Made by a program: the position numbers and the translations under genes
Notes under the pieces: generated by a model
What the model saw: only the letters and a program-made list of their open reading frames with translations
Databases searched by the model: none
What the model was told of the DNA's origin: nothing
Shown: positions 1 through 64,000 of the stretch, one piece after another
Position numbering within the stretch: position 1 is the stretch's first letter
Layout of the letters: each line of letters starts with the position of its first letter
Source: Patescibacteria group bacterium
GTDB taxonomy: Bacteria; Patescibacteriota; Minisyncoccia; Phycocordibacterales; UBA918
Reading direction: 5' to 3'
Length of the DNA stretch: 64,000 nucleotides
NCBI GenBank assembly: GCA_040386275.1
Contig: JAZKFU010000003.1
Span: 46,554-110,553, forward strand

Positions 1-948
1 TTTACTGTAGAGCTGGGCAATATGAGAACCGGCAGTGACCGCAAGCAACGGTAACGCGAGCGTGAGAATGAGGGCAAAGGCACATAACACAATCAATCCG
101 ACCAAGAAGCCAAGAATACTGACCAGGAGAATCGTAATAAGTAGCGGCGCCATAAACACACAAACAAATCCAATAGCTGTTTTTACAAACACTCCCGTAC
201 GAACTGTACGTGCAAAGGTTTCGATATGACGTCGGAAAATCAAATAGAATGACAGCGTCGCAAATAACGACACCAAAAATGCAACGGCAAGCGAACGAAG
301 TGCCTGGGTGTTATCAGTCTCAACCGTGACATCGTTTTTTACAAGCGCACCCGAAATCGTGGCGCCCGGCGCTCGCACTACTTCACGATCACTGGTGTAC
401 GCAATATCTCCTGTCACGTTGGCCTGTTCACCGAGAGTGAGGGTGTGCACTGACACATCAATACCGCCTTTTACCGGACCATCCACTCGAACACTTTCCG
501 AGCTACCTAATAGCTTTCCATCAATTGCTCCTTCCACAATTAATTCTCCACCGTAAAAAAGGACATCACCTTTGATAGTGGCCTTTGATGAAATATTTAC
601 TTTACCACCCACCACAACCAAGTTACCGTCGATATTTTCCGTAATGGTCACTTGCCCGGCGATAATTCGAACGTCTTCTTTCACGGGAGACTGGATATTT
701 ACCGTACCGGCGAGCACTGCCAAATCTTCAGTTACTTCCCCACCAATAGTGACGTTACCGCCAATGACCGTGGTATCTCCTGTTACTTTACCGGCGAGGG
801 CCACCGTTCCCCCTACTACATAAAAACTCCCCTCAATAGACTGGTTTTCTGCCAAGGTAACTGTTTCTCCCGATCGGACCACTGTATTTGCAAATATCAG
901 CTGTACCGGCAACAGCACCAACAGACAACCCCATATAATATGTTTCAT
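1..948 (-). CDS. Secreted beta-helix repeat protein (bactofilin/DUF4097-like GxVxG repeats) with C-terminal TM helices; 3' end runs off the window
   Basis: Minus-strand ATG at ~948 gives MKHIIWGCLLVLLPVQLIF (signal peptide), then repeated VTGD/VIGGNVTIGGEV motifs and 2-3 hydrophobic C-terminal helices. Not in the ORF track because it is truncated by the window edge. The plus ORFs 35-957 are antisense artefacts. Confidence 0.5.
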   Translation of the reverse strand, partial: MKHIIWGCLLVLLPVQLIFANTVVRSGETVTLAENQSIEGSFYVVGGTVALAGKVTGDTTVIGGNVTIGGEVTEDLAVLAGTVNIQSPVKEDVRIIAGQVTITENIDGNLVVVGGKVNISSKATIKGDVLFYGGELIVEGAIDGKLLGSSESVRVDGPVKGGIDVSVHTLTLGEQANVTGDIAYTSDREVVRAPGATISGALVKNDVTVETDNTQALRSLAVAFLVSLFATLSFYLIFRRHIETFARTVRTGVFVKTAIGFVCVFMAPLLITILLVSILGFLVGLIVLCAFALILTLALPLLAVTAGSHIAQLYSK

Positions 949-1254
949 AGTACCTAGTATTGCTTATTTTTACCTAAAATTCAATCGTCTAGAGCCAGTA
1001 TTGCAGGAACAAGAATACACCGACAACAGCAATTAATGCGAGCACTCCCAATATCAAAAACAACCGCTCCATAGTATTTTCTACGGTGTGTACACTACCG
1101 GCGACTGCAAAAAACTAATTAAAGAGAGCGCAATCACAACTACAATTATAGTTCCCAGAAAAAGCGCCACTCGCGGTCGCGAAAGTTCTTTTTTTCCGGT
1201 GTGCCAATTACGCACAAACAGAAAAGAAAATACAAAGTGCCAAAATGACATAGG

Positions 1255-1581
1255 TTATGATAATTTCTTATACAGTGTACCAGTCAAAGCCAAAATGCTA
1301 ATCCCAAGTATCAACATCAAAAACGGATGTTGATCAAAGAACACAATACTAGACACAATTTTTTCAAACGCTAAAAAGGTTGTAGCCACCCCAAAGGTAG
1401 TCAAAAGCGAAAATAAAATGGGAAATCGCGTCAACACTGACGTACGTAACGGTGCGATGTATCCATCCATGTCTTTGGTAGCTTTAGTAACCACTCCATC
1501 TACAGTCTGTATAGCGCGCCCGGTTAAATCAACACTAGAAGACACCAGGTGAGTTTTGGTTTTAGTAATTGGTTCAAACAT
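1255..1581 (-). CDS. Small membrane protein (2 predicted TM helices), hypothetical
   Basis: 108-aa ORF on the same strand as its neighbours, with hydrophobic helices. Followed by two further short hydrophobic minus ORFs (1081..1251, 56 aa; 989..1072, 27 aa) below the ORF-track size cutoff. Confidence 0.35.
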   Translation of the reverse strand: MFEPITKTKTHLVSSSVDLTGRAIQTVDGVVTKATKDMDGYIAPLRTSVLTRFPILFSLLTTFGVATTFLAFEKIVSSIVFFDQHPFLMLILGISILALTGTLYKKLS

Positions 1582-1584
1582 ACA

Positions 1585-2598
1585 TTATTCTGGATTATAT
1601 GCGCCAAATACTTCTTTACCGCGCTCCCACATTGCTGGTTCATTTTGCAGGAGTAACCAATACCACCATTCACCACCCCAGAGATACTGCGTCGGGTACC
1701 GCGTATCGCGTGCGTACTCTAAAATATCATTGAATTTTTCGACATCCATGCGGGTAAACTGCGTAGCGAGGTCTACTTCAGTCACCGGCGCTACGAGCCA
1801 GGGTTCGGCTGAGAGCTCAATCAAGTAGGTTGGCTTTTCTCCGTACCGCAACGCAATAACTTTTTCCTTAGCGCGGTAAAACCATGGTGGCAAAAATGTT
1901 CTAAATTGACCCAACTCCGGATTCCAAAAATGTACGTACACACTGGTTCCAAACGCATCGCCATGACGATACGCTCCTTCCCATGTACCGAGATTACCGC
2001 TATCAGTGACGAGCACCGGTCTCGTACCATCAAGTGATTTAATTAAGGCGATTTCTTGCTCCAAAAATGCCTCATCCAAAGCGCCACAGTGTTCAAATGC
2101 AAATAGACTAAGGTATGGTTCATTTTCCACTTGCCACATTGTAATAGCAGGACTATCTTTATAGCGATTAATGACCGTTGTCATGTACTCTACAATCTCA
2201 GCCTTTTGAATGTCCCAACTTTGTTCCCGTGCCCAATCAGGCACATGACATTCAGGCCACCGTGGCAAACGTCTGCCTACCGCTAACACGACTGTCGCGC
2301 CAACTTCTTCGGCTTTTATTACCTGGTAATCCAATTCTTCAAAATTATAAATATCTTCACGTGGCTCAATCATCGGCCAGTGTGCCGCGAGACGCAAATG
2401 GCGTATTTGCATTTCATCAAGTAACGCGTCATACGTCTGTTTCCAATCAAGACCCAATTCTCGAGCGTACATAGTATTAAAAGACATACCATAGGTAATA
2501 GTTTCCGGAACCGGTTTGCGCGCCAACACCCACACAATAATACTGAGTACCAGTATCAAAATGATAAGACCAACCACAACCCGTTTAAACCATTTCAT
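1585..2598 (-). CDS. Membrane-anchored glycoside hydrolase, clan GH-A (GH5-like)
   Basis: N-terminal TM anchor. QVENEPY motif (the catalytic acid/base NEP of GH5-type TIM-barrel hydrolases). W/Y-rich. Confidence 0.65.
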   Translation of the reverse strand: MKWFKRVVVGLIILILVLSIIVWVLARKPVPETITYGMSFNTMYARELGLDWKQTYDALLDEMQIRHLRLAAHWPMIEPREDIYNFEELDYQVIKAEEVGATVVLAVGRRLPRWPECHVPDWAREQSWDIQKAEIVEYMTTVINRYKDSPAITMWQVENEPYLSLFAFEHCGALDEAFLEQEIALIKSLDGTRPVLVTDSGNLGTWEGAYRHGDAFGTSVYVHFWNPELGQFRTFLPPWFYRAKEKVIALRYGEKPTYLIELSAEPWLVAPVTEVDLATQFTRMDVEKFNDILEYARDTRYPTQYLWGGEWWYWLLLQNEPAMWERGKEVFGAYNPE

Positions 2599-2649
2599 AA
2601 ATTGATGTTTAAGTATTACTAATATTTAATAAATCATTTAACTCGCAAT

Positions 2650-2768
2650 GACTTTCAGAAACGAGTACAGTGCTAGGCGCGCAAGGACTTTTCTTGTAGA
2701 CGTACTTCTTGTACGGCGGAAAGAAAAGTATCGCAGCGCAACAACGCAATGTGCCGTTTCTGGAAGTC
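2650..2768 (+). repeat. MITE-like intergenic repeat, copy D (short form, ~120 bp) with terminal inverted repeats TTTCAGAAACG...CGTTTCTGGAAG
   Basis: Shares its left end (ctttcagaaacgagtacagtgctagg) and right end (caacaacgcaatgtgccgtttctggaag) with the copies at 5155, 14850 and 18340. Internal hairpin CGTAC-TTCTT-GTACG. Fills the spacer between two minus-strand genes. Confidence 0.7.
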
Positions 2769-2771
2769 ATA

Positions 2772-3704
2772 TCAAGTGAATAAGATGAAATAGCCTGCGG
2801 TAATTACTAAAACATACAGCACCCGCCGCATGACTTCTTTTGGCTTCGCCTCATGAGTGGCGACACTATCGGGCAATAGTGAAGCAAACACAATCGTGAT
2901 TAATAAAATAAATACAAATTTCACTCCATCAAGCGCTTGCACTACCGCCACGTCTCCCAAGTCTGTTGCTTTAAGCAAGAGGAAGGCGGCAACTCCGGCT
3001 AGAATTTTGGCGAGTATCACTAATGCACCGGTCTTTTTAGTAGTTGTACCGGTTTGTTCACGAATTTTTTTGTAGTAGGTAGGGACAAGTAACAGTGAGA
3101 GCGCGAAGAGTACAAAACAGACGCGCGACCAAAAGAAACCATCGTCAAAGTTTGTTTCGAGGAACAAACCCTTCATGGTAATAAAGTGGAGCGCAAAAAA
3201 TAATCCACTGTGAAAAACATGGATGACGTCTTCCATCTTAGGAATGGTTTGTGCTACCAAAAGTGTTCCTAAAGACAGAACTACCACACCCCACATAAAA
3301 TTGGGCGAAAACGCCACATCCAAAAACAAATACACCATTCCGAATGACGAAATGGCCGACACTGCCCCAATCACCGGCATCACGTTTACTGCCTCTGCGT
3401 TACGCAAAGCCGAGTACATCGATACGAGGGCCATAAAAAACGTGTAGGCAGCCAAAAACGACATTGATACCACCTGAATAGTCGGCGACTCAACATTAGA
3501 GAAATGAGGAAACCCGACGGATCGTAACCCGGGAATAAACCCCACCAAATAAATCACCACCCAACCACCAGTTAAAATACACGAATAAAACGCGTAGACG
3601 AAGGGTCGTGGTAGAGCCTTATCGTCAGAAACAATATATTTATCGAGGAATGCCACCAACGCATTAAGGAATTGCCCGAGAGTTGCGAGTAATATCCATG
3701 CCAT
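2772..3704 (-). CDS. Polytopic integral membrane protein (about 9 TM), hypothetical; possible transporter in the glycoside hydrolase locus
   Basis: 310-aa ORF with multiple hydrophobic helices; no recognisable motif. Confidence 0.55.
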   Translation of the reverse strand: MAWILLATLGQFLNALVAFLDKYIVSDDKALPRPFVYAFYSCILTGGWVVIYLVGFIPGLRSVGFPHFSNVESPTIQVVSMSFLAAYTFFMALVSMYSALRNAEAVNVMPVIGAVSAISSFGMVYLFLDVAFSPNFMWGVVVLSLGTLLVAQTIPKMEDVIHVFHSGLFFALHFITMKGLFLETNFDDGFFWSRVCFVLFALSLLLVPTYYKKIREQTGTTTKKTGALVILAKILAGVAAFLLLKATDLGDVAVVQALDGVKFVFILLITIVFASLLPDSVATHEAKPKEVMRRVLYVLVITAGYFILFT

Positions 3705-3711
3705 TATACCT

Positions 3712-4935
3712 CTATTCTACTACAGCATTCGTGATACAAATTTGTTTATACACGTACGCAGAGGAACGAGGGGTTCGCTCTTGCGTAGCGTAATCTACCG
3801 CAATTAATCCAAAGCGCATTCCAAAGCCTAGTGCCCATTCGTAGTTATCAAGCAATGACCAGTACATGTGCCCGCGTACGTCAGCTCCTTTTTCAATGGC
3901 CCGCCAGGTTCCTAACACTTGTCCTTTAATATATTCAGCCCGCATACTATCAGCAGCGTCAGCAACGCCACCTTCTGACACAAACAAAGGTTTGTTGTAG
4001 CGCGCGAGCATCATGAGCGCTGTTTCAATTTTTTCTGGCGCAAAATTCCAATCCATGTCAGTCTTCCGCCAGGTTCTGTCGTCACCAAACTGCGTATAAA
4101 AATAATAATTAAGACCAATCGAATCACAACAGTCTTTCGTGCGATTCATAAATTTGTAGGTCCAATTGTAGTTTGCGATACGGGCTTTGATTTTATTAAC
4201 GAGACTCTTGTTCGCATCAAACACAATTACATGGTGCACAAAACTAACTTCCGTAGTTGGGGAAACTTTTTTAATGGCTTTGTAGGCTGCATTGTGACTT
4301 TTGGCCAAATTTTTCATCACCCGCAAATACAGAAATAACGGATTGATGCCTTTACTCGCTCTTGAATCAAGCATTTTGCCAGAGTTCGTAATAGAAATTA
4401 CATCCGTTACCGCAAAGCGTTTAAATGGAGGCCAACTACCGCGCAACCAGCCGTTACTCGCAAATACATTCGGTTCGTTCATGGTAGAAAAGTGATCACA
4501 AAGGTCACCTAATTGCTCCACTACGTACGCACAATACCGCGCAAAAATTTCGGGTGAATTTTTTTGTTCAAAGCTCCCTTTTTCAGAAAACCATAGTGGT
4601 TGAGTAAAATGCCAAATTGTAACGTAGGGTTTTAGTCCGCGTGCATGTAGGGCCTCGAGCACCTTTCGGTAGTGAACTATTGCCTCTTCATTAAATTTTC
4701 CTGGGGTAGGCTCAATCCGCGCCCACTCGACAGATAATCGGTGTGCGGTGTGGCCAAGCGATTTAGCTAAATCAAAATCAGCTTCGTACCGATTATAGTG
4801 ATCACAAGCGATTCCACATTCAGGCACGCGTCTTGCCCGAGCCGCTTCGGCCCAGTCGGTGTTATCAATACCGCCTTCGACTTGATAACTTGCCGTAGCC
4901 GAACCCCAGTAAAATCCTTCGGGAAATTTTTTCAT
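3712..4935 (-). CDS. Beta-glucosidase, glycoside hydrolase family 1
   Basis: N-terminal FPEGFYWGSATASYQVEGG. TMNEPN (acid/base) and FVSEGG (nucleophile region) motifs. Length 407 aa. Confidence 0.9.
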   Translation of the reverse strand: MKKFPEGFYWGSATASYQVEGGIDNTDWAEAARARRVPECGIACDHYNRYEADFDLAKSLGHTAHRLSVEWARIEPTPGKFNEEAIVHYRKVLEALHARGLKPYVTIWHFTQPLWFSEKGSFEQKNSPEIFARYCAYVVEQLGDLCDHFSTMNEPNVFASNGWLRGSWPPFKRFAVTDVISITNSGKMLDSRASKGINPLFLYLRVMKNLAKSHNAAYKAIKKVSPTTEVSFVHHVIVFDANKSLVNKIKARIANYNWTYKFMNRTKDCCDSIGLNYYFYTQFGDDRTWRKTDMDWNFAPEKIETALMMLARYNKPLFVSEGGVADAADSMRAEYIKGQVLGTWRAIEKGADVRGHMYWSLLDNYEWALGFGMRFGLIAVDYATQERTPRSSAYVYKQICITNAVVE

Positions 4936-4944
4936 AATTAAATG

Positions 4945-5035
4945 TTTCTCTTCTTACAGAAGCTGTACACCTTGTCAGTATTTTTTACAAAAATACTAGG
5001 CAAGGTCTTGCGAAAGTGCCTATGCACTTTCTCAC
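4945..5035 (+). repeat. Hairpin element core, copy A (same family as the tRNA-linked elements)
   Basis: cttcttacagaagctgtACACCTTGtc-agtattttttacaaaaatact-aggCAAGGTcttgcgaaagtgcctatgcactttc aligns with the tRNA-linked elements at 41634-41710 and 58001-58066. Flanked by an ~18-bp direct duplication of the GH1 start region (4917-4934 vs 5049-5067). Confidence 0.65.
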
Positions 5036-5154
5036 CCCAATAGAATTCTTCGGGAAATGTTTTTTTCAACCCGTTAGAAATTTGTTTGTCCATATGAATT
5101 GTAAATAAGTCTAACAGATTAAATCATTTTAAATATTTGTCATTATACCCTAAA

Positions 5155-5380
5155 GACTTTCAGAAACGAGTACAGTTCTAGGTGAGAAGTGACTCAATGT
5201 CACTTCGCAAGACTCATTGAGAGATTTTACAAAAATATCCAATGAGTGGACAGCTTCTGTAAGAAGGGCAAGGAAATTGTACAAAATGCGGTCCAGCGAT
5301 TTTCCTTAGGAGGAAAAATCGGGACATAAATTCAGAATAATCGCTTCGCTCATTTCTTCATTTGCCATTTGTGAAAGTTC
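5155..5380 (+). repeat. MITE-like intergenic repeat, copy B (long form, ~225 bp) containing an inverted copy of the hairpin core
   Basis: About 85-90% identical to 14850-14960 over the first ~110 bp, homologous through ~aattcagaat. Internal segment 5172-5262 is the reverse complement of element A. Hairpin GAAGTGAC-tcaat-GTCACTTC. Confidence 0.75.
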
Positions 5381-6012
5381 TAGACTAGACTAACAATCAT
5401 TAAGGTAGCTGCCACCAAGAATAATGAATACTCTACCACAGACACCCAATTTGGACGTAAATACCAGTAGATAATCCAATCATCCACCCCAAATCTAGTG
5501 ATGTAGTCCTGTAATTCATTTTCGGTCCACGACACCATAAAGCGTAATTTTGTTTCTTCAATCGGTAATTGTTTTAAATACCCACCGTCTGCGAGCATAG
5601 AACGTAAACGATTAGCGCGGCGTCCAAAAAATTTGTAATGACGCGTCGAAAGTGGCCACAGCAATTGAAGCCCCCAGCCAGTACCATATAAATCATTTAA
5701 TAAATGGAGCGTCACGGCGAGCACAATAATCAATCCCCAAAATCCGCCCCACAGAAGTACTGGTGTAAAAATAAGTAACGAAATGATTGGATAATGCAAA
5801 AATGTCCGGTGGTCTCGGGTGTAGCTGGCGTCAGTACTGACTTTCCCTCGTTTTAGTATCTCCGGAATCGCATCAATATCAGGCAACATCGCAAGCGGTA
5901 GCCCGATTAAAAAATACCACCAGAGTGGTTCGATATCATAGACAGCACACGCAATCAACACTGCAAAAATTCCATTCGCAAAATCCGCCAACAACGCCAG
6001 AATTGATTTCAT
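5380..6012 (-). CDS. Membrane-bound metal-dependent hydrolase-like protein (DUF457/YdjM-like)
   Basis: 210-aa polytopic protein with LAMLPDID and HLLNDL histidine/aspartate motifs, reminiscent of the YdjM family; weak call. Confidence 0.45.
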   Translation of the reverse strand: MKSILALLADFANGIFAVLIACAVYDIEPLWWYFLIGLPLAMLPDIDAIPEILKRGKVSTDASYTRDHRTFLHYPIISLLIFTPVLLWGGFWGLIIVLAVTLHLLNDLYGTGWGLQLLWPLSTRHYKFFGRRANRLRSMLADGGYLKQLPIEETKLRFMVSWTENELQDYITRFGVDDWIIYWYLRPNWVSVVEYSLFLVAATLMIVSLV

Positions 6013-6064
6013 ACTAAAAGTATAACAAAAGGCGCGCTTTGTGGGCGCACCTTTCCTTTATAAC

Positions 6065-6484
6065 TTACACCCAGGCAATTTCACCTAAGTCTTTAATCAT
6101 CGATACACTGGAAGAATCTTCTGATGAACGATCAGGTCTGAAACGATGTGCCGGCACCATTCTGCCATTCCGGATCAGTTCGCCTGCGACACCTTTGGTA
6201 TTCTCTACCCAAAAGCTTACCGGTTCAGTTCCTACTCGAACCATCACAAACCTAGTCCGAAGCACTTTCCGATACCGCATCTTATGCAAGCCTGATGCAA
6301 AAAAGAGACGATACCCACCATCATGGCCATGACCGTGCCAACCCATCACTTGGAGACAATGCCAGTCTTGCATAAAGCGCCACAGTATTGGCACCCTTTT
6401 AGACACCGCTGATTTGTCAGCCGAAAAGGTCACTGCCGAAGCAAAAGGTACCTTATCGTTTACCTCTTCCCACCATAGTCCCAT
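6065..6484 (-). CDS. Hypothetical protein; possible degraded metallophosphoesterase fragment (WHGHGHDGG)
   Basis: 139-aa ORF with no clear domain. His-rich GHGH segment only. Could be a gene remnant. Confidence 0.25.
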   Translation of the reverse strand: MGLWWEEVNDKVPFASAVTFSADKSAVSKRVPILWRFMQDWHCLQVMGWHGHGHDGGYRLFFASGLHKMRYRKVLRTRFVMVRVGTEPVSFWVENTKGVAGELIRNGRMVPAHRFRPDRSSEDSSSVSMIKDLGEIAWV

Positions 6485-6531
6485 TTGAATATCCCCTTGA
6501 TGTTTCTAAAGGAATTAAACTACAAAAAACA

Positions 6532-7263
6532 TTAAAAATCAAGGGTGGCCAAGAAATTAACCGGCGCTAAGTTTTTAAGCCAGACGGTATACAATTCTTT
6601 AATCGCCACTACATCCTTCAGATTATAGAGAGCAATATCACGAAATTGTTTTTTAGAAAACAAATTTGCTACTAGCGTTCCTCGTATCCCATCTAGATTC
6701 GGGCTGGTGATTCCATATGAGCGGCACAAGAGGTGCAATGTTGGTCGGTTACGCATCGCACCGTACCAGGTAAGTTCATCGAGCACATCAATATGATACG
6801 GCATTGATTGCTGAGTCAGGTAGCGATATTTCATTAGCTCTTGAGTCGGCTGAATACCATGCGAAAGCGAACGATGGATAATGTACGGCATAGCAAACGC
6901 ACGGCCGTTAAACGTAACAAACGTGTCGTACTCACGCGCCCCTTCCCAAAACTCTTCCAAGAGTGAGGCTTCTGAACGATTTTTTAAAATAAAGTCTCCC
7001 ACCACTTCGTCTGATTCCCCGCCAGTACCGACATAATACACAGCCCCGTGGGCTCGTTCCAAATCGTATACTCCTAAAGCCACAATTCGTCCGGTAAACG
7101 GTGACAAGCCTAGTTCGTTTTGCACAGTAGTGAGTAACCCCTCTCGTTCTTCGTTAGTGCGTACCTTACGGTCAATCCATGCACGCAAACTGTTTTGGGT
7201 AACCGCATCCAGACTATCCCACGATTCGCCCACTGTTTCTATATCCAAGATAAGTGTGCGCAT
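6532..7263 (-). CDS. RNase H-like 3'-5' exonuclease (PolB exonuclease-domain-like, COG3298/YprB family)
   Basis: N-terminal MRTLILDIETVGE, the acidic Exo I motif typical of DnaQ/PolB-exo-like folds. Confidence 0.55.
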   Translation of the reverse strand: MRTLILDIETVGESWDSLDAVTQNSLRAWIDRKVRTNEEREGLLTTVQNELGLSPFTGRIVALGVYDLERAHGAVYYVGTGGESDEVVGDFILKNRSEASLLEEFWEGAREYDTFVTFNGRAFAMPYIIHRSLSHGIQPTQELMKYRYLTQQSMPYHIDVLDELTWYGAMRNRPTLHLLCRSYGITSPNLDGIRGTLVANLFSKKQFRDIALYNLKDVVAIKELYTVWLKNLAPVNFLATLDF

Positions 7264-7273
7264 ACTCCATAGT

Positions 7274-8050
7274 TTAGAGGGCCACTGGTATCGCTACAAA
7301 ACAATTAAGCAACATGTCTCGTTCGGGAGAGAGATAGTACCGATACACACCCCCTACGGTAGCCCCGCCACATTCATCAGTATCAATACTTGAGGTTTTG
7401 CCAAACAACGTTAACCCGTCAATCGTGTAGCCAATCAACGTACTTTCCCCACTACCACTATACGCAGCCACGTCAGAGTTACGAATCGGCATTCCCGTTG
7501 GTGAAACCGCCACAATATCCGACGCAATACAATCAGTCACTCCCAAATCACCTGACCGGAGTGGTAACGTAAAGACAATGGTAGGACTGGTGGTTGTAAT
7601 AGTGCTCGAGGCATCTCCCATGACAGTTTCCATTTTAGAAAACGTACGTTGTCCCGCTGATTCACTGTAGAGTAATCCACCGGTTAATTGCGGCACATTA
7701 ACTGCTCGATAATTTGCACACAACTGCACGGTTGCGACTGTTTCTGGCTCTGTTTCCTCACTAGTGGTAGCAGTCACGTCAGGTTCTGTATTTACTTCCT
7801 CTGGAGTGGGCGCTAGCGCCACATCGGTAAAGGTTGATAGTTTCTTGCGTAACGCTTCTAATCGGCTTTGTTTATCATCAGTCGGAGTGCCGATTTCTGC
7901 TGTCATGGTTGCAGTTTCAGTCCCAAACAACATCTCTCGATAGCTCGTAGTTGAACTACCGTCAGCGGAAAACCAAAGCGTCAGCACAATACCGGCAAGC
8001 AAAAACGCCAGCAATAAAATAAACAAAAAGAAATTCCGCGTCCGTATCAT
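7274..8050 (-). CDS. Hypothetical membrane-anchored secreted protein (T/S-rich)
   Basis: ORF 7274..8098; likely start at MIRTRNFF, followed by a TM anchor. No known domain. Confidence 0.45.
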   Translation of the reverse strand: MIRTRNFFLFILLLAFLLAGIVLTLWFSADGSSTTSYREMLFGTETATMTAEIGTPTDDKQSRLEALRKKLSTFTDVALAPTPEEVNTEPDVTATTSEETEPETVATVQLCANYRAVNVPQLTGGLLYSESAGQRTFSKMETVMGDASSTITTTSPTIVFTLPLRSGDLGVTDCIASDIVAVSPTGMPIRNSDVAAYSGSGESTLIGYTIDGLTLFGKTSSIDTDECGGATVGGVYRYYLSPERDMLLNCFVAIPVAL

Positions 8051-8109
8051 AGTACTATCATAACAAAGATAGCGGGCTTTGCCCGCTATCGTATCCACCT
8101 TTAAGGAAG

Positions 8110-9390
8110 TTACTTAATCTTTATTTTAACCAATTGCTCCACTCGCCTAATATCAGCTAACAATGCGCCTCGATTAGTGTTACTCATATATAAATTAAAG
8201 ACTGATTTACCACCATTTCGAGCAAACATTGCACGGTCACCAATTTTTTTATTGATTTCAATTTTATAAAACGATTCTAATTGTTCAATTTTTTTTATTC
8301 CCGTCATTGAAGTAATGACACCCTCTTTGGGTAAAAACCATTTCATGTACACAGCGGTGCCACTACATTTTTTTGGTATTTTTGGCTTACGAGGAATGCG
8401 AATTAAAATATCATTGAGTGGGTGATCAATATTACAACTAAGAGAATAGAGCTTATCTCGTGCACCGCCCATACGTGGACCAACTTCAATCACTTTAAAT
8501 TCCCCATCGATTTTCATTAATTCAGTGTGCGCTGTAGTACTTCGCAACCCTAAGGCATGAATAGCAGTCTCAGCCACCCGCTCAGCGCGTTCTATTGTAT
8601 CTCGCTTTAATATAGTGGGGGTCATCTGTTGATAGCCATAAAAATCTTGATGTCCAATATCTTTACCGGTTTTTACGCGCACTAATGGCAAATGATATAC
8701 CCCACCTCGTGAATTAACATAACTATCAATGGAATAGATATCCCCCTCCATATATTCTTCAGCAAGAAGTTTAGGCTCTTCTAGACGCTTATCTTTTTCG
8801 TAGGCTTTTCGAATTTTACGAAAACAGGTCGCTAGTGCTTTCTTAAGTTCATCTTCGTGGTAGCAAATTGAAACAAACAAACTACCCGACAAATTTGCCG
8901 GCTTAATTATCATGGGAAAACCAATTTTTTCAATGAGGCGTTTACTTTCTTTTTCAGAAACGTCTTTAATGAGTGTAAAACGAGGAGTCATTTTTGGGTC
9001 GTACACTTTAAAACGCTTACGCATTTCATATTTATCAGTGGACCATGACAAAGAATCACTGGTTGGTGTCCGCAAATACGGCACATGAGGAATAATTTTT
9101 GCAAACCGGGCAATATTTGTTTCAGTACGACAGGTTATTGCGAGCAGTTCATCTTGGTATGGAAAAAGAGCTTCGCTAATTTTACTTGGTTTTGTAAAAT
9201 CTATTTGTAATACAATATCAAAACGATCTGCATTTACCGGTAGCGGTGTTTTATTGTCCCAAATTAACATCAATCTATATGCAGTTTTGGTATCTTCGGC
9301 GTATTTTTTAAGACTGCGTACAGAAGAACCGTGAGCACTCATCACAAAAGCTATGATATTTTTTAAATCAGCTTTTTTCATAGCGGTCAA
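8110..9390 (-). CDS. ATP-grasp family carboxylate-amine/thiol ligase
   Basis: MIIKPANLSGSLFV, EEYMEGDIYSID and VIEVGPRMGG segments match the ATP-grasp central and C-terminal subdomains. AT-rich (~38% GC). Confidence 0.7.
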   Translation of the reverse strand: MTAMKKADLKNIIAFVMSAHGSSVRSLKKYAEDTKTAYRLMLIWDNKTPLPVNADRFDIVLQIDFTKPSKISEALFPYQDELLAITCRTETNIARFAKIIPHVPYLRTPTSDSLSWSTDKYEMRKRFKVYDPKMTPRFTLIKDVSEKESKRLIEKIGFPMIIKPANLSGSLFVSICYHEDELKKALATCFRKIRKAYEKDKRLEEPKLLAEEYMEGDIYSIDSYVNSRGGVYHLPLVRVKTGKDIGHQDFYGYQQMTPTILKRDTIERAERVAETAIHALGLRSTTAHTELMKIDGEFKVIEVGPRMGGARDKLYSLSCNIDHPLNDILIRIPRKPKIPKKCSGTAVYMKWFLPKEGVITSMTGIKKIEQLESFYKIEINKKIGDRAMFARNGGKSVFNLYMSNTNRGALLADIRRVEQLVKIKIK

Positions 9391-9492
9391 TAATTAGGAA
9401 ATGAAGGTTAGAGAGTGGGAAGTTTGCTTTTTTTGCGCTCCCAAATTTGATTTATAATACCACATATGTTATAAAATAGCAACATTTAACCT

Positions 9493-10242
9493 ATGATAAT
9501 CCACCATACTGAAAAACATCGCTGGATTAAAGAAATTGACCCCTCAATATTCCCTGATTTTGGAAAAAATAATTCTAAGAAAATTCAATCCCTCCTCAAA
9601 GACATTTCCACTACGACCATTACCCATTCGTTTGAATTACTGACGACAGAGCATATTTCCTGGTTTGAAAAACTCTATAATGCTAATTTAGCAACGAAGC
9701 ACAACCCTCGTCCGTATGATGTATATGGGACAACCTTAGGGAAAGACATTATTATACATCCCTACCACATTTTAATCCTCTACGAAGCAGGAGTCCCAAT
9801 TGGTGGTACAATTTTCACATTACGAAAAGAACGCCTTTCGATGGTGTATCGTACCTACCCTTCTGACTGGTCTTTGCATTCATTCAAATGTTCACCCGCA
9901 CTCTACGCAGAGTATATTGCCACTGAACATGCCTTAGCGAACAAGCTACCGTTTTTAGTCCACGGTGTGGATTTAAACCCCTATGGAGTCCATTCAAATG
10001 TTGGGGTGGCAATTTTTAAATTATCGACTGGATGTCATCCCGAGATTAAACCTAGCTATTCGATTCACGAAACGGACCTCAACACACTGCCTTATAACTC
10101 TCTTATCCTTGAGGCTCCTGTAGCGGGGAATAAAATTATACAGGGGTATATAATTGGAAATGAAGAAACTGCTCAAAAATACGAACAACTATTTAAATAT
10201 AGTGATCAGCTACAGGTGACACTCTATACTCCCACTCTATGA
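9493..10242 (+). CDS. FemAB/BioF2-like GNAT-fold transferase domain protein, paralog 1
   Basis: Paralogous to 10239..10973 (HSFELLTTEHISWFEKLY vs YTIETLTRDHLAWFEPMY; VGVAIFKLSTGCHPE vs IGLAIFKISLGYKPY). The FK..G signature is reminiscent of FemAB-type peptidyl transferases. Divergent from the ATP-grasp gene, with a TTGATT-17-TATAAT-like promoter. Confidence 0.45.
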   Translation: MIIHHTEKHRWIKEIDPSIFPDFGKNNSKKIQSLLKDISTTTITHSFELLTTEHISWFEKLYNANLATKHNPRPYDVYGTTLGKDIIIHPYHILILYEAGVPIGGTIFTLRKERLSMVYRTYPSDWSLHSFKCSPALYAEYIATEHALANKLPFLVHGVDLNPYGVHSNVGVAIFKLSTGCHPEIKPSYSIHETDLNTLPYNSLILEAPVAGNKIIQGYIIGNEETAQKYEQLFKYSDQLQVTLYTPTL

Positions 10243-10973
10243 TAATTACTATTCCTGATAAAGTAAGTTGGCGAAAAACTATCGGCACCGATAGTTTTTC
10301 TCACTACAACAAAACCAACGCAAAACGTATCCTCAAAACGTTTACTCATCAAATGAGGGACGAGATTGCCTACACGATTGAAACACTTACTAGAGATCAT
10401 CTAGCTTGGTTTGAACCAATGTATGTTGCCAAAATTGCTCAAAAAGATAATCCTCAAATTATTAATCTCTATGAGACTACACTCAATAAAGTGAAGCGAG
10501 ATTTTAAAATTTTAATCATAACTGAAAGTGAGGTTAAATTAGGAGCTATTATTTTTTCAGAGAACGCTACCGAAGTAAATATTAGCTATAAAATTTTTGC
10601 CGACACCTGGAATATGAGCACTCTTCCAGCGGGTCCTTCATTGTATGCAGATTTTTTACTCACAGAACATGCAGCACGGTCACAAAAAATTACCATAAGC
10701 CATGGAAAAGATAGAAATGGTTATGGCATGACTTCAAGTATTGGTTTGGCTATATTTAAAATCTCTCTAGGATACAAACCCTATCTTCCAAAAAAATATG
10801 AGTTTATAAGTATGGATGACACCCAAATTACAAAAGATTCTTTATATTTTACGGTTACTTCTGAAGATTCTTCACTGGTAGGTAATTTATACACAACTAA
10901 AGACACACAGCACCAGTGGGAGCGATTAAACAGTTACAAGGATCAAGTAGTAATTAACTGGATTATCCGCTAA
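10239..10973 (+). CDS. FemAB/BioF2-like GNAT-fold transferase domain protein, paralog 2
   Basis: 4-nt ATGA overlap with the upstream paralog (operon). Same conserved blocks. Confidence 0.45.
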   Translation: MIITIPDKVSWRKTIGTDSFSHYNKTNAKRILKTFTHQMRDEIAYTIETLTRDHLAWFEPMYVAKIAQKDNPQIINLYETTLNKVKRDFKILIITESEVKLGAIIFSENATEVNISYKIFADTWNMSTLPAGPSLYADFLLTEHAARSQKITISHGKDRNGYGMTSSIGLAIFKISLGYKPYLPKKYEFISMDDTQITKDSLYFTVTSEDSSLVGNLYTTKDTQHQWERLNSYKDQVVINWIIR

Positions 10974-10983
10974 GCACATCGCT

Positions 10984-12318
10984 TTACGTTATTCCAATAG
11001 ACTGCAGAAAGTGAACATGTTGTTCATTAGTGGGATCAAATTTCCCCGCATCAATAGTAATGTCGGGTAAGGTATTATTTTTCACCGCCTCCCAATGACG
11101 CATATTTCCTTTCCGATATATTAAATCTTTGGTAAACACTACACCCGGAACCATACCTGAAGTCCCTCGAAATATTCGCACACATCGATTCCACGCCAGT
11201 TCTTTTGCATGTTCAATTGAGGTATTTTCCGTTATGAGAAAATAATCAGTCATCAGTGCATGAGTTTGAGAAAAATTTCGCGGATGAGCACCATCAGATC
11301 CAAGTGCCAAACCAATAGCCAAATATGCCTCTAACCCCGAATATCCTTGCAAAGATTGCGCTTGTTGCTCACGATAGGTTGCTAGTCCTTCTTCACCTTG
11401 CTCATACTGATGTAATCCCACTCCTAATAATTTTAATACGGAACGTTCCCCCCGTATCTTACGAACGACGTGCGTTCCAATTTCATGAGCAATCAGTCCC
11501 CGCACTCGTGCTTCTGTTAACCGTTTACGTTTACTTCGTTTAATTAATTGTTCACTACTTGGTAAATAAATTTTCTGTAAATTATAAGAAACAGAAACAG
11601 TCGAACGAGCACCTTTACTATCGACTACTACACTCCAGCTGTCGTCTATACCATACTCTTTAAATCCTTCCTCAAAAATATTTTTAAGGAGGCCTGCATC
11701 AGTAACCGCAGGTGTTCGAGACACTACAATTCGCGGAGTCACTTCAAGACTTACGAAATGAGGATGTGACTTTTTATAAAATGAAAATAAAGCTTTTAAT
11801 CGTTCTACAGATGGTGTATGTTCGTTATTAAAATTTGGTTTAGCTATCATTCTATTAATTTCTCGCTCAGCTGTCTGCATCACTTTTAAAAAAATGTCGG
11901 CATCAACAGTACCATACAGTTGCTTTGAATACTCGAGAAATAAACGCATGCTCATTTCTGGATTAACATCTCGACCCAGGGCCTGTGTTTGACGAAGTAA
12001 TTTGATTTTAGATAATCGTTCTTCTATAGCTAGATGGTATTGCTCTTTAATTACCTGAGGCAATTCATCATCGTGAGCAAGATCTTTATGGAGCTCATGG
12101 AGCAAACCCTCTGGTTTGTCATAATTATTACGATTATTTTTAGTATACGTAAAAATTGGGTGTGGGATTTCACCTCGCAAAAATATTTCCTTACCTTTTG
12201 TAAGACAATACAAGTCCGGTCGAATACTACTTAACACTGAAACTTTTGCGTGTTGATATTTTTTAAATATTTTTTCGTCAAACGCTTCGTTATCAAAGGT
12301 ATTGCCCGTATCACGCAT
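10984..12318 (-). CDS. Zincin-like metallopeptidase-fold protein (HExxH; DUF1704/QEGLA-family-like)
   Basis: LIAHEIGTHVVR HExxH motif and downstream EQGEEGLATY, resembling the QEGLA motif of DUF1704 proteins that accompany ATP-grasp ligases. Confidence 0.45.
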   Translation of the reverse strand: MRDTGNTFDNEAFDEKIFKKYQHAKVSVLSSIRPDLYCLTKGKEIFLRGEIPHPIFTYTKNNRNNYDKPEGLLHELHKDLAHDDELPQVIKEQYHLAIEERLSKIKLLRQTQALGRDVNPEMSMRLFLEYSKQLYGTVDADIFLKVMQTAEREINRMIAKPNFNNEHTPSVERLKALFSFYKKSHPHFVSLEVTPRIVVSRTPAVTDAGLLKNIFEEGFKEYGIDDSWSVVVDSKGARSTVSVSYNLQKIYLPSSEQLIKRSKRKRLTEARVRGLIAHEIGTHVVRKIRGERSVLKLLGVGLHQYEQGEEGLATYREQQAQSLQGYSGLEAYLAIGLALGSDGAHPRNFSQTHALMTDYFLITENTSIEHAKELAWNRCVRIFRGTSGMVPGVVFTKDLIYRKGNMRHWEAVKNNTLPDITIDAGKFDPTNEQHVHFLQSIGIT

Positions 12319-12323
12319 AGACG

Positions 12324-13046
12324 TTAAATCCCAAACTGTACAGCGGGAGCACTTGAACTAGCTGAACCTGTTGCCTGTCCTTCTACTGGTATCATTTGCA
12401 ATTCTTCTTGGGGGAGATTGAAATTAATTTGTGGATTCACGGCGACGGCAATTTGCGCTTTAAAGTCATCGTATGAGGACACTTCCATCTTGGTCCCATT
12501 AAGGTAAAACGATGGTGTGCCGGTTAACCCTAAATCTCGAGCTTCATACATGTTTGTTTTTATATTGTCCTGGAGCAGGCTTGATTTTTGGTGTTGGGCG
12601 AATTTTTCCAAATCAAGCTCAAGTTCTTCAGCATACTTTTTAAAGAAACCAGTTGGGTTTGTTGATTTAGACCATTCATCTTGACCGGCAAATAGTTTAT
12701 CGGCATATTCGAAGAACTTTCCTTGTTGCCCAGCCGCTTCAGCAGCGCGTGCGGCCGGTTCGGCAAACGGATGGATTTGCACTAACGGATAGTGTTTGTA
12801 TTCAAATTTAACTGAGTCACCAAATTCTGTCATCACTTCATTTACCACCGGTTGGAACGCTCCACAGGCTGGACACTGAAAATCACTGTACTCCACGAGT
12901 GTGACCGTCGCGTTTTCATTACCTTTAATATGGCTTTGCACTGTTACTCCTTCATTGGCTTTTTCTGACACACTTGATGAATACCAGATTGCTCCCCCAA
13001 TCAACACAAACATAATCACCGCAATTACTACCCATGGATTTTTCAT
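12324..13046 (-). CDS. DsbA-like thioredoxin-fold thiol:disulfide oxidoreductase (membrane anchored)
   Basis: FQCPACGAF CxxC motif in a thioredoxin-like context with an N-terminal TM anchor. Start chosen at MKNPWVV. Confidence 0.8.
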   Translation of the reverse strand: MKNPWVVIAVIMFVLIGGAIWYSSSVSEKANEGVTVQSHIKGNENATVTLVEYSDFQCPACGAFQPVVNEVMTEFGDSVKFEYKHYPLVQIHPFAEPAARAAEAAGQQGKFFEYADKLFAGQDEWSKSTNPTGFFKKYAEELELDLEKFAQHQKSSLLQDNIKTNMYEARDLGLTGTPSFYLNGTKMEVSSYDDFKAQIAVAVNPQINFNLPQEELQMIPVEGQATGSASSSAPAVQFGI

Positions 13047-13142
13047 ATCGCATATTGTAACAAATAAATTCAATTGATTGGAAACTTTTCACCTTGTAAA
13101 ATATGGATTTTTATGCTGTAATGTAAATTCATTTTAAAAACT

Positions 13143-13883
13143 GTGGCAAAACGACCCTTCATACGAAAACAAAAAAAGAAAACTCACGGGACTACGTTTT
13201 GGGATAACGAGTATAAAAATGCTGACCACCTCAAACTCTCTACTGATCACAGTGAGGATCTCGAAAAGTTCACCCGATATATCATCCGTCAAAAACGGGG
13301 AGATATATTAGCAGTGGGCGCCTCGGTCCTTGATGTTGGGTGTGGTAATGGACGTAACTTAATTTTCTTAGCACGCGAGTTTGGGATGAAAGGAGTTGGC
13401 TACGACATCAGTGCCCAAGCCATCGAACAAGCCAAGCAGGCCTCAACGCAATTTGATCTCACCTACGAGGCCCGCAGTATTGCTGGCTTACTCACCGTAC
13501 CAGATAACTCGCAGAGTCTGGTGCTCGACATGATGACCTCACACTTTTTAAATAAAAAAGAGCGCGAGTTTTTACGCGATGAAATATTTCGTGTCCTCGT
13601 ACCAGGCGGGTTTATGTTTATGAAAACCTTCCTCGCCGACGAAGACCTCCACACCAGACGACTCCTGCGTGATTTCCCCGGCAAAGAAGCCGGCGCCTAC
13701 GTCCACCCCGTTATCGGAGTAGATGAATATGTCTACTCTGAAGAAGTGTTAACCGATTTCCTCGCCGAAAAGTTTATCGTCCATAAAATCTACAAATCCC
13801 ACCGCCATGTGTTGAAGGGAAAGGCGAGAAAGCGACGGACTGTATCCATATACGTAGAAAAAGACTACCAAACGGACAGGTAA
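13143..13883 (+). CDS. Class I SAM-dependent methyltransferase
   Basis: LDVGCGNGRN glycine-rich motif I, and acidic motif II (GYDIS). Confidence 0.8.
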   Translation: MAKRPFIRKQKKKTHGTTFWDNEYKNADHLKLSTDHSEDLEKFTRYIIRQKRGDILAVGASVLDVGCGNGRNLIFLAREFGMKGVGYDISAQAIEQAKQASTQFDLTYEARSIAGLLTVPDNSQSLVLDMMTSHFLNKKEREFLRDEIFRVLVPGGFMFMKTFLADEDLHTRRLLRDFPGKEAGAYVHPVIGVDEYVYSEEVLTDFLAEKFIVHKIYKSHRHVLKGKARKRRTVSIYVEKDYQTDR

Positions 13884-13926
13884 AAATAGCATATCCCGTT
13901 GTCGTTGTTCATAAAATAAATTTCAA

Positions 13927-13950
13927 CGTACAAAAAAGTACGTCTCAAAT
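13927..13950 (+). terminator. Rho-independent terminator candidate (ACGTAC-aaaaaa-GTACGT + T-run)
   Basis: Perfect 6-bp hairpin followed by ctcaaattatttt, 45 nt after the methyltransferase stop. Confidence 0.45.
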
Positions 13951-14112
13951 TATTTTATTCCATCTCCTAGGGCTATATCTATTTTTCACTGTCCTAACTA
14001 ATTCTCTTAGATTTATCAAACATTCCTTGCGCGCCTAGGACTAAATCTATTTTTGACAATCCTTCCTTTTCAGAGAGAGTTTAGATTTTATTGAGCTGCT
14101 AGATTACATTAT

Positions 14113-14156
14113 AAAAATACCAAGTAGGAGGTTTTGTCTCTTACTTGGTATTTTGT
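14113..14156. terminator. Bidirectional terminator hairpin (TACCAAGTA...TACTTGGTA flanked by A/T runs)
   Basis: aaaataccaagtaggaggttttgtctcttacttggtatttt lies between convergent genes. Confidence 0.5.
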
Positions 14157-14175
14157 GGTGTAATTTTGCGTAATG

Positions 14176-14445
14176 TTACTGAGAAAACATTTCTTCGTCG
14201 GGGGTTGGAAATTCCATACCTACGTCACTGTGACCGGTTACTGAACTTGAGGCGGTGAGAGGGTCAACGGGTGGGTTACTGGTTGGCGGGGTGTAACCTT
14301 CTCGTGGTTCTCCTTCTGCTGGCGCGGTTGGGATTGGAGTTACCGGTGGTTCTACCACTACTTCAGTTTTTGGATTACTAATCAGATACACGTAGTAACC
14401 TAAGGCCACAATAATCAACGATTGAATAATGATAATAAGTTTCAT
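14176..14445 (-). CDS. Small proline-rich secreted/membrane-anchored protein, hypothetical
   Basis: 89 aa; N-terminal TM helix then a P/T-rich segment. Confidence 0.4.
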   Translation of the reverse strand: MKLIIIIQSLIIVALGYYVYLISNPKTEVVVEPPVTPIPTAPAEGEPREGYTPPTSNPPVDPLTASSSVTGHSDVGMEFPTPDEEMFSQ

Positions 14446-14490
14446 ATGCCCTATTATACCCTGCTTCTTAAAGCTAACTGTATTAATTCA

Positions 14491-14730
14491 CTATTTCCCC
14501 GCTTGTTTTTGTTGTCTTTTTATTGTTTGAAGATACAGTTTTTCTACTTTTTCCCGAGCCCACGGTGTTTTGCGTAAAAATACCAGACTAGAATTAAGGC
14601 TCGGCTTATCAATAAAACAATTAATGGCAATCTTCTCCCCCAACTTCGGAAACCCATACTCAGCAATTAAAAATTCCAAAATTGCCTTCAAAGTAACCCC
14701 ATGCAACGGATTTTTCGGCTGTTCATTCAT
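14491..14730 (-). CDS. VF530/DUF2132-family small protein (putative DNA-binding four-helix protein)
   Basis: NPLHGVTLKAILEFLIAEYGF...SLVFLRKTPWAREKVEKLYL resembles the conserved core of VF530 (DUF2132) proteins. Confidence 0.5.
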   Translation of the reverse strand: MNEQPKNPLHGVTLKAILEFLIAEYGFPKLGEKIAINCFIDKPSLNSSLVFLRKTPWAREKVEKLYLQTIKRQQKQAGK

Positions 14731-14849
14731 AAATTTATAGGTGTAAGTATACTACCACTAAATTATTATTTTTTTATTTTTCTAAAATAAGTTATGTTCA
14801 CTCAAACGTTTTCCTAAATTATATGCAATCTTTTAATTTACCGGTAGGG

Positions 14850-15085
14850 TTTCATAAACGAGTACAGTTCTAGGTGAGAAGTGACTCAATGTCACTTCGC
14901 AAGACTCATTGAGGGATTTTGCAAAAATAACCAATGAGTGGACAGCTTCTGTAAGAAGCGAAAGGACAAAGACGGCAGCTGGTCCAGCGATTTTCCCAAG
15001 GGAAGAAAAAATCGGGACAGAAATTCAGAATTGTCGCTACACTCTGTTCTTCATTCCACAACGAAATGTGCCGTTTCTGGAAGCC
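14850..15085 (+). repeat. MITE-like intergenic repeat, copy C (long form) containing an inverted hairpin core
   Basis: Near-identical to copy B over ~110 bp. Right end caacgaaatgtgccgtttctggaag matches copies D/E. ORFs 14909..15142 and 14938..15168 inside it are judged spurious. Confidence 0.75.
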
Positions 15086-15094
15086 GTCTCCCTT

Positions 15095-16360
15095 TTAGAT
15101 ATTTCTGCCCGCGACGGCGCCCGTCGACCACGACAACTGTAAACTATACCCCCCTGACGGTCGATTAATATTTAAAACATCTCCGACCACATACAACCCG
15201 GGTACGAGTTTTGACTCCATGGTTTTAAAATTTATCTCGCGTAAATCTACTCCGCCTGCGGTGGCCACTGCTTTATCTGAACCAAGCAAACCGGTAACGG
15301 TTAAAGGGAGCGCTTTGATGGTGACGCCAATTCGTTTTCGGTTACTGGCCGAGACACTATGAACGGGAGTTTCTCCATCTATATCGAGCGAGTTTAGCAG
15401 TGGTATAACGAGAGCAGTTTTAATCATCTCACTTAAAACATTTTTTAGTTTTTTATTAGGAGTCTCAGTAAATTTACTGAGCAACACTTCCTGCACTACA
15501 CTCGCGTCGATTTCAGGAACCAAATCAATTTTTATTGTCACTTCGCCTTCTACGAGTACGTCTCCGATGAGTTTGCTTTGATTTAAAATAAGCGGGCCTG
15601 ATAGTCCAACATGGGTGAATAATAGTTTACCCGTAGCTTTTTGTCGCTTCACACCATTGCAATATATCGATATCGAAGCATCGGGAATACTCACTCCCCC
15701 TAATGTTTTAGTCCAACTTTCCTTAACGGCGACCGGCACGAGCGTATCGTTACCTTTGTGAATGGTGTGCCCTAGTTTCTGCAACCAAACATACCCATCC
15801 CCCGTTGAACCTGTTTCTGGTCGGGCTGTCCCGCCGGTTGCTACTATTACTGACTGAGCCCGTACCTCACTGTATGGAACTAGTGTAATTACAAATTCAG
15901 TAGTGGATTTTGTAATAGCCACTACTCTTTTACCGGTCTGTACGGTTACCTTTTGGTTTTTTAACTCATTTTCTAATACTAAAAATACTGATTCCGCTTT
16001 TTGGGTGTGCGGAAACAAACGACCTTCATTTTCTTCAATAAACGATAAATCGCGTTCAGCAAAAAAAGTAATCGTGTCGGTCACTCCGTACTGCATAAAG
16101 GTCGAGAACAAAAATTTTCCCGCTTCTTTGTACTGGCTGAGCATCTCTCGCACGACGGGTTTATTATTGGTGACGTTACACCGTCCCCCGCCAGTAATCA
16201 AAAGCTTTTTCCCGAGTCCAGGATTTTTTTCAATAAGTAGTACCCGCTTGCCACGCTTACCCGCTTCAATGGCAGCCATCATCCCTGCCGGTCCGCCACC
16301 AATAACCACGACATCAAAGATATCGATACTGAAGTTTTGTTGAGTACGAGGCTTGGCCAT
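15095..16360 (-). CDS. HI0933/YhiN-family NAD(P)/FAD-binding flavoprotein (aminoacetone oxidase family)
   Basis: DVVVIGGGPAGMMAAIEA Rossmann dinucleotide motif. Length and central GGGRCNVTN match HI0933-like proteins. Confidence 0.85.
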   Translation of the reverse strand: MAKPRTQQNFSIDIFDVVVIGGGPAGMMAAIEAGKRGKRVLLIEKNPGLGKKLLITGGGRCNVTNNKPVVREMLSQYKEAGKFLFSTFMQYGVTDTITFFAERDLSFIEENEGRLFPHTQKAESVFLVLENELKNQKVTVQTGKRVVAITKSTTEFVITLVPYSEVRAQSVIVATGGTARPETGSTGDGYVWLQKLGHTIHKGNDTLVPVAVKESWTKTLGGVSIPDASISIYCNGVKRQKATGKLLFTHVGLSGPLILNQSKLIGDVLVEGEVTIKIDLVPEIDASVVQEVLLSKFTETPNKKLKNVLSEMIKTALVIPLLNSLDIDGETPVHSVSASNRKRIGVTIKALPLTVTGLLGSDKAVATAGGVDLREINFKTMESKLVPGLYVVGDVLNINRPSGGYSLQLSWSTGAVAGRNI

Positions 16361-16362
16361 AC

Positions 16363-18264
16363 TTAATACGACAAACCAGCATACCGCGGGAATAATACTG
16401 GCGTACCATCAGCCGTAATCCCGTTTACGTCAATGGGTAATTGCTCGGCTGTTTTAGGCCACGGTAGGGGCAAGGTGCCCATAAATAGTTTGTCACCAAA
16501 CAACACATCACTCACGCCCGCTCCTTCACTGCCCGGGAGCCACGCTGCCACGAGCGCGTCCCACGAATCTACTTCGTTACTAATTAACAGAGGTCGACCG
16601 GACACAATGATGACCACAACCTGATTACTATTAGCTTGCAAATTTTGAATAGTTTTCAAATCTTCATTAGATAAAATGGGGTACTCTCGATCACCCCAGC
16701 CTTCGGCATACGGCACTTCTCCGACCACTGCAATACCCACGTCGGCTTTTTGGCCAGCAGTTTTGTATTCCCCCATCAAACTGTATTCAAGAATAGTTTG
16801 CGGTGACACAGCGTCCTTAATGCCCTGCAAGATTGAGGTACCCGGGGTAAGGACGTTACCATCGACACCCTGCCACTCTACCGTCCAGGCACCAGATTGC
16901 CTTCCAACATTATCAGCCGCACTGCCGGCTACACGAATATGACGCGTGGTTTTAGATAGGGGTAATACATCGTTAGTGTTTTTTAGTAACACCAGTGATT
17001 GTGCCACCGCGGTTCGAGCGAGCGCTTGATCAGACGCAAGCGATGGCACTACTGCCTCTCTTGAATCAATACCGTCAAACATCCCAAGAGCAAATTTAGC
17101 GCGCATGATTCTCGTGACTGCATCATCAATGCGAGCGGTAGAAATTAGTCCAAACCGATGCGCCCACGTCACATGTTTTATAAACGTTTTGTAATCAAAC
17201 GGCAACATCACCATATCCACTCCTGCATTAATGGCGCGAGTGCTCGCTATAAATTTATTCAACACTCCTTCATAGACACCATACCAGTCAGAAACCACAA
17301 ATCCCATAAATCCAAGCTCTGTTTTCAATTCCCCCGTCAGGATGGATTTATTTCGAATCAGTCGATTATTGCCCCACTCGTTTAAACCAACCATAACCGA
17401 CAACGCACCTGCGTTGATGGCGGATTTAAATGGTGGCAGATATTGTTTTTCTAAATGTTCGATATCGTCATTGGTTTTCCCTTGATCAATAGAAAAATTT
17501 TTGTTGGTTGAGGTCTTCCATTGCATTGCCCCCACGCCTACAAAGTGTTTGAGTGTAGCAAGCACCGGCATCGTTTCGCTGTTGGCTTGCGGATAGGTTT
17601 GTAAGCCTTCGACATAGGCACTCCCTAAGCGTGCTGCTAAGAGTGGGTCATCTGAATACGCTTCGTACACCCGTCCCCAACGAATATCACGCGGCAAATC
17701 TAAATTTGGAGCATAATTCCAATTGGCACCCACCATTTGTAAATCACGAGCGGTCACCTGAGCTATTTGTTTCACTAAGGTGGCGTCTCCAGTTGCTCCT
17801 AAGGCAATTTGATGGGGGAACACTACGGTCCCTGGCAATAATGCGTGCCCGTGCACCGCATCAACTCCGTAGAGAATTGGAATTTTTAAACGATTGGACT
17901 GAGCCTGAGTTTGAAACGATTCAATCATCGTGCGCCAGCCGTCGGCAGTATTTTGTTCCGGCTTGGCTCCCGCACCACTTAATACTGCCCCTAATCCGTA
18001 GGTAGCAATATCAGAAGGATTGGTCAAGCTGTTTTTTTCAACCAGCGCCATCTGGCCAATTTTTTCCTTTAGCGTCATCTGTGCCACTAAATCCTGTATT
18101 CGTGTTTCAACCGGAAGACTAGTATCCAGATATTTTGTACTCAACGGTGGGACATTATTTTCTAACATACTATTTCGAACCACAAATAACCCCATAATCA
18201 CTACCGCCCCTCCAATCAATAACAGTAAGGTACGCCACACCCCGAACGACAATAAGGACTTCAT
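16363..18264 (-). CDS. Glycoside hydrolase family 3 beta-glucosidase (BglX-like), N-terminal TM anchor
   Basis: GFVVSDW nucleophile motif and the GH3 N- and C-terminal domain layout; 633 aa. Confidence 0.9.
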   Translation of the reverse strand: MKSLLSFGVWRTLLLLIGGAVVIMGLFVVRNSMLENNVPPLSTKYLDTSLPVETRIQDLVAQMTLKEKIGQMALVEKNSLTNPSDIATYGLGAVLSGAGAKPEQNTADGWRTMIESFQTQAQSNRLKIPILYGVDAVHGHALLPGTVVFPHQIALGATGDATLVKQIAQVTARDLQMVGANWNYAPNLDLPRDIRWGRVYEAYSDDPLLAARLGSAYVEGLQTYPQANSETMPVLATLKHFVGVGAMQWKTSTNKNFSIDQGKTNDDIEHLEKQYLPPFKSAINAGALSVMVGLNEWGNNRLIRNKSILTGELKTELGFMGFVVSDWYGVYEGVLNKFIASTRAINAGVDMVMLPFDYKTFIKHVTWAHRFGLISTARIDDAVTRIMRAKFALGMFDGIDSREAVVPSLASDQALARTAVAQSLVLLKNTNDVLPLSKTTRHIRVAGSAADNVGRQSGAWTVEWQGVDGNVLTPGTSILQGIKDAVSPQTILEYSLMGEYKTAGQKADVGIAVVGEVPYAEGWGDREYPILSNEDLKTIQNLQANSNQVVVIIVSGRPLLISNEVDSWDALVAAWLPGSEGAGVSDVLFGDKLFMGTLPLPWPKTAEQLPIDVNGITADGTPVLFPRYAGLSY

Positions 18265-18339
18265 AATCCCCAGTATACCATCCCTCGCCCCATCTAAACT
18301 ATTTTATAAATTTATTTATTCTCCCTCAGCAAGGGTAGA

Positions 18340-18488
18340 TTTCAGAAACGTCGTGATTAAAATTTCATATAGGGTCATTAAAATGAGTAGGATTCTAGGC
18401 GCTCAAATGAAATGGTGCGAGCCGTACTTCTTGTACGGTGAGTATCATTTCGTGCAGAGCAACAACGAAGCCTGCCATTTTTATGGCC
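18340..18488 (+). repeat. MITE-like intergenic repeat, copy E (~150 bp)
   Basis: Left end tttcagaaacg, ttctaggcgc, hairpin CCGTAC-TTCTT-GTACGG, right end agcaacaacgaagcctgccattttt. Lies between the GH3 start and the P-type ATPase stop. Confidence 0.65.
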
Positions 18489-18493
18489 CTCAC

Positions 18494-20404
18494 CTATTTA
18501 AGCAACAACCTTAGTCCATTTAGGACAACCAACAAAGTTCCTCCTTCATGACCGATTACCCCCAAAGGCAACGGCAAATAAAAGAAAGTAGTAACGATCA
18601 CCATAATGACGAGAATCCCGAGCGCAAAGATAAGATTCTGCTTAATGATACTGTTGGTTTTTTGCGACAACTTTCTCGCCGCTACTATCTTTTGTAAATC
18701 ATCAGACAAAAGCGCTACATCTGCTGCTTCTAGCGCCACATCACTACCGGCGGTACCCATAGCTATGCCAATTTGGGCAGTCACGAGGGCAGCCGCATCA
18801 TTTACCCCATCTCCTACAAAGGCCACTCTGCCCACTGATTTTAGCTCTTCAACTACTCGAACTTTATCTTCTGGCAGTAATTCAGCGTAGACATCTTTTT
18901 CATCAATCCCCACCGCCCGCGCAATATGATGCGCAGCCCTGATGTTATCTCCCGTTACCATCACAATCCGGGTAATCCCCGAAGCGCGCAGGGCAGCTAC
19001 TGTTTCTTTAGCAGTAGCGCGTACACTATCGGCGATGGCAAAAATTCCTAAAAGCGTATCGCTGGCAACCAGAATAGTTGTATAGCCTTCAGTTTCATAC
19101 GCCTCAATGCGCGCTTCTGTTGCATTATCAATCGATACGTTCATTGAGCGAAGCAGTGCCCTATTTCCTGCGCCATACGTGCGCCCATCAATGGTAGCTA
19201 CGATTCCTTTACCCGGTACCGCTTTTGCATTAGTCACTACTAATTCTGACGTGTTGTGTTCGCGAACATACGTTACTACACTACGCGCCAACGGATGCTC
19301 CGAGTGCACTTCAAGCGCAAGGGCGATACGCATTAGTTCTGCCTCCTCCACAGACACAGCTTCCATCGCCATCACTTGCATCTTTCCTGTTGTCAGGGTA
19401 CCGGTTTTATCAAAGGCGATAGTATCAATATGGGCAAAGGTTTCAAGCGCCGCTCCACCTTTAAATAACATACCTTGGCGCGCTGAAGCAGCTAACGCTG
19501 AAAGGATAGCGGCCGGCACAGAAATCACAATCGCACAGGGACTCGCTACGACTAGTAACGTAGCGGCTTTATACAGTGCGTCCGAAAGCGAGAACCCGAC
19601 CAATAGAAACCCAATCAAACCAAGCGTACTTCCCACGAGCACCACTAACGTGTAGCGTTCTCCAAACCAATCACTAAACCGCTCACTCGGTGACCGTTTG
19701 GCTTGAGCTTCTGTTACTAAGGTAATCATCCGCGCGAGTGTGGAATGACTAGCGGTTTGTGTAACTACTACTTGCAACACACCGTGTCCGTTTACCGTAC
19801 CGGCAAACACGGTGTCTCCAATTATTTTATCAACCGGAACAGATTCCCCTGTGATTGAGGATTGATCAATACTACTTTCTCCGAAGGAAATTTTTCCATC
19901 AATCGGTACCCGTTCTCCTGGCTTGATAACAACTACATCTCCAATAACCAAATTTTCTACCGGCACGACAGTAATTTCTCCTGATAGACTCAGACGGTTC
20001 GCTTCATCAGGACGAATTTTCATCAGGGACACAACCGCCTTTTTGGTGTTCCCGAGCGCATAGGATTCAAGGGTTCCGGCGAGACTAAAGAGGCACAATA
20101 AAATCGCTCCGTCACGAGGAGCACCCACTAGCGCCGCCGCGATTGCAGCCAAGACCATGAGTAAATCAATGTCTAATTTACCCGCAAGCAAACTTTCAAC
20201 AGCTTGCTTTGCTGGCGCAAGTCCCCCGGCGAGGAACGACAACCCAAAACCAATCCACATAAACAGAGACGGAGCTTCAGTGACTTGGACGTAGATTCCA
20301 ACTGCTAACCCGACAAAGGCTACCAGCGTTAAAAACGCATCTTTATATAACTCTTTTTGTTCGTCTGCTAATTCTTGACGTAATGTTTCGGCGGGATTTT
20401 TCAT
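18494..20404 (-). CDS. Heavy-metal translocating P1B-type ATPase
   Basis: DKTGTLT phosphorylation motif, SPC membrane motif, VGDGVNDAAAL hinge. No N-terminal CxxC metal-binding domain. Confidence 0.9.
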   Translation of the reverse strand: MKNPAETLRQELADEQKELYKDAFLTLVAFVGLAVGIYVQVTEAPSLFMWIGFGLSFLAGGLAPAKQAVESLLAGKLDIDLLMVLAAIAAALVGAPRDGAILLCLFSLAGTLESYALGNTKKAVVSLMKIRPDEANRLSLSGEITVVPVENLVIGDVVVIKPGERVPIDGKISFGESSIDQSSITGESVPVDKIIGDTVFAGTVNGHGVLQVVVTQTASHSTLARMITLVTEAQAKRSPSERFSDWFGERYTLVVLVGSTLGLIGFLLVGFSLSDALYKAATLLVVASPCAIVISVPAAILSALAASARQGMLFKGGAALETFAHIDTIAFDKTGTLTTGKMQVMAMEAVSVEEAELMRIALALEVHSEHPLARSVVTYVREHNTSELVVTNAKAVPGKGIVATIDGRTYGAGNRALLRSMNVSIDNATEARIEAYETEGYTTILVASDTLLGIFAIADSVRATAKETVAALRASGITRIVMVTGDNIRAAHHIARAVGIDEKDVYAELLPEDKVRVVEELKSVGRVAFVGDGVNDAAALVTAQIGIAMGTAGSDVALEAADVALLSDDLQKIVAARKLSQKTNSIIKQNLIFALGILVIMVIVTTFFYLPLPLGVIGHEGGTLLVVLNGLRLLLK

Positions 20405-20468
20405 GTAGCCTATCCTACCGTGATTACGCTCATATGAATAGATGTCCTCTGGGCGTTATGATGACCAA

Positions 20469-21077
20469 TTACTTCACAAGGTACCGATACACATTAAAGC
20501 CAACAATTGCCCCAACGACAGGACCTAGGAGATACATGATGGAAATTGCATTAAGCGCAAACGCAACGGCCGGGTTCAAAATGCCCAACGAGCCGGTAGC
20601 GCTGGCTATTAAAATTCCTAGTAGTAATGACCCACCGATAACTACTCCTGAGAGTGCGTTTGAAACTCTGCCATACACCACAGCAGCAATTCCAAACGTA
20701 AAAAAGAAAGCGCCAAGCGCCTCGGCAAAAAAGAAGGGGGCGGCAAATCCCGGTGCTGTAGCAGACGGAATAACCATCCCGAGGGTTCGCACGAGCACGA
20801 TGGCTACCGCGGCGGCAAATACTTGAAAGAATATATACCCCACCGCATCTTTACTCGATATTTTTTTAATAGACCAGACGCCGATTGTCACTGCCGGATT
20901 CAGGTGCGCTCCAGAGATTCCACTAATAGTGTACACAAATAATCCTAACGTCAGACCAGCAATCAACGCGAGCGGGATGGGAGATGGTTCAAGCTTAGAT
21001 ACAGTGGCTAATATTATAAATGAGAGTGCAAACGTTCCAATAAATTCAGCGAGGTATTTATTTTTCATGTGATGCAT
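20469..21077 (-). CDS. MIP-family channel (aquaporin/glycerol facilitator-like)
   Basis: Two NPA boxes (HLNPAVT and ILNPAVAF) in a 6-TM protein. Confidence 0.85.
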   Translation of the reverse strand: MHHMKNKYLAEFIGTFALSFIILATVSKLEPSPIPLALIAGLTLGLFVYTISGISGAHLNPAVTIGVWSIKKISSKDAVGYIFFQVFAAAVAIVLVRTLGMVIPSATAPGFAAPFFFAEALGAFFFTFGIAAVVYGRVSNALSGVVIGGSLLLGILIASATGSLGILNPAVAFALNAISIMYLLGPVVGAIVGFNVYRYLVK

Positions 21078-21177
21078 TAAACCTTAATAACTACCCTCTA
21101 AGTATAAACCCAATGTACCTATTATTTCCATCGGTGTGGTACTAAAAACCCGAATTTTATGACAAAAAATACGTATA

Positions 21178-21600
21178 TTACAGCATTGCGAGAATGTAGT
21201 GGCCAAAAATAAAGAACCCACAGATTAAGGCGGTGGTAGCAGCTATTAACACCGCCGCCGCAGCCACGTCTTTAGTATCCCGAGCATACGGATGGTATTC
21301 CGGTGAAGTTAAATCAATATCAATTTCAATGGCGGTATTAAAAGCTTCCGCACACAATACAAATCCTCCAGCGAGCACCAACACCATCCATTCCACCACT
21401 GTAATTGAAAAGTACATACCCAGAAATATCGCGGCCGCCAAAAATACTAAATGTATCCACGCATTGTGGGTGCTTTTTACAAAAATCCATACTCCCCTCC
21501 CGGCATGCGTAAAACTTTTTGCACGTTTTACTATCGAAAATGAATCATTAAGCGCAGCTGGTTTTTCCATAAGTATTGAAGTTATGACAATATTATACAT
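21178..21600 (-). CDS. dgkA: Diacylglycerol/undecaprenol kinase (DgkA family)
   Basis: Conserved EAFNTAIE motif in a 3-TM ~120-aa core. Confidence 0.7.
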   Translation of the reverse strand: MYNIVITSILMEKPAALNDSFSIVKRAKSFTHAGRGVWIFVKSTHNAWIHLVFLAAAIFLGMYFSITVVEWMVLVLAGGFVLCAEAFNTAIEIDIDLTSPEYHPYARDTKDVAAAAVLIAATTALICGFFIFGHYILAML

Positions 21601-22549
21601 CCATCATTATGTCTCGGGTGAGGGTATTATAGATACCACTCGCAATAAGTTTATTATTAGTTTGATATTCAGCGAGCGCCGCTGTGGTTGCAGGTCCAAA
21701 ATACCCGGTAGCGCCACTAAGCGCGAGCGTGTCACGAGCAGGGCCGGTACTCGAAAATAGTAGGTATAGTTGTAACAACGATACCGAGGCGCCCGTATCG
21801 CCAGTTTTTAAATCTGACATGAGGACACTTGGAATGGTTGCGATGATTTTTTGTAACGCGAGTTGCGCATCTATTGCTGTTCCTAATCCGGATTTTTTAA
21901 GTTCCGTATCAATCGCAGTCGGCAGGTCATACCCTAACCGCGCAGCCTCCATTATTTCTTTAGAAAAAGTGCTGGTGAGAAAGGCGGCGTACTCTCCATC
22001 ATTTCTGAGCTTTTTAAAATGCTGCGGTAAAAATGAAATTTTTTGCTTCAAGGTAAAGTCAGCTCCTAATCGTACATACGGATCGGTAGCTTTATTATCA
22101 TCGTCGCGGACTTCAAAGTGCAAATGGTACACCCCATCTGGAGCATTCCCTGTATCACCCACCGTCCCAATAATATCTCCTACATTTAATCTATCGCCAC
22201 GTCGTATGGGCGCTATTGTATCGAGGTGCATGTAGCGAAAAACTTCACCGCCCGGGTTGGAAGTGTACACAAACTTTCCCGCACTCTCGCCATTTCCTGT
22301 AGCAATCACGGTGGCTTTGGTCGGAGACACAATCGGCGTGCCTTTAGGAGCAAACATATCTTGCCCTTCATGACTTCGCGTCCCGTTACCGCGTGGTTCA
22401 CCAAAATCAGATCGTACTGACGAAGCCGTCACCCCAAACAAAACAGGCACTGAAAATGTTTCCCCGGTAGTCGCTCCATACGCAGTCTTACTCCCGAGCA
22501 ACCCTCCGACTACTAGCGTCAAAGCAAAGGCAAAAATTGAGTATTTCAT
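21593..22549 (-). CDS. M23-family peptidase (LytM-like) with C-terminal peptidoglycan-binding domain
   Basis: HEGQDMFAPKGTPIVSP and GNAPDGVYHLHFEV (the HxH zinc-binding motif). C-terminal YFGPATTAALAEYQ is PG_binding_1-like. Start at MKYSIFAFA. Confidence 0.8.
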   Translation of the reverse strand: MKYSIFAFALTLVVGGLLGSKTAYGATTGETFSVPVLFGVTASSVRSDFGEPRGNGTRSHEGQDMFAPKGTPIVSPTKATVIATGNGESAGKFVYTSNPGGEVFRYMHLDTIAPIRRGDRLNVGDIIGTVGDTGNAPDGVYHLHFEVRDDDNKATDPYVRLGADFTLKQKISFLPQHFKKLRNDGEYAAFLTSTFSKEIMEAARLGYDLPTAIDTELKKSGLGTAIDAQLALQKIIATIPSVLMSDLKTGDTGASVSLLQLYLLFSSTGPARDTLALSGATGYFGPATTAALAEYQTNNKLIASGIYNTLTRDIMMDV

Positions 22550-22615
22550 ACGGTAGTAAGTATACCACTCCCTTCTAACCGCTTTGCAGAACACCACAAC
22601 CCTACAAGAAGGTAC

Positions 22616-23428
22616 TTATTCGTACCAGCCCAATAATTCAACTTCAATGTCTTTGTTCCCCGCCTCAATTAGAGATTTGAATTTTTCTACATCCGCAAAC
22701 CCATCTGGTTGTCTGTAGTGATACGGAATAACTTTAGTAGGAGCAAACGCGAGCACTGCTTGTGATGCTTCTTCTACACCCATGGTGTACGGCAAGTTCA
22801 TCGGTACAAACGCCACATCAATGTCAGTCAACGCCATCATTTCCGGAATTGGTCCGGTATCACCCGCAATATACACCCGAGTATCTTCAACGGAAACCAA
22901 GTACCCATTACCCCGTCCTTTTGCATGTCGACTGTCAGCCGTTTCTGGAACGTTATACATCGGCGTAGCCGTAATAGACAAACCTTGTTCGGTACGCGTA
23001 TCATCATTAGCCATCACTGTTACTCGAGACGCAAGCGACGCCGGAAGCAATTCTTGTACCGCCTGTGGAGCAATGAGAGTAGTTGTGTCTCCCATCACTG
23101 CCTCTAACGTTGAAGTACTCAAATGATCGCCATGAATATCAGTTACCAATACAATATTTGCTGGTGGTTGCCCCGCAAAAGCTTCTGCTCCTCCCACTGG
23201 ATCGACATATACCACTACCTCACCAAACGTCAACACCATCGTTGCGTGCGAAATAGGCGCTACAACTACTGCTTCGGCATTAGTAGTCGCGAGCGAATCA
23301 ACAACCGGAGCCCTCGGGGTTTCTGTAACTGTTTCCGCTTGCTTTTCAGTAAAAATATAATCATTAAGTGCATAAAACCCCGCAATTCCGACCGCTACTA
23401 CGGCCACAAAAATGTATATTAATTTCAT
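22616..23428 (-). CDS. Metallo-beta-lactamase-fold hydrolase, secreted
   Basis: LVTDIHGDH (HxHxDH motif), later D/H ligands. N-terminal signal anchor. Confidence 0.65.
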   Translation of the reverse strand: MKLIYIFVAVVAVGIAGFYALNDYIFTEKQAETVTETPRAPVVDSLATTNAEAVVVAPISHATMVLTFGEVVVYVDPVGGAEAFAGQPPANIVLVTDIHGDHLSTSTLEAVMGDTTTLIAPQAVQELLPASLASRVTVMANDDTRTEQGLSITATPMYNVPETADSRHAKGRGNGYLVSVEDTRVYIAGDTGPIPEMMALTDIDVAFVPMNLPYTMGVEEASQAVLAFAPTKVIPYHYRQPDGFADVEKFKSLIEAGNKDIEVELLGWYE

Positions 23429-23499
23429 AACTCTATTATATCGCATATCTTTGATTGAGTCATAATTTTGACTTACTCTAATTTTCTTTACTCAATTAT

Positions 23500-23534
23500 A
23501 AAAAAGGAGCCGGCCCGTATGCGGGGCAAGCTCC
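23500..23534 (-). terminator. Rho-independent terminator (GGAGC...GCTCC hairpin + T-run on minus strand)
   Basis: GC-rich hairpin ~30 nt downstream of the 23565..23933 stop, followed on the minus strand by TTTTTTAT. Confidence 0.55.
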
Positions 23535-23564
23535 ATTGGCACGAGACACCTCCTAGAGGCCACG

Positions 23565-23933
23565 TTAATCTTTTTCATCACACGAGGCGTCGCTTTGCAG
23601 TGAACCGCCCAATCCTTTGCTAAATAACTTTTGCAGTTTTGGATCTTGAAACTGGGCCACTAGCCCATCAGCCTTCTGGTGCGGAGTGGTTTCAAAAACG
23701 CCATTTCCTTTTGCATGAGCGTTCATGACAGTTACTGTCATACGCGCTTTGCGCACTGGGCGAAATGTTGGAACATGAGACACCTCTTTACCTTGCAAAG
23801 AACTAAGAACTGCTTCTGCCACAGTAGTACATTGGGGTGATTTTTGTTTTTGTACTAATACTTTCTTTCTAACGATGTACCCCAGCACAAATCCCAGCAC
23901 CACCATGCTTACAACCCATTCAACACTCATCAT
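23565..23933 (-). CDS. Hypothetical membrane-anchored protein
   Basis: 122 aa with an N-terminal TM helix. No domain recognised. Confidence 0.4.
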   Translation of the reverse strand: MMSVEWVVSMVVLGFVLGYIVRKKVLVQKQKSPQCTTVAEAVLSSLQGKEVSHVPTFRPVRKARMTVTVMNAHAKGNGVFETTPHQKADGLVAQFQDPKLQKLFSKGLGGSLQSDASCDEKD

Positions 23934-23997
23934 CTCTCCTCCTTTACGTCATATTCCGTCAATTACATTACACCATATTATATCAAAAAAATCAATT

Positions 23998-24927
23998 TTA
24001 CGCAGCACCGTTTAAGGCCGCTTCCAGGGTTGCTATATCAAATTTTTTCATTGGTAAAAAGGCTTGGACCACACGATCAATCTGCTCAGGTGTGCCTGAC
24101 TGCATAATCGTAATCATGGCGGTTGGAGTAATTTGCCAGGAGACGCCGAATTTGTCTTTAAGCCAGCCACATTGCTCGGCTTCTGGTACCGCCGACAATT
24201 TCTCCCAGTAATAATCAATCTCCGCTTGAGTATCACAGTTCACAATAAATGAAACAGCCTCCGAAAATGCGAAGTCATGATCACGAGCACTGTCCATAGC
24301 GGCAAACCATTGCCCTTCTAATTGAAAGTCGCTATACATTACACTCTCCTGCGTATCAGAGTCATTTTCGGAAGGAGACATTACTAACGTAGCGGGAGCA
24401 GCGTTTTTGAATACTGAACAATAGAAATCACGCGCGGCTTTGGCATTACCTAGCGCTTTACCGGTAAACAATATTGAGGGAATAATGTTGGGACGTATTT
24501 CATCAGCTTTTTGTGAGGTATACGATAATTGCCACGAAACACCAAATTTATCTTCAACCCAACCATAGCGTTCACTAAATGGATAGGTATCAAGCTCCAT
24601 CATAATCTTCCCGCCGTCTATCAATTTTTCCCACGCCGAATCAATAAGGGTTCGAGCGTTTTCATAGATTGCTTCGTCAAAAGTAACCATAAACGAAATC
24701 GAAGGATTGATCACAAAATACGGACCCGCACTAATAGACATAAAGGTATAGCCCATGATTTCAAACTTCATAACATCACAGTCTCCTGATGGAGTATTCC
24801 GCATCACGGTGTGACTGATTATTTTTGCATCAGGAAACACGCTGGCATAAAATTCAGCGGCTGGTTTTGCCTCGGTATCAAACCAAAGATGCGGAACAAT
24901 TTTTTGCATACTCTTATTATACAACAA
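23998..24927 (-). CDS. VOC-family protein with tandem PhnB/3-demethylubiquinone-9 3-methyltransferase-like domains
   Basis: KIVPHLWFDTEAKPAAEFYASVF and the repeat IPSILFTGKALGNAKAARDFY are the N-terminal signatures of PF06983-type glyoxalase-fold domains. Confidence 0.7.
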   Translation of the reverse strand: MLYNKSMQKIVPHLWFDTEAKPAAEFYASVFPDAKIISHTVMRNTPSGDCDVMKFEIMGYTFMSISAGPYFVINPSISFMVTFDEAIYENARTLIDSAWEKLIDGGKIMMELDTYPFSERYGWVEDKFGVSWQLSYTSQKADEIRPNIIPSILFTGKALGNAKAARDFYCSVFKNAAPATLVMSPSENDSDTQESVMYSDFQLEGQWFAAMDSARDHDFAFSEAVSFIVNCDTQAEIDYYWEKLSAVPEAEQCGWLKDKFGVSWQITPTAMITIMQSGTPEQIDRVVQAFLPMKKFDIATLEAALNGAA

Positions 24928-24953
24928 TACGACCCTAAACGATTCAACAAAAA

Positions 24954-25559
24954 TTATTGTAGGACAGCACTTCCTATAATGCGACTAGCGAGTTCATCCA
25001 CCGGAAACGCGGCCTGTTCTGACTGACACTCACTTTGGCGCGGTTCATCATAGTTCATACATTGTGGAGTTTTGAGAGTAAACAATACACTTACAACAAA
25101 ATCACCTCGCTTGGTCGCATACTGATACTGAGTATAAGAAGTGCCGGCCGCCCCTTGTTTTGACTCACTGACACAATAGCTTTGATTATTAATTACTCGT
25201 TGGGTGGAACTTGTAACTTCTCCACTATGTGAGGCCATGTCACCTTCAAGACATGATACCGTCCCTTCTGTCACAACTACCTGGGGTGGCCATTCAACGG
25301 CAGACACATAGATTGTAGGGAGTGGATTAGGATAGTTGAATTGAGTCCCCGAAGCAGAAGTAGTGGCGTACACCCAGTTCCAAGTGTCTATACCTTCTGC
25401 AGTAGTGGTTGCAGTTTCAGGTAGCAGAACCGTTTGGGGTGCATCTGATTCCCAATCAAGAATTGTATCTACCAAGCGCGGTAACCAGTAGGACTGAGTG
25501 ATAAGCAAACCAAGACCGATTACAATCAGCACTCCCAACACAATTCGAATTGTTTTCAT
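24954..25559 (-). CDS. Hypothetical secreted protein (N-terminal TM anchor)
   Basis: 201 aa, signal-anchor, several Cys. No domain recognised. Confidence 0.45.
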   Translation of the reverse strand: MKTIRIVLGVLIVIGLGLLITQSYWLPRLVDTILDWESDAPQTVLLPETATTTAEGIDTWNWVYATTSASGTQFNYPNPLPTIYVSAVEWPPQVVVTEGTVSCLEGDMASHSGEVTSSTQRVINNQSYCVSESKQGAAGTSYTQYQYATKRGDFVVSVLFTLKTPQCMNYDEPRQSECQSEQAAFPVDELASRIIGSAVLQ

Positions 25560-25586
25560 ACTTTGAGTATACTCCTCTTTCTCATA

Positions 25587-26123
25587 TTATCTTACCCGTC
25601 TAAGATGTAGATACAATATGATTAAAAACGCAAACGTTACCGCTGACAAAAAAGGAAACGTCACAAAGCCAAATTGATTAATAATCTTAGCGGCACAATC
25701 GGCGCTCCCATCGGCGAGACACGGCATAAAACCGTCCTTTGTTTCCGTTGGTATCATTTGATAGATATAGTGATACACCGCTACCAAAAGTCCGAACATT
25801 GATAAGCCAATACTATATAGTGGGAAAAATACTCGCTCCTGGGCACGCACTGCCATCAATGCCATGAGGGCCTGTGGGTAAAGTGCGATGCGTTGCAGCC
25901 AGCACAACGAACACGGCACAAATCCAAAATACTCAGAATAGACCAGGGAGAGGGCCACACTCCCCACCGTCGTCACCACCATAATCGGCCACACGTAGAT
26001 ATGCACCCAGCCGTTGTATAACGTACTGCGATTCCAGATGTAATCAATTACCAAAACTATCGTCGCTACTAGTAAACCTAACCCGCCAATCGCTACCAAA
26101 AAATTTAATGTGAACAAATCCAT
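25587..26123 (-). CDS. Disulfide bond formation protein B (BdbC/DsbB-like)
   Basis: 4-TM protein with CSLCWLQR CxxC in the first periplasmic loop and a second Cys pair CLADGSADC. Confidence 0.65.
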   Translation of the reverse strand: MDLFTLNFLVAIGGLGLLVATIVLVIDYIWNRSTLYNGWVHIYVWPIMVVTTVGSVALSLVYSEYFGFVPCSLCWLQRIALYPQALMALMAVRAQERVFFPLYSIGLSMFGLLVAVYHYIYQMIPTETKDGFMPCLADGSADCAAKIINQFGFVTFPFLSAVTFAFLIILYLHLRRVR

Positions 26124-26200
26124 ACCGGTTTAAATTATGTAAATATCGTTTGTATTCTTCGAGTCTATACGTACTAGTATATCAAATTGAAACTACCCAT

Positions 26201-26240
26201 AAAAATAAGCCTGCGCACGGGTGCACAGGCTTATATTTTT
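26201..26240. terminator. Bidirectional terminator hairpin (AAGCCTG...CAGGCTT flanked by A- and T-runs)
   Basis: aaaaataagcctgcgcacgggtgcacaggcttatattttt, about 25 nt downstream of the 26252 minus gene. Confidence 0.5.
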
Positions 26241-26251
26241 AGCGATAGGGC

Positions 26252-26530
26252 CTAATCACCCCTACTAGCATCGTACATGTTCTGCTCGGACGTGCGAGCG
26301 TTCTTGACCACCATGGTGTCGCCCGTGCCAGCACGGTGAGAAAGTGGATACACCTGAGGGTGAGTCGCATCCGGCATTGGATCAGACGGTTGCTCAACAG
26401 TGCGCCGAGATTTGAACGTGGCCGGCACATTCAAAGCGTTTTTCTCAGCCCGATCGACAAATTCACTAAAGTGCAGATAGATGATGTACGCCGACTCTGC
26501 CGCAACGATAAACCATAGGAACTTTTCCAT
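26252..26530 (-). CDS. Small hypothetical membrane protein on a GC-rich patch
   Basis: GGAGGA RBS 6 nt before the MEKFLWF start. Local GC ~57% vs ~45% in the flanks. Confidence 0.4.
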   Translation of the reverse strand: MEKFLWFIVAAESAYIIYLHFSEFVDRAEKNALNVPATFKSRRTVEQPSDPMPDATHPQVYPLSHRAGTGDTMVVKNARTSEQNMYDASRGD

Positions 26531-26604
26531 GTGCGTCCTCCTAAAAAACACGGATTTTCTTCTCTAACACTATAAATTAAAAATATTGTATGTCAAGGTA
26601 TCGT

Positions 26605-27042
26605 CTACTTCCGCGTAAGTTTACTCCCTTTGATGATTTTGTTGTCAGTATCAAGCACATAAAGACTATCGGGCTCTGCAGTTAACCGTACATACCGAAT
26701 ATGTTCTCCTTCCGGTTTTTGCCAATTAAGTACATACACACTGGCATCAGTATCGTTCTCAAATCCCCGCTCACTATTCATATCTCCTTCTCGAACTAAA
26801 TCATTAGTTTGTAATCGAAAGCGACGATAGTCCCACTGTTCAAAGATGACATTCACTCTATCCACTCTCGCCTCATAGCGTTCAGTGACCGGCTGATTTA
26901 CTGTATTTTCTTCGTTTGTCTCACGTAACGGTTCTAGCGTTTGCATCTGAACGGGAGGCGTACTTGATTGATTTGTACGCACAACAAACATCACGATACT
27001 CGCGACGAGCACCAAAAGCCCTAACGAGACCGTTGTTCGCAT
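26605..27042 (-). CDS. Hypothetical membrane-anchored protein
   Basis: 145 aa, N-terminal TM. No domain recognised. Confidence 0.45.
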   Translation of the reverse strand: MRTTVSLGLLVLVASIVMFVVRTNQSSTPPVQMQTLEPLRETNEENTVNQPVTERYEARVDRVNVIFEQWDYRRFRLQTNDLVREGDMNSERGFENDTDASVYVLNWQKPEGEHIRYVRLTAEPDSLYVLDTDNKIIKGSKLTRK

Positions 27043-27045
27043 ACC

Positions 27046-27288
27046 TTACTCTAAAGCATCTTCATCATTGTCAAGAGCGAGTGAACCCATTTCCTTTTCA
27101 ATTTCTTTAAATTCGTTTTCAATTTGCGCCAAGCGAGCTTTTGATTCTTTAATAAGCGTCGCGGCCGACCGAACTTTTTCTAACCCTTGCTCGACATCAA
27201 CATTCTCCTGTTCATCAAACCAATTCACAATAGCCGTGAGTTCTGAAAGTGAACGTGTGAGATTAATTTCTTGTTTTTTTGCAACCAT
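27046..27288 (-). CDS. xseB: Exodeoxyribonuclease VII small subunit
   Basis: 80-aa helical protein immediately downstream of xseA, with a typical XseB length and charge pattern. Confidence 0.7.
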   Translation of the reverse strand: MVAKKQEINLTRSLSELTAIVNWFDEQENVDVEQGLEKVRSAATLIKESKARLAQIENEFKEIEKEMGSLALDNDEDALE

Positions 27289-27294
27289 AGTATT

Positions 27295-28686
27295 TTATTG
27301 TACCTTTTTAACCTCGGTAGTAAAGCTTCCGTCATGGACCCGCACTTCTACTGTAGAACCCTCGTGCACATCAGCGGTGGAGCGAATAATTTTACCGCCC
27401 ACATAGGACAAACTGTACCCCAGCCGTAACGTTCGCGCCGGATCAGCAATTTTTATGGCTTGCTCACTTTGGGTCAGTCGCTGCCCGGCGGTAGCAATAA
27501 TGCGTCTCTGCTCGGCTGCTATATACCGCCCGGTACCCAAGAGCTCGCTGTGTGATTCCTTGAGAACCAACCGTAATTTTCTCCGTATCAAACTCTCAGA
27601 TTGCTTCAATCCTCGCTGTACTGATTTCATTTCAGCTTGAAGAATAGTGACTACATTCTGGAAGGAAAGATTGGCTTTAGTAATTATCGTTTCAATGGTG
27701 CGGTACGCGTGTTCAATGGCGCGGGTAGTTCCGGTGAGTTTCAATCGAGCGTTAGATATAATGGCGTCATATTGTCGCAGTAGTCGTGCCTGGCGACTAT
27801 CAATGGTACTACCGACTTCAGACAACCGCTGTTGTAATGAATTCATAATTTTTACTTCAGCCTGTTCAAGCGAACTTTGTAACGTGTCCCAAGTTTCATT
27901 TAATGCTTCCGCCACGGCGGTAGGTGTAGACGCTCCTCGATCGGCTACCAGTTCGGCTAACGTTACGTCCACATCGTGACCAATTCCCGTGAGTACCGGA
28001 CAATGAAAGCTGGCTATCGCTCGGACAACTGATTCCGTATTAAACGGTTGCAATGACTCCCACGATCCACCCCCGCGCATAATCACCAGCACTTCTATAT
28101 CCTGCTTGCGCATGGTTTTTAACGCCGCCAACAATTCATGTATCGCATCTTTCCCTTCAACACGGGAATCAACCATCGTTATCTGAAAACCGTACCGACC
28201 CAAATTTGAATTAAAATCTTGTATCACTACGCCGGACCGCGAAGTAATCACGCCGATACGACGAGGGTAGAGCGCCAGGGGCCGCTTCCGCTCAGTCGCT
28301 AATAACCCATCGGCCTCAAGCTTTATCTTAAGTTCGTCATAGGCTTTTTTTAGCTGTCCTTCGCCTGCATATTCAATGGTATTGACCTTCATCGAAAATG
28401 ATCCGCGGGCGGCATAAATTTCTGGAGTCCCGGTAACAATAATTTTATCCCCCTCTTTAATACGCACACCATTTTGCACGTAGATAGATTTCCAAATAAC
28501 ACACGAGAGTAACGCGTCTTGCGTTGTGTCCTTAATACTAAAGTACACTGCCGTTGGGTAGGTATCTTTAACACTCGTAACTTCCCCCTCAACCCGTCCA
28601 CTATGACGAGCAAGCGTGCTATTAATACCCGACAAAAACTCCGCTACCGATTGAGTTTCAGTTTTAGAATCATAAAACTCTTGCAT
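27295..28686 (-). CDS. xseA: Exodeoxyribonuclease VII large subunit
   Basis: N-terminal OB-fold region (VTSVKDTYPTAVYFSIKD), central catalytic region and C-terminal coiled coil. 463 aa. Confidence 0.9.
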   Translation of the reverse strand: MQEFYDSKTETQSVAEFLSGINSTLARHSGRVEGEVTSVKDTYPTAVYFSIKDTTQDALLSCVIWKSIYVQNGVRIKEGDKIIVTGTPEIYAARGSFSMKVNTIEYAGEGQLKKAYDELKIKLEADGLLATERKRPLALYPRRIGVITSRSGVVIQDFNSNLGRYGFQITMVDSRVEGKDAIHELLAALKTMRKQDIEVLVIMRGGGSWESLQPFNTESVVRAIASFHCPVLTGIGHDVDVTLAELVADRGASTPTAVAEALNETWDTLQSSLEQAEVKIMNSLQQRLSEVGSTIDSRQARLLRQYDAIISNARLKLTGTTRAIEHAYRTIETIITKANLSFQNVVTILQAEMKSVQRGLKQSESLIRRKLRLVLKESHSELLGTGRYIAAEQRRIIATAGQRLTQSEQAIKIADPARTLRLGYSLSYVGGKIIRSTADVHEGSTVEVRVHDGSFTTEVKKVQ

Positions 28687-28764
28687 TACCTTACTGTACC
28701 AAAATTACTGACAATAATAAAACCTGGGCTGTATACCTCAACTAAAGCAAGCTGTTTTTAGCAA

Positions 28765-29286
28765 TTAGTTTGAAATTTCAATGAGACTCGACACTGACTC
28801 ACCCATCGCATCTGTCGCTTTTGCATCACTCGCTTCATTAAATGAGCCGTCATCGTTAGATTCGCGAAATAGAAAGGCCCACACTTGTTCCCCAACCAAC
28901 GTAGCTCGAGAGAGCGGCACGCTTACGTTACTACTACCTCCAGCCGGCAACCATACACTTGAACCGAGCATCGTTGTAGCATTATCATCAACGTTTTCAT
29001 ACACCACTACATATCCTGGTTCAGCTAGATTCACTTGGGAAATAGTGATATTTTTGCCCGCACGTTGCGCGCTTGCATCAATGAAAATTTCACCCACTGA
29101 ACTATTTTCCGATGGCACAAAATCTGTTTCCCCTTCGTTGCCATCCTCGCCGATAATCACTTGAGCATTCTCGTCACCAGGGTTACTACCTACATTTTTA
29201 GAAAAATCCACACTTTGACTCTCAACGTAAAAATATAATCCGCCTAGTAATAAAAAAACAATAATGAAAAAGGTTGATTGTGACAT
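28765..29286 (-). CDS. Secreted acidic protein, paralog of 33959..34489 (uncharacterised family)
   Basis: Shares LGGLYFY, PGYVVVYEN, LGSSVWLPAGG and LSRATLVGEQVWAFLFRESNDDGSF blocks with 33959..34489. Confidence 0.5.
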   Translation of the reverse strand: MSQSTFFIIVFLLLGGLYFYVESQSVDFSKNVGSNPGDENAQVIIGEDGNEGETDFVPSENSSVGEIFIDASAQRAGKNITISQVNLAEPGYVVVYENVDDNATTMLGSSVWLPAGGSSNVSVPLSRATLVGEQVWAFLFRESNDDGSFNEASDAKATDAMGESVSSLIEISN

Positions 29287-29361
29287 ATTGTTTAGTATAG
29301 CAAATACATTTTAAAAAAAATGTAGTGTGCACTCTTTAATGACGAAGCCGTGGTAATACCA

Positions 29362-29700
29362 CTAACTTACGTTTATATTCACTGCCATCACTTCAATTGA
29401 TCCTCCCGGAATTGCAAAATGCGGATGGTTAACAAATAAGCTTGCTGCGGCCTCAAGTGAGTCTGCCTCTACAAAGGAGTACATCATAATGTCATTTCGT
29501 GCGTCTTCAATTCCTGAGGCCGTAATACGTTTTGGTCTCCCTACCCCGGCGGTTTCTTTGATAACGTCAGTATGATGTTGCATCCAGTCATTCCACTGTG
29601 ATTGCATGACCGCTTCTTGAGTTTTACGTTCGGCTTCAGGTAACCCCATCCAGGCATCAAGTCCTTCGTGCGGCATTTGGTACGTGACGATGAATTTCAT
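29362..29700 (-). CDS. Hypothetical small protein (possible alpha/beta-barrel stress-protein fold)
   Basis: 112 aa, no signal peptide. No confident motif. Confidence 0.4.
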   Translation of the reverse strand: MKFIVTYQMPHEGLDAWMGLPEAERKTQEAVMQSQWNDWMQHHTDVIKETAGVGRPKRITASGIEDARNDIMMYSFVEADSLEAAASLFVNHPHFAIPGGSIEVMAVNINVS

Positions 29701-29805
29701 ATACAGTAATTATAACCCACCGGTGATTGTTAATACAGCCTCCGACCTGTCCCTGATTTCATTTCAGAAAACAAAAGGCCTCATCTATTATGGTAAAATT
29801 TCTTC

Positions 29806-30171
29806 ATGAACGCCGATACAAAAAAGATTCCCCGGATATATACCATGAGCTTTGCGAGCGTCTATGTTTTGTATATCAAAAAAGTCGAACGGAAAGGTCG
29901 GAGTAAAGACGAAGTTGATACCGTTATCAAATGGCTCACCGGTTACACCCAAGCAAAATTAAACAGCCAAATTAAAAAGCAAACCAATTTTGAAGACTTT
30001 TTTAATCAAGCGCCAAAACTAAACCCATCTCGGCAATTAATTACCGGGGTTATTTGTGGTGTACGCATTGAAGACATTACCGACCCTCTTATGCGCGAAA
30101 TTCGCTACCTCGATAAACTCGTAGACGAGTTAGCGAAAGGCAAAGACTTGGCTAAAATTTTACGGAAATAA
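29806..30171 (+). CDS. DUF2200-family protein
   Basis: [37 protein letters not shown] closely resembles the DUF2200 conserved core. Confidence 0.5.
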
Positions 30172-30172
30172 A

Positions 30173-30979
30173 TTAGAACAACGCCACTAGTCGTTCAAAA
30201 AACCACACAATTGCAATTACCGAAATAATAATTGCGACTATCTTTACCGCCCGTGGATACCAGGTTTTTTGTTTACAATACAGCAATACTGGCAGTGCGA
30301 TTACAATAATCAGCAACTGTCCCAGTTCTATCCCAATATTGAATGACAACAATGAGGAGAGAAAGGTTTCTTTAGGTACTGAAATTTCGGTGAGTAACCC
30401 AGCAAACCCTAAACCGTGAAATAAACCGAAGAAAAAGACCAAGGCTGTCTTGGCCCACTGATGCGCCATAACTCGCAAATGTCCAAAAAATGTCGTTACT
30501 ATTGCCACTACTGCAATAGATAAGGCTATCACCGGCTCAACAATAGCAGATGACAAAACCAGAGTTCCCGTTCCTGCCAAAATTAACGTGAGTGAATGCG
30601 CAATAGTAAACGTAGTGACCAATCTAAATATTTCACCCACCGATACAAACATCAGCAGTAACGAGAGCACAAACAAAATATGGTCGGGACCAGCGAGAAT
30701 ATGCTCAATCCCTAACGAGACAAAATCTTTAGCATTATGAAAAAATCCCGCATCATTATTTTGCGTTAAGAGCGTAATATCATCAGCAGATGATACTCTA
30801 ATTTTTTCCGCCACTTCCGGACTTTGTGTTTCGGCAAATTCATTAATTTCCTCACTGGTAGCATCGGGATTTTCTTTTAGGAAATTAATAACCTCTTGAG
30901 GCAATAGTTCATGGGCTTTAACCTGTATCGTAACGGTAAACAGGAACATCAAGATAGTTACAGCCAGTACGTATTTCAT
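30173..30979 (-). CDS. HupE/UreJ-family membrane protein (putative Ni/Co transporter)
   Basis: GPDHILFVLSLLL histidine motif at the start of a 6-TM core, preceded by a signal peptide. Confidence 0.6.
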   Translation of the reverse strand: MKYVLAVTILMFLFTVTIQVKAHELLPQEVINFLKENPDATSEEINEFAETQSPEVAEKIRVSSADDITLLTQNNDAGFFHNAKDFVSLGIEHILAGPDHILFVLSLLLMFVSVGEIFRLVTTFTIAHSLTLILAGTGTLVLSSAIVEPVIALSIAVVAIVTTFFGHLRVMAHQWAKTALVFFFGLFHGLGFAGLLTEISVPKETFLSSLLSFNIGIELGQLLIIVIALPVLLYCKQKTWYPRAVKIVAIIISVIAIVWFFERLVALF

Positions 30980-30989
30980 ATACTCTATT

Positions 30990-32255
30990 TTAATTAGTAA
31001 AAACGGTCGAGTTTAAAAGCGCCCCGTACGTCGAAAGATTTTTTGCTGTAGCAGCATACGACTCAGCCTGTTTTGTATTATTGTTAGCAGCATATATGGT
31101 ACTCGCGAGCATTACAATATCCGGGTCATATTCACCGATCCTCATAGCCTCGGTAATTTTTTCCTCAGCTTCAGTTAGTTTATTATTTTTATATAATGCA
31201 AACGCATACGTGTAGGCAGCAAATAGTGACGGACGCGCATCATACGCCCGGCTAGCCCGTGTGAGTGCCTCCCCTCCATCCCCGTGTCTGGCCAAAAAGT
31301 AGGCGTATTCCAAATCAACATTTACGCCTTTTGAATCTCTATAAGCAAGGTCAGCCAGGGTATAGTATTGCTCCGCTTTCCCAACCTCTTTTTCAAGAGT
31401 GTAATAGTCACCCAAGGTCGTGGCGTACTGAGCTATAGGTAACACTTCAAATGCTTTAGTAAAATAAAGTAAAGCTTCATTTTTATCTCCTGCATCATAC
31501 GCAACTCGTCCTAACCCCTCCAGCGCCGGAGCGTAGTTAGGATAGAGCGCTAGAGCCTGCTCAAATTGTTTTTTCGATTCATCTGTAGCGGTGCCAAATA
31601 AAAGTTTACCCCATTCAACGTGCGCCCAAGCAATGTTTTCAGTGTAGACACTTCCGGCTGAAATAGCTGCTTCAAGAGCTTCACGTGCTCCTTCCTTATC
31701 TCCATATAATTCTCGCACGTACGCTATCCGTGTATAGGAACTGAAATTCGGTTTTAGCGAAACCATTTTTTGCAGTGATTGTTGAGCTGCTTCATACTGA
31801 CCCAATTCAATCTCTGCATCGGTTTTAATCCCATAATACGTTGCAGCCGTATCATCAAGGGCAAGCGCCTCGTTTATCAGTTCTAAGCCTTCGTTAAATT
31901 CATGACGACCATTAGCTAGCTCCGCACGTTTAGCCAGCACTCGGGCATCGGTTGGACGAGCAGATTGGGCCGTAGTCAAAACGGTATCAATTTTTTCATA
32001 CAATCGAGCATCTCCCGTCTCCCGAATAGTTTGCAGGTACAATTCAGATAATGATAACGCTATATTTACATTAGTGGGATCAGCTGCTAATTGTGCTTCT
32101 ACTGTAGCGACGCGTGCACTTGTAGCAGTAGGTATTTCAGCTACAACCTCACTTTTGGCGTCGTTAATTTGTGACCAAATATAAAGTCCGCTACTCACCA
32201 TAGCTATGCTAGCGACGAGGGCAAAAAGTGTATTACTGGTGAGTGTCTTAGACAT
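30990..32255 (-). CDS. TPR-repeat protein, membrane anchored
   Basis: Multiple 34-residue A/L/Y-rich repeats (ALALYPNYAPALEGLGRVAYDAGD). Confidence 0.7.
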   Translation of the reverse strand: MSKTLTSNTLFALVASIAMVSSGLYIWSQINDAKSEVVAEIPTATSARVATVEAQLAADPTNVNIALSLSELYLQTIRETGDARLYEKIDTVLTTAQSARPTDARVLAKRAELANGRHEFNEGLELINEALALDDTAATYYGIKTDAEIELGQYEAAQQSLQKMVSLKPNFSSYTRIAYVRELYGDKEGAREALEAAISAGSVYTENIAWAHVEWGKLLFGTATDESKKQFEQALALYPNYAPALEGLGRVAYDAGDKNEALLYFTKAFEVLPIAQYATTLGDYYTLEKEVGKAEQYYTLADLAYRDSKGVNVDLEYAYFLARHGDGGEALTRASRAYDARPSLFAAYTYAFALYKNNKLTEAEEKITEAMRIGEYDPDIVMLASTIYAANNNTKQAESYAATAKNLSTYGALLNSTVFTN

Positions 32256-32327
32256 ATGTGAATAGAGTAATTGTACGGAATACTATCCGAAACACGAGCG
32301 TCAATGCGCCCGTGTTCCAAATACTAT

Positions 32328-33815
32328 TTACTGTTGATGCGGCACTGATTCAAAACCACTCCATGGCAGCGCGAGGTACGGGAAAGTAGTTCTAAATTCA
32401 GCATCGTTTTTATCTACCCCATCACCCAACTGTGCGGCGAGTGGGTCTGCGTTAAATTCTGGATGAAAGAGTGGGTAGGCGGCTCCGGCCACTGCTTTAA
32501 TCGAGATATCAGTCACATCGTCAGCGAGTCGACGGCCGTTTGGATACCCTTGATTATCGCCAGCAACTACTCCGAGACTATTTGGAGTCACGGTTGGAGC
32601 TACAGCGAGGTTCAATCGAAGTTGTTCAGACGGAGTTACGGTAGCTGTCTTAGTTAACCCGGGGATACCGGTAAGGAAGATGGCAATTAAGTCATCACGT
32701 TGCTTGTCTGTTCCAAACGCTCCTTGAGGTGGAACTTGGATGTTATACAACGCCTTAAGGAGATTACCGAGTTCTGGATTGGCTACGTATTGAGCAAATT
32801 GTGCATCGTCACTTGGCTTTGATGCGTTCCATACATCTTTATCACCGAGCGGGATAACCACTTCGTTCACGAGCGGTGCACCCAACCGTGAGACTTGCAC
32901 CCAGTCACCTTTATCTTTATTGTGTTTTGGATCCTTATCTTTTGCATTGCGCAATACATTCATTGCTTGTCGTGAAGAGGTAGTCCAGACACCAACTACA
33001 GCATTATCTGCTTCTACTTGAGTTGGCACTTTTCCGTCCTTAGATAGTTCTGTGATGGGTACTTGAATAGCAATTGATTGCACATTGTATCCTTTGAGAC
33101 CATCTACACCTCCACCATCATTACCCGGCAACTTTCGAATCGTTAGAAGATCAAACAATCCTCCTAAATCAACAAAGAATGGATCATCACTTTGTCCGGC
33201 AAATACCTTCCCACCACTTGATAGTGGCGTTATAGCCATGTCTTGTAGTTTCTTGTAGTCAGGAGTTGATTTTGGACCAACGTTTGAGGGTGGTACTGGC
33301 ACATTATCTCCAATCACAATACTTTTACTTTTACCTTTATCGTCATACGCCACCTTGGTCACGGTGTATTTCTGACGGACATTAAAGTCTGGATCATTTA
33401 AGGCAGTGATTGCTCCTGTGTTATAGAGGAAGGTGTTTTTGTTATTTATTGTAGTTGTAAATCGAAATTGGTAGGCAATGTCTTCTTTTGCATCACCATC
33501 GTTATCGATTTTAATTTCGTACAGTACATTATCATCAAACGAGTAAAAGTTTGGTCCTCCACCCGGTTCTTGAAATGGTAGGTAGTTAGCGATAATGGTT
33601 GCAGTTTTTGCATTATCGGGACTCACAAACGCAAAGAGGTCAGTAGCGTCAGCTTTCGGGTCGCCACTAATCATCGGTGCTTCGCGGTGACTCGAAGCGC
33701 TGGTGAATTGACTTACTCCCAGCAACCCCGCTACGGTTCCCGCAATTAATACGAGCGTCACTCCTTTTGTACCTATTCTTTTAACATCACTTTGATAATT
33801 ATTTATATGATACAT
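32328..33815 (-). CDS. DUF4331-family secreted protein
   Basis: SSHREAPMISGDPKADATDLFAF, the N-terminal SHREAP signature of DUF4331. Signal anchor. 495 aa. Confidence 0.65.
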   Translation of the reverse strand: MYHINNYQSDVKRIGTKGVTLVLIAGTVAGLLGVSQFTSASSHREAPMISGDPKADATDLFAFVSPDNAKTATIIANYLPFQEPGGGPNFYSFDDNVLYEIKIDNDGDAKEDIAYQFRFTTTINNKNTFLYNTGAITALNDPDFNVRQKYTVTKVAYDDKGKSKSIVIGDNVPVPPSNVGPKSTPDYKKLQDMAITPLSSGGKVFAGQSDDPFFVDLGGLFDLLTIRKLPGNDGGGVDGLKGYNVQSIAIQVPITELSKDGKVPTQVEADNAVVGVWTTSSRQAMNVLRNAKDKDPKHNKDKGDWVQVSRLGAPLVNEVVIPLGDKDVWNASKPSDDAQFAQYVANPELGNLLKALYNIQVPPQGAFGTDKQRDDLIAIFLTGIPGLTKTATVTPSEQLRLNLAVAPTVTPNSLGVVAGDNQGYPNGRRLADDVTDISIKAVAGAAYPLFHPEFNADPLAAQLGDGVDKNDAEFRTTFPYLALPWSGFESVPHQQ

Positions 33816-33958
33816 AATTGTTACGATTATTATTACTTAATAACGTTAACTAATTATACTATACTTAACTAAGTTAAGTATATTGCCAAGGGGATATTTC
33901 CGTATCATAAAAAGCACCCTCGAGTATACGGGTGCTTATGCACTTATTAGCATGTACC

Positions 33959-34489
33959 CTACAATGTAATTCCCGCGCTCTCTTCGGCGGCAGCGTTTAT
34001 GGTAAACCACCCAGCAATGGGTTCCCCGTTACTGCCCTCAATCGGAGTATCTATTGACGGGTCAAACGTGTCATCACCATTAGATTCACTATGTAGCATC
34101 GCCCAAAGTTTCTCACCGTCGCTTGCGTCTCGACTCAATGCAACAAAAACGTCGTCATTTTCTCCCGCCGCCAACAGTGAACTTGTGCCGAGGATATCTC
34201 CCGGTTTCCCATTACCATCAGCGTGGATTACTACATACCCCGGCATTTTCAAATCTACCTTGTTTACTTGAACACGTGCCCCCGGACGTTGCTCCATAGC
34301 AAACACGGCGTTATCTTCCATTTGCAAACCACTCGTGGTGTCTCCACTAGTCGCAGTGGTTGAACTTTCTCCACCAAAAATATCAGGCATCTCTACCCCA
34401 CTCGTAAGTGGGTTTTCACGATTACTCATAAAATAATACAATCCACCGATAACAATTAGGGCAATAAGGATAAATACGATATATCTCAT
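33959..34489 (-). CDS. Secreted acidic protein, paralog of 28765..29286
   Basis: See 28765..29286. Sits at the head of the DUF4331-TPR-HupE gene string. Confidence 0.5.
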   Translation of the reverse strand: MRYIVFILIALIVIGGLYYFMSNRENPLTSGVEMPDIFGGESSTTATSGDTTSGLQMEDNAVFAMEQRPGARVQVNKVDLKMPGYVVIHADGNGKPGDILGTSSLLAAGENDDVFVALSRDASDGEKLWAMLHSESNGDDTFDPSIDTPIEGSNGEPIAGWFTINAAAEESAGITL

Positions 34490-34598
34490 ACAATAATTAT
34501 AACAAATCAGAGTAACAAAATCACAATCGAGCTTCGCGCTACACTACAAACAAAAAGACCCACCACCACAAGCAGGTCTTTCTGCTGTGCACAGTAGG

Positions 34599-34883
34599 TC
34601 AGTGCCGTAAGTGAACATAGGGTGAAAGTGCGTCGAGGAATCGTTGCCGATCTTCCTTTTTGCCACCGGTTGCAATAGCTACAATTCGATAATTCAATGC
34701 ACCATCAGAAATGACACGCAAGGTTGTTCCGACCGTTTCGCGCCATACACTCACGATAAACGTGGAGTCTGGAAACAAAAGCTGGTTCTTAGTTTCGTCA
34801 CCCAGCCACCAGGTAGATTGCCCAATTGTTCGCTCTTTCATGTGTGGTGGTGAATAAAGAATCATTACTAATCGCATGTGCAC
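34599..34883 (-). CDS. Hypothetical protein
   Basis: 94-aa ORF; the alternative plus ORF 34644..34853 is also possible. No domain recognised. Confidence 0.3.
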   Translation of the reverse strand: MHMRLVMILYSPPHMKERTIGQSTWWLGDETKNQLLFPDSTFIVSVWRETVGTTLRVISDGALNYRIVAIATGGKKEDRQRFLDALSPYVHLRH

Positions 34884-35036
34884 CTCCCCTGTATCCGTTT
34901 TAAATAATACTCTTCAGACTTGAAAACTTCAAACATTACCTTAATAAAGAAGCGTCAAAATCCAGACCCAGTGCAGTTGACATTTATAAATATTAATACA
35001 TAATATTAAAAGAAGCACATTGTTAGGAGGACCACC

Positions 35037-36329
35037 ATGACCCGCAACGCTCGTCCTACCCCCGGCCAAATACTCAGCCGACGCACCATTTCTGAAGTGC
35101 GTCGCTACAAGGTCTGGGACTGCTCGAGCTGTGGCGTCACTGGCCTCAACTCAAAAAAATGTAAACAGTGCCCTCAGTGTGGGAACTCAAAAGACGCCAG
35201 CGACAACGAGGAGCGTTCTGTTACCGAAGTTGACGCGAACTACAAACATGAAGGGGCCGACATCACCTGTGAATTCTGCCAGACGGAAAATGAAAAGCGT
35301 TTCAGCTGCAAGCAGTGTGGCGCAGCGCTTAATTCAAAATTCGCCAAACAGGTACAGGGGTTTACTCACGCCCAGGCACTCATCATACCCACGCGCGAGG
35401 TACAGATTGACGATACCGGCTTTCTGCCTGATGCCGTTGAAACACCCTGGAACGATGGCTCTGCGCCGGTTGTTCTTAAAGAGCCGGCACCGGAAGTCCA
35501 CGCGCTTGAGCCGTCACCTCCTGAAGTAAAACCAAAGCGCTCTACTGCCGCTCCCCAAAAAGTCTGGGTAACAGAAACCAAAGAGGTGATAAGCGAGAAA
35601 CGTCCAACGTTTTGGATTGCTATCGCAGTGGCAGTGGTTGTAGTGTTGTTCATCTTTGGCATGTTTGTGTACAACCAATTGCACACGTTCACGCCAACAA
35701 CCGCTCGTGTAGCTTCTGTTTCCTGGACCTACTCTCAACCGCTTGAAGACTACGCGGCCCGGAATCATTCATTTGAAACCGAGCACGCCTTCTGGCGACC
35801 GCCCAATGATGCGTATGACATCAGGGACGATATGGTGATTATGCGTTCCGAGCCGATTCTCGAACAAGTGTGGGTTTCAAAGTCCTGCACGCGTACAGAA
35901 AACAGTTCCTACGATGACACCGATGGTACCTGGGTACAAAAGTCTGAACTCGTCACCTACGACTGTTCGGAATACGAAACCAAACAAGTGGGCACCACTC
36001 CAATTATGGGCACCCGTTGGACTTGGAAAGAGATGGAGTGGGCACCCACAACACCTCTAACCGCCCGCGGGGATAGTCACACCGTGACCTACCCGCAGTT
36101 TGTTCCAACCAACACCCTGAGGCGGGGCGGAACCGCTACCACCACCTTTAGCGTCCTGTTCACGTATACGGACGATGATGGTGAGATTCAGTCTGCCAAG
36201 CGTGACTACTCTCGACCCATCTGGGAACAGACAAAAGTCGGCATGACCTTTGATGGACTGGTAGACGGTTTCGACCGTCTCAAAGCTATCAAAGGTCTCG
36301 ACCCTGAGTACACAGAACTGATGAAGTAA
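35037..36329 (+). CDS. Double zinc-ribbon membrane protein with extracytoplasmic C-terminal domain
   Basis: AGGAGG RBS. Two CxxC...CxxC ribbons in the first 100 aa, one TM helix (FWIAIAVAVVVVLFIFGMFVY), then a 210-aa W-rich domain. GC ~54%. Confidence 0.6.
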   Translation: MTRNARPTPGQILSRRTISEVRRYKVWDCSSCGVTGLNSKKCKQCPQCGNSKDASDNEERSVTEVDANYKHEGADITCEFCQTENEKRFSCKQCGAALNSKFAKQVQGFTHAQALIIPTREVQIDDTGFLPDAVETPWNDGSAPVVLKEPAPEVHALEPSPPEVKPKRSTAAPQKVWVTETKEVISEKRPTFWIAIAVAVVVVLFIFGMFVYNQLHTFTPTTARVASVSWTYSQPLEDYAARNHSFETEHAFWRPPNDAYDIRDDMVIMRSEPILEQVWVSKSCTRTENSSYDDTDGTWVQKSELVTYDCSEYETKQVGTTPIMGTRWTWKEMEWAPTTPLTARGDSHTVTYPQFVPTNTLRRGGTATTTFSVLFTYTDDDGEIQSAKRDYSRPIWEQTKVGMTFDGLVDGFDRLKAIKGLDPEYTELMK

Positions 36330-36395
36330 CTTTCATCACTTACCCACGGCCGGTGCGTACCCACGCTCCGGCCTTTTTTAATATTGTCTCAACCT

Positions 36396-36995
36396 TTACC
36401 GAGCCTCCCCTTCAAAATTTGGTTCAACAATTGCCCACATCATCGTGTCGGTATCGAGTTTTAGATACGCACTTGTTCCCACTGAAGGAGGAGTTGTCAT
36501 TGGTTCGCCTTCTCTCCGCTTGGCATAATTAACCACCACTACATTTTTATGTCGCGGGTTTGGACTGTTTTCAATTGTTTGTGGCGCAATTCTGTCACCC
36601 AACAAAAAACCATCAGAACCCGTGTACCCGCTTTCAGTCTTAAGTGCAGCTACTGCATAATAAAATACGCCACTGCCTCCCGTTTCTTGCGTGAGTAAAA
36701 ACACCACATCCTCCTTGCCGTCATTATTTACATCACTTCGATATTCATTACCAAAATAACGCGTAGTAATCATTAAAGCAGAATCAGGCGCTGCGGAGTT
36801 TTCTGCCATACCGTTAGTAAGCTTGATACTCTTTCCATCAATGGTGTACGCAATATTTTTATAATCAATTTCAATTGGGATTGGCTGCTCCTTTTCACTA
36901 GTAGTTGTTAGTTCTGCAGGAGGAGAAGGTTTGAGAAAATAAAGGATGATAATAATTCCTACTATTACTACAATCCCTGAGATGATTTTTTTCAT
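36396..36995 (-). CDS. Hypothetical membrane-anchored secreted protein
   Basis: 199 aa with an N-terminal TM. No domain recognised. Confidence 0.45.
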   Translation of the reverse strand: MKKIISGIVVIVGIIIILYFLKPSPPAELTTTSEKEQPIPIEIDYKNIAYTIDGKSIKLTNGMAENSAAPDSALMITTRYFGNEYRSDVNNDGKEDVVFLLTQETGGSGVFYYAVAALKTESGYTGSDGFLLGDRIAPQTIENSPNPRHKNVVVVNYAKRREGEPMTTPPSVGTSAYLKLDTDTMMWAIVEPNFEGEAR

Positions 36996-37085
36996 TACTA
37001 TAAGCCTACCATAATATAAAGACTCCCTCTCCAGTATCGGTTACAAACGACGACTTTAATTTAAAAATAAAATATTGACCTGTCA

Positions 37086-37355
37086 ATGAAAGACCGGGCT
37101 GTATTACGCGTAATAAAAAGTGGACGTCCGCATTATAGAAACTTGAGATTATTTAAACTAATCAACTATACTATGACTAACACTAACCGTGGATCTGCAA
37201 CAATGGATGAACAAAAACAACGTCAACAAACAGCTCAATCTGGACAAAGCTCGGGAAAAGAAAATAACCCTGGAAACTTTGCTAATGACCCCAAGCGGGC
37301 GTCTGAAGCGGGTAGAGAAGGTGGAAAAAACAGCAAAGATGGCGGTCGAAGTTAA
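37086..37355 (+). CDS. KGG-repeat general stress protein (YciG-like); true start may be internal (37173 or 37203)
   Basis: GNFANDPKRASEAGREGGKNSKDGG matches the KGG stress-protein repeat. Confidence 0.5.
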   Translation: MKDRAVLRVIKSGRPHYRNLRLFKLINYTMTNTNRGSATMDEQKQRQQTAQSGQSSGKENNPGNFANDPKRASEAGREGGKNSKDGGRS

Positions 37356-37463
37356 TACTTAAATTAGCATGGTGACACAAACAAGAGAAAAACCTCCGGC
37401 CGGAGGTTTTTCTAATTTTTCCTATACGCGCGTCTAGGTCTCTCCCTGATGGAACACTATCTT

Positions 37464-38243
37464 TTAAATAGCAGCTCCATCAAGACCACGATCGCTTATA
37501 TACTTTTCAAATACTTCAGGGTGTTTACCCTCAATGCAGTCTGTAACAAATAAATCTGAAGCTTCACTACTTTCAAACGTCATATACGCGAGCGCTCCTT
37601 CACATACAATTTGAGGATTGAGTTTTCCTGCCATTTGCGCTGGCTTGTTTGGGGTAAATTCAAACGAATTAATCCAGGCCTCATGTTCAGTATAGGTGCG
37701 GGCAGTTTCATCCATAAACGATACCTGAGCGACATAGATTAGATTAGCCTGCGCAATTACATATACCTGCGTTGGATACAGTCCATCAATCCGGTACGTC
37801 ACGGCATTAGCTCCCCCCACTACTGCTTCAACGGGTTGACCCATTGCTAAAGGAATATTAGAAACATTAGGCACAGCCTCAACCCATTGGGCTGGTTGTA
37901 GTTTTTGGTCGTTAGCATAAATAGAAAGCATCCATGATGGTGAACCTTCTCCCCCCACACGACTCTGTTCATCTTGGTAATCTGAGGTTGGCAGTAATCG
38001 TAGTGTCCGAACGGGCATTGGCTCGCTAACAGTATCCGGCATTTCAAGCACGGTATAGCCATCATCCCCTACTGGATAGTCAAAGGTTAACCCCTCCTCT
38101 GGTAACGTATAGGTTTCAGTCTGTACGTCTGCAGTGGTTTGGATTTCATCTCCTTGCTTTTCATTATAAATAAAAGTATTAAACGCAAAAAACAAAACCC
38201 CCAACCCTACTATTGTAGTCACAATGATCAAAATGTATTTCAT
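37464..38243 (-). CDS. Hypothetical secreted protein (N-terminal TM)
   Basis: 259 aa. No domain recognised. Confidence 0.45.
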   Translation of the reverse strand: MKYILIIVTTIVGLGVLFFAFNTFIYNEKQGDEIQTTADVQTETYTLPEEGLTFDYPVGDDGYTVLEMPDTVSEPMPVRTLRLLPTSDYQDEQSRVGGEGSPSWMLSIYANDQKLQPAQWVEAVPNVSNIPLAMGQPVEAVVGGANAVTYRIDGLYPTQVYVIAQANLIYVAQVSFMDETARTYTEHEAWINSFEFTPNKPAQMAGKLNPQIVCEGALAYMTFESSEASDLFVTDCIEGKHPEVFEKYISDRGLDGAAI

Positions 38244-38332
38244 AAATATAAGTGTATGCCGATAAGACGATACACTTAGAGAACTCTTACACCAGCAAAA
38301 GTAATTTAGAAAAACCCAGTCGCAGTGACACG

Positions 38333-39535
38333 TTACTCCATCACTATCCGCACCAAAGACACCTGGGCTCCCTCCACCGCTACATAGACTGCTCCATCGG
38401 TGGGACCAACCGCTACATCCCGCACCCGCCAGCCTTCTTCTTTTAAGAGTGGTGCTTCTTCTATTAAACCTAAGTTAGTAACGGTAAAGCGAGCGAGGTA
38501 GCGACCGGCGAGACCACCGACTAATAAACTACCGCGCCAGGCTGGAAACATGTCACCGGTATAAAAAGTCATCCCCGCCGGCGGAAATCCGCTGGTACCA
38601 CATGACCACACAAACACTGGCGGCACGGTGTCAGGACGCTCTGCCGGCAACACCCCAAACGGTCGTCTCGTTACATAACTACACGCTTCGTGCGCTTCGG
38701 GCCATCCGTAGTTACCACCGGCTTTTATTATGTTAATCTCATCTCCTTGAAACTCGCCATGTTCACTGGACCATAGTTCATCAGTGTCCGGACGAAGCGC
38801 TAACCCTTGCGGGTTGCGGTGACCATACGAGTAAATCTCATTCAATATCGATTGATTAGTTACAAACGGATTATCAACGGGAATACTCCCATCCCGGTTC
38901 AACCGAATAATAGAACCATACGGATTTTGGGTATTTTGTGCCGTATGATCTTCAAAATTTTTATCTCCTCTGTCTCCTAACGTGAAATAAATGAACTGAT
39001 CTTTAACCACCAGCCGTGACCCAAAATGAGTCCCGCCGCTTTGATACGGTGCCGTATACAAGTCAGTCACATTATTCAGACTCTTTGTGGCGCTATCAAG
39101 TTGTGCACTTGCTACACGTGTAGCTTTACCACCCTCGCCCGCAACAGCATAGGTAAGGAAAATCACCTGGTCTTGCGCAAACTCAGGCGACACCGCCACA
39201 TCAAGCAATCCTCCCTGACCCTGAGTAGTAACCGCTGGTATATTTTCAATAGTGGAAATTTCTTTTGACGCAGTATCAATTAGATAGAGTTTCCCTAATC
39301 TTTCCGTAGCCAGCAACTGTGTTGTACCCGGAATAAACTCAAGCCCCCACAACTGCCCCACCCCTTCCGCCACCGCCTCAACCACTACCGACCCCACGTT
39401 CTCCATCTCCTGCCGCACCGGCAAAGCCACCTCCGGCACAGACGTGCGATTAGAGTAAGCAATATAACCCAATACACCCACCCCGATACTAACGAGCAGT
39501 AAAACCAAACCAAGAATTTTTAATCCCAATTTCAT
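38333..39535 (-). CDS. PQQ-dependent sugar dehydrogenase-like beta-propeller (soluble glucose/sorbosone dehydrogenase family)
   Basis: LWGLEFIPGTTQLLATERLGKLYLID and EHGEFQGDEINIIKAGGNYGWP motifs. Signal anchor. Confidence 0.7.
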   Translation of the reverse strand: MKLGLKILGLVLLLVSIGVGVLGYIAYSNRTSVPEVALPVRQEMENVGSVVVEAVAEGVGQLWGLEFIPGTTQLLATERLGKLYLIDTASKEISTIENIPAVTTQGQGGLLDVAVSPEFAQDQVIFLTYAVAGEGGKATRVASAQLDSATKSLNNVTDLYTAPYQSGGTHFGSRLVVKDQFIYFTLGDRGDKNFEDHTAQNTQNPYGSIIRLNRDGSIPVDNPFVTNQSILNEIYSYGHRNPQGLALRPDTDELWSSEHGEFQGDEINIIKAGGNYGWPEAHEACSYVTRRPFGVLPAERPDTVPPVFVWSCGTSGFPPAGMTFYTGDMFPAWRGSLLVGGLAGRYLARFTVTNLGLIEEAPLLKEEGWRVRDVAVGPTDGAVYVAVEGAQVSLVRIVME

Positions 39536-39636
39536 ACCTCCATTTTACATTAATTGAACAATGTTGAAATCTTTATAATTTTTAATATTTCTCTTTAACC
39601 TTGAGTATTCTAGAATAACTATAATATAATCATTCT

Positions 39637-40623
39637 ATGAGCTTAGATATTTCTCTAAAACATGTTCTAGGCATTTACCGCTCACCAAACCTTATTGTGT
39701 ATAGAAGTTTTTCTAACAAAGACACTATCACTATCATCGGTCGAGTCGTTGAAAGTATTGAAAAATCAACACCATCTTCACTTATAGGAAACGCTCTTTC
39801 ATTGCTACGTAATTACCTAGCCAAGCCGTACAATAATATTGAGGTGACTATCATTTCAGATAGTAGCATCACTAAATCCATCACCAATGTTAATGGTATT
39901 TTTGAAGTAGTAGTCCCATTTGCAGAGAATATACGCGTGAAGCTCGGGGAGAAAATTCTATCAGTGGAAATTGCGGCCTCGTCTAATAATGCCGCGTATG
40001 GAATAATCTCTGATATTGATGACACTATTCTTATTTCAAATTCGGCTCGAACATTGAAACTTCTCTATCTCCTCTTTACAAAAAATGCACACTCTCGGAA
40101 ACCCTTCCCCGGAGTGGCCGAATTCTATCAAGCCTTAGTAGAAAATAATAATCCGATTTTTTACGTATCATCAAGTGCCTGGAATATCTATAACCTTCTC
40201 ATTGAGTTCATGGAAATCAACCATATACCGAAAGGTCCGTTACTTCTAAAAGAAGTCGGTGGAGTTCGTTCCATATTCAAGACGGCGGGAAAACACGGAC
40301 ATAAAAGTGAACGCATCAAAATGATTCTTGAGAAGTATCCTCATCTACCGTTCATCCTTATTGGTGACAGTGGCCAGCGTGATGCCGAAATATACAGCCT
40401 CATCGCCAAAGAATACCCTGATAGAATAAAGGTAATTTATATCCGTGATGTAACCTTGCGTGAAAATGAAATTGTAAAAAAAGCTATTAATACCTTAGAA
40501 AATAAAGTCGAGTTGGTACTTGTAAAAACTTCAAAAGAAGCAGCCGACCACGCTCTGCAAAAAGGATATATTACAAAACGAGAGAAAGAGAATATTAAAG
40601 AGGGTGTTGTGATGGAACAGTAG
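39637..40623 (+). CDS. APP1-family phosphatidate phosphatase-like protein (DUF2183, HAD-like)
   Basis: GIISDIDDTILISN (the SDIDDT catalytic motif of App1-like phosphatases). Confidence 0.55.
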   Translation: MSLDISLKHVLGIYRSPNLIVYRSFSNKDTITIIGRVVESIEKSTPSSLIGNALSLLRNYLAKPYNNIEVTIISDSSITKSITNVNGIFEVVVPFAENIRVKLGEKILSVEIAASSNNAAYGIISDIDDTILISNSARTLKLLYLLFTKNAHSRKPFPGVAEFYQALVENNNPIFYVSSSAWNIYNLLIEFMEINHIPKGPLLLKEVGGVRSIFKTAGKHGHKSERIKMILEKYPHLPFILIGDSGQRDAEIYSLIAKEYPDRIKVIYIRDVTLRENEIVKKAINTLENKVELVLVKTSKEAADHALQKGYITKREKENIKEGVVMEQ

Positions 40624-41524
40624 TTCGAGGAATAATCATGCACAATGACTGGGGAATTATCTTGTAACGTAATGGAGTCTGTAGCTTTATAACTTCCCCA
40701 TCGAGTGAAACCCATACCTTGGACTTATTAGCATGTATTTCAATCTCATCAATCGCAGTTGTCGTAAACCCTAATTGGTTCTTTACATCCATAAACAAAG
40801 AACGGAAAGCTAAAAGAAATATCCTCCATCTGCCCATCTCCTTCGCTATTGAAAGTTGAAGCTTGCCTGAAGTAAAATCCTGCCTGCTTGATAATACATC
40901 CAGTCCACCAAAATCAAATATATTGTTTCCTACAAATATGAGCGGTGTTCGCACCTTCATTTCTGAATCATTTTTTTTAATCACAAATGAATACGACGAA
41001 TATTCTTTCATACATTCATACATCGACATACCAAAAGCGGGCCATTTTTTCCATGATTTTTTCTGATAGGCTGTCCTTCGTTTTATAATTTGCGTATAAA
41101 ATCCAATACAAGAGAAGTTTACAAACGTTCGGCCGTTCACCTCAGCCGTATCAATATTGATAGTTTCACCCGTCATGACAGTGTCAAAGGCTTGAGGAAT
41201 ATTAGTACCGATACCAATATGTTTTGCAAAATGATTGAAGGTTCCTGCTGGAATGACCGCCATACGAATGGATGACCCGGTGAGGTAATTTGCAACCAAG
41301 TTAACCGTCCCATCACCCCCTACAGCAATAATGGTTCCTGGAGATAGTGACTCCACTTTTTTATCAAACATTTCTTTTTCCAGAATATCTTCAACAGATA
41401 CAGTAGTCACTTCAAAACCATATTCTGTAAGCGAGACTATCCCCTCCTCAATTTCTTTTTGTATTTTCTGCTCACCCAAAGCAAGACCAGATTTTGAGTT
41501 CCTAATAAGAAGGATAGGTTCCAT
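40595..41524 (-). CDS. DAGK_cat-domain lipid kinase (YegS/BmrU family)
   Basis: IIAVGGDGTVNLVAN glycine-rich ATP-binding motif. Its 3' end overlaps the convergent APP1-like gene by 29 nt. Confidence 0.8.
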   Translation of the reverse strand: MEPILLIRNSKSGLALGEQKIQKEIEEGIVSLTEYGFEVTTVSVEDILEKEMFDKKVESLSPGTIIAVGGDGTVNLVANYLTGSSIRMAVIPAGTFNHFAKHIGIGTNIPQAFDTVMTGETINIDTAEVNGRTFVNFSCIGFYTQIIKRRTAYQKKSWKKWPAFGMSMYECMKEYSSYSFVIKKNDSEMKVRTPLIFVGNNIFDFGGLDVLSSRQDFTSGKLQLSIAKEMGRWRIFLLAFRSLFMDVKNQLGFTTTAIDEIEIHANKSKVWVSLDGEVIKLQTPLRYKIIPQSLCMIIPRTTVPSQHPL

Positions 41525-41610
41525 ATAAATTTATTGTAACATTTTGGCGTACCACATTGGCCTTATGGGACGATGTTAGAACTTTTTTAATTGAAAACAA
41601 CTAGTATATA

Positions 41611-41769
41611 GAGCTGCCGATCAGGGACTCGAAGCTATACAGCTTCAGTACACCTTGTCGCTCATTTGTTTCCTATCGTAACAAAAGAGCTGGCAAGGTC
41701 TTCGAGTCCCTAATCGGACTAGCAATGGCAAAGGCCACAAATGTATTCACATTTGTGGCCTGCCTTTGC
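41611..41769. repeat. tRNA-Gln-linked hairpin element (copy F) plus spacer hairpin
   Basis: 41613-41633 (gctgccgatcagggactcgaa) duplicates the tRNA-Gln 3' end at 41770-41790. Core 41634-41710 has the ACACCTTGTC/GGCAAGGTC stem and ends in ttcgagtccctaatcgg, an inverted copy of the tRNA 3' end. Perfect hairpin GGCCACAAAT-n-ATTTGTGGCC at 41732-41760. Confidence 0.7.
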
Positions 41770-41839
41770 TGCCGATCAGGGACTCGAACCCCAATGACTT
41801 CCTCCAGAGGGAAGCATCCTACCATTAGATGAATCGGCA
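41769..41839 (-). tRNA. tRNA-Gln (anticodon CTG)
   Basis: Minus-strand cloverleaf: acceptor TGCCGAT/ATCGGCA (U1-A72 as in bacterial tRNA-Gln), D-loop with GG, anticodon stem CTTCC/GGAAG with loop CTCTGGA, T-arm TGGGG-TTCGAGT-CCCTG. Ends are +/-2 nt. Confidence 0.7.
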
Positions 41840-41850
41840 AAATTTTGTAA

Positions 41851-41880
41851 GTACGAGGTTAAACCTCGTACTTTTTCTTT
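41851..41880 (+). terminator. Hairpin + T-run (GTACGAGG-ttaaa-CCTCGTAC-TTTTTCTTTT); terminator-like on plus strand or a processing hairpin upstream of tRNA-Gln
   Basis: Perfect 8-bp stem then a T-run. No obvious plus-strand gene upstream. Confidence 0.3.
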
Positions 41881-42000
41881 TAATTTGGTTTGAAAGCGGT
41901 GGCTCTATAGTGCCAGAAATTGGGGAAGTTTCAAGGTAAGGATGTTTGGTTGGTACAAGATGGAGGGGTAACAAGTTCGAGGTCTCGCCTCGAACTTGGA

Positions 42001-42633
42001 TTAAGTGTGGTGTAATAATTTCCAGCCGGTTTTGTGGTGTTTTTGTTGGTTCTCAGTGGGTTTTGTGTAGCGGACGTGGGTTACGCTGCTGTTGCGCATT
42101 TTTAGGATTTTGAAGAAGAGAATGAAGGCGCGCCAGAGATTTAGTTTTTCGGGGTGAACCATGTGTTCGGTGAAGAAATTAATGAAGACTGAGTGTGAGA
42201 CTATTACCACCTCACTATCGTCGGGCATTTTTTCTAGATGACGACGAGCATGCCCGAGACGATGGACAAAACTGGCGTAGGTTTCGCCGTCATGCATTGA
42301 GCTTTTTTTGTAGCCTAAAAACCACGCTATCATATATGATAGCGCCTTGAATCCAGTCAGTCGCTCCCCTACTAATGATTTTGGTTGGTGGAGTTCTTCA
42401 AACGGTGGGTAGGTTTCCGGAGTAAGTCCGGTAAGCTCTGCGATATACGACGCACTTTGAATAGCGCGCACGTTGGTGCTTACAATAATGTGAGTGGGTT
42501 TTTTGGCAGCGACTTTGATGGCGGCGGTTTTGGCTTGGGCTGTCCCCACTTCATTTAATTTTGTTTCCGGGTGCTGATGTCTGTTAGCAACATTGCCATC
42601 AGTGCGTCCGTGCCGTACGAGATAAACTTCCAT
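42001..42633 (-). CDS. Histidine phosphatase family protein (phosphoglycerate mutase-like)
   Basis: VYLVRHGRTDGN RHG catalytic motif at the N terminus. Confidence 0.8.
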   Translation of the reverse strand: MEVYLVRHGRTDGNVANRHQHPETKLNEVGTAQAKTAAIKVAAKKPTHIIVSTNVRAIQSASYIAELTGLTPETYPPFEELHQPKSLVGERLTGFKALSYMIAWFLGYKKSSMHDGETYASFVHRLGHARRHLEKMPDDSEVVIVSHSVFINFFTEHMVHPEKLNLWRAFILFFKILKMRNSSVTHVRYTKPTENQQKHHKTGWKLLHHT

Positions 42634-42635
42634 AC

Positions 42636-43676
42636 CTACACAGACGCGGCAGTTGCTTCAACTATCATTACTTCTAGTGGTAACTGCGGGAGAGGGCTTT
42701 TGGTAGTTTGATCACAGACTGTAAGGAGCTTGAGGAGCATATGTGAATTTAATGGAGTTGTAGCAGACGCTGCGATAGTGGTTAAAGTAGTACGAATGGA
42801 TTCGCTAAATGACGCGATGATGACGTCTTTTTGTTCGGGACGATTACGCAGTAACATTACAGCCCGCACGTGCTCGAGTACCACGCGCACCAGTAGCTTC
42901 ATCTCTACATGACTCGTGACTGCAGCCTCAACCGCCGCTAAAGCGGCGTCAGTTTTTTTCTCGTGCAATGCCGTGAGCAACGCCTCGATAATCGCGAGTT
43001 TCGGCGCACCGATAATGGCTGCTACTTCATCACTACTACCAATCGTGTCGCCTGACGCCATGATGACTTTTTGGGTAATACCTAAGGCATCACGAAACGA
43101 TCCGTCAGCGGCTACGGCAATTAAATCAGCGGCATCGGGACTAAGGATAAATCCTTCACGTGAAGCAACGTCTGTGACGGTAGCTGAAAGAATAGTACGG
43201 GTGGGAGCGCGGAGTTTAAAGACCTGCAATCGTGACAAAATAGTGTCTGGCAACTTTTCTTCCTCGGTCGTGGCGAGCATAAAGACTACATGCGCGGGTG
43301 GCTCTTCGAGGGTCTTTAATAACGCGTTAAACGCCTCTTTGGTGAGCATGTGGACCTCGTCGATGATGTATACCTTGTACTTTGATTCAAAGGGTACCGT
43401 ATGCACGGCTTCGCGTAGTTCACGAATGTCATCAATCCCCCGGTTACTAGCGGCGTCAATTTCGTAGAGGTCAACGGCACTTGTGCCTATCTCGCGCGCA
43501 AAGATGCGTGCAAGCGTCGTTTTACCGGTTCCGCGGGAGCCAGAAAATAAGACGGCGTGCGGAATAGATTTTTTGGCAATGGCACCTTTAAGGACGGTCA
43601 CGATGTGTTCCTGGTCACGGACTTCATCAAAGGTGTTGGGGCGATATTTACGATAGAGGGCTGCGTGTTCTGGCAT
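42636..43676 (-). CDS. dnaX: DNA polymerase III subunit gamma/tau, short form
   Basis: Walker A GSRGTGKTT and DEVHML Walker B / sensor motifs of clamp-loader AAA+ subunits. 346 aa with no tau extension. Confidence 0.8.
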   Translation of the reverse strand: MPEHAALYRKYRPNTFDEVRDQEHIVTVLKGAIAKKSIPHAVLFSGSRGTGKTTLARIFAREIGTSAVDLYEIDAASNRGIDDIRELREAVHTVPFESKYKVYIIDEVHMLTKEAFNALLKTLEEPPAHVVFMLATTEEEKLPDTILSRLQVFKLRAPTRTILSATVTDVASREGFILSPDAADLIAVAADGSFRDALGITQKVIMASGDTIGSSDEVAAIIGAPKLAIIEALLTALHEKKTDAALAAVEAAVTSHVEMKLLVRVVLEHVRAVMLLRNRPEQKDVIIASFSESIRTTLTTIAASATTPLNSHMLLKLLTVCDQTTKSPLPQLPLEVMIVEATAASV

Positions 43677-43693
43677 TCTTTGATTATAGCAGA

Positions 43694-44560
43694 TTAGTTT
43701 TCAGTTGCAGAATTGTGGACACTATCGCGTAATATTTGCATGTCAGCTTTGAGATTAGTACTACCTAAAATGATATATCCCAGGGTGAGGGTGCGACCAT
43801 CAATTTCTTCGTTAAATACAGCGACGGCGGTGCGGCCAGCGGCAGTGGTGTATCCATGTTTACCCCCTTTATACCCCTCTAACCCCACAAACGGATTGTT
43901 ATTCATCCAACCAGTCTGCGTTCCGATATATTGGGGCAGTAAGGTAATATCAAACACATGAGGTTGGTTGCGGTAGACAGAAGCAACGAGCACCTGCAAA
44001 TCATTAACGGTAGAAACGGTATCATCGCTAAATCCTGACGGGTCGGTAAAGAGTGTGTCGGTTGCGCCCACTGACTGACTGAGCGTATTCATTTTTTCCA
44101 GTATTACACCCTTTGAGGCCCGCCCTAACGTTGCAGCGGCATCATTGGAGGACTCAAGCAGTAACGGGAACAAAAGTTCCTGGTAAGAATATTCATCCCC
44201 ATGAGTTAGTTTCCCTGCTCCCCCTTCGGCTTCTAAATCGGCAAAGTGAATAGTAGTCGTAGCATTAAGCGGACCGTGAGATACCAACGCCGCTCCCGCA
44301 AATAATTTAGCCACGGAAGCTATCGGCACGATAGTGTCTTTGCCACCTGCCACAAGCATCGCACCACTAGATACATCAAACACACCAAAGGTAGTGGTGG
44401 TCAGTTCGGGAGTTACTACAATAACGGGCAAGGGGGTGGTCGCTGATATGGCCAATTGTTTACTGACCCCATCGTGGTGCAAAGAAAAAACCCCAATCAA
44501 AAACACCATGATGGAAACAAAGACAGCCACATGCGTATAAAACCAAAAGCGACGAATCAT
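43694..44560 (-). CDS. Serine-type D-Ala-D-Ala carboxypeptidase (peptidase S11, PBP5/6-like)
   Basis: SVAKLF (SxxK), LLESSNDAA (SxN) and a KGG(K) triad. N-terminal TM. Confidence 0.7.
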   Translation of the reverse strand: MIRRFWFYTHVAVFVSIMVFLIGVFSLHHDGVSKQLAISATTPLPVIVVTPELTTTTFGVFDVSSGAMLVAGGKDTIVPIASVAKLFAGAALVSHGPLNATTTIHFADLEAEGGAGKLTHGDEYSYQELLFPLLLESSNDAAATLGRASKGVILEKMNTLSQSVGATDTLFTDPSGFSDDTVSTVNDLQVLVASVYRNQPHVFDITLLPQYIGTQTGWMNNNPFVGLEGYKGGKHGYTTAAGRTAVAVFNEEIDGRTLTLGYIILGSTNLKADMQILRDSVHNSATEN

Positions 44561-44602
44561 TACGTTCTATGATACCACTCGCACGGAATGTATGAAGAAC
44601 GG

Positions 44603-44642
44603 TAATAAACAAATACACAGGCACCATGTGTGCCTGTGTATT
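44603..44642. other. Strong intergenic hairpin (16-bp perfect stem ACAAATACACAGGCAC/GTGCCTGTGTATTTGT)
   Basis: Perfect inverted repeat between 43694..44560 and 44662..45120. No clear U-tract. Confidence 0.5.
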
Positions 44643-44661
44643 TGTTGTATGGTTACTATAA

Positions 44662-45120
44662 TTATTCAGCTTTCTTCGCTGGAGCTTTCTTTGCAGCAGT
44701 TTTCTTAGCGGGAGCAGCTTTTTTAGCTGGAGCTGCTTTCTTTACCGCTTTGGCTACCGCTTTTTTCTTTGGGGCCGCTTCTTTTTCAATTTTATTCCAA
44801 TAGTCTTTCATTTCTTTTTTGAATCCAGAAATGTCGACTTTAGAGGCTTGTTTCATGTCGGTGTATACACCGGCTACGGTATCAATTACTTGTTCGTATT
44901 CTTCTTTAGACATTTGTTTGGCTTGCTCAAGCTTTTCGAGAACTTCAGCTTTGGCTTTAAGCGCCCAACTCTTTACCACCTGTCGATTTTTACTAGCGCC
45001 TTTACTTCCGTACAAAAAGTACGTTCCGGCTGCTGCGACGGCAGCTGCAGTTAAGCCAACTCCCAAACCAATTTTTTGTCCGTCAGTTAACACTTCTCCG
45101 TTTGATTTTTTTGTTGCCAT
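44662..45120 (-). CDS. Membrane-anchored protein with histone H1-like Lys/Ala/Pro-rich C-terminal tail
   Basis: N-terminal TM (IGLGVGLTAAAVAAAG), central helical region, C-terminal (A)KKAAPAKK repeats. Confidence 0.55.
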   Translation of the reverse strand: MATKKSNGEVLTDGQKIGLGVGLTAAAVAAAGTYFLYGSKGASKNRQVVKSWALKAKAEVLEKLEQAKQMSKEEYEQVIDTVAGVYTDMKQASKVDISGFKKEMKDYWNKIEKEAAPKKKAVAKAVKKAAPAKKAAPAKKTAAKKAPAKKAE

Positions 45121-45130
45121 ATAAACAATA

Positions 45131-45448
45131 TTATTCTTTATCAGTTATAACAAGTTCTTTTTTAACGCGTGAGGAACGACTTTTGCGACCACCGCCTGAA
45201 AAGCGCGTCGCAAAACGAATGAGATGCGAGAGTATGCCTCCATTTGCAACAAAGGCACGCGCAGCGCTAATATCTTCCGCAATCAAATCACTACCCGCCT
45301 CAATTTTGGATAAAATTGCGCGAATAGAAGAAATAATTTTTATGACTCCATACATTGCAATGAATACCATAATTGAAAAAATTATAGTCGCAATGCTTGC
45401 AATCAAGAAGAAAATATTCGCATGCAAAATCTCTGACATCATTATCAT
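45131..45448 (-). CDS. Small hypothetical membrane protein
   Basis: 105 aa, one TM. The overlapping plus ORF 45102..45740 is judged spurious. Confidence 0.35.
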   Translation of the reverse strand: MIMMSEILHANIFFLIASIATIIFSIMVFIAMYGVIKIISSIRAILSKIEAGSDLIAEDISAARAFVANGGILSHLIRFATRFSGGGRKSRSSRVKKELVITDKE

Positions 45449-45507
45449 TATACTATACCGACAGATATTACTTAAATTATTTCGGGGACAAAATATTTTT
45501 TACACTA

Positions 45508-46605
45508 CTACAGAGAGTGTTGGGCGAGAAATTTTGCTACGACCGCCTCGACTTCGCTTGGGGTATCTTGCGCCATTAATTCTTGTCGCAGCGGGACGGC
45601 ACCCGGAAATCCGTTTACGTACGCTTTGTAGTGTTTTTTCATCACGGAGAAATTTTTGTGGGGTAATAATTCACAAAAGAGATAACTATGCTCCACCATC
45701 ACCCGCAACCGTTCCGGGATTGAAACGTACTCAACGGTAGTATCAGACGTATCGTTAGCTGAAATATCTTCCAAGGGCACCCCATGGGTAGGCAACACTT
45801 TAAACCGTAAGGGCAAGCCTTTGGTCGGGTGGAAAAACCACGGGTTACCAAATAACGCCCGCCCCACCATCGCTCCATCAGCGCCTGAGTAATTAATTTT
45901 AGCCAAAGCATCAGCTTGTGATAAAACGTCTCCATTGCCAATAATTTTAGTTTCGGGCGCGAGCTCGTTTCGTAATTCAACGACGCGCTTCACCCGTTCC
46001 CACCGTGCGGGCACCTTACTCATATCTTTGCGCGTACGGGCGTGCACAGACAATGCAGCAACATGTTCGTTAAGTAACACCGGAATCCAATCTTCTATTT
46101 GATCTTGGTTGTACCCCAGTCGCGTTTTTACCGATACCGGAATTCCTCCGTCGTCACTTTTAGCCCCACGTTTGGCGGCCCGAATAATTTCCACTGCTAA
46201 TTCGGGGGTTTTTATCATCGCCGCTCCACACCCTTGATCGATTATCGCTCCAGCCGGACACCCCATATTTATATCCACGCCATCAAACCCTAATTCAAGA
46301 CACAGCGCAGCTGCATACTCCATATGCTCTGGGTTACGGGTAAAAAGCTGGGCGACTAACGGGCGCTCTATTTCGCTATAGAGCAGGTCCATCATGAGTT
46401 TCTTTTTTCCTTCCGGGGTAGCCCGGACCAATCCGTCAGCGGCGACAAATTCCGTCCACATCACATCAGGACCACCCACAGTGCCGTCGGCTCTAGTATG
46501 CCGGGAATAGGTGGCTATCATTTTTCTGAAGGCAGCATCAGTCACATCCGCCATCGGCGCTACAGCGAGAATGGGAGTATGTATGCTCTGCCAAAAATTA
46601 CTCAT
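45508..46605 (-). CDS. dus: tRNA-dihydrouridine synthase
   Basis: LAVAPMADVTDAAFR and GFDGVDINMGCPA FMN-binding TIM-barrel motifs. Start set at MSNFWQS; the longer ORF to 46713 has a non-conserved leader. Confidence 0.85.
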   Translation of the reverse strand: MSNFWQSIHTPILAVAPMADVTDAAFRKMIATYSRHTRADGTVGGPDVMWTEFVAADGLVRATPEGKKKLMMDLLYSEIERPLVAQLFTRNPEHMEYAAALCLELGFDGVDINMGCPAGAIIDQGCGAAMIKTPELAVEIIRAAKRGAKSDDGGIPVSVKTRLGYNQDQIEDWIPVLLNEHVAALSVHARTRKDMSKVPARWERVKRVVELRNELAPETKIIGNGDVLSQADALAKINYSGADGAMVGRALFGNPWFFHPTKGLPLRFKVLPTHGVPLEDISANDTSDTTVEYVSIPERLRVMVEHSYLFCELLPHKNFSVMKKHYKAYVNGFPGAVPLRQELMAQDTPSEVEAVVAKFLAQHSL

Positions 46606-46950
46606 AGTGTTTGCGAAAGCTTTGCTTGCAGTGTACTGTACAAGAAGAAACGATAAACGCAAGGGACAAAGGGATGAGTAAACTAGAAGTAGCCAAGGCA
46701 ACCGTACTGGCAACTGCCTCAGGATTCAGTACCTACTTTACCCTCAAAGGATTTGCCGATCTCCTGCAAATCTACGTATTTCAAATTCTTGGTCTCTATT
46801 TTTTAATCAAGTTTTTGTTGGTCGCATCTCATGGCATATTTTGCCTTCTCGGTGAAAAAGGTGGCGAGGAATTTCAAGAATATGCCTGTCGGATTCTTAA
46901 AATCAAATAAACTCCTTTGAGCTCGCCATAGCAGACTATGGCGGGCTTTT

Positions 46951-47916
46951 TTATACGGGCAACTCTTCTTCAGCCGGACGTGGCGGGAGTGCTGGTGTAG
47001 CGGCGGGAACAATTTGTTTTTTGGTACTGTCTTCAGTTACTGGTTGTGTTGTCGTAGCAGTGGTAGTGCCGACTCCACCCACCTCTTCATTTACAAACAC
47101 TTTGTTACCAAAGCGCAAATCAATGTACTGAAAATTACCAGGTCTAATATCGCTAAACTCTTTTGATGCTAAAATGGTACGCAGGTTATCAAAAACTTTT
47201 TGCGCATCATCCTTTAAGGTGGCTTTAAATTCTCCTCCGCCACCCACGATATAAAATACATCCCCCGCTGTATCGGTTTCAATTTGTGTGATAGCAAAGG
47301 GCAGATTTGATTCTACCAAACTTACAAACGTCTCCATCGTGGTGAGTTCTGTTGGCTCGGCCATCGAAGCGCCCACTTTCATATCTCGGCCTAGGGTTCG
47401 GTATCGTAAAAATGCTCCCCCGGATAATTTTGGAGCAGCTCCAAACGCATAGCCCGTGATATCAACAAAGACACAGTCACTACTGGTTCTATCCGCACAC
47501 CACAGCGCGTACGGTTGGTACTCGTCAAAACTTATAGTGAGTAACCGACCACCGTCACGTTCAACAATGGGATTTTTCATCCGGGGAATTTCAGAAATTG
47601 CTTTTACAATCTCTGTTTGCGGGTACCACCAGGCAAATTTCCGCGGAATAATGCCGAGGTACGTCCCTTCTAACTTTTCGCGCGCCAATTTTTCTACCAC
47701 CGTATGAGGAATAGTTTCTCCCCCCGCTACCGCAACCTCAGTAATCGTTAAAAACGAAACCCGGGTGCCGTACCATACGACACTAACTAAAAACCCCAAT
47801 ATGATAAATAGCAATAGCCCAAACGCCAGCTGCTTGAGCAGCATAATTTTACTTGGATCAACTACTCTTCGTTTGACCTTACCTTTTTTGTGAACGGCAC
47901 TCGTCTTTTTGAACAT
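46951..47916 (-). CDS. ftsQ: Cell division protein FtsQ/DivIB-like (POTRA-containing, bitopic)
   Basis: Basic cytoplasmic N terminus, one TM, then LTITEVAVAG (POTRA start) and a beta-rich periplasmic domain. P-rich C terminus. Confidence 0.5.
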   Translation of the reverse strand: MFKKTSAVHKKGKVKRRVVDPSKIMLLKQLAFGLLLFIILGFLVSVVWYGTRVSFLTITEVAVAGGETIPHTVVEKLAREKLEGTYLGIIPRKFAWWYPQTEIVKAISEIPRMKNPIVERDGGRLLTISFDEYQPYALWCADRTSSDCVFVDITGYAFGAAPKLSGGAFLRYRTLGRDMKVGASMAEPTELTTMETFVSLVESNLPFAITQIETDTAGDVFYIVGGGGEFKATLKDDAQKVFDNLRTILASKEFSDIRPGNFQYIDLRFGNKVFVNEEVGGVGTTTATTTQPVTEDSTKKQIVPAATPALPPRPAEEELPV

Positions 47917-47974
47917 TGCCTCTATGCTATCACATCTCTCTGCGTGCGCAGTAACTTAAAGGTCTTACTTTCGA

Positions 47975-48232
47975 TTAAAATTGAGGTACGTAATCCGCGA
48001 TCGCAATCACAAAAAACAAGAAAGAGAGGACATACATGGATCCTTTGATAAACGTTGAGCGTCTGACCGTTGGTCTAAACGCTTCAATGGTAAAGAACAC
48101 TGACCCAGCCAATTGAATAAGTAAATTAAGGCCTGAGTCTTGCGCTATAACTGACCAGTTAACCAAGTTCCAACTAATTAAGAGAATCATCACCCCAATA
48201 ATCCCCCACCACTGGAATGCAAATAAAGACAT
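47975..48232 (-). CDS. Small membrane protein, hypothetical
   Basis: Start at MSLFAFQ gives an ATGA overlap with the serS stop. Two TM helices. Confidence 0.4.
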   Translation of the reverse strand: MSLFAFQWWGIIGVMILLISWNLVNWSVIAQDSGLNLLIQLAGSVFFTIEAFRPTVRRSTFIKGSMYVLSFLFFVIAIADYVPQF

Positions 48233-48233
48233 A

Positions 48234-49511
48234 CTAGCCAATTTTATTACTGCCAAAATATTTTTGTAAGACTTCAGGGATGGCAATAGAGCCGTCCGCT
48301 TGCTGGAAGTTTTCTACCAACGACACCAAAATCCGTGGCGTTGGGATAGCGGTACAGTTTAATGAGTGAGCGTAACGCATCACACCACCTTCATCTTTAT
48401 AGCGAATGTTAAAGCGACGGGTTTGGAAATCGTGGAAGTACGACGCCGAACTAATTTCGCGGTAGGTTTTTTCACCCGGCACCCAGAGTTCAATATCGTA
48501 TTTTTTCACCTGACCTTGCCCAATATCACCACCACAATTTAATACGGTGTGGTATGGAATGCCGAGAGATTCAATAAATTCTTCAGTATTGCGGTTTATC
48601 TCTTCGTGTAATCGGACACTCTCTTCGTGAGAGGCTTCACATAACACCACTTGTTCCACCTTAAAAAATTCATGCACCCGGATGAGGCCACGAGTATCTT
48701 TTCCATGACTACCGGCTTCACGTCGATAACACGGCGAAAACGCGAGGTGTTTAATCGGAAACATTGATTTATCCAGTACCTCATCAGCGTAAAAGCCCAT
48801 GGTTGAGACCTCACTGGTACCAATCAAGTAATCATCATCCTGAGTTTTGTATACGTCCTCTGCATCATTAGGGAGATGCCCCGTACCATAGAGGTTACTT
48901 TTACGTACTATAGTTGGCCCGAGCAATTGATCAAACCCTTTCGCACAGAAAAAATCATTTGCGTAGTTCCAAATTGCCCAGGACAACCGCGCGCCGGCAC
49001 CCGTCAGGAAATAGCCACGGAACCCATGCACTTTTACTCCCCGTTCAAAATCTACCATCTTTAAATTAGTCATCAATTCCACATGGTCTTTCATTGGAAA
49101 TGGCAAAGGGGCCGGAGTATCGGTTGAACCATTTGGGTTCCAAACTTTTACTTCCACGTTATCGGCGTCACTATCACCATCGGGTACCGACATATCCGGA
49201 ATGTTGGGTACTTGGAGCATGAGCGCTTTCCACTCATCCATAATTGGCTTGAGTTTTTCCTCATCAGCTTGAATCGACATCTTGAGGTTTTGCATCTCTT
49301 CGATTAATTGCGTGCGTACTTCAGGAGATGCTACTGCCACTTGACCAGACACCTGATTTTGAATGGCTTTTTTATTTTCAAGTTCAGTCATCACTGACTT
49401 ACGCGCTTCATCGAGGGACACCAACCGATCGAGATCAACTTTGATTTTCTTCTTGACCGCTGCCATCTTTACCAAGTCCACGTTCTCCCGAATAAATTTG
49501 ATGTCTAACAT
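48234..49511 (-). CDS. serS: Seryl-tRNA synthetase
   Basis: N-terminal coiled-coil arm (MLDIKFIRENVDLV), class II motifs 2 and 3 (FRGYFLTGAG, GSASYFHDFQTRR). 425 aa. Confidence 0.95.
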   Translation of the reverse strand: MLDIKFIRENVDLVKMAAVKKKIKVDLDRLVSLDEARKSVMTELENKKAIQNQVSGQVAVASPEVRTQLIEEMQNLKMSIQADEEKLKPIMDEWKALMLQVPNIPDMSVPDGDSDADNVEVKVWNPNGSTDTPAPLPFPMKDHVELMTNLKMVDFERGVKVHGFRGYFLTGAGARLSWAIWNYANDFFCAKGFDQLLGPTIVRKSNLYGTGHLPNDAEDVYKTQDDDYLIGTSEVSTMGFYADEVLDKSMFPIKHLAFSPCYRREAGSHGKDTRGLIRVHEFFKVEQVVLCEASHEESVRLHEEINRNTEEFIESLGIPYHTVLNCGGDIGQGQVKKYDIELWVPGEKTYREISSASYFHDFQTRRFNIRYKDEGGVMRYAHSLNCTAIPTPRILVSLVENFQQADGSIAIPEVLQKYFGSNKIG

Positions 49512-49562
49512 AATTCCCTTAGAATACTAGAAATTCACAGTAATTCAAATTTAAAGTGTTGC

Positions 49563-49592
49563 AAAAAAACAGCGTCTGCTAGACAGACGCTG
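49563..49592 (-). terminator. Rho-independent terminator (CAGCGTCTG-ctaga-CAGACGCTG + 7 U on minus strand)
   Basis: Perfect 9-bp stem preceded on the plus strand by aaaaaaa. Sits just upstream of the serS start. Confidence 0.6.
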
Positions 49593-49837
49593 AATGAGAA
49601 GCTGAGGGTGTATAGATGTGTTGTGTCGGCTGAGCCCCACATCACACCCCCAGCGCAGCTTTTAGACGGAAAAGCCGCAAACAAAACCCAACTTCGAGCC
49701 AAGGACACACTTGGCTTATATCTCCATATACATGAGTCACGGGAGGGAGAATGTCTATGCTCCCAGCGCTCACAAAGAGGTCAAGCAACCTCTTTGATTT
49801 AAAATATAATACTACCTTAATACAATTTTGTCAATTA

Positions 49838-49866
49838 TAAAAACGGCGGGCTGTTAAAGGCCCGCC
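49838..49866 (-). terminator. Rho-independent terminator for the beta-barrel gene (GGCGGGC...GCCCGCC + U-run)
   Basis: Hairpin 11 nt past the stop at 49877, followed on the minus strand by GTTTTTAT. Confidence 0.6.
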
Positions 49867-49876
49867 GCGATACATC

Positions 49877-50575
49877 TTAAAAATTGTAGCTCAGCGTCAA
49901 GCCGAACGTCGTCTGCTTAATTTTTGCCTCAAGCGTTTGGTTACCCATCTGCCCCAGACCAAACGGCTTGTTGGCATCAAACTGCATCTGAGTGGCCTTA
50001 AGTCCAATCGAGAAACGGTCTGAGACTGCGTACTGCACACCGATGGTGTACAAAGCACCCAATGCACCGCCTTCCTTGAAATCAGCCCACGAGCCAAAGG
50101 GTGTATCAAGCGAAAGCCCCATCGACAGATTGGTCGCCACCACTCCGGCGCCGACGTACAGATACACGCGCTCTTGTTTGCCCAGCACGAGTCCCAATTC
50201 ACCACCAGCCGATACCCGCAGGTCCGACGCAATGGTGAACGCCGCAGTCGATTTGTGGTCGTGCCAGTACTTGGCCCCACCGATGCTCCCATCATGAAGC
50301 GAAGCGTTCACTCCGAGACGAAGCTTGCTCTGCCCGAGCGGGAACCGATAGCCAAGCTCATAGGTAGTCACGTTTCCCGTCAGCGGAACATCGAGAATTT
50401 CCCCGAGGGAAATTATCGGTCCATAGTGCGAGAGCGTGAACTCACCATCGCTTTTGCTGGTACCCAGTGAAGCATAGACCCCCGTATAGGGACGCTTCGC
50501 TTCAGCGTTGGAATCGGTTGCGCCCGTCATCAGGGAAACAATCGCCACAGCCAGCATCATCACAACTTTTTTCAT
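49877..50575 (-). CDS. Outer-membrane beta-barrel protein (OmpA-like TM / OmpW / PF13505-like porin family)
   Basis: Signal peptide MKKVVMMLAVAIVSLMTGATDSNA. 8-10 amphipathic beta-strands (TTYELGYRF, LRLGVNASL, VYLYVGAGVVA, LYTIGVQYAVS, FSIGLKATQMQF). C-terminal LSYNF aromatic signature. GC ~56%. Confidence 0.7.
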   Translation of the reverse strand: MKKVVMMLAVAIVSLMTGATDSNAEAKRPYTGVYASLGTSKSDGEFTLSHYGPIISLGEILDVPLTGNVTTYELGYRFPLGQSKLRLGVNASLHDGSIGGAKYWHDHKSTAAFTIASDLRVSAGGELGLVLGKQERVYLYVGAGVVATNLSMGLSLDTPFGSWADFKEGGALGALYTIGVQYAVSDRFSIGLKATQMQFDANKPFGLGQMGNQTLEAKIKQTTFGLTLSYNF

Positions 50576-50691
50576 AGTCCTGCCCTCTTTTTATGCTCAT
50601 TGTGAGCGTTCTACCAACTTATATAATAGCATAAATAATCAAAAAGTCAATGTTTGCACCGTCTCCTACTCATGGTGTGGTAGAATTTTGT

Positions 50692-51558
50692 ATGAGTTCG
50701 TTTACTATACGAAAGCTACTCTCTGAAGAATTTCCGCCGTTATTGGCAGAAATTCCCCAGCCACCAAAGGACTTATGGCTCGCGGGGTCCCTCCCTCCCC
50801 CGACGATTACCTTATTGTGTGTCGTTGGTTCTCGTAAATACACTACCTATGGTAAACAAGTGATTGATCACCTTATTGGCGGGTTGGCGGATTATCCAAT
50901 TGGTATTGTGTCGGGTTTGGCGCTTGGGGTTGATGGCCTGGCTCACGAAGCGGCCTTACGACATGGACTGTACACTATGGCGGTACCTGGTAGCGGTTTG
51001 GATGAATCCGTACTCTACCCCGCCAGTCACCGAAATCTCGCGCGCACCATCGTTGATAGCGGTGGTGGCTTACTCTCGGAACTGGCGCCAGAAACTCGTT
51101 CGGCACTCTGGACGTTTCCGCAACGGAATCGCATTATGGCCGGAATGTGTCCGGCCACGTTATTAATTGAAGCGGGTGAAAAATCAGGTACCTTGATTAC
51201 CGCCCGAATGTGCGTGGACTATAATCGCGAACTCTTGGTGGTGCCCGGGAATATATTTTCTCCAACCGCGCGCGGTACCCATCAATTTTTAAAACTCGGC
51301 GCCACCCCCGTGACTGACGCGACCGATATTTTGCAAGCGCTTGGGATAGATATCGAAACTGCAGCGGCTCCCAAAACACTTCCGTTACTTTCTCCCCTTG
51401 AGGCCAAGGTGATTTCATTACTTCATGAACCAACAGACCGCGACACGTTAATTCGACAACTTAATCTCCCAATTAGTGAAGCCGGCGTCATACTGATGCA
51501 AATGGAAATGCTCGGCTTAATTACTCTTGAATCTAATATCTACACCACCTTAGTCTAA
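50692..51558 (+). CDS. dprA: DNA processing protein DprA (Smf)
   Basis: GSRKYTTYGKQV...GIVSGLALGVDGLAHEAAL Rossmann-like DprA core, plus a C-terminal winged-helix-like tail. Confidence 0.8.
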   Translation: MSSFTIRKLLSEEFPPLLAEIPQPPKDLWLAGSLPPPTITLLCVVGSRKYTTYGKQVIDHLIGGLADYPIGIVSGLALGVDGLAHEAALRHGLYTMAVPGSGLDESVLYPASHRNLARTIVDSGGGLLSELAPETRSALWTFPQRNRIMAGMCPATLLIEAGEKSGTLITARMCVDYNRELLVVPGNIFSPTARGTHQFLKLGATPVTDATDILQALGIDIETAAAPKTLPLLSPLEAKVISLLHEPTDRDTLIRQLNLPISEAGVILMQMEMLGLITLESNIYTTLV

Positions 51559-51615
51559 AGCTATTAATTGACAGAATGAAGGAAAGCTAGTATTTGTTAC
51601 AGAACTAACCTATAT

Positions 51616-53991
51616 ATGAGTATTACCACTAAAGCCAAAACCACCCTGGTGATTGTTGAGTCACCGGCCAAAGCCAAAACTATTGAAAAGTATCTGGGGA
51701 CTGGTTTTAAAGTGATGTCTTCAATTGGACACGTGCGGGATATCCCTAAAAGTAATAAAGACGCCGTTGATATTGAAGGCGGGTTTATTCCTCACTATAT
51801 TATTTCCCCTGGCAAAGAAAAAGTCATCGCCGGACTACGGGCAGCAGCTAAAAGTGCAGACACCGTATTACTGGCGTCCGACCCCGACCGTGAAGGTGAA
51901 GCGATTGCCTGGCACGTAGCTGAACTCATTAAAGACGTAAACAAAAAACTCAAACGAGTGGTTTTTAATGAAATTACTGAAGACGCCGTGAAAGCCGCTA
52001 TTTTGAAACCCCGCGATATTGATATTGATTTAAAAGAAGCTCAGGAGGCACGACGTATCCTCGATCGGTTGGTGGGCTACGATTTGTCGGGACTGATTTG
52101 GAAAAAAGTTCGGTACGGACTTTCTGCCGGACGGGTACAATCTCCAGCGTTGCGCATTGTGATGGAACGCGAGCGCGAAATCCGGGCCTTTATTCCGGAG
52201 GACTATTTTGTGCTCACGGCCCATACTACTGCCAAGAAATTAACCATTCCGTTTTTATGCACCGTTGAACCAAAGGAAGAGGTTGAAGCCAACCGCATCA
52301 AAAAAGTTGGTGAAAAAAGTGACTGGGCGGTGACCAATATTAAAGAAACTGATACCAAGCGCGTACCAAAGCCGCCATTTACCACCTCGACCTTGCAACA
52401 GGTAGCTTCGACGCGACTGGGGTTTTCGCCCTCACGCACCATGGGCGCAGCACAAAAATTATATGAAGCGGGACATATTACCTACATGCGTACCGACAGT
52501 ACGAATTTAAGTGAAGTAGCGTTGGCAAGCATGCACCAATTAATTGAAAAAGACTACGGTAAAAATTATCTCACGCCCCGCCGGTACAAAACCAATAGCA
52601 AGTCTGCTCAAGAGGCACACGAGGCAGTGAGACCGACTAATTTTAGAAAAATGAATGTTGGTGCTACGGCCGATCAAAAAGCGCTCTACGACTTGATATG
52701 GCGTCGTACCGTAGCTTCACAAATGGCAGACGCCGCCATGTTGCGCACAAAAGTCCTTGCCAATATAACCAACGCCAAAGAAACCATTCCTGATTTTGCC
52801 GTTAACGGTTCTCGCATTACGTTTGATGGCTGGCTTAAGGTAGACACCCGCGCGCGTGGTGAGGATACTGAAGTGCCAAAATTAATAGTTGGTGATGCCT
52901 TGGCGGTACAAGAAATTGCCATTGAAGCTAAACAGACCCAACCGCCAAGTCGTTACAGTGAAGCGGGTTTAATTAAAGAACTTGAAAAGCGCGGTATTGG
53001 TCGCCCATCAACCTACGCGAGCATCATGAAAACAATTACCGACCGCGGGTATGTATTAAAAGAAGGCCGAACTTTAATTCCGACCGACACCGGGGACGTT
53101 GTGTCGAGTTTCCTCGAGCAATATTTTGCTGACTATATTTCTGATACGTTCACCAGTGAAATGGAGGACCAGCTCGACGGCATCGCCGAAGGTACCCGCA
53201 CCTACAAAAAGACGCTAAAAGACTTTTATGGCCCGTTTCAAAAAGATGTGGCGAGTAAGGAAAACATTCCCAAGCTCACCAACCTTGGAGCCGGACCTGC
53301 GCAATTCCCCTGCCCTTTGTGTGGAAGCAAGATGGTTATCAAACTGGGTAAAGCCGGCACCTTCTTATCGTGTGATCGTTTCCCTGATTGTAACGGAGCT
53401 CGGATGATTGACGGCAGTGAATTAAAACCCGACGCACCAGTGGGAACTCATCCTGAAACTGGCGAAGATATATTTGTCATGAATGGTAAATTTGGACCGT
53501 ACGTACAGCTCGGCCCTAATCCCGAAAAAGTAAAAGGTAAAAAGATGCCGAGTCCCAAGCGCGCTAGCTTACCGGCGGGCATGAAGCCTGAAGACGTTAC
53601 ACTTGCTGATGCGGTGAAGTTCTTGCGTCTACCCCGCGAGTTAGGAGCCCACCCCAAAACAGGTGAACCGATTATTGCTAATACCGGGCAGTACGGCCCG
53701 TACCTGGCGCACGCCGGAGATTTTCGGTCACTCAAAGGTGCTGACGACCCATACGAAATTACCTACGAGCGAGCCTTAGAAATTTATGCTCAGGCCAAAA
53801 CCGCCCGCAAGGGAGAAAAGCTTCTCAAAGAACTCGGACTCAATCCCCTCACTAAAAAAATGGTTAACGTCTTTGAATCAAAATCAGGCAGATACCTCCG
53901 AAAAGGATTTAAACGCATTAGCATTCCTGAAGATATTAAAACTGAAGATTTGACGATTGAAGTTGCAATAGATTTACTAAAAGGCGGATAG
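51616..53991 (+). CDS. topA: DNA topoisomerase I with C-terminal zinc-ribbon domains
   Basis: Toprim (LVIVESPAKAKTIEKYLG), DPDREGE, active-site region with Tyr, Cys4 ribbon CPLCGSKMV...CDRFPDC. 791 aa. Confidence 0.95.
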   Translation: MSITTKAKTTLVIVESPAKAKTIEKYLGTGFKVMSSIGHVRDIPKSNKDAVDIEGGFIPHYIISPGKEKVIAGLRAAAKSADTVLLASDPDREGEAIAWHVAELIKDVNKKLKRVVFNEITEDAVKAAILKPRDIDIDLKEAQEARRILDRLVGYDLSGLIWKKVRYGLSAGRVQSPALRIVMEREREIRAFIPEDYFVLTAHTTAKKLTIPFLCTVEPKEEVEANRIKKVGEKSDWAVTNIKETDTKRVPKPPFTTSTLQQVASTRLGFSPSRTMGAAQKLYEAGHITYMRTDSTNLSEVALASMHQLIEKDYGKNYLTPRRYKTNSKSAQEAHEAVRPTNFRKMNVGATADQKALYDLIWRRTVASQMADAAMLRTKVLANITNAKETIPDFAVNGSRITFDGWLKVDTRARGEDTEVPKLIVGDALAVQEIAIEAKQTQPPSRYSEAGLIKELEKRGIGRPSTYASIMKTITDRGYVLKEGRTLIPTDTGDVVSSFLEQYFADYISDTFTSEMEDQLDGIAEGTRTYKKTLKDFYGPFQKDVASKENIPKLTNLGAGPAQFPCPLCGSKMVIKLGKAGTFLSCDRFPDCNGARMIDGSELKPDAPVGTHPETGEDIFVMNGKFGPYVQLGPNPEKVKGKKMPSPKRASLPAGMKPEDVTLADAVKFLRLPRELGAHPKTGEPIIANTGQYGPYLAHAGDFRSLKGADDPYEITYERALEIYAQAKTARKGEKLLKELGLNPLTKKMVNVFESKSGRYLRKGFKRISIPEDIKTEDLTIEVAIDLLKGG

Positions 53992-54186
53992 CTTGAACGC
54001 GCACAAACGGTACACTTCTTTGTTGTGCTACGGTAAGTAAACATTCACCGTACAGAAGTACGGCTCATGATTACTTCCTTGCACGCCGCGAATTGTACTC
54101 ATTTGAGCGTGTTCAAATACAGAAAATGAATTACCGTCAACGATTTTATTTTCCTTGCTAATCATCCTTAAACTCCATACAATGGA

Positions 54187-55731
54187 ATGATGAAAACAGC
54201 TGAAGATATCATTGGTCAAATCCATTCTAATCTCGTAAGCGACAAAGAGCTGATTGTAAAAGCGTATGATTTTGCTACCAGTGCTCATACTGGTCACAAG
54301 CGATATTCCGGAGAACCGTACATGGAGCATGTCTCTCATGTGGCGTTTAAACTGGCCCAAATGGGGATGGGACCGCGCACGGTAGCGGCCGGGTTACTGC
54401 ATGACACTATTGAAGACACCCCGGTAACCATTACTGATATTAAACGAGAGTTTGGGGATGAGATTTTGTTTTTGGTAGAAGGGGTGACTAAGTTGAGTTC
54501 TGTTCGCTACTACGGAACTGACCGCCACAATGAATCCCTCCGGAAACTATTCGTCGCCACGAGCCAAGACATTAGGGTACTCATCATTAAATTAAATGAC
54601 CGCCTGCACAATATGGAAACACTGAACCATGTTCCACCAGAAAAACAATTACGCATTGCCCGCGAGACCTTAGAAATTTATGTCCCGATTGCACACCGTT
54701 TAGGAATGGGTAAAATTCGTAAGGAACTGGAAGATTTGGCATTTCCCTATGTGTACCCTGAGGAGTTTAAAAAAGTTATCACTTTAATGGAAAAACGGAG
54801 TGGCAAATTTAACGAACTTCTGGAACGTGAACGAAAGGTCTTGCAGAAACGGTTAGCCGACGCAAAGCTTTTAGATTTTCATACTTCATACCGCGTTAAA
54901 GGTTTATTCAGTTTGTACCATAAACTAAAACGAAAAGATTGGGACGTGGCTTCAGTCTATGACTTGCTCGCGATGCGAGTGGTCGTCAGTAACATGGAAG
55001 ATTGTTACCGCACCCTGGGTATCATTCATGAACTCTGGCGCCCATTACCAGGTCGGGTAAAAGATTATATTGCCTTCCCAAAACCCAACGGCTACAAATC
55101 CATTCACACTACTGTGACCACCCAAAACGGGATTATTTTAGAGATTCAAATTCGCACCAAAGACATGCATCAAGAATCCGAATTTGGTGTTGCCTCCCAC
55201 TTGATGTATAAGCCCCCGGTAATATCGGAAGGTACCGCGAGTAAATTTTCAAATCTTATCCCGTCGCTTTTCCGACCTTTTTCTAAGCGCGTAGTGGTTG
55301 ATGAAAAAATTAAAGAAAATAGCGCTGTCGCCCATAAGGACAAAATTCCTAATTGGATTAGTCAAATTAGTTCCATGTACACCAAAGACCAAAGTTCAGG
55401 AACTGAATTTATGAATGATATGCGAGAAGACTTTTTCTCGAATCGAATCTTTGTGTTTACCCCCAATGGAGACGTGGTAGATTTGCCGGTTGGCGCTACT
55501 CCGGTTGATTTAGCATTTGCCATTCACTCGGAAATTGGCAATCACATGGCGGGAGCAAAAGTGAATAAAAAGTTAGTGCAGTTTGATACGGTACTTCGTA
55601 ACGGAGACATTGTAGAAATCGAAACCAAAAAATCAGCCAAACCGACCAAAAAATGGCTCGATTTTGCTAAAACCTCAGTAGCTAAACGACACATTAGAGC
55701 CACCCTTGAAGCAGAAAACCCTACTACCTAA
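54187..55731 (+). CDS. RelA/SpoT-family (p)ppGpp synthetase/hydrolase (HD + synthetase + TGS), short form
   Basis: HD hydrolase motifs (HD...LHD), synthetase motif (RVKDYIAFPKPNGYKSIHT), TGS (IFVFTPNGDVVDLPVGATPVDLAF). 514 aa with no ACT domain. Confidence 0.9.
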   Translation: MMKTAEDIIGQIHSNLVSDKELIVKAYDFATSAHTGHKRYSGEPYMEHVSHVAFKLAQMGMGPRTVAAGLLHDTIEDTPVTITDIKREFGDEILFLVEGVTKLSSVRYYGTDRHNESLRKLFVATSQDIRVLIIKLNDRLHNMETLNHVPPEKQLRIARETLEIYVPIAHRLGMGKIRKELEDLAFPYVYPEEFKKVITLMEKRSGKFNELLERERKVLQKRLADAKLLDFHTSYRVKGLFSLYHKLKRKDWDVASVYDLLAMRVVVSNMEDCYRTLGIIHELWRPLPGRVKDYIAFPKPNGYKSIHTTVTTQNGIILEIQIRTKDMHQESEFGVASHLMYKPPVISEGTASKFSNLIPSLFRPFSKRVVVDEKIKENSAVAHKDKIPNWISQISSMYTKDQSSGTEFMNDMREDFFSNRIFVFTPNGDVVDLPVGATPVDLAFAIHSEIGNHMAGAKVNKKLVQFDTVLRNGDIVEIETKKSAKPTKKWLDFAKTSVAKRHIRATLEAENPTT

Positions 55732-55770
55732 TATAAAAAAGGCCCGAGAAATCCCGGACCTTTGTTGAGC

Positions 55771-56133
55771 TTACCGCTCGGAATGAACTTTTACATCAGA
55801 GTGTACCACTCCGGTCGTAGCAGACTTGATAGCACGTGCTATCAACGAAGCCTGCATCGTCACGACCTTGGGCTCACTTGATTCAATCTCGGGAGGCGCT
55901 TGCACCTCATGTTTACGTTGATAAATCCACCGACTCGTCACACGGTCAATCAGGGCATTGCTGTTTGGGTCAGCAACATACTGATTGGTACATCCCCCTT
56001 TACACGGCATCATAATCGCGAGCAATTCTTCTCGCGAATATTTCGTACTGTCCCCTGGCAACATGTAGAAGACTGGGTCTTCCTCTTCTTGGTTGTCGGT
56101 GGTTACGGCTTGTTTTTTTGCTTCGTAAGCCAT
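55771..56133 (-). CDS. Hypothetical protein
   Basis: 120 aa. No domain recognised. Confidence 0.4.
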   Translation of the reverse strand: MAYEAKKQAVTTDNQEEEDPVFYMLPGDSTKYSREELLAIMMPCKGGCTNQYVADPNSNALIDRVTSRWIYQRKHEVQAPPEIESSEPKVVTMQASLIARAIKSATTGVVHSDVKVHSER

Positions 56134-56266
56134 TATTTCCTCGTTCTTCTTTGGTTAAAGTTTCTGTTTTTCCGATAGTCTAATACACACCGGAAAGGTT
56201 TTTATATCAAACATACGCCCACCTGGCAAGGTTGGCGTATGTCATCGACTCGTTAGAAATCTCACC

Positions 56267-57808
56267 TTAAATAGAAAAGTCCCGAATAGAATACAGATCA
56301 CTCTCGTCTTTTACCGGAATTGCTGGCGATTGTGATACTACTTCTGCCGGTACAACTGCAGGTGGAATTGGCTCACTAGGTTGCGGAACAGGAGCTGCTG
56401 CCGGAGTAAATGATACTGGCTCAGGATTCGACGGCACTGGATTAGGCATGGCCGGAGCCATAACCGGTGCATTACCCATCAAGGACGCTAGTTGGTCTCT
56501 TAGTGAATTACTTGAAGCAACGGGAGTCGGCGCAGGAATGTGATTATGAGCAACATTCTCCGTGGCTGGGTTAGGTACAGCTGGTGCGATGACCTCTGAT
56601 TGTGGTGACGGTGACCACGTTTCAGATGGTGATTCTACTGCAGTGGTATCGATAACCAGTTCAGAAGTTACGACAGTGAGAGAATGGTCTGGGACAGGAA
56701 GGGTTGGTTCAGGAGTTTCAACTATTTCTGGTACCGAAAGGGGTATAAATGATGAAGCAGGTTCGGACATACCAGATGGCACTTCATTTACCCTCGGCTC
56801 CATCCACTCTGACTTTGGCATATTTGTCGGAGTATAGATAGATTTTTCTGGCACTAATTCTAAACCAGTTCGTTCAGTTAACGTTGCCAAGGCTTCAGCC
56901 TGTGAATCTGCGGGCGTGACCATGACTGCACCGACGCCGGCGACAACGGCCGCACCACTGACAGTAGCTCCTGAAGCAACTTTTTTAGCTTCACGTCGCA
57001 TCCCTTCCAGTATTTCTTCTAGGTCCTCTTGAGTAAAGTAATCAATGGACAACCGTCCGCCAAATTCAGTTTTAGTGATACTAACGCGAGTACCGAGAGT
57101 TTCCGTAAATTTCTTTTCCATCTCGAGCAAATCCGCGTCGTAATCATTCTTCTTCCGCATTTTTTCAGTCGCAATCCCCCGACTAATCCGCTCGACATCT
57201 CGTACCGATAGTTTTTTAAGTAGAGTCTCTCGAAACACTGTATCTTGTTCTTCGGGCCGGTCATTAAGCATCAACAATGCTCGACAATGCCCCTCAGAAA
57301 TATCACCCATCCGCAAAGCGGTCAGCATGTAATCAGGTAGTGCGAGCAACCGGATGGAGTTAGAAACGTACTCGCGACTGCGACCCATTTTTTTCGCTAC
57401 TTGAGAATGTGAGAGCCCGAACACATCCGCGAGCTGACGAAACGCAATGGCTCTATCAACCGCATTAAGATCTTCTCGTTGCAGGTTTTCGATAATCGCG
57501 AGTTCAAGCTTTTCCTGTTCACTTTGTTCCCCTTCACGAATAATCACCGGCACTTGGGCTACTCCGGCCATCTTACTCGCCCGCAGACGTCGCTCTCCGG
57601 CAATCAATTCATACTCACTGCGAAACGAACCATCTTCATTTTGAATTTCTTTTCGTGTGACGGTAAGTGGCTGCAGAATTCCGTACATCCGTACCGATTC
57701 AGCCAGCTCTTTTAATTTATCTTCATCAAATTCCCGCCGTGGTTGAAACGGATTGGGAACAATTTTTTCTACCTCAACCCAGAAAATTGAATCGCCTTGA
57801 AATGCCAT
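56267..57808 (-). CDS. parB: ParB/Spo0J-family partition protein with ~230-aa Pro/Ser/Val-rich low-complexity C-terminal extension
   Basis: ParB-N domain with GERRLRAS box and an HTH region, then a long disordered tail. No adjacent parA. Confidence 0.8.
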   Translation of the reverse strand: MAFQGDSIFWVEVEKIVPNPFQPRREFDEDKLKELAESVRMYGILQPLTVTRKEIQNEDGSFRSEYELIAGERRLRASKMAGVAQVPVIIREGEQSEQEKLELAIIENLQREDLNAVDRAIAFRQLADVFGLSHSQVAKKMGRSREYVSNSIRLLALPDYMLTALRMGDISEGHCRALLMLNDRPEEQDTVFRETLLKKLSVRDVERISRGIATEKMRKKNDYDADLLEMEKKFTETLGTRVSITKTEFGGRLSIDYFTQEDLEEILEGMRREAKKVASGATVSGAAVVAGVGAVMVTPADSQAEALATLTERTGLELVPEKSIYTPTNMPKSEWMEPRVNEVPSGMSEPASSFIPLSVPEIVETPEPTLPVPDHSLTVVTSELVIDTTAVESPSETWSPSPQSEVIAPAVPNPATENVAHNHIPAPTPVASSNSLRDQLASLMGNAPVMAPAMPNPVPSNPEPVSFTPAAAPVPQPSEPIPPAVVPAEVVSQSPAIPVKDESDLYSIRDFSI

Positions 57809-57940
57809 AAATAATAGATATACAGAAAATTACCTGAGCGTATCACCTCCCAAAAACCCTAACGGGTGCTCAACAGCTATTGTATCATACTACCCATTTT
57901 GGGGTGTTTATAAGTTTTTGTAACCCTTTAAATCTTTAAG

Positions 57941-58068
57941 CAAAACAAAATACCCAAGCAAAGCTTAGGTATTTTATTTGTGCTGGAGGAGGGACTTGAA
58001 ACTTACAGTTTCAGTACAGGTTGTCGCTATTTTTTCAAAATAGCTGGCAACCTTTTCAAGTCCCTGGG
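57941..58068. repeat. tRNA-Leu-linked element (copy G): 60-bp direct repeat (spacer hairpin + tRNA 3' end) flanking a 66-bp hairpin core
   Basis: 57941-58000 is identical to 58069-58128, which runs into tRNA-Leu. Core 58001-58066 is acttacag-tttcagtACAGGTTGtc-GCTATTTT-ttc-AAAATAGC-tgg-CAACCTtt-TTCAAGTCCC. Terminator-like palindrome AAAATACCCAAGC-AAA-GCTTAGGTATTTT in each repeat. Confidence 0.8.
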
Positions 58069-58108
58069 CAAAACAAAATACCCAAGCAAAGCTTAGGTAT
58101 TTTATTTG

Positions 58109-58189
58109 TGCTGGAGGAGGGACTTGAACCCTCAAGCCTTGCGGCATGCGATTTTGAGTCGCACGTGTATACCATTCCACCACTCCAGC
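58109..58189 (-). tRNA. tRNA-Leu (anticodon CAA), class II with long variable arm
   Basis: Acceptor GCTGGAG/CTCCAGC + A73, anticodon stem TGCGA/TCGCA with loop CTCAAAA, variable arm GCC-GCAA-GGC, T-arm GAGGG-TTCAAGT-CCCTC. 81 nt. Confidence 0.85.
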
Positions 58190-58326
58190 GGTGTGGAAAG
58201 AGTGTAGCAAACTATTGTCATTTCGACTAGACAGTCAATATAGATTTACAGGGACAGGAGTTCTACCCAAGACTAGTGGTCATTTCTTGTATTTTTTGTA
58301 ATTTTCAGGTACCCTACACCCATCGC

Positions 58327-58989
58327 CAAATGGCCGAGTTCAAGACTTTGGTCTGGACCGACACCCCCTTTCGTCTCAACAGCGGTGTCTACAGCAACGT
58401 CTATTTCTTCGGACGTGAAGACCTGACTGACAATCCAATGTACTCCAAGTTGTTCGGGAAGTTTCTCGGCCGACAGGTCTGCGAATATTTCAACGGCGTT
58501 AGCGAAACGCGTCGACCAATTGTCATCGGAGTGCCAACAGCTGGTAACGGTTTCGCAGCAAGTGTGACCCACTATGACGCAATGCCTCAGCTAAAGGTGA
58601 CCCCGCCTGGCTTCCGTGTCATGCGCGAGAAGCTCAAGGAAACCCACGGCTCCACCAGCCAAAAGGGCTACTGGGTCAATGGCCGATCGAAACCGGAGAC
58701 TGAATGCTACGCCACCATCGAGAATGTCGTCACAAGTGGCGAATCGCACTTCAAAGCAATAGATCGTCTGAACAGTGATGGCTACCCCACGAAAGAAATG
58801 CCTCATTTTGTCGTTATGGATCGTCAACAGGGTGGCGTCAAAAAGATGCAGGCTGCGGGCTACAACATGATCCCAATCTTCTTGCTTCTCGACACAATTT
58901 GGGCATTTAAAACCCTTGGTGTCGAAGGTTGGACCGATGAACGAGTTGCAACCGTCGAAAACGAAATTCGCACGAAGCAAGTTGCATAA
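58327..58989 (+). CDS. Orotate phosphoribosyltransferase-like type I PRTase
   Basis: FRLNSGVYSNVYFFG (cf. PyrE FTLKSGRKSPYFFN), PRPP loop TIENVVTSGES, FVVMDRQQGG. GC ~52%, richer than its neighbours. ORF 58276; start set at MAEFKTL. Confidence 0.6.
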   Translation, partial: QMAEFKTLVWTDTPFRLNSGVYSNVYFFGREDLTDNPMYSKLFGKFLGRQVCEYFNGVSETRRPIVIGVPTAGNGFAASVTHYDAMPQLKVTPPGFRVMREKLKETHGSTSQKGYWVNGRSKPETECYATIENVVTSGESHFKAIDRLNSDGYPTKEMPHFVVMDRQQGGVKKMQAAGYNMIPIFLLLDTIWAFKTLGVEGWTDERVATVENEIRTKQVA

Positions 58990-59065
58990 AAAAGTTTTAA
59001 CGTCGCGCTTTCCTTACGGATTGCGCGGCGTTTTCTTTTACCCATTCATTTGCTACACTCCCCCT

Positions 59066-59977
59066 ATGACTCACTCTCAAAAACCAAAAGCCATAGCCAT
59101 TGTTGGTCCGACGGCATCGGGCAAAACAGCCCTTTCGATTGCCTTAGCTAAAGAATTTAACGGTGAGATTATTTCAGCTGATTCCCGGCAAGTGTACCGC
59201 GGACTTGATATTGGCTCGGCTAAAGTAACTCAAAACGAGATGGACGGAGTGCCCCATCACCTCATCGATATAGTAGCGCCAACTACGGTTTATACTGGTG
59301 CCGATTTTAAAAACGATGGTGAACAGACACTTAATGACATCAAGGAACGTGGCCATCTCCCGATTGTAGCGGGTGGTACATTCTTTTATTTAGAATTACT
59401 TAAAGGCACCATGCAAAGTGCCCCTGTTCCTCCCAACCACACACTTCGAGCAATGCTAGAAGAAAAATCTAACGAAGAATTATTTAGTGAACTACAAACA
59501 AAAGACCCGCGACGGGCTGAAACTATTGACCCTGACAATCCGCGGAGACTTATCCGTGCTCTAGAAGTAATTGATGCAATTGGTGTCGTACCTGAAGTAC
59601 AGACCCTCGAACTTCCCTACAATTGGCTCACAATTGGTATTGATGTTCCAACAGAAATTTTAAACGAACGTATCCATCAGAGAATTATTGACCGGTTGAA
59701 AATAGGTATGATTGAGGAAGTGGAATCGCTCCATAAAAACGGACTATCCTGGGAGCGACTCGAAGCAATTGGTTTAGAGTATCGCTATCTGGCGTACTAT
59801 TTGCAAAACAAACTCTCTAAAGAAGATATGGTCGAACAGCTAACCAATAAATCCCGACAATTCGCCAAACGCCAACGCGTCTGGCTCAAACGCGACCAAA
59901 CCATCCACTGGCTCCCTTTTCCCGCTGATACTAATGATGCAACCGCGCTCGTTAAAGGATTTCTAGCTAAGGATTGA
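59066..59977 (+). CDS. miaA: tRNA dimethylallyltransferase
   Basis: P-loop AIVGPTASGKTALS, ISADSRQVYRGLDIGSAK, DIV motifs. ORF from 58916; start set at MTHSQKP. Confidence 0.85.
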   Translation: MTHSQKPKAIAIVGPTASGKTALSIALAKEFNGEIISADSRQVYRGLDIGSAKVTQNEMDGVPHHLIDIVAPTTVYTGADFKNDGEQTLNDIKERGHLPIVAGGTFFYLELLKGTMQSAPVPPNHTLRAMLEEKSNEELFSELQTKDPRRAETIDPDNPRRLIRALEVIDAIGVVPEVQTLELPYNWLTIGIDVPTEILNERIHQRIIDRLKIGMIEEVESLHKNGLSWERLEAIGLEYRYLAYYLQNKLSKEDMVEQLTNKSRQFAKRQRVWLKRDQTIHWLPFPADTNDATALVKGFLAKD

Positions 59978-60050
59978 GTCACATTATTATCATCAAACAT
60001 AGATTGATTTTAAACCAATTTTCCACTACTATAGAGCAACAGCAAAAAAC

Positions 60051-60121
60051 GGGCCTATAGTTCAGTGGTAGAATACCGGTTTCCAAAACCGTTGACCGAG
60101 GTTCAAGTCCTCGTGGGCCCG
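60051..60121 (+). tRNA. tRNA-Trp (anticodon CCA)
   Basis: Acceptor GGGCCTA/TGGGCCC + G73, D-arm GTTC-AGTGGTA-GAAT, anticodon loop TTCCAAA, T-arm CGAGG-TTCAAGT-CCTCG. Confidence 0.85.
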
Positions 60122-60182
60122 CTGAATAAACGAAGTGAGAGCAGAGGGACCACGATAGCAGCTTTTGAAAAAAGCGTTGCGC

Positions 60183-60278
60183 GGACTTGAAGAGGTTGCC
60201 AGCTATCTTTTTGACGAAGGAGAAAAGTAGTGACAACCTGTACAGAATTCGTAGAATTCAAGTCCTCGTGGGCCCGCC
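60183..60278. repeat. tRNA-Trp-linked hairpin element (copy H)
   Basis: Starts with GGACTTGAA (inverted T-loop). Core AGGTTG-cca-GCTATCTTTT...AAAAGTAGT-ga-CAACCT-gtacag. Ends with ttcaagtcctcgtgggcccgcc, a direct copy of the tRNA-Trp 3' 21 nt. Confidence 0.75.
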
Positions 60279-60288
60279 ACCGAAAACT

Positions 60289-60327
60289 AAAATACCACCA
60301 GCAAAAAAGCTGGTGGTATTTTAGTTT
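60289..60327 (+). terminator. Rho-independent terminator (AAAATACCACCAGC-aaaaaa-GCTGGTGGTATTTT + T-run)
   Basis: Perfect 14-bp palindrome directly after element H, analogous to the hairpins after the Leu and Gln elements. Confidence 0.6.
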
Positions 60328-60494
60328 AGCAAGTGCCCAATGGCACTTGCGGCGGTGGCGGGAGACGGAAGCATGTTGCGTTAGCAACAGCTGAGTCGGG
60401 GTCGCGGAAATTTCTGAAAGAAATATATTTATCTGCCTATACCTCAGTATACATACATTAAAAGTAGCTTAGAAGTCAAACTCACCAAATCATT

Positions 60495-61211
60495 TTACGA
60501 TTTAGTATCAAACAATAACTCTTGAGCCTCCAATAAACAGTTTACATCACCACTAAATAAAAGTTCATCTCCAACAAAAATGTAGTGCATAAATCCTTGT
60601 GAACCGTCAGAAAAAAGAACATTTGCTCGACGTACAGTTATATAGTCTATGTCAGTCATTGTCGTAAAATCTGCCTGTTGAATTATCGTTCCTTTACTAC
60701 TTTCCTTAGGAAAAATAATTGGGGCAACATCTGCTACAAGGCTTTTTTCCCATTCTTTTAAATATTTCATTTGATCTGCATACAAATCACCTTGATAGTT
60801 AAATTGCAATTTAAAACGAAGGGACATAACTACATTTGAGTTTTGTGATGCAGTAGCACACTTGTATAACTTCCAATCATTTACATCAATTAGACTACTG
60901 ATGTTGCTATTTATTTTCCCATTTAAAACTGTCGCAAAAGTTTCAATCGATATATTCCCTTCATTACCCGCAAATGCAGACCAAGTATTTTCTGTTTTAG
61001 TTGCACTTAGAAATTCAGTAAAGTTATTTTTCAAGTCCTGGTTAAATTCATTACTATTGTCATCAATGACCGTTTCGAATGCCACATAGTCGTTTTCAGA
61101 ATCAAGTTGAGTTACGGGAGTTGTAGATCTTTTTTGCATAATCGTTACCACTATTAAAATCAGTAGTACGGTTATTGTGAGGAAAAAAAACAATATAATT
61201 TTTTTATTCAT
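60495..61211 (-). CDS. Hypothetical membrane-anchored protein, AT-rich (~33% GC)
   Basis: ORF 60495..61232 with start at MNKKIILFFF and an N-terminal TM. No domain recognised. Composition differs sharply from its neighbours. Confidence 0.45.
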   Translation of the reverse strand: MNKKIILFFFLTITVLLILIVVTIMQKRSTTPVTQLDSENDYVAFETVIDDNSNEFNQDLKNNFTEFLSATKTENTWSAFAGNEGNISIETFATVLNGKINSNISSLIDVNDWKLYKCATASQNSNVVMSLRFKLQFNYQGDLYADQMKYLKEWEKSLVADVAPIIFPKESSKGTIIQQADFTTMTDIDYITVRRANVLFSDGSQGFMHYIFVGDELLFSGDVNCLLEAQELLFDTKS

Positions 61212-61222
61212 AGTGGATATAA

Positions 61223-62284
61223 TTATCTGCAAAAAGTTGATGCTCGCAATACTCTGTATCGGCTATCACTGTAATAACCACTGCCATTACTAATAATAAT
61301 TCCTCTGTTTGTTCCTGCAGCATGGATAACTTGTGAACAACCATTATTCATACAAATTACCACATGACCTGCGCCATTAGTTCTATGAATCAATGCATCG
61401 CCAGTTTGAAGACTGCTAGGGCTACCGATGGGAGCGGAGTAGCGTATCATATCTCCCGTATAAGTACCGATTCGACGACATCCTGCTGCAGCATATGCAT
61501 CGTTAACAAGCTCAGAACAGTCTGTATAGCCCGGACTACCAGTACAAGAATTTCGAAGAGGCTGACTATATTGGCATCGTCGTTGTCGTTGTGCTTCCGC
61601 AAACCGTACAATAGCACTATTGCCTCCAGTACCAATTGGAGCTACATAATCTCCTCCACCGCCGCCCGCACCACCACCACCTAACTCAGACCCAGGTACA
61701 GCTACCGCGGTTGGATCTGGCTCTTCTGCCTCAAGGTATTCTACTTCATCTTGCTCGACCTCATTAAATACAGTTTCAACTTGGTTCTGGCAAGTTACCT
61801 CACTCCAAAACAAATACCCAGAAGCGGTTCCGCCCGCGACAATTTGCCCAGGATTACCATCTGTTCCAACTAACGCCCGCATGATGGTGTCTACAATAAG
61901 CCAGGCAGCTAAAATAATCATAAAGCCAACAATGGCGTTTATAAATGAGGACTTGGCTTCATCGAGCGCATGATGATTCCCCCCTGACGTTACCAACTTC
62001 ACTCCCGCAATAGCGAGCAAAAGTGCGAAGATAACAAATAGTATCCCAATGAGCCAGGTAATTAATCCATTGGCCATCGACACAACATTACAAGCGCTAC
62101 AATCTAAACCAGTACAACCCGACAACTGCGCTAAACCAAGGTCACCTGCAAACGCAGACGGCACAAAAAACCCAAACAGAAAGACTAGTAAGAATATTAT
62201 GGGAACTATTTTCATATTATAGTTTGGCAGTATCGGGACAGAAACTAAACCGGTAATCAAACCCAGAAGCAACTTCATCAACAT
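61223..62284 (-). CDS. VirB2/TrbC-pilin-like double-TM module fused to a CHAP/NlpC-P60-type peptidoglycan amidase/peptidase domain
   Basis: Signal peptide (MKIVPIIFLLVFLFGFFVPSAFA), Cys-rich loop CTGLDCSAC, two hydrophobic helices around KLVTSGGN...EAKSS, Gly-rich linker. C-terminal DCSELVNDAY (Cys) and GHVVIC (His) resemble a CHAP catalytic pair. Start may be the internal Met. Confidence 0.55.
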   Translation of the reverse strand: MLMKLLLGLITGLVSVPILPNYNMKIVPIIFLLVFLFGFFVPSAFAGDLGLAQLSGCTGLDCSACNVVSMANGLITWLIGILFVIFALLLAIAGVKLVTSGGNHHALDEAKSSFINAIVGFMIILAAWLIVDTIMRALVGTDGNPGQIVAGGTASGYLFWSEVTCQNQVETVFNEVEQDEVEYLEAEEPDPTAVAVPGSELGGGGAGGGGGDYVAPIGTGGNSAIVRFAEAQRQRRCQYSQPLRNSCTGSPGYTDCSELVNDAYAAAGCRRIGTYTGDMIRYSAPIGSPSSLQTGDALIHRTNGAGHVVICMNNGCSQVIHAAGTNRGIIISNGSGYYSDSRYRVLRASTFCR

Positions 62285-62714
62285 ATCCCGGAACCGTAAC
62301 TACATATGATAGTTGGCACATTTCCTCTTCATCTATTTTTAATAAATCTTTTAAATAGACTTCGGCTGCTAGCCTACTTTGAGCAAATGGTTTTTGAAGA
62401 AGCGCTATATTAAAGGTGCCAGTATTTTTATCAAACATGACAACGTAGTTAGGTAGTTTGCTCGGAGTTTCTGCAGAAGGGAAAGTATTGCCCAAGGAAT
62501 ACAAACCAGGGTTTTGAACATCCGGCGCTACGGATTCATCTTTCAAAAAATTATTGGTTACTACATTACCTTCGGTAGACGGAAAGGTGACTTGCGAATC
62601 AGTGTATTCAACAGTAGTTACTGGTGTTGAATTATTTTTTGTATATATAATTCCCCCAATCACTATTACAAGCACAATGATTACCGCCAATATGATATAT
62701 ACGTTTTTATTCAT
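62217..62714 (-). CDS. Hypothetical membrane-anchored protein
   Basis: 165 aa with an N-terminal TM, lying between the two pilin-like paralogs. Confidence 0.4.
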   Translation of the reverse strand: MNKNVYIILAVIIVLVIVIGGIIYTKNNSTPVTTVEYTDSQVTFPSTEGNVVTNNFLKDESVAPDVQNPGLYSLGNTFPSAETPSKLPNYVVMFDKNTGTFNIALLQKPFAQSRLAAEVYLKDLLKIDEEEMCQLSYVVTVPGYVDEVASGFDYRFSFCPDTAKL

Positions 62715-62725
62715 GTTGTTTTATG

Positions 62726-63862
62726 TTAGCCACCATAACGCGTAATACATTGCATCGCTCGTGAATTGCAATTGGCACATGTCCAATCATTATACCCATT
62801 ACGCCTTACTATATTAACTGCTACCCTGGTATTACAACTGGCATTCTGACAACTTGTAGCATGGTCACTACAGGAACCCCCAACGTTATATAAATTCCAG
62901 GTCGTTCGCACAATTTGAAATAGCCCACAAGCACTAGAATTAGAACCAGGATGAGTAACATTATATGGTGGAGTTGCGGGGTTACCCGAGCTCTCGGTCA
63001 TAGCAATACACGACATTACATTTGCCTGTGTAATAGTCATGCCAGCCGCGCGTAACGCAGGGACGCTACAGTAGGTATTAGTACATTGCGGTAAACTACC
63101 CCCTGTCCCACCACCACTGACTTGTCGCGGAGCACACAGTACAGCACTTCCGGCAGCGTTAAGGGTTGGCGTACCAGGCGCAGCGCGACACTGTGCTTCT
63201 TGAGCCGAACAATCATACTCATTTACTCCCGGCGGTCCTGGCAGAAGTCTACAGGCGGCATTATAAGAACCAGCTGGAGCTGAAGAACCTCCTGCAGTAC
63301 TCCCCGCCGGCACCCAACCCTGCACACCACCCAGCCCTTCCTCAAGCGAAAGGTACTCAATAGCATCTTGTGTAACGGTAATCGAGCGAGCCAGTGGCTG
63401 ATCAACACAGCTTATTTGATTCCAGACACCAAAACTATATGTCCCATCTTGAAGCAACAAAGCGCGCAACCCATAGTCGAGCACCAACCACGCCGCTAAC
63501 ACAATTAAGTATCCAATCAACAAATTAGTCATGGAACTTTTCGCTTCTTCTTTCGCACTAGAATTACCCGCTGACGTTACTAATCGTGCCCCCGCCACAA
63601 CGATCAAAATCGCCGCAATCACCCCGAGTATCATCACGAGCCACCCCACAACATTGTTAACCAATACCACCACATGACATGCCTGACACGGCGGTTCACC
63701 TGCTCCGCCACACGCTGGCACCAAACCAGCCGCCCCGACCGACACCGGAACAATAAATATACAAACCATTACCACAAGGGCTACCAGGAGTTTCTGCATT
63801 ACCAATAAGCTTACCACACAACCCCTTTCTAAATACCCGAAACTGTGATAATTTGTACCCAC
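62726..63862 (-). CDS. VirB2/TrbC-pilin-like double-TM module fused to a lytic transglycosylase (SLT) domain
   Basis: N-terminal module paralogous to 61223..62284 (RLVTSAGN...EAKSS...VLAAWLVLD). C-terminal IAMTESSGNP and GLFQI, the ES / GLxQ signatures of family-1 lytic transglycosylases. Cys-rich. Confidence 0.6.
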   Translation of the reverse strand: MGTNYHSFGYLERGCVVSLLVMQKLLVALVVMVCIFIVPVSVGAAGLVPACGGAGEPPCQACHVVVLVNNVVGWLVMILGVIAAILIVVAGARLVTSAGNSSAKEEAKSSMTNLLIGYLIVLAAWLVLDYGLRALLLQDGTYSFGVWNQISCVDQPLARSITVTQDAIEYLSLEEGLGGVQGWVPAGSTAGGSSAPAGSYNAACRLLPGPPGVNEYDCSAQEAQCRAAPGTPTLNAAGSAVLCAPRQVSGGGTGGSLPQCTNTYCSVPALRAAGMTITQANVMSCIAMTESSGNPATPPYNVTHPGSNSSACGLFQIVRTTWNLYNVGGSCSDHATSCQNASCNTRVAVNIVRRNGYNDWTCANCNSRAMQCITRYGG

Positions 63863-63893
63863 GCGATTTTGACCAAAATCGCTCTAAATAACC

Positions 63894-63976
63894 GCGTCGG
63901 TACTCAAGCGGTCAACGAGGGGAGACTGTAAATCTCCTGGCATCTGCCTACGAAGGTTCGAATCCCTCCCGGCGCA
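63894..63976 (+). tRNA. tRNA-Tyr (anticodon GTA), class II
   Basis: Acceptor GCGTCGG/CCGGCGC + A73, D-loop AAGCGGTCAAC, anticodon stem GGAGA/TCTCC with loop CTGTAAA (as in E. coli tRNA-Tyr), variable arm GGCATCTGCC, T-arm GAAGG-TTCGAAT-CCCTC (one mismatch). Confidence 0.75.
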
Positions 63977-64000
63977 CGCGTATAAAAAACAGCTCAGGCA

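Follow-up and report, generated by a model that had tools for sequence, protein, structure and literature searches.

Rod-shaped 121-nt hairpin repeats at gene ends in Patescibacteria

What are the repeats that lie in the spacers around three glycoside hydrolase genes of a Patescibacteria genome? [quoted passage not shown] Patescibacteria have tiny, streamlined genomes that are thought to be poor in repetitive or mobile DNA. We found that the family is real, with counts far above those expected by chance. Its left-end 18-mer is present three times with at most one mismatch (0.06 expected) and the right-end 19-mer twice (0.03 expected), and a covariance model scored copies A, D, E and F at 102–115 bits, with E-values of about 1e-21 to 1e-25. 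Unit length is fixed at 117–123 nt despite a median identity of only 52%. Searches against Rfam at gathering thresholds returned only four tRNAs from the whole window, and the repeat was also unmatched at E ≤ 10 (window positions 2400–5600) and at E ≤ 1 (locus L008, positions 6700–7300). As no curated covariance model matches it, we rejected a known Rfam family (riboswitch, ribozyme, sRNA or group II intron domains). The four sites are members of a genuine family of ~121-nt rod-shaped interspersed hairpin repeats in ultra-small, Paceibacteria-type Patescibacteria, which apparently has no earlier description.

Six copies lie in the window, about one structured repeat per 10 kb. The original prediction listed A to D, among which A and D proved canonical and B and C chimeric; the canonical copies E and F, on the opposite strand, had been overlooked. 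Copy A (2648–2770, plus strand, 115.4 bits) displays the 121-nt unit. Its outer helix P1 pairs 2648–2663 with 2755–2770 and is followed by a bulged A at 2664; helix P2 pairs GUACA (2665–2669) with UGUGC (2750–2754), and helix P3 pairs 2671–2673 with 2746–2748. The conserved loop UAGG lies at 2674–2677 and the conserved CAACAAC at 2739–2745. The hairpin CGTAC-TTCTT-GTACG, described before, is present in copies A (at the apex, 2701–2715) and D. The termini CAGAAACG and CGTTTCTG, noted as inverted repeats, are indeed complementary and make up the outer helix of a rod that is paired throughout. The upstream ORF, on the minus strand, has its stop codon at 2772–2774. Copy D (18370–18490, plus strand, 112.9 bits) is identical in the relative L005, has its own outer helix (GGGUCAUUAAAAUG/CAUUUUUAUGGCCC) and lies beside the stop codon of a P-type ATPase ORF (18494–18496). 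Its borders had been drawn at 18340–18488, and this has to be corrected: the TTTCAGAAACG at 18340–18350 (plus strand), upstream of copy D, is a stray piece left from another copy and comes from the 5' strand of an outer helix of A type. Copy E (53995–54115, minus strand, 101.8 bits) directly follows the stop codon of topA (53989–53991) and lies upstream of the relA/spoT promoter. The 3' strand of the outer helix of copy F (13874–13995, minus strand, 103.1 bits) contains the stop codon of a methyltransferase ORF (13881–13883). Beside it, at 14021–14057 on the minus strand, an older unit survives as its 5' half; it was displaced by copy F and ~25 nt of filler, and its intact ortholog occupies positions 477–599 of L005.

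The remaining two sites are of a different build. Copy B (5153–5384, plus strand) consists of the unit's left end up to CUAGG (5153–5182), module X (5183–5266), a hairpin, 'module iv', with the arms GGTCCAGCGATTTTCC..GGAAAAATCGGGAC (5290–5325), and a right end (5363–5380) that overlaps the stop codon of a ydjM-like ORF (5380–5382). This right end, said to be shared with the other copies, is degenerate: it reads TGCCATTTGTGAAAGTTC and lacks 13 nt. Copy C (14846–15087, plus strand) joins a left end up to CUAGG (14846–14874), module X (14875–14958), module iv (14981–15018) and a right end (15057–15085), close to the stop codon of an HI0933-like ORF (15095–15097). In L005, a 94%-identical relative, the same locus holds three tandem or nested units, and copy C of the window combines the left end of the first of these with the right end of the last. 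Copies B and C are chimeras, not single elements with a modular interior. Module X is a structured module outside the 121-nt family; its third copy (4950–5034, minus strand) immediately precedes the start codon of the GH1 gene (4935) and has the same sense as that gene. The hairpin of B and C had also been likened to one at the tRNA loci. This likeness is not supported: a short-word BLAST of B and C gave no hit at those loci, and only 6-mers such as CCCAAG/CTTAGG are shared.

Across copies, the unit is a fully paired rod in which an A-rich pentamer and a U-rich pentamer stand on either side of an interrupted hairpin of ~90 nt, all within a copy-specific outer helix whose ends are often GAC...GUC. 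Columns 11–15 of the covariance model are mostly A and columns 117–121 mostly U; the A tract is paired with the U tract, and U tracts are short (3–5 U). The internal unpaired CUAGG and CAACAACG are conserved, as are the apical hairpin GAGCCGUAC-loop-GUACGGUGAG and the bulged bases (the A after P1 and the G between P2 and P3). The stems vary, and the inner helix is AAAYG/CRUUU with a non-invariant AAAYG. These results show that the repeat is laid out like a bidirectional intrinsic terminator, but with a much longer stem. Compensatory changes were found in 26 of 34 pairs in a MAFFT-only alignment. In the alignment fitted to the model, 36 of 38 pairs carried double changes and 90.8% of cells were paired, with a covariation score of 0.714; shuffles scored 0.204 and slid partners no higher than 0.171. 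The fold of orthologous copies is likewise preserved by compensatory changes: between copy E of the window and its counterpart in L016, 16 pairs have changed and 12 of them have kept pairing.

The two strands are not equivalent. Paired cells on the repeat's sense strand include 103 G.U against 14 A.C, and this strand was the more stable in all 27 copies compared (mean −51.3 versus −36.6 kcal/mol). It was also more stable with DNA parameters, although the asymmetry is far larger with RNA parameters. GC skew is +0.17 within the element and −0.12 on the surrounding strand, so mutational bias is not the source of the strand asymmetry. The well-folding, G.U-tolerant strand is almost always opposite to the upstream gene and, by hand count, antisense to the flanking genes in 15 of 16 loci of tandem-gene context. 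The mRNA of the upstream gene therefore holds the weaker, reverse-complement hairpin, still of about −37 kcal/mol. Orientation follows the local gene and not one strand of the window, as E and F flip with their genes.

In our survey of gene context (23 loci), the 3' end of the folding strand lay −20 to +10 nt from the stop codon of an opposite-strand (convergent) ORF in about 15 loci, and copies A–D are −1 to +9 nt from the stop codon of their upstream gene. They do not exactly fill their spacers as had been proposed: they abut that stop codon, and 49 to ~400 nt are left before the next start codon. Genes with a repeat at this distance include topA, rpsL, rpsG, nusG, serS and a DEAD-box helicase gene; yqeY and others are also followed by a copy among the 23 loci. 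We know of no other repeat family with so strict a rule, whereby the unit abuts a stop codon and its folding strand is the one opposite to the gene.

Could the repeats nevertheless serve the glycoside hydrolase genes? Of the six copies in the window, three precede such genes, Pfam confirmed the three neighbours as a GH42/GH2/GH10-like TIM barrel, GH1 and GH3, and a different structured module, X, directly precedes the GH1 start codon. A cis-regulatory leader or terminator module shared by a beta-glucoside (GH5-like/GH1/GH3) regulon can hardly be credited, however. Outside this 19-kb stretch, copies follow or precede topA, relA, rpsL, rpsG, nusG and serS, with DEAD-box helicase, CNNM, yqeY and SIMPL genes among the other neighbours, and these contexts refute the regulon. 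The repeats abut the upstream stop codon and not the glycoside hydrolase start codon. We rejected a cis-regulatory leader for these genes because there is no steady association with glycoside hydrolase or carbohydrate genes and the structure forms on the strand opposite their mRNAs.

Comparison of orthologous loci showed that the repeats take the slot immediately 3' of the stop codon where relatives have an ordinary terminator. After topA, a repeat is found in the window, L018 and L016, a canonical terminator in L013, L020, L021 and L022, and an empty spacer of 46 nt in L019; after serS, L013 and L021 carry a repeat and L020 two terminators. Presence at orthologous sites, which the original prediction had set as a check, is thus patchy. 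The ordinary bidirectional intrinsic terminators of these genomes, with which the repeat alternates, share with it the slot a few nucleotides after the stop and the order of A-tract, hairpin and T-tract. They have perfect GC-rich stems of 8–12 bp and no shared sequence, whereas the repeat is ~121 nt long, with a core homologous across loci and genomes and a strand-asymmetric G.U content. In several loci (about eight), a canonical bidirectional terminator lies 20–30 nt from the repeat, upstream on the folding strand. The repeat is redundant as a terminator there, its sense strand appears shielded from transcription, and no room is left for a promoter. Upstream of the repeat we found neither a conserved promoter nor a −10 peak at a fixed distance, and we rejected an independent sRNA gene because this upstream sequence is not conserved; as promoter types of these hosts are poorly known, these negatives are weak.

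We show further that copies are gained, lost and replaced among close relatives, and that copies of one lineage sit behind unrelated genes in different genomes, which bears out the original suggestion of a dispersed, mobile family. A-type copies that are 82–87% identical lie behind four different genes. Between the window and L018, flanks are 93–100% identical and the intergenic block only 43–66%. Remnants of older copies adjoin complete ones, and at topA and serS some relatives have a repeat where others have an empty spacer or a terminator. No consistent direct repeats (target-site duplications) flank the 27 copies once the full length of the outer helix is counted as part of the element, and we found no clean junction between an empty and a filled site. 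The 64-kb window encodes no transposase, integrase, reverse transcriptase, Y1/HUH enzyme or tyrosine recombinase, and no tyrosine recombinase, integrase or Y1/HUH gene was found near copies in the other loci.

We give about an even chance to the reading that the family, like SPRITE or ERIC, is an interspersed repeat that is mobile and resembles a terminator. By analogy with these families, the repeat would be non-autonomous, mobile or exchangeable, and terminator-like, and it may survive only at sites where the harm is small, after a stop codon and with the weaker hairpin in the host transcript. For the upstream gene it would probably be a 3'-end hairpin or a leaky terminator; in the other direction, the strong hairpin and U tract would face transcription entering from downstream. 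Several results sit uneasily with this reading. A pure role as terminator of the upstream gene predicts the opposite asymmetry, since the structurally selected strand is absent from that gene's mRNA; a canonical terminator is already present nearby in several loci; and the U tracts are short and paired with the A tract. The mobilising enzyme, target-site duplication and clean junction were not found, homologous recombination between strains, by replacing alleles, could account for part of the turnover in place of transposition, and a fold kept in orthologous copies is unexpected for dead selfish copies.

SPRITE elements have AAAA/TTTT ends, a long duplex and a U-rich tract, lie near the 3' ends of coding sequences, lack target-site duplications and have no known mobilising enzyme; they were proposed to be selfish and possibly co-opted as terminators (PMC3049150). 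The Patescibacteria repeat is likewise built as an oversized intrinsic terminator, with a long stem, a U-rich tract, A- and T-run ends and enrichment near the 3' ends of coding sequences. SPRITE belongs to another phylum, and sequence similarity is not expected. The repeat differs in being almost fully paired over ~55 bp, in its conserved internal loops and apical hairpin, very strong covariation and fixed length, and in the better-folding strand being opposite to the upstream gene, a rule not described for SPRITE. Enterobacterial repetitive intergenic consensus (ERIC, or IRU) elements of ~127 bp have reported terminal inverted repeats, target duplications and a flanking TA (PMC3184786), none of which was found for our repeat. 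Shared features are an imperfect palindrome of ~120–130 bp in transcribed intergenic regions, conservation across genera, larger variants from internal insertions and orientation-dependent effects on upstream mRNA; ERIC, however, occurs in both orientations and without the rule of abutting a stop codon. The ~155-bp bcr1 of the Bacillus cereus group has two independent stem-loops and flanking 5-bp direct repeats (PMC3184786). It is similarly interspersed, varies in distribution between strains and keeps an RNA-type fold through compensatory changes, whereas the Patescibacteria repeat forms one rod and lacks flanking repeats.

Alternatively, the repeat may be more to its host than selfish DNA. 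A strand-specific RNA device recruited by the host, acting on RNA from the strand opposite the gene, is in our view rather unlikely. Such a device might, bound by a protein, insulate the 3' end of the gene from incoming antisense transcription or terminate that transcription; it might also be the structured domain at the 5' end of a cis-antisense RNA. Selection on the antisense strand with RNA-typical G.U tolerance and a larger asymmetry under RNA parameters speaks for it, as do the conserved loops and fixed length, the fold kept in place at topA and serS, an orientation tied to the local gene, and a hairpin followed by a U-rich pentamer in that reading direction. Against it stand the lack of a promoter signal upstream, the terminators preceding the repeat on that strand at about eight loci, and patchy presence among close relatives even behind essential genes. 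The same strand could instead matter as DNA. Integron attC sites are imperfect palindromes of 57–141 nt that start just after the stop codon of the cassette ORF; they fold and are used as the bottom strand, which complements the coding strand, and their extrahelical bases are conserved. REP elements are short GC-rich palindromes of 20–40 nt, arranged in REPINs as inverted pairs; they bear a tag, GTAG or CGTC, and are accompanied by a RAYT gene. We consider it very unlikely that a structure-specific recombinase or an HUH/Y1 enzyme recognizes the repeat as folded single-stranded DNA, as with REPINs or the bottom strand of attC, and moves or exchanges the repeat or the surrounding intergenic block. 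The folded strand complements the coding strand and begins right after the stop, bulged bases are conserved on variable stems, hallmarks of inverted repeats and target duplication are absent, blocks are replaced with sharp borders, and the strand preference holds with DNA parameters too. The resemblance to attC is nevertheless one of layout. The inner helix is unlike the RYYYAAC/GTTRRRY core, no integrase is encoded in the window, copies follow core genes (topA, rpsL, rpsG) and not cassettes, with no arrays, and the apical hairpin, variable in attC, is conserved; on these grounds we rejected an attC site. Orientation also follows genes and not one replication strand. A REP or REPIN was rejected as well: the repeat is a single 121-nt rod whose loops and apex, not its arms, are conserved, it has no GTAG end tag, and the window contains no Y1 transposase.

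A classical MITE, moved by a DDE transposase that is encoded elsewhere in the genome and recognizes the terminal inverted repeats, is more improbable still. The size near 120 bp, self-complementary ends with frequent outermost GAC...GUC pairs and variable presence between relatives fit such an element, and the related genome L015 has rve-type integrase genes, but L015 carries no repeat copy in 22 kb. The sequence of the terminal helix differs among copies within one genome and covaries, so that only the outermost GAC/GUC is frequent where a MITE would have conserved terminal inverted repeats; the entire unit is paired and not its ends alone, and the strong strand asymmetry would be needless for a double-stranded cut-and-paste element. 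With no target-site duplication, no transposase in the window and no related IS found, the original reading as a MITE is not supported. Taking both versions together, it is distinctly unlikely that the repeat is a strand-specific nucleic-acid device used by the host at gene ends and not merely selfish DNA. As an RNA insulator, a protein-bound RNA would stop or destroy antisense transcripts before they enter the gene; as a single-stranded DNA exchange site, it would let naturally competent bacteria with tiny genomes swap intergenic end-of-gene blocks. If true, either version would add a new, Patescibacteria-specific class of conserved structured elements.

The family thus combines features that usually point different ways: covariation of riboswitch strength, a constant length and conserved loops speak for a functional RNA, and patchy presence with one lineage at unrelated loci for mobile DNA. 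Six structured repeats in 64 kb, some behind core genes, occur despite the streamlining of these genomes. The family offers a concrete handle on how transcription units of Patescibacteria end and how their intergenic regions are exchanged, and the covariance model could serve to annotate Patescibacteria genomes. Gene callers at times put spurious small ORFs over such repeat regions.

The repeat recognized in the window is real: its left-end 18-mer, TTTCAGAAACGAGTACAG, is present at 2653, 5158 and 14850 (with one mismatch in the last) against a chance expectation of 0.06, and a right-end 19-mer is found twice, at 2748 and 15065 (chance expectation 0.03). The original prediction described four similar copies, A to D. 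This held for A (2648-2770, from a reading of the sequence) and D, both compact and about 121 nt long, whereas B (5153-5384) and C (14846-15087) match such units mainly at their ends. B has the first ~30 nt in common with them, and C the first ~30 nt and the last ~30 nt, and about 180 nt of other sequence lie between the unit-like parts. The start assigned to D at 18340 had to be moved. The real unit spans 18370-18490 and has its own outer helix, while 18340-18350 holds TTTCAGAAACG as an orphan fragment. BLAST of related loci onto the window, together with a covariance model, revealed two further canonical units on the strand opposite to A-D, E (53995-54115) and F (13874-13995), and there is a half-unit remnant at 14021-14057. 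Pairwise identity among the four compact copies of the window is 53-60%.

An exact-pattern scan for the left core in one genome per species found it in four Patescibacteria MAGs, including two Kaiserbacteria; one further match, in a Clostridia MAG, is a chance hit. In metagenomes, the pattern CTAGG-N(20-26)-apical hairpin matched seven contigs, one of which (L012) was excluded as an apparent chance match. The covariance model, R1, was built from 18 units and has 121 positions and 38 pairs. It detected 28 copies in the window and loci L001-L011, commonly several per contig (four in the 5.3 kb of L011, four in L007), and more copies in loci retrieved via TopA homologues. To judge from these homologues, the organism is placed among Paceibacteria/Nomurabacteria-like Patescibacteria. 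The element had no match in Rfam at gathering or permissive thresholds, its apical motif had no exact match in viral contigs, and our literature search found no description of such a repeat or RNA in Patescibacteria.

Read from the 5' end of the best-folding strand (hereafter the sense strand), the unit opens with an outer helix, P1, of 11-18 bp, whose sequence is copy-specific, often with GAC at its start and GUC at its end. Next comes an A-rich pentamer, whose partner on the 3' arm is rich in U. There follow a bulged A, helix P2 (GUACA/UGUGC in copy A), a bulged G, the 3-bp helix P3 and a conserved asymmetric internal loop with CUAGG on its 5' side and CAACAACG on its 3' side. The inner helices P4 and P5 are constant in length and variable in sequence, and most copies carry the apical hairpin GAGCCGUAC-UUCUU-GUACGGUGAG, which covaries in the most distant copies. 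All compact copies measure 117-123 nt, despite a median pairwise identity of only 52%.

The structure is supported by covariation. RNAalifold on a structure-free MAFFT alignment gave 34 pairs, and compensatory double changes were present in 26 of these; one pair occurs as UA six times, GC five times, AU four times and CG three times, and is never broken. In the model-fitted alignment of 26 distinct copies, which is biased towards the structure but concordant with the unfitted MAFFT alignment, 90.8% of cells are paired and double changes occur in 36 of the 38 pairs. Its covariation score was 0.714, compared with 0.204 in column shuffles (none of 500 reached 0.714) and at most 0.171 when partners were slid by 1-3 columns. 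Orthologous copies were also compared in place. Between the topA copies of the window and L016, whose flanks are 78% identical, 16 of 38 pairs differ and 12 of these 16 still pair; between the helicase-locus copies of L008 and L003, 15 pairs differ, with 14 double changes that keep pairing and one that is broken. Resident copies, or their replacements, thus stay structured.

One strand folds better than the other. The paired cells contain 103 G.U/U.G against 14 A.C/C.A (61 against 14 without three conserved G.U positions), and the RNA folding energy is lower on the sense strand in all 27 of 27 copies (mean -51.3 versus -36.6 kcal/mol). With DNA parameters the asymmetry is smaller and has the same direction. 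Mutational bias was ruled out as the source of the G.U excess, because the GC skew of the elements (+0.17 on the sense strand) is opposite to that of the surrounding plus strand (-0.12).

We then related the copies to neighbouring genes. In most, the sense strand has its 3' end between -20 and +10 nt from the stop codon of an oppositely oriented ORF; for the additional copies detected in L013, L016, L018 and L021, the distance to the stop codon of serS or topA is 1-3 nt, and in some (F, L005f and the rpsL copy of L011) the stop codon is inside the outer helix. With orthologous loci merged, 15 of 23 loci abut a stop codon and 18 of 23 are antisense to the upstream gene, and where genes lie in tandem, the element runs antisense to both neighbours in 15 of 16 loci. 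Within the one window, E and F change strand along with the local genes, so orientation follows the gene rather than one DNA strand or the direction of replication, which rules out a replication-strand cause. The exceptions comprise two divergent-gene loci (L003a/L008a and L007 9064) and one copy lying in sense behind truB (L001 5063). L011 holds the sole head-to-head pair seen, two units of different lineages 43 nt apart at 4372-4491 (-) and 4535-4657 (+), the former a rare sense-oriented exception.

The abutted stop codons in the window belong to genes for a membrane protein, a YdjM-like protein, an HI0933-like flavoprotein, a P-type ATPase, a methyltransferase and TopA, and elsewhere to those for YqeY, a DEAD-box helicase (three orthologous loci), NusG, SIMPL, GH15, a thioredoxin-reductase-like protein, RpsL, RpsG and SerS. 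Downstream genes include relA/spoT, rpsG and that of a CNNM transporter. Of the downstream genes, only the three on which the proposed link was based are glycoside hydrolases; the association is confined to the first 19 kb of the window and fails as a trait of the family.

To compare alleles of one spacer, we ordered relatives by the amino-acid identity of their TopA to that of the window. In the topA-relA spacer, the topA stop codon is followed by the element in the window (100%), L018 (99%) and L016 and L017 (92%), by a canonical A-tract/GC-hairpin/T-tract terminator in L013 (90%), and by a canonical terminator in L020 (87%), L021 (85%) and L022 (83%). L019 (89%) has a 46-nt spacer consisting of 10 nt plus the relA promoter. 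This is the nearest to an empty site, no clean one being found; the filled alleles differ from it by more than the element, and the exact junction is unreadable. On the 3' side of serS, L013 and L021 carry elements of one lineage with many compensatory differences between them, L020 has two canonical terminators, L019 has nothing and the window has a small gene. This alternation with terminators and the order of A-tract, long hairpin and U-tract in the element make it look like an oversized bidirectional terminator in a terminator slot. At about eight loci there is a canonical bidirectional terminator as well, 20-30 nt past the element in the direction of the gene, so that the mRNA of the upstream gene must there include the reverse complement of the element.

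The small gene of the window, a membrane-protein-like ORF at ~47990-48233 (-), starts directly after the serS stop codon. The matching position is occupied in L014 and L022 by a predicted 80-aa CBU_0592-family (PF26604) gene and in L013 and L021 by the hairpin element. Before relA/spoT, a promoter-like TTGCTA-17 nt-TACAAT at 54150-54192 ends ~6 nt before the ATG and is conserved in all relatives (L013, L016 and L018-L022), which points to an mRNA with no leader or almost none.

In different genomes, members of a single lineage follow unrelated genes. Identity is 82-87% among the A-type copies (window A, L005c, L001 7076 and L009) and 75% between D and L004a. Over 15 kb, L018 matches the window at 95% identity, compared with 43-66% at the topA locus, exactly from the stop codon to the relA promoter. 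Here the two elements retain the core motifs and have entirely different P1 and P5 sequences; the change is a block replacement, not point mutation. L005 (94% identical) has D unchanged, three units at the C locus and a different unit at the F locus, of which the window keeps just the 5' half beside F. At D, F and L001 7076, the complete unit directly adjoins the stop codon, and 21-35 nt further away there is what remains of the 5' part of an older one. We found no target-site duplications. Part of this turnover could be explained by homology-anchored recombination after DNA uptake.

The element is a structured, length-constrained repeat family that combines strand-asymmetric folding, placement at gene ends, a terminator-like layout and evolutionary mobility. 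We infer that it behaves like interspersed repeats from other bacteria, either terminator-like or ERIC-like (PMC3049150, PMC3184786), and that it survives where the harm is small and possibly serves as a 3' hairpin or terminator. This reading leaves unexplained why the selected strand is opposite to that of the host gene, and we therefore keep two rivals. If the element were an antisense-RNA device, the sense strand would be the functional transcript; however, the promoter-like signals scanned gave no sign of its own transcription. A sigma-70 promoter and terminator scan of positions 1-19000 gave 46 promoter-like sites against 39.5 expected and nothing consistent at elements, no peak of -10-like hexamers emerged when the sequence upstream of 28 copies was scanned position by position, and no conserved promoter-like signal was found upstream of elements. 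The element could also be a recombination site acting as folded single-stranded DNA, but no candidate enzyme for this route was found. Searches with Pfam or NCBIfam of ~55 window ORFs and ~20 ORFs of other loci detected no transposase, integrase, HUH enzyme or reverse transcriptase near copies that could be an autonomous partner, and the window ORFs encode no transposase, integrase or reverse transcriptase.

Two known structures were considered and rejected. An attC site has a similar layout, but the element is without its core motif, integrase or cassette context. The apical GAGCCGUA...UACGGU resembles the lower helix of domain V in group II introns, but Rfam did not support this reading, for which the hairpin is also not long enough.

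The chimeric copies B and C share a second structured repeat of ~85 nt, module X, which consists of hairpin 1 (GAGAAGUGAC..GUCACUUC), GCAAGAC, a long hairpin 2 and ACAGCUUCUGUAAGAAG. It lies at 5183-5266 (+) in B, at 14875-14958 (+) in C and at 1405-1490 in L005. A third window copy, inverted relative to these (4950-5034, -), has unlike hairpin sequences with pairing kept; the stems covary between copies, and Rfam gave no match to the module. Since this copy immediately precedes the GH1 ATG, on the sense strand of that gene, it could be a real 5' leader. Upstream of it and of the real GH1 start, a pseudo-copy of the GH1 N-terminus (MDKQISNGLKKTFPEEFYWG...) at 5035-5093 (-) corresponds to 4903-4935 (-), so that module X is flanked by ~32-nt direct repeats of GH1 5' coding sequence, suggesting a rearrangement or insertion at the 5' end of GH1. 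B and C also carry a hairpin, GGTCCAGCGATTTTCC-loop-GGAAAAATCGGGAC, which recurs beside truncated units, in three genomes in all (window 5290-5325 and 14981-15018, L004 4519-4550 and L005 1588-1625). The likeness of B and C to hairpins at tRNA loci, part of the original prediction, was not found.

In L008 (6979-7120) and L003 (5160-5300), ~140 nt of non-coding sequence separate a sense-oriented copy from a downstream 381-aa ORF that has no Pfam or NCBIfam hit and no homologue in the window. This stretch includes at least 40 identical nt against an overall identity of 73.6%, far above the genome average. It has no Rfam match and may be an unknown leader RNA. Finally, the parB-miaA interval, in which L016, L019 and L022 carry a LAGLIDADG endonuclease gene, holds a duplication in the window (57927-58000 and 58055-58128): the 3' 23 nt of tRNA-Leu(CAA) and its terminator hairpin (AAAATACCTAAGCTTTGCTTGGGTATTTT) recur ~128 nt downstream with 92% identity, an arrangement that resembles an att-site scar.

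Follow-up and report, generated by a model that had tools for sequence, protein, structure and literature searches.

Introduction

Patescibacteria have very small genomes, and few mobile elements have been recognised in them. Several described systems offer points of comparison for the element reported here. Integrative elements that use tRNA or tmRNA genes, as at the att sites of phages, ICEs and islands, bring with them a replacement gene end, and their integrase-less derivatives are called CIMEs. The integron attC site and the hairpin attP of the CTX phage are recombination sites that act as folded single strands; attC is a single imperfect palindrome with R''/L''...L'/R' boxes (RYYYAAC...GTTRRRY) and lies beside cassette ORFs. 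REP/REPIN sequences and the miniature elements derived from IS200/IS605 are mobilised by HUH tyrosine transposases. The RNA of R2-type retrotransposons retains target rRNA sequence through the action of a 5' ribozyme.

In this study, we analysed a 64-kb stretch of Patescibacteria DNA (the window) in which a short structured module, core A, lies directly upstream of a gene for a family 1 glycoside hydrolase (GH1) and is bracketed by two copies of the start of that gene. We narrowly favour the reading that core A is a small non-autonomous mobile element that arrived with a replacement copy of the gene end, in the manner of the tRNA-targeting integrative elements.

Results

The features of the locus and of the related copies in the window are collected in Table 1. 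GH1 has more than 4000 homologs, the closest of which are from Patescibacteria (85% identity). An earlier note on this DNA had described an 18-19-bp direct repeat around core A; this repeat is real, but longer, and it is the GH1 start region. Without gaps, 4903-4932 matches 5034-5063 at 87% identity over 30 nt, and allowing one 3-nt indel extends the match to 4903-4935 against 5034-5069 (33-36 nt). On the minus strand, the former reads ATGAAAAAATTTCCCGAAGGATTTTACTGGGGT (MKKFPEGFYWG), the real GH1 start, and the latter TTGAAAAAAACATTTCCCGAAGAATTCTATTGGGGT ((L)KKTFPEEFYWG). Because a complete second start copy lies 3' of core A, GH1 stays whole. The first two bases of the core (GT, 5035-5034) are also the last two of the upstream fragment X1; the insertion point falls after codon 11-12 (..TGG GGT) of this GH1 5' fragment. 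In the spacer between core and start codon, AGAAAC is also found directly 3' of the core in two other genomes (L118 and L064), where it starts a second core, and ATTTAATT is similar to TTTTAAATT, the leader before the ATG in L115. A scan of 4850-5450 for sigma-70 promoters and terminators found none on the GH1 strand.

Table 1. Features of the GH1 locus and related core copies in the window
Feature	Position	Strand	Basis
B1, B-type unit without core; empty host site, single long hairpin	2648..2770	+	fold -58.9 kcal/mol, z -7.6
Intact GH1 gene, 407 aa, begins MKKFPEGFYWGSATASYQVEG	3712..4935	-	ORF list; Pfam PF00232 Glyco_hydro_1, E 7.5e-73
X2, downstream copy of duplicated GH1 start, ATG to codon 11 (GGT), part of functional gene	4903..4935	-	direct repeat; codon comparison with X1
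14-nt spacer AGAAACATTTAATT, core to ATG	4936..4949	-	sequence comparison
Mechanical 51-codon ORF, predicted only; upstream ATG through X1 and core, stop TAA 2 nt before GH1 ATG	4938..5093	-	ORF list, translation
Core A, GUGAG-AA-(P1)-UUCGC-AAGA-(P2)-UGUACAG-(P3, CUUCU GUA AGAAG), 86 bases	4950..5035	-	covariance model 92.6 bits, E 3.6e-22
X1, upstream GH1 5' fragment (TTG)KKTFPEEFYWG, ending at core boundary	5034..5069	-	repeat search, translation, codon comparison
B2, B-type repeat, long hairpin unit; closing stem GACTTTCAGAAACG... / ...TGTGAAAGTT covaries	5155..5379	+	repeat families, folds, copies in other genomes
Core nested in B2, at CTAG/G site of B-type unit	5182..5266	+	covariance model 88.6 bits
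ydjM-like membrane protein gene, conserved upstream neighbour of GH1	5380..6012	-	Pfam PF04307; synteny L002, L003, L115, L119
B3, B-type unit with core at 14874-14958	14847..15085	+	covariance model 85.7 bits
Divergent core downstream of tRNA-Gln	41632..41720	-	covariance model 26.4 bits
Divergent core downstream of tRNA-Leu	57999..58066	-	covariance model 41.8 bits; duplication score 61
Divergent core downstream of tRNA-Trp	60170..60258	+	covariance model 33 bits

Core A belongs to a family of non-coding modules of about 85 nt (range 67-105 nt), each made of three hairpins joined by the short invariant linkers GUGAG, UUCGCAAGA and ACAG. A scan of genomes for the family gave at least 113 loci, about 105 of them real, and among the matches listed nearly all copies are in Patescibacteria genomes. 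The helices are well supported: in a MAFFT alignment, the paired fraction of cells is 93.6% (67.3% in shuffles), covariation scores 0.587 where shuffles give 0.153 and none of 500 reaches the observed value, and 25 of 25 pairs covary across 71 covariance-model hits, P3 included. Locally, core A folds at -36.3 kcal/mol (z -4.0). G.U pairs are rare in the variable stems (1-2%), which is unusual for an RNA family; two wobble pairs (U.G and G.U) are conserved at the 5' boundary, on one strand only. The window holds six cores, three of which adjoin tRNAs. They are divided equally between the plus and minus strands, and the GC skew of the window is uniform; the strand bias that would be a sign of lagging-strand, single-strand transposition is thus not seen. 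Relative to flanking co-directional genes, 27 copies of the family have the same and 27 the opposite orientation, and this lack of bias argues against a cis-acting mRNA element.

The GH1 site was compared between the window locus (W) and other loci and genomes (L-numbers). At the empty site of L119/L120, the sequence runs ydjM-TAA-CTCT-ATG..GGGGTTCG, with neither core nor repeat. Seven sites are filled: W, L002, L003 and L116 have one core, L118 has one core and a remnant, and L115 and L064 have two stacked cores. The order in all of them is a fragment of the GH1 start, the core or cores, and the complete gene. As the earlier note had proposed, core A is therefore an insertion of the family found beside tRNAs, and the GH1-start repeat belongs to the insertion. 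The two start copies, X1 and X2, differ as functional alleles do. Between them, 19 of 28 substitutions are at third codon positions (p = 2e-4 against 1/3; p = 0.016 against 0.46), with the reservation that these are small counts from loci that are not fully independent, and all five indels are of whole codons. The X1 peptides MITDKKFPEGFYWG and MNTDKTFPERFYWG match natural ortholog N-termini. In L115, the native leader (ATAACAC, followed by ATG) is similar to that of the empty site; both downstream copies have TTTAAATT before the ATG, in the forms TTTTAAATT and ATTTAAATT, and this leader is, judged by its sequence, foreign. In L002 and L003 the start copies are 90-98% identical and the repeat takes in host sequence that overlaps the stop codon of ydjM, and in L118 the two copies are identical; near or full identity of this kind, together with the host sequence at the ydjM stop, would also fit a local duplication. 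After the core, and before the second copy, come a few of the target bases that lie 3' of the insertion point (GGCYAC at GH1, 10-26 nt at tRNAs), which places the core inside the first copy and not between the two.

At these sites, core similarity and gene similarity are incongruent. W and L002 have cores at 99% identity (85/86 bases) but GH1 genes at 76% (51% at third positions); the cores of L118 and L064 are likewise 99% identical, against 65% for the genes and 48% for third positions. Conversely, L115 has the GH1 closest to that of L002 (86%), but its cores match the L002 core at only 69-74%. This incongruence, the third-position and whole-codon differences between X1 and X2 and the non-native leader in L115 point to a recent horizontal spread of the core family between genomes, as far as sequence comparison can indicate.

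The likeness to tRNA-adjacent copies that the earlier note had suggested was borne out, since divergent family members lie at tRNA-Leu, tRNA-Trp and tRNA-Gln of the window, each followed by a duplicated tRNA 3' end. At tRNA-Leu, the T-arm is copied in antisense (GGGACTTGAA) ahead of the core, and 61 nt comprising the tRNA 3' end and terminator are repeated behind it; at tRNA-Trp, the repeat extends from the T-loop to the discriminator base; and at tRNA-Gln, an antisense copy of the tRNA 3' end stands before the core and a sense copy after it. The same duplication signature was seen at copies elsewhere: an architecture like that at GH1 is found at the 5' ends of tRNA-Asn, tRNA-Val and tRNA-Tyr, at tRNA 3' ends, at 5S rRNA and at a second protein gene, in L085. 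Target-gene-end direct repeats thus flank the core and the gene is restored at GH1, at tRNA 5' and 3' ends and at a GT4-like gene. On its far side, the duplicated segment stops, for example, at tRNA position +1, at the discriminator base (tRNA-Trp and tRNA-Gln of the window), just past the terminator U-tract (tRNA-Leu of the window, and L022) or at the limits of the whole mature 5S (L048), and the tRNA-derived copies are without CCA. Insertion points lie no further than 15-45 nt from the gene end. Among the matches listed, about 17-20 of 105 copies have a repeat whose end coincides exactly with the core boundary. Clean insertions without duplication occur in non-essential hosts, namely a 5S pseudo-copy in L048 and the B-type units, so duplication is not an obligatory product of insertion. 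In the clean insertions, a G-Y-N triplet is always replaced (GTT, GTC, GTG, GCA, GCG, GTA), often after a run of G, a loose motif drawn from about eight cases. P3, or the 5'/3' AGAAG direct repeat, was considered as a conservative cross-over site and rejected, because each insertion has a single triplet and the repeat fails to covary in L115 and L116. A role of P1 as target mimic or guide holds for some of the GH1-site and tRNA-Gln copies, but is not general.

The second core near GH1 is a separate matter. It is nested in B2, a B-type repeat that abuts the stop codon (5380-5382) of the convergent ydjM-like gene. The B2 core is 96% identical to that of B3, and the B-type units syntenic to the core-less B1 contain one or two cores each in L003, L115 and L119. 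The earlier note had read core A and the B2 core as reverse complements over some 90 bp. They are indeed an inverted pair of one family, but not an exact one: in the same sense they are 74% identical (69/93 columns), and the repeat search gives inverted arms of 41 nt (4945-4985 and 5231-5271) that are 76% complementary. Since the blocks GTGAGAA, TTCGCAAGAC and ACAGCTTCTGTAAGAAG are identical in both and compensatory changes account for the differences in the intervening stems, the two are members of one family rather than an exact inverted repeat of 90 bp. The 17-mer CTTCTTACAGAAGCTGT is present three times in the window, against 0.07 expected. B2 is missing upstream of GH1 at all seven other loci examined (L002, L003, L064, L115, L116, L118 and L119). 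The supposed composite inverted structure of about 320 bp therefore resolves into two independent insertions, and the inverted pair is best explained as a by-product of an independent insertion into a B-type repeat. When 4917-5380 is folded, the conserved blocks of core A pair with the antisense B2 core in the minimum free energy structure (-132 kcal/mol, z -8.1). A large hairpin that occludes the ribosome-binding site, also proposed in the earlier note, is thus thermodynamically possible; it is not conserved, and would accordingly be at most incidental to the window genome.

No partner enzyme was evident. More than 100 copies were examined out to 8 kb without any enrichment of recombinase, transposase or reverse transcriptase genes, and all-against-all clustering of the ORFs at 110 loci gave housekeeping clusters only. 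A 237-aa HTH protein present at five loci is not tightly linked to the cores and has no informative Pfam match. Among the best 25 of 65 Pfam families in a survey of 48 window ORFs, there was no recombinase, transposase or reverse transcriptase; an HUH (Y1) transposase was seen neither there nor in flanks of up to 8 kb elsewhere. A viral origin was rejected: IMG/VR gave one chance match, and phage genomes gave no match.

Known classes of element and RNA were also considered. Rfam 15 gave no match in 4850-5450 at E<=10, save a chance snoRNA at E 1.8; across the window, only tRNAs reached the gathering threshold, and at five other loci the cores were unmatched, although group I introns, tRNA and 23S were detected there. 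The group I intron model RF00028 matches true tRNA-Asn introns in L007 and L024, not the cores, and no small self-cleaving ribozyme model in Rfam (hammerhead, twister, pistol, hatchet, HDV-like) matches the core. A MITE was rejected on two grounds: the ends of the core (GTGAGAA... and ...GTAAGAAG) are not terminal inverted repeats, and the copies show either no duplication or repeats of 15 to more than 60 nt, in place of a short target-site duplication of fixed length. The core is not an integron attC, as it has three separate helices and no GTTRRRY ends. No account of the element turned up in a full-text literature search; the closest paper found deals with group I introns in Patescibacteria tRNA genes and does not mention partial duplications.

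Discussion

If core A is a mobile element that brings a replacement gene end, the travelling unit would consist of a core, a short spacer and a copy of the first ~35-45 nt of GH1, a gene-free unit of about 135 bp. It would integrate by a single cross-over inside the segment common to the element and the resident GH1, so that the upstream fragment would be what remains of the resident 5' end, and the resident gene would now begin with the imported one. The logic would be that of integrative elements with a replacement gene end at tRNA genes. The intermediate in the single cross-over was presumably circular or a folded single strand, and an enzyme probably acted on the element in trans.

The earlier note had offered a long target-site duplication as its explanation. 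In such a plain transposition, an enzyme would cut the two strands 15-60 nt apart and fill-in would duplicate what lies between the cuts; only duplications that reach past the gene end would persist, keeping the gene whole, and the differences between copies would come from later divergence and gene conversion. Precise ending of the repeat at the core boundary in part of the copies, sites at a distance from the gene end expected of a limited stagger, and the close similarity of the start copies in L002, L003 and L118, with a repeat that in the first two spans host sequence up to the ydjM stop, all agree with this. Nevertheless, we regard it as unlikely, because X1 and X2 differ like two alleles and the leader in L115 appears foreign; insertions free of duplication exist, and the target bases after the core put it inside the first copy.

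Beyond the replacement of gene ends as such, it is conceivable, though we would not expect it, that the cores are structured mobile nucleic acids of an undescribed class, which would find their targets by base pairing without an element-encoded protein and would routinely carry replacement gene ends. The antisense target copy beside the tRNA-linked cores and the conserved U.G wobble at the junction might then mediate the pairing. The element could move as a folded, target-mimicking single strand, or its RNA could splice or ligate itself into abundant transcripts and then be copied to DNA. On either route, the replacement gene ends would allow essential single-copy genes in tiny genomes to survive insertion.

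An RNA-mediated origin, in which core RNA joins or enters abundant transcripts (tRNA, 5S, 23S, mRNA 5' ends) by self-catalysis or template switching and the chimeric RNA is copied into DNA that recombines beside the parent gene, seems to us quite improbable. It is consistent with hosts that are mostly abundant structured RNAs, with duplicated segments whose far edge coincides with an RNA end or falls a few nt from it, with the one-strand wobbles at the 5' boundary and with the antisense target copies, which could be guides. Nevertheless, selection for a duplication just long enough to preserve the gene would equally well place the edges near gene ends, no reverse transcriptase lies near any copy examined, and the scarcity of G.U pairs in the variable stems, the missing CCA on the tRNA-derived copies and the lack of a match to Rfam ribozyme or intron models all speak against it.

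It is more doubtful still that core A, alone or as a hairpin with B2, is a cis-regulatory RNA that controls translation of GH1 or the stability of its mRNA. The core does lie in the GH1 leader, in sense orientation and 14 nt from the ATG, an arrangement of core and fragment is kept in six other genomes (L002, L003, L064, L115, L116 and L118), and the A/B2 fold is stable. Against this stand the even orientation of the family, the cores beside unrelated genes, within pseudo-copies of RNA genes and antisense to tRNAs, the absence of B2 from all other GH1 loci examined, and one close relative without the element. Tandem slippage at the GH1 start beside an unrelated element, of which a short direct repeat would be the expected mark, has next to no standing: simple slippage is excluded by an empty site with neither core nor repeat and by a core between the repeats at every filled site, the repeat never occurs without a core among orthologs (the sole core-less locus is also repeat-less), and the association recurs at tRNA, 5S and another protein gene.

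The preferred reading, that of a mobile core with a replacement gene end, has consequences for the view of these genomes. A module of 85 nt is present six times in 64 kb, and its copies reach 99% identity between genomes in which the adjoining genes have become saturated at synonymous sites. The module enters the ends of tRNA, rRNA and protein genes and leaves a working copy, with an attL/attR-like signature at about one hundredth of the size of an integrative element. A nucleic-acid-guided or RNA-mediated mechanism, if true, would give Patescibacteria a new means of gene-end exchange and of horizontal transfer. On the practical side, partial pseudo-copies of tRNAs, 5S and gene starts can mislead annotation, for example in the choice of start codon, as with the 51-codon upstream ORF. 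Such repeats might also break assemblies; the sole other public contig with this exact GH1 stops inside B2, which may or may not reflect such a break.

Among known systems, group I introns have in common with the core only the U.G wobble at the 5' boundary; they possess a P3-P9 catalytic core and exceed 200 nt, whereas the element described here is 67-105 nt of three simple hairpins. R2 elements resemble it in being site-specific in RNA genes, in the attached target-derived sequence and in the precise 5' junction. The core differs from them in its 85 nt, its bacterial host, the lack of a reverse transcriptase or ORF and the lack of a ribozyme model match. Like REP/REPIN and the IS200/IS605-derived elements, the core is small, hairpin-defined, non-autonomous and abundant between genes, and it can insert without duplication, at what may be a short preferred motif in the clean G-Y-N replacements. 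In contrast to them, no RAYT/TnpA gene was found, its end hairpins show no sequence relationship to each other, the insertion replaces exactly three target bases, many copies have gene-end repeats and there is no strand bias in the window. With attC and the CTX attP it shares a conserved structure in which stem sequence is free to covary and single-stranded blocks are conserved, and the tRNA-linked cores have, as those sites do, target-like sequence that pairs with a complement beside the core. It departs from them in its three hairpins, its lack of R''/R' GTTRRRY boxes and of an IntI/dif context, and its gene-end targets. The integrative elements of tRNA genes differ in other respects: the core element is only ~110-170 bp and has no integrase, it is found at the 5' ends of tRNA and protein genes besides tRNA 3' ends, its covarying three-hairpin core would be unexpected of double-stranded att arms, and it has repeat-free insertions too. 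In both, direct repeats of a gene end bracket the element and one repeat completes the gene, elements are stacked at one site, and the identical site is used in diverged genomes.

Results

The GH1 locus contains two members of one family

The inverted pair and the direct repeat of the gene start that the earlier note described upstream of GH1 are both present in the window, the former being recovered by repeat search, covariance model and alignment. GH1, whose homologues place the window in the Paceibacteria/Kaiserbacteria group of the Patescibacteria, is separated from a ydjM-like gene by 444 nt, which contain, in order on the minus strand, the antisense B2 repeat, an AT-rich stretch, the GH1 5' fragment X1, core A, a spacer and the real GH1 start X2.

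Features of the window, with positions, strand and description
Feature	Position	Strand	Description
GH1 gene	3712-4935	minus	407-codon ORF (ORF list, Pfam)
ydjM-like gene	5380-6012		upstream of GH1
B2 repeat	5379-5155		225 nt, antisense on GH1 strand
AT-rich stretch			85 nt, between B2 and X1
X1	5069-5034	minus	GH1 5' fragment, TTGAAAAAAACATTTCCCGAAGAATTCTATTGGGGT
Core A	5035-4950	minus	86 nt; strong copy (covariance model)
Spacer		minus	14 nt, core A to GH1 start
X2		minus	real GH1 start, ATGAAAAAATTTCCCGAAGGATTTTACTGGGGT
B-type units	2648-2770, 5155-5379, 14847-15085	plus (all)
B2 core			strong copy (covariance model)
B3 core	14874-14958		strong copy (covariance model)
tRNA-Leu-linked member	57927-58128		adjoining core divergent (covariance model)
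tRNA-Trp-linked member	60123-60290		adjoining core divergent (covariance model)
tRNA-Gln-linked member	41615-41767		adjoining core divergent (covariance model)

The arms that had been taken for one composite unit are instead two members of one family: read in one orientation, core A and the B2 core are 74% identical and have GTGAGAA, TTCGCAAGAC and ACAGCTTCTGTAAGAAG in common, with intervening sequences that differ and are each self-complementary. A pattern built from these common blocks matched at least 113 loci in a species-representative genome collection. About 105 of the matches listed are real, nearly all in Patescibacteria and often with several copies per genome. Their consensus is GUGAG-AA-[P1]-UUCGC-AAGA-[P2]-UG(N)ACAG-[P3], and the window holds six copies according to the covariance model, of which three are strong and three divergent. 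The Rfam search of the window and of core loci in other genomes gave no family matching the core.

Fifty copies were aligned with MAFFT blind to structure; 93.6% of cells pair in this alignment, against 67.3% in shuffles, and the covariation score is 0.587 against 0.153, a value reached by 0 of 500 shuffles; slid controls scored 0.07-0.13. All 25 of 25 pairs covary among 71 covariance-model hits, which include copies outside the pattern selection, and P3 alone occurs as CUUCU/AGAAG, GUCAC/GUGAC, GUCUC/GAGAC, AAACU/AGUUU and GAAUUC/GAAUUC. The variable stems contain few G.U pairs, which favours pairing at the DNA level. The base helix has two conserved wobbles (U2.G and G5.U), which, with the strand-specific conserved blocks, favour a single strand of defined polarity.

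Several further observations concern the locus itself. A 51-codon ORF (4938-5093, minus strand) begins at an upstream ATG, spans the GH1 fragment and core A, and terminates 2 nt short of the GH1 ATG; it might be annotated as a gene in error, or might be translationally coupled to GH1. The AT-rich stretch (5094-5154, minus strand), which is not matched at any of the other GH1 loci compared, contains GGGTATAAT on the GH1 strand, with a TATAAT at 5147-5142 that the promoter scan did not call because it has no -35 box. A single further public contig encodes an identical GH1 protein (L001; SRR26324626, 2507 bp). Its 330 bases upstream of and near the start are the same as in the window, and it breaks off inside B2; such repeats might interrupt short-read assemblies.

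Empty and filled sites

The comparison of orthologous upstream regions revealed an empty site in L119/L120, a relative with an 83% identical GH1 protein, where 4 nt separate the ydjM stop from ATGAAAAAAACATTTCCCGAAGGATTTTATTGGGGTTCG. In seven others the site is filled: a GH1 5' fragment ending in TGGGG leads into a core and then into the complete GH1. One core is found in L002, L003 and L116/L117, one plus the 3' remnant of an older core in L118, two in L064, and two stacked fragment-core units in L115. No GH1 locus compared has the repeat of the start without a core. B-type elements are absent between ydjM (or its replacement) and GH1 in all other loci compared, so the inverted pair is specific to the window genome.

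About 17-20 of 105 copies show a repeat, 6-350 nt downstream, of the sequence that directly precedes the core on its 5' side; the control gave 3. Hosts include the 5' parts of tRNA-Asn, tRNA-Val and tRNA-Tyr (insertion at positions 15-26), tRNA 3' parts (T-loop), 5S rRNA and, probably, the 23S leader. Insertion often follows a G run and, at sites with an uninterrupted copy for comparison, exactly three target bases, G-Y-N, give way to the core: GTT in GH1, GTC and GTG in two cores of a 5S pseudo-copy (L048), GCA at tRNA positions 25-27, GCG or GTA in B-type units, and GCG in a second protein gene (in L085). A few target bases from beyond the insertion point sit between core and second copy (GGCYAC at GH1, matching TCGGCTAC in the gene; 10-26 nt at tRNAs), and the arrangement is therefore a 5' segment with the core inside, followed by the whole gene.

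At tRNA-linked copies an antisense copy of the target lies beside the core, as rc(X)-AAGA-P2-UGUACNG-P3-X, and in some tRNA-Asn copies the core is followed by a fold-back of the target. The tRNA-linked members in the window carry the antisense T-arm and 3' end of the tRNA on their 5' side and a sense tRNA 3'-end repeat on their 3' side; the tRNA-Leu repeat spans 61 nt, terminator included, and at tRNA-Trp CCA follows the downstream repeat only. Two tRNA-Asn genes have group I introns in the anticodon loop (L007:3354-3589, L024:2139-2493) and 5' parts duplicated around the core, and are missed by ARAGORN; such introns in Patescibacteria tRNA genes have been described (PMC13011429). In L048 (3500-3990) a second full-length 5S copy, whose bounds are no more than 2 nt from those of the mature RNA, follows the terminator of the intact gene and holds two clean core insertions in opposite orientations. 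Two cores, one degenerate, lie immediately upstream of the 23S rRNA 5' end in L008 (1730-1900), and a P3-like hairpin of the second extends into the 23S start.

The B-type repeat is a second family, absent from Rfam. It is a long hairpin of about 125 nt, with a closing stem that shows covariation across copies and genomes; a convergent gene always has its stop codon 0-9 nt away, and the unit occurs with 0, 1 or 2 cores plus extra modules. Over a stretch of 117 nt, B2 and B3 share 95% identity. The unit at 2648-2770 is an empty host, syntenic units in L003, L115 and L119 carrying cores.

Discussion

The core is very probably a mobile or selfish family. GH1-site cores are 99% identical between the window and L002 (85/86 bases) and between L118 and L064, beside GH1 genes that are only 76% (51% at third positions) and 65% (48%) identical, respectively; L002 GH1 is closest to that of L115 (86%), yet their cores are 69-74% identical. 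As stem sequences are free to vary, near-identical whole cores across saturated lineages point to recent transfer or conversion.

We lean, by a modest margin of confidence, towards core A being a mobile module that is non-autonomous and brings a replacement gene end with it on integration. X1 and X2 differ in the manner of two functional alleles: third codon positions account for 19 of 28 substitutions (p = 2e-4 relative to 1/3; p = 0.016 relative to 0.46, the value expected under neutral drift of X1), and each of the five indels comprises whole codons. Among the X1 peptides, MITDKKFPEGFYWG (L116) and MNTDKTFPERFYWG (L064) also occur as N-termini of other orthologs. The oldest fragment in L115 keeps a native leader, ATAACAC before the ATG, resembling the empty L119 site; both downstream copies have the leader TTTAAATT, as TTTTAAATT and ATTTAAATT, before the ATG, a type also found in L003 and, as ATTTAATT, in the window. 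The second protein gene, in L085, repeats this pattern: in MEKKPQKVLFVITKSNW-core...MTTQNKKKVLFVITKSNWGG, the shared block differs at synonymous sites only.

The filled-site arrangement would result if the gene recombined, by a single cross-over, with a small circle (or equivalent) of X, core and a few target bases, an intermediate that we propose tentatively and consider rather doubtful. Duplication by staggered cuts is retained as a rival, as is an RNA-mediated route. Duplicated segments have their far edge at or close to the end of an RNA (tRNA +1, the discriminator base, just past the terminator U-tract, the whole mature 5S), which could reflect an RNA-templated origin, but the same edges could merely reflect a favoured shortest duplication that preserves the gene. 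That the core is a regulatory RNA is argued against by its orientation relative to co-directional flanking genes (27 same, 27 opposite) and by copies within RNA-gene pseudo-copies and antisense to tRNAs. The large hairpin suggested upstream of GH1 is indeed predicted in the MFE fold of the minus-strand RNA 4917-5380, where conserved blocks of core A pair with the antisense B2 core (-132 kcal/mol, z -8.1); this pairing arises because two family members face each other, and it is not a conserved feature.

No mobilising enzyme was found among the clustered ORFs of 110 core loci or the Pfam families listed for the window, and no core on viral contigs (one chance match in IMG/VR, none in phage genomes). 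The Pfam families listed for window genes among 9493-63862 include DprA (DNA_processg_A), two type IV secretion pilin-like proteins, a topoisomerase and exonuclease VII; such DNA uptake and processing functions could bear on the entry of small DNA elements into the cell.

A full-text literature search found no description of the core element. Its insertions follow the same logic as tRNA-targeting integrative elements and their integrase-less derivatives, and its covarying fold is reminiscent of single-strand recombination sites (attC, CTX attP) and of HUH-mobilised hairpin elements (REP/REPIN, IS200/IS605 derivatives). However, membership tests on the core found no integrase, attC boxes, terminal inverted repeats, fixed short duplication or model match, and it misses at least one defining feature of each known system compared. 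If its mobility is guided by base pairing or mediated by RNA, the core would be more than a variant of these systems.

What the first reader, a model, noticed from the sequence alone, without database searches (positions are those of the whole stretch)
8110..12318. AT-rich accessory cluster: ATP-grasp ligase, two paralogous FemAB/GNAT-like transferases and a zincin-like HExxH protein
Seen directly: a divergently transcribed ATP-grasp enzyme (8110..9390) faces a tight pair (4-nt overlap) of paralogous ~245-aa proteins with FemAB/BioF2-like blocks (FK..G). A convergent 444-aa protein follows, with HEIGTH and EQGEEGLATY motifs reminiscent of DUF1704/QEGLA zincin-like proteins. The segment is ~38% GC against ~46-50% in the flanks. 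From established knowledge, ATP-grasp amidoligases partnered with GNAT-fold peptidyl transferases and zincin-like peptidases are the core of predicted peptide-tagging / small peptide-metabolite synthesis systems, as in the amidoligase comparative-genomics literature. The canonical DUF1704 triad also includes a 7TM-transglutaminase, which is absent here and is replaced by duplicated FemAB-like transferases. Inference: a variant, possibly aminoacyl-tRNA-dependent, peptide ligation/modification system acquired horizontally.
Basis: partly seen in the sequence, partly recalled or inferred. Interest (0 to 1): 0.65.

Follow-up and report, generated by a model that had tools for sequence, protein, structure and literature searches.

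The report
Hybrid ATP/tRNA-dependent peptide-building gene cluster
A candidate-phyla-radiation bacterium carries a conserved locus that pairs an amino-acid-joining ATP-grasp enzyme with two copies of an unrecognised, unusually small relative of the tRNA-using Fem cell-wall transferases and a trimming metallopeptidase, most likely to build and trim a short peptide without the ribosome; the peptide and its target are unknown.

Summary

X is tied to ATP-dependent amide ligases in at least six independent gene contexts, including a 753-aa ATP-grasp::X fusion. The LAL + X + X + MATCAP set recurs in a distant MAG. In Paceibacteria the LAL sits in conserved synteny facing a slot whose content changes by lineage: X; X+X; X+MATCAP; X+X+MATCAP; X+RimK; or RimK-like ligases only.

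The horizontal-acquisition claim is not supported. The locus is syntenic across lineages, and its low GC is shared by the vertically inherited LAL.

Best reading: a modular, template-free peptide ligation and trimming system with an unknown product. It is a new variant of a known kind. X is an undescribed compact Fem-like family of about 300 clusters.

The parts
8110..9390 (-). Core L-amino-acid-ligase-type ATP-grasp enzyme. The likely true start is ATG 9381, giving 423 aa.
8068..8090 (-). Terminator-like hairpin directly after the ATP-grasp stop codon. It implies the ATP-grasp is its own transcription unit.
   Evidence: 10-bp stem with 7 G-C pairs and a T-rich tail. A pattern match only.
9391..9492 (.). 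102-bp divergent intergenic region between the ATP-grasp and X1, the presumed bidirectional control region.
   Evidence: Coordinates and sequence. No Rfam match. Promoter scan uninformative.
9493..10242 (+). X1: a compact (249 aa) Fem-like GNAT-fold transferase, predicted to be aminoacyl-tRNA-dependent. This is the usual X copy of the slot.
10239..10973 (+). X2: a paralog of X1 (244 aa) that is translationally coupled to it by an ATGA overlap. It is an optional second transferase.
   Evidence: 31% identity to X1, E 3e-44. It keeps every invariant residue of alignment A1, including H-G-x-D-x-N-x-Y-G and G-x3-F-K-x3-G. X2 orthologues are present in L001, L008-L010, L026, L033, L047, L056 and L066.
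10984..12318 (-). MATCAP/DUF1704-family gluzincin metallopeptidase (444 aa), convergent with X2. It is an optional slot component.
   Evidence: PF08014 at 67.1 bits. HExxH aligns with human MATCAP/KIAA0895L, PDB 7z5g. H278, E279, H283, E310, G311, E317 and Y401 are invariant across nine X-linked MATCAPs from different lineages.

Best explanation
The cluster encodes a ribosome-independent, template-free peptide ligation and trimming module. It combines the two known chemistries for making amide bonds outside the ribosome.

**Proposed steps**
1. The LAL-type ATP-grasp activates a carboxylate as an acyl-phosphate and joins two free amino acids, or an amino acid and a small amine, into a starter dipeptide.
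2. X1 and then X2 each transfer one residue from an aminoacyl-tRNA onto a free amino group of that product. They are compact Fem-like GNAT transferases that use the invariant Lys176, with no acetyl-CoA site. Each extends the product at its N-terminal or side-chain amine, much as FemX, FemA and FemB add residues one after another.
3. The MATCAP-type zinc carboxypeptidase removes C-terminal residue(s), for maturation, editing or recycling of the peptide.

In sister lineages the same slot opposite the LAL holds other one-residue 'modules': a RimK-type ligase, other ATP-grasps, or a cyanophycin-synthetase-like Mur ligase. The product is therefore predicted to differ between lineages.

**Shown:** the folds, the family relationships, the intact active-site motifs and the conserved gene linkage.

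**Inferred:** aa-tRNA as donor, the order of the steps, and a small free peptide as product. I put the enzymology at about 0.7 and a small soluble peptide as the target at about 0.4.
For: **The ATP-grasp is an LAL-type enzyme**
- Pfam gives ATP-grasp_4 plus a weak LAL_C2, and PDB sequence hits are to the same LALs.

**X belongs with the aa-tRNA-dependent GNATs**
- Foldseek top 18 are all from that group, E 1.7e-7 to 5e-5.
- K176 is the only invariant residue in 103 diverse members. It lies in the helix after strand beta-5, in a G-x3-[FY]-K motif. Published work identifies Lys305 of FemXWv and Phe328-Lys329 of DhpH-C as the key residues (PMC12945691).
- No Q/RxxGxG/A acetyl-CoA loop lies between beta-4 and alpha-3 (sequence).
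- 7 of 103 members weakly hit PF13480, and others hit FemAB_like, Mig-14 and LPG_synthase_C.
- Four proteins match both the X profile (1e-12 to 1e-18) and PF13480 above its cutoff.

**Gene linkage**
- X sits next to an ATP-dependent amide ligase in about 40 loci, covering at least six independent contexts.
- The contexts include the 753-aa ATP-grasp::X fusion in L042, single-strand operons in L015, L032, L065 and L068, and LAL + MATCAP + X + X + RimK in the distant L070.
- MATCAP is linked to X in 15 or more loci and keeps an intact active site.

**Precedent**
- An LAL paired with a carboxypeptidase is known: LdmS and HmrA in S. aureus (PMC9486568).
Against: - No biochemical data exist for any member.
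- X1 and X2 themselves hit no Fem-type Pfam or NCBIfam model. Profile searches against PDB sequences find nothing. The Fem link therefore rests on fold and on transitive sequence links.
- All characterised aa-tRNA GNAT transferases have two GNAT domains. X has one full GNAT core, so acceptor binding must differ.
- The equivalence of K176 to FemX Lys305 was not checked by superposition.
- No dedicated tRNA gene or T-box lies nearby.
- The ATP-grasp appears to be a separate transcription unit with its own terminator-like hairpin. Some lineages have the ATP-grasp with no X at all, so the LAL does not strictly need X.
- Nothing identifies the acceptor.
Confidence: 0.5

Rival explanations
1. The enzymology is the same, but the acceptor is a cell-envelope precursor. 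The module would build or vary a peptidoglycan side chain or cross-bridge, or a peptide decoration on a wall glycopolymer. ATP-grasp ligases would add residues as D-aspartate ligase does, and Fem-like X enzymes would add Gly or L-amino acids from aa-tRNA. Lineage-specific swapping of modules would give lineage-specific wall chemotypes.
For: Established knowledge, restated in PMC2922099: D-amino-acid cross-links are made by ATP-grasp ligases, and Gly/L-amino-acid cross-links by Fem GNAT ligases. Cassette-like variation of the ligase set within fixed synteny resembles the variation seen in interpeptide bridges. Some X operons include envelope enzymes: an LCP (LytR_cpsA_psr) protein in L015, a GT2 glycosyltransferase and ATPgrasp_ST in L027 and L038, and VanY two genes away in L070. 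The window neighbours DsbA and the membrane-anchored YHYH-like protein are extracytoplasmic.
Against: X lacks the second GNAT domain that binds UDP-MurNAc-pentapeptide in FemX (for FemX; for X). The ATP-grasp groups with free-amino-acid ligases, not with Ddl. No mur, lipid II or flippase genes lie in the window cluster or in most related loci. The LCP and GT2 links occur in only a few loci.
Confidence: 0.2
2. The module is a protein peptide-tagging and de-tagging system. The ATP-grasp and RimK-type ligases would add residues to a protein C-terminus or Glu side chain. X would add residues to a protein N-terminus, like L/F-transferase or ATE1. MATCAP would remove the C-terminal tag. This would be a bacterial analogue of the tubulin tyrosine ligase / MATCAP cycle or of RimK and ribosomal protein S6.
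For: MATCAP-family enzymes are protein C-terminal carboxypeptidases in eukaryotes (Pfam description; alignment to KIAA0895L). RimK-type ligases occupy the same slot. ATPgrasp_ST fused to the RimK-associated retropepsin-like domain PF05618 is linked to X and MATCAP in L027 and L038. ATE1 and L/F-transferase are among the structural matches.
Confidence: 0.15
3. X1 and X2 are ordinary acyl-CoA or aminoacyl-CoA dependent N-acyltransferases, or non-catalytic GNAT-fold scaffolds. They would cap or acylate the LAL product and would not use tRNA.
Against: There is no pyrophosphate-binding Q/RxxGxG/A motif. All the best structural matches use aa-tRNA. The invariant Lys sits in the position and motif typical of Fem-type enzymes. 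In L017, X is clustered with a true LPG_synthase_C protein.
Confidence: 0.1
4. The four genes are a recently acquired AT-rich island, or functionally unrelated neighbours in a compact genome.
For: GC is 4-10 points below the flanks. The ATP-grasp looks monocistronic. CPR genomes are gene-dense, so adjacency alone is weak evidence.
Against: The same synteny block is found in relatives down to about 42-44% X identity. The low GC also applies to the vertically inherited ATP-grasp and recurs in most of the 17 loci compared. Linkage of X to ATP-dependent ligases and to MATCAP recurs outside this synteny, including a gene fusion.
Confidence: 0.04

Closest known systems
Fem/MurM-type aminoacyl-tRNA-dependent GNAT transferases and their natural-product relatives (FemXWv, FemX/A/B of S. 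aureus, Sbb17/Sba18/Orf11, DhpH-C, PacB, VlmA; also MprF C-domain, ATE1, L/F-transferase)
   Same: X shares the GNAT fold and has these enzymes as its best structural matches. It has a single invariant Lys in a G-x3-[FY]-K helix motif, like FemX Lys305 and DhpH-C Phe328-Lys329. It has no acetyl-CoA loop. Paralogs arranged in tandem suggest sequential single-residue additions, as with FemX, FemA and FemB.
   Different: X is about 250 aa with one complete GNAT core plus short N- and C-terminal elements, whereas characterised members have two GNAT domains. X1 and X2 match no existing Fem, PF13480 or MprF model directly. All taxon-labelled examples come from CPR/Patescibacteria records, and the acceptor is unknown.
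L-amino acid ligases (BL00235, BacD/YwfE, RizA, LdmS)
   Different: Identity to any characterised LAL is only 17-20%, and the specificity is unknown. Here the enzyme is highly conserved across a whole CPR class and faces a variable set of further ligases, rather than sitting in an antibiotic gene cluster.
MATCAP / DUF1704 (PF08014; human KIAA0895L tubulin detyrosinase; bacterial 'QEGLA' proteins, TIGR02421)
   Same: The Pfam hit is above threshold, and the HExxH plus EEGLA gluzincin motifs are intact and invariant.
   Different: The score is far below the TIGR02421 equivalog cutoff, 61 against 339 bits. The protein is linked to Fem-like transferases and an LAL. The RimK / transglutaminase partners recalled from the amidoligase literature could not be checked against the paper here.
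Predicted amidoligase peptide-synthesis and peptide-tagging operons (Iyer, Abhiman, Burroughs & Aravind 2009; Aravind et al. 2010, PMC2922099)
   Same: The concept matches: operons that combine ATP-grasp, Mur-like and GNAT-fold (aa-tRNA) ligases with peptidases to make peptide metabolites or tags.
   Different: This CPR family, its compact architecture and the 'constant LAL plus variable ligase slot' organisation were not found in the literature searched. The 2009 paper itself could not be read.

Membership tests
ATP-grasp superfamily, L-amino-acid-ligase (LAL) group | ATP-grasp domain recognised by a curated profile | tested here: met
   PF13535 ATP-grasp_4 at 67.8 bits against a cutoff of 27.
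ATP-grasp superfamily, L-amino-acid-ligase (LAL) group | LAL-specific C-terminal domain and overall LAL architecture | tested here: met
ATP-grasp superfamily, L-amino-acid-ligase (LAL) group | ATP-dependent ligation of free L-amino acids into a dipeptide or oligopeptide | not testable with these tools
   Needs an enzyme assay.
Fem/MprF/ATE1-type aminoacyl-tRNA-dependent GNAT transferases | GNAT fold whose closest structural relatives lie in the aa-tRNA-dependent clade | tested here: met
Fem/MprF/ATE1-type aminoacyl-tRNA-dependent GNAT transferases | Sequence membership in a Fem-type profile (PF02388, PF13480, PF04339 or PF09924) | tested here: inconclusive
   X1 and X2 have no hit. 7 of 103 family members hit PF13480 weakly, and 2 hit FemAB_like. 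Four bridging proteins match both X.hmm (1e-12 to 1e-18) and PF13480 above its cutoff. PDB sequence and profile searches were negative.
Fem/MprF/ATE1-type aminoacyl-tRNA-dependent GNAT transferases | Conserved catalytic Lys (FemXWv Lys305, DhpH-C Lys329) in the helix after beta-5 | tested here: met
   K176 is the only invariant residue among 103 diverse members. It lies in helix 170-178, after strand 154-161. Its three-dimensional equivalence to Lys305 is inferred and was not superposed.
Fem/MprF/ATE1-type aminoacyl-tRNA-dependent GNAT transferases | Tandem double-GNAT architecture with the acceptor site between the domains | tested here: not met
   X is 244-249 aa with one complete GNAT core (about residues 43-185) plus short N- and C-terminal elements. 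About 170 residues align to the 285-400-aa enzymes. The review states that all characterised members have two GNAT domains.
Fem/MprF/ATE1-type aminoacyl-tRNA-dependent GNAT transferases | Use of aminoacyl-tRNA as the donor | not testable with these tools
   Needs an assay with charged tRNA. The indirect support is the absence of the acetyl-CoA Q/RxxGxG/A loop.
MATCAP / DUF1704 gluzincin peptidases (PF08014) | Profile match above Pfam's gathering score | tested here: met
   67.1 bits against a cutoff of 27.
MATCAP / DUF1704 gluzincin peptidases (PF08014) | HExxH zinc motif plus the downstream (Q/E)EGLA glutamate | tested here: met
   H278-E279-x-x-H283 and E310-G311 are invariant in nine X-linked homologues. 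HExxH aligns with human MATCAP, PDB 7z5g.
TIGR02421 'flavohemoglobin expression-modulating QEGLA motif protein' (equivalog) | Score above the equivalog cutoff | tested here: not met
   61.2 bits against a cutoff of 338.65. The protein is a distant relative, not an orthologue.
Peptidoglycan cross-bridge machinery (Fem transferases plus ATP-grasp D-Asp-type ligase) | Genomic or architectural link to peptidoglycan precursors (a UDP-MurNAc-peptide-binding domain, or mur / lipid II genes) | tested here: inconclusive
   No such domain in X and no mur genes in the cluster. Sporadic links exist to LCP (L015), GT2 (L027) and VanY (L070).
Known anti-phage defence systems (PADLOC) | Match to any defence-system protein model | tested here: not met
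   No hits for the four proteins or for two neighbours.

The most novel reading that the evidence does not exclude
CPR/Patescibacteria have a previously unrecognised minimal peptide assembly line in which single-residue modules are swapped like cassettes opposite one constant L-amino-acid ligase. The modules are compact aa-tRNA-dependent 'mini-Fem' enzymes, RimK-type ligases, cyanophycin-synthetase-like ligases and other ATP-grasp ligases. X1 and X2 would work as a heterodimer that recreates the two-GNAT architecture of classical Fem enzymes. MATCAP would act as the dedicated reversing or trimming enzyme, a prokaryotic counterpart of the tubulin ligase / MATCAP cycle. The product would be a lineage-specific peptide or poly-amino-acid. 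In these amino-acid-auxotrophic episymbionts it could serve as an amino-acid store, an envelope decoration or a host-interaction molecule.
Probability: 0.2. Interest if true: 0.8.

Novelty: new variant of a known kind. Interest (0 to 1): 0.58.

Why it matters
- **A new enzyme family.** The work defines an unannotated family with no Pfam or NCBIfam model: about 300 clusters at 50% identity, and all taxon-labelled examples come from CPR/Patescibacteria records. These are the smallest Fem-like, probably aa-tRNA-dependent, transferases seen so far. They are attractive as minimal tRNA-dependent peptide ligases for biocatalysis, and for understanding how acceptor recognition works without the second GNAT domain.
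- **Unexpected capacity in reduced genomes.** Even about 1-Mb symbiont genomes keep, and keep diversifying, a hybrid ATP/tRNA-driven non-ribosomal peptide module. That points to an important, unknown peptide in CPR physiology, envelope structure or host interaction.
- **A route into bacterial MATCAP function.** The recurrent pairing of MATCAP with amide ligases gives bacterial context for the origin of the eukaryotic tubulin detyrosinase. It also offers a tractable route to the unknown function of bacterial DUF1704 proteins.
- **A testable prediction.** The slot architecture predicts that product structure should track slot content.

Tried and rejected
1. Direct Pfam and NCBIfam scans of X1 and X2 gave only noise (Lactamase_B_6, FliG).
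2. Profile searches of PDB sequences with A1, A2 and a bridging PF13480 protein gave no meaningful hits. K176 could therefore not be mapped to FemX Lys305 by sequence.
3. hhalign of A2 against the LPG_synthase_C protein of L017 was insignificant, at probability 0.2%.
4. A Pfam scan of the ten most divergent family members found none of the PF13480 hitters.
5. The Foldseek afdb50 library was unavailable.
6. The search for related loci failed on A2 and A3 because they are too divergent. My first hand-made DNA pattern had a spacer one codon too short and found nothing. The corrected pattern gave 49 loci.
7. No tRNA genes lie near the cluster in the window or in nine related loci. There is no T-box or other Rfam element.
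8. No PADLOC defence match was found.
9. The apparent 830-bp 'gaps' in L023 and L044, suspected to be decayed X genes, turned out to be intact X genes that my ORF filter had missed.
10. The Iyer et al. 2009 amidoligase paper could not be retrieved. Literature searches for DUF1704/MATCAP with ATP-grasp, and for Patescibacteria with FemAB/ATP-grasp, found no description of this system.
11. Recent horizontal transfer was considered and rejected on synteny and on the low GC shared across lineages.
12. The YHYH-like and exonuclease genes downstream of the ATP-grasp were considered as system members. They were set aside because a terminator-like hairpin separates them from it, although the exonuclease's recurrence in L015 remains unexplained.

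Full report
**1. What is in the sequence**

A 426-aa ORF lies on the minus strand at 8110-9390. A 102-bp divergent intergenic region separates it from two plus-strand ORFs, 9493-10242 (249 aa, 'X1') and 10239-10973 (244 aa, 'X2'). These two overlap by ATGA. A convergent 444-aa ORF at 10984-12318 follows 10 bp after the X2 stop.

X1 and X2 are true paralogs, at 31% identity and E 3e-44. The GC dip is real: 0.35-0.40 per gene, against 0.42-0.47 for flanking genes and 0.442 for the window.

A 100%-identical X1 is annotated as 'hypothetical protein' in a Patescibacteria MAG. The window looks like ordinary CPR chromosome: topoisomerase I, exonuclease VII, P-type ATPase, GH3 and an M23 peptidase.

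**2. The individual proteins**

*ATP-grasp.*
- Pfam gives ATP-grasp_4 at 67.8 bits and a sub-threshold LAL_C2.
- The best PDB sequence hits include the L-amino-acid ligases BL00235, BacD and RizA.
- It is therefore an LAL-type enzyme by fold.
- Its family is large and unusually conserved: 1576 clusters, with more than 120 at 62% identity or above.
- Most homologues are 423 aa, which argues for the ATG at 9381 as the start.

*The 444-aa protein.*
- It belongs to PF08014 (MATCAP, formerly DUF1704) at 67.1 bits.
- Its HEIGTH aligns with the HExxH of human MATCAP/KIAA0895L.
- In nine X-linked homologues from different lineages, H278, E279, H283, E310-G311 (the EEGLA motif), E317 and Y401 are invariant. 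The peptidase site is intact.
- It is not an orthologue of the TIGR02421 'QEGLA' equivalog, scoring 61 against a cutoff of 339 bits.

*X1 and X2.*
- Neither hits any model in Pfam or NCBIfam.
- An exhaustive profile search of 1.84 billion representatives found 300 family members, 79 of them below 1e-30. Nearly all full-length members are about 250 aa.
- A model of X1 built on 17 sequences is confident, at pLDDT 93.8.
- Foldseek agrees independently. Its top 18 are Sba18/Sbb17, MprF, FemX, ATE1 and A-/L-PGS, at E 1.7e-7 to 5e-5.
- In an alignment of 103 diverse members, the only invariant residue is K176. Near-invariant positions are W11, F58, Y62, G104, G158, D160, N162, G165, G171 and P183.
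- K176 lies in a G-x3-[FY]-K-x3-G motif in the helix after strand beta-5.
- A 2026 review states that Lys305 is the only reactive residue in the FemXWv active site. It also states that Phe328-Lys329 are essential in DhpH-C (PMC12945691). The match of K176 to these residues is an inference from motif and topology, because I could not superpose coordinates.
- There is no Q/RxxGxG/A acetyl-CoA loop between beta-4 and alpha-3.
- At sequence level, 7 of 103 members weakly hit PF13480. Single members hit FemAB_like, Mig-14 and LPG_synthase_C.
- Four metagenomic proteins match both the X profile (1e-12 to 1e-18) and PF13480 above its gathering score, and their alignments retain the G-D-N-YG...GLAAYK block.
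- X is thus a divergent, compact branch of the Fem/BioF2-like GNAT group.
- One defining feature is not met. All characterised aa-tRNA GNAT transferases have two GNAT domains, whereas X has one complete GNAT core (about residues 43-185) plus short N- and C-terminal elements.
- X2 retains every residue that is invariant in alignment A1, so both copies look active.

**3. Gene-neighbourhood evidence**

I collected 70 loci by exact-protein look-ups, a genome scan and a hand-made degenerate DNA pattern for the family motif.

In Paceibacteria and Kaiserbacteria the chromosome backbone is conserved: Exo, YHYH-like, LAL, then the slot, DsbA and MTase. The slot opposite the LAL varies:

| Slot content | Loci |
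|---|---|
| X only | L024, L048 |
| X+X | L001, L023, L026, L033, L044, L047, L054, L056, L066 |
| X+X+MATCAP | window, L008, L010; L009 (ATP-grasp not on the contig) |
| X+MATCAP | L035, L041, L062, L067 |
| X+RimK | L002, L005, L006, L012-L014, L029, L039 |
| No X; one to three RimK-like or ATP-grasp_4 ligases | L018-L020 |

Collinear operons also exist: LAL-RimK-MATCAP-X (L068), LAL-AG320-X (L032) and LAL-X (L065).

Outside this synteny, X recurs with other amide ligases:
- **L015 (Kerfeldbacteria):** X'-X, an ATPgrasp_ST-like ligase, LCP, MATCAP.
- **L017:** ATP-grasp_4, X, LPG_synthase_C, X.
- **L027 and L038:** ATPgrasp_ST fused to the retropepsin-like PF05618 domain, with X, MATCAP and, in L027, a GT2.
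- **L050 and L060:** X with a Mur-ligase-like protein that best matches the M-domain half of cyanophycin synthetase. L060 also has an ATP-grasp_4, and L050 a divergent MATCAP.
- **L042:** a 753-aa fusion of an ATP-grasp with an X domain.
- **L070 (a distant MAG):** LAL-type ATP-grasp (26% identity to the window's), MATCAP, X, X and a RimK-like ligase, next to gltX.

The linkage of X to ATP-dependent ligases and to MATCAP is strong and recurs independently.

**4. Horizontal transfer**

Horizontal transfer is not supported. The synteny spans relatives down to about 42-44% X identity. The low GC also applies to the highly conserved LAL. It recurs in most of the 17 loci compared, whose locus GC ranges from 0.38 to 0.48. 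It is an old property of the locus.

**5. Transcription and regulation**

A strong terminator-like hairpin lies at 8090-8068 on the minus strand, directly after the LAL stop codon. This suggests the LAL is monocistronic and that the YHYH-like gene starts at Met17. No tRNA gene, T-box or other Rfam element is present. There is no PADLOC match.

**6. Mechanism**

The best-supported reading is a modular, template-free peptide ligation and trimming system.
- The LAL makes a starter amide bond through an acyl-phosphate. This is the established ATP-grasp mechanism (PMC9486568).
- X1 and X2 each add a residue from aa-tRNA to a free amine. This is the Fem-type mechanism of substrate-assisted catalysis with one Lys.
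- MATCAP trims C-terminal residues.
- The alternative slot occupants (RimK, other ATP-grasps, CphA-like Mur ligase) are all single-residue or poly-residue amide ligases. Slot content should therefore dictate product structure.

Folds, motifs and linkage are shown. The donor, the order of steps and the acceptor are inferred.

The rivals differ mainly in the acceptor:
- **A cell-envelope precursor.** This has some support from the LCP, GT2 and VanY links and from the known split between ATP-grasp and Fem enzymes in cross-bridge synthesis (PMC2922099).
- **A protein terminus.** This is the RimK/S6 or TTL/MATCAP analogy.
- **X as an acyl-CoA enzyme.**

**7. Novelty**

The concept of mixed ATP-grasp / GNAT / peptidase amidoligase operons is known from comparative genomics (Iyer et al. 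2009, cited, and PMC2922099). Three things were not found in the literature I could search: the compact single-GNAT X family, the fact that every taxon-labelled example comes from a CPR/Patescibacteria record, and the organisation of a constant LAL with a cassette-like ligase slot. I rate this a new variant of a known kind, of moderate to good interest. The product and the acceptor remain open.

Noticed in passing
window 8068-8098 and 7274-8098: A strong terminator-like hairpin (10-bp stem, 7 G-C pairs, T tail) lies inside the 5' end of the YHYH-like ORF as listed with its GTG start at 8098. Homologues are 253-269 aa, so the true start is probably Met17, near 8050.
   Followed up: partly
window 9381-9390: The ATP-grasp ORF as listed starts at TTG 9390 (426 aa). 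The identical NCBI protein and nearly all homologues are 423 aa, which points to ATG 9381 as the start.
   Followed up: partly
window 6532-7263; L015 5457-7070: A PolB-exo-like 3'-5' exonuclease (PF10108 / RNase_H_2) lies two genes from the ATP-grasp in Paceibacteria. It appears again just after MATCAP, together with a PD-(D/E)XK / Cas4-like nuclease, in the unrelated Kerfeldbacteria operon. The recurrence is unexplained.
   Followed up: no
L042 93-2354: A 753-aa protein fuses an N-terminal ATP-grasp (ATP-grasp_3, residues 218-332) to a C-terminal X domain (residues 536-722, E 6e-36). This is a Rosetta-stone fusion. The assembly was not verified.
   Followed up: partly
L070 2281-4332: A true glutamate-tRNA ligase (TIGR00464 at 334 bits, above its cutoff) is 683 aa long, with a large insertion or extension (weak NUDIX hit). 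It sits divergently next to the LAL/MATCAP/X/X/RimK cluster, and a VanY D,D-carboxypeptidase lies two genes downstream.
   Followed up: partly
L021 2170-3465, L025 3156-4454, L036 1523-2758, L037 3015-4202, L040 3121-4419, L046 4925-6112: Proteins of 395-432 aa share the X-family G-D-N-YG...GLA..K motif (X profile E 1e-12 to 1e-14); the three scanned (L021, L025, L036) have no Pfam hit. In five of the six loci they lie beside a ~362-aa protein (an SBP_bac_8 solute-binding protein in L021, the only one scanned; L025's 212-aa neighbour runs to the locus edge). They may be another uncharacterised Fem-like family.
   Followed up: partly
L050 2186-3460; L060 1743-3014: The X-linked Mur-ligase-like proteins (about 424 aa) best match the C-terminal Mur-like half of cyanophycin synthetase. 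In L060 the protein is paired with a separate ATP-grasp_4, which resembles a split CphA.
   Followed up: partly
window 60495-62284: The lowest-GC ORF in the window (60495-61232, GC 0.32, no Pfam hit) overlaps the end of a T4SS_pilin + NlpC/P60 protein (61223-62284).
   Followed up: no
window 39637-41524: A convergent pair of lipid enzymes also has low GC (about 0.38): an APP1-like phosphatidate phosphatase and a DAGK_cat diacylglycerol kinase.
   Followed up: no
window 1585-4935: Three ORFs of 337, 310 and 407 aa match, by length and order, the GH42-like / 310-aa unknown / GH1 block that flanks the cluster in all the Paceibacteria loci. The window copies were not scanned.
   Followed up: no
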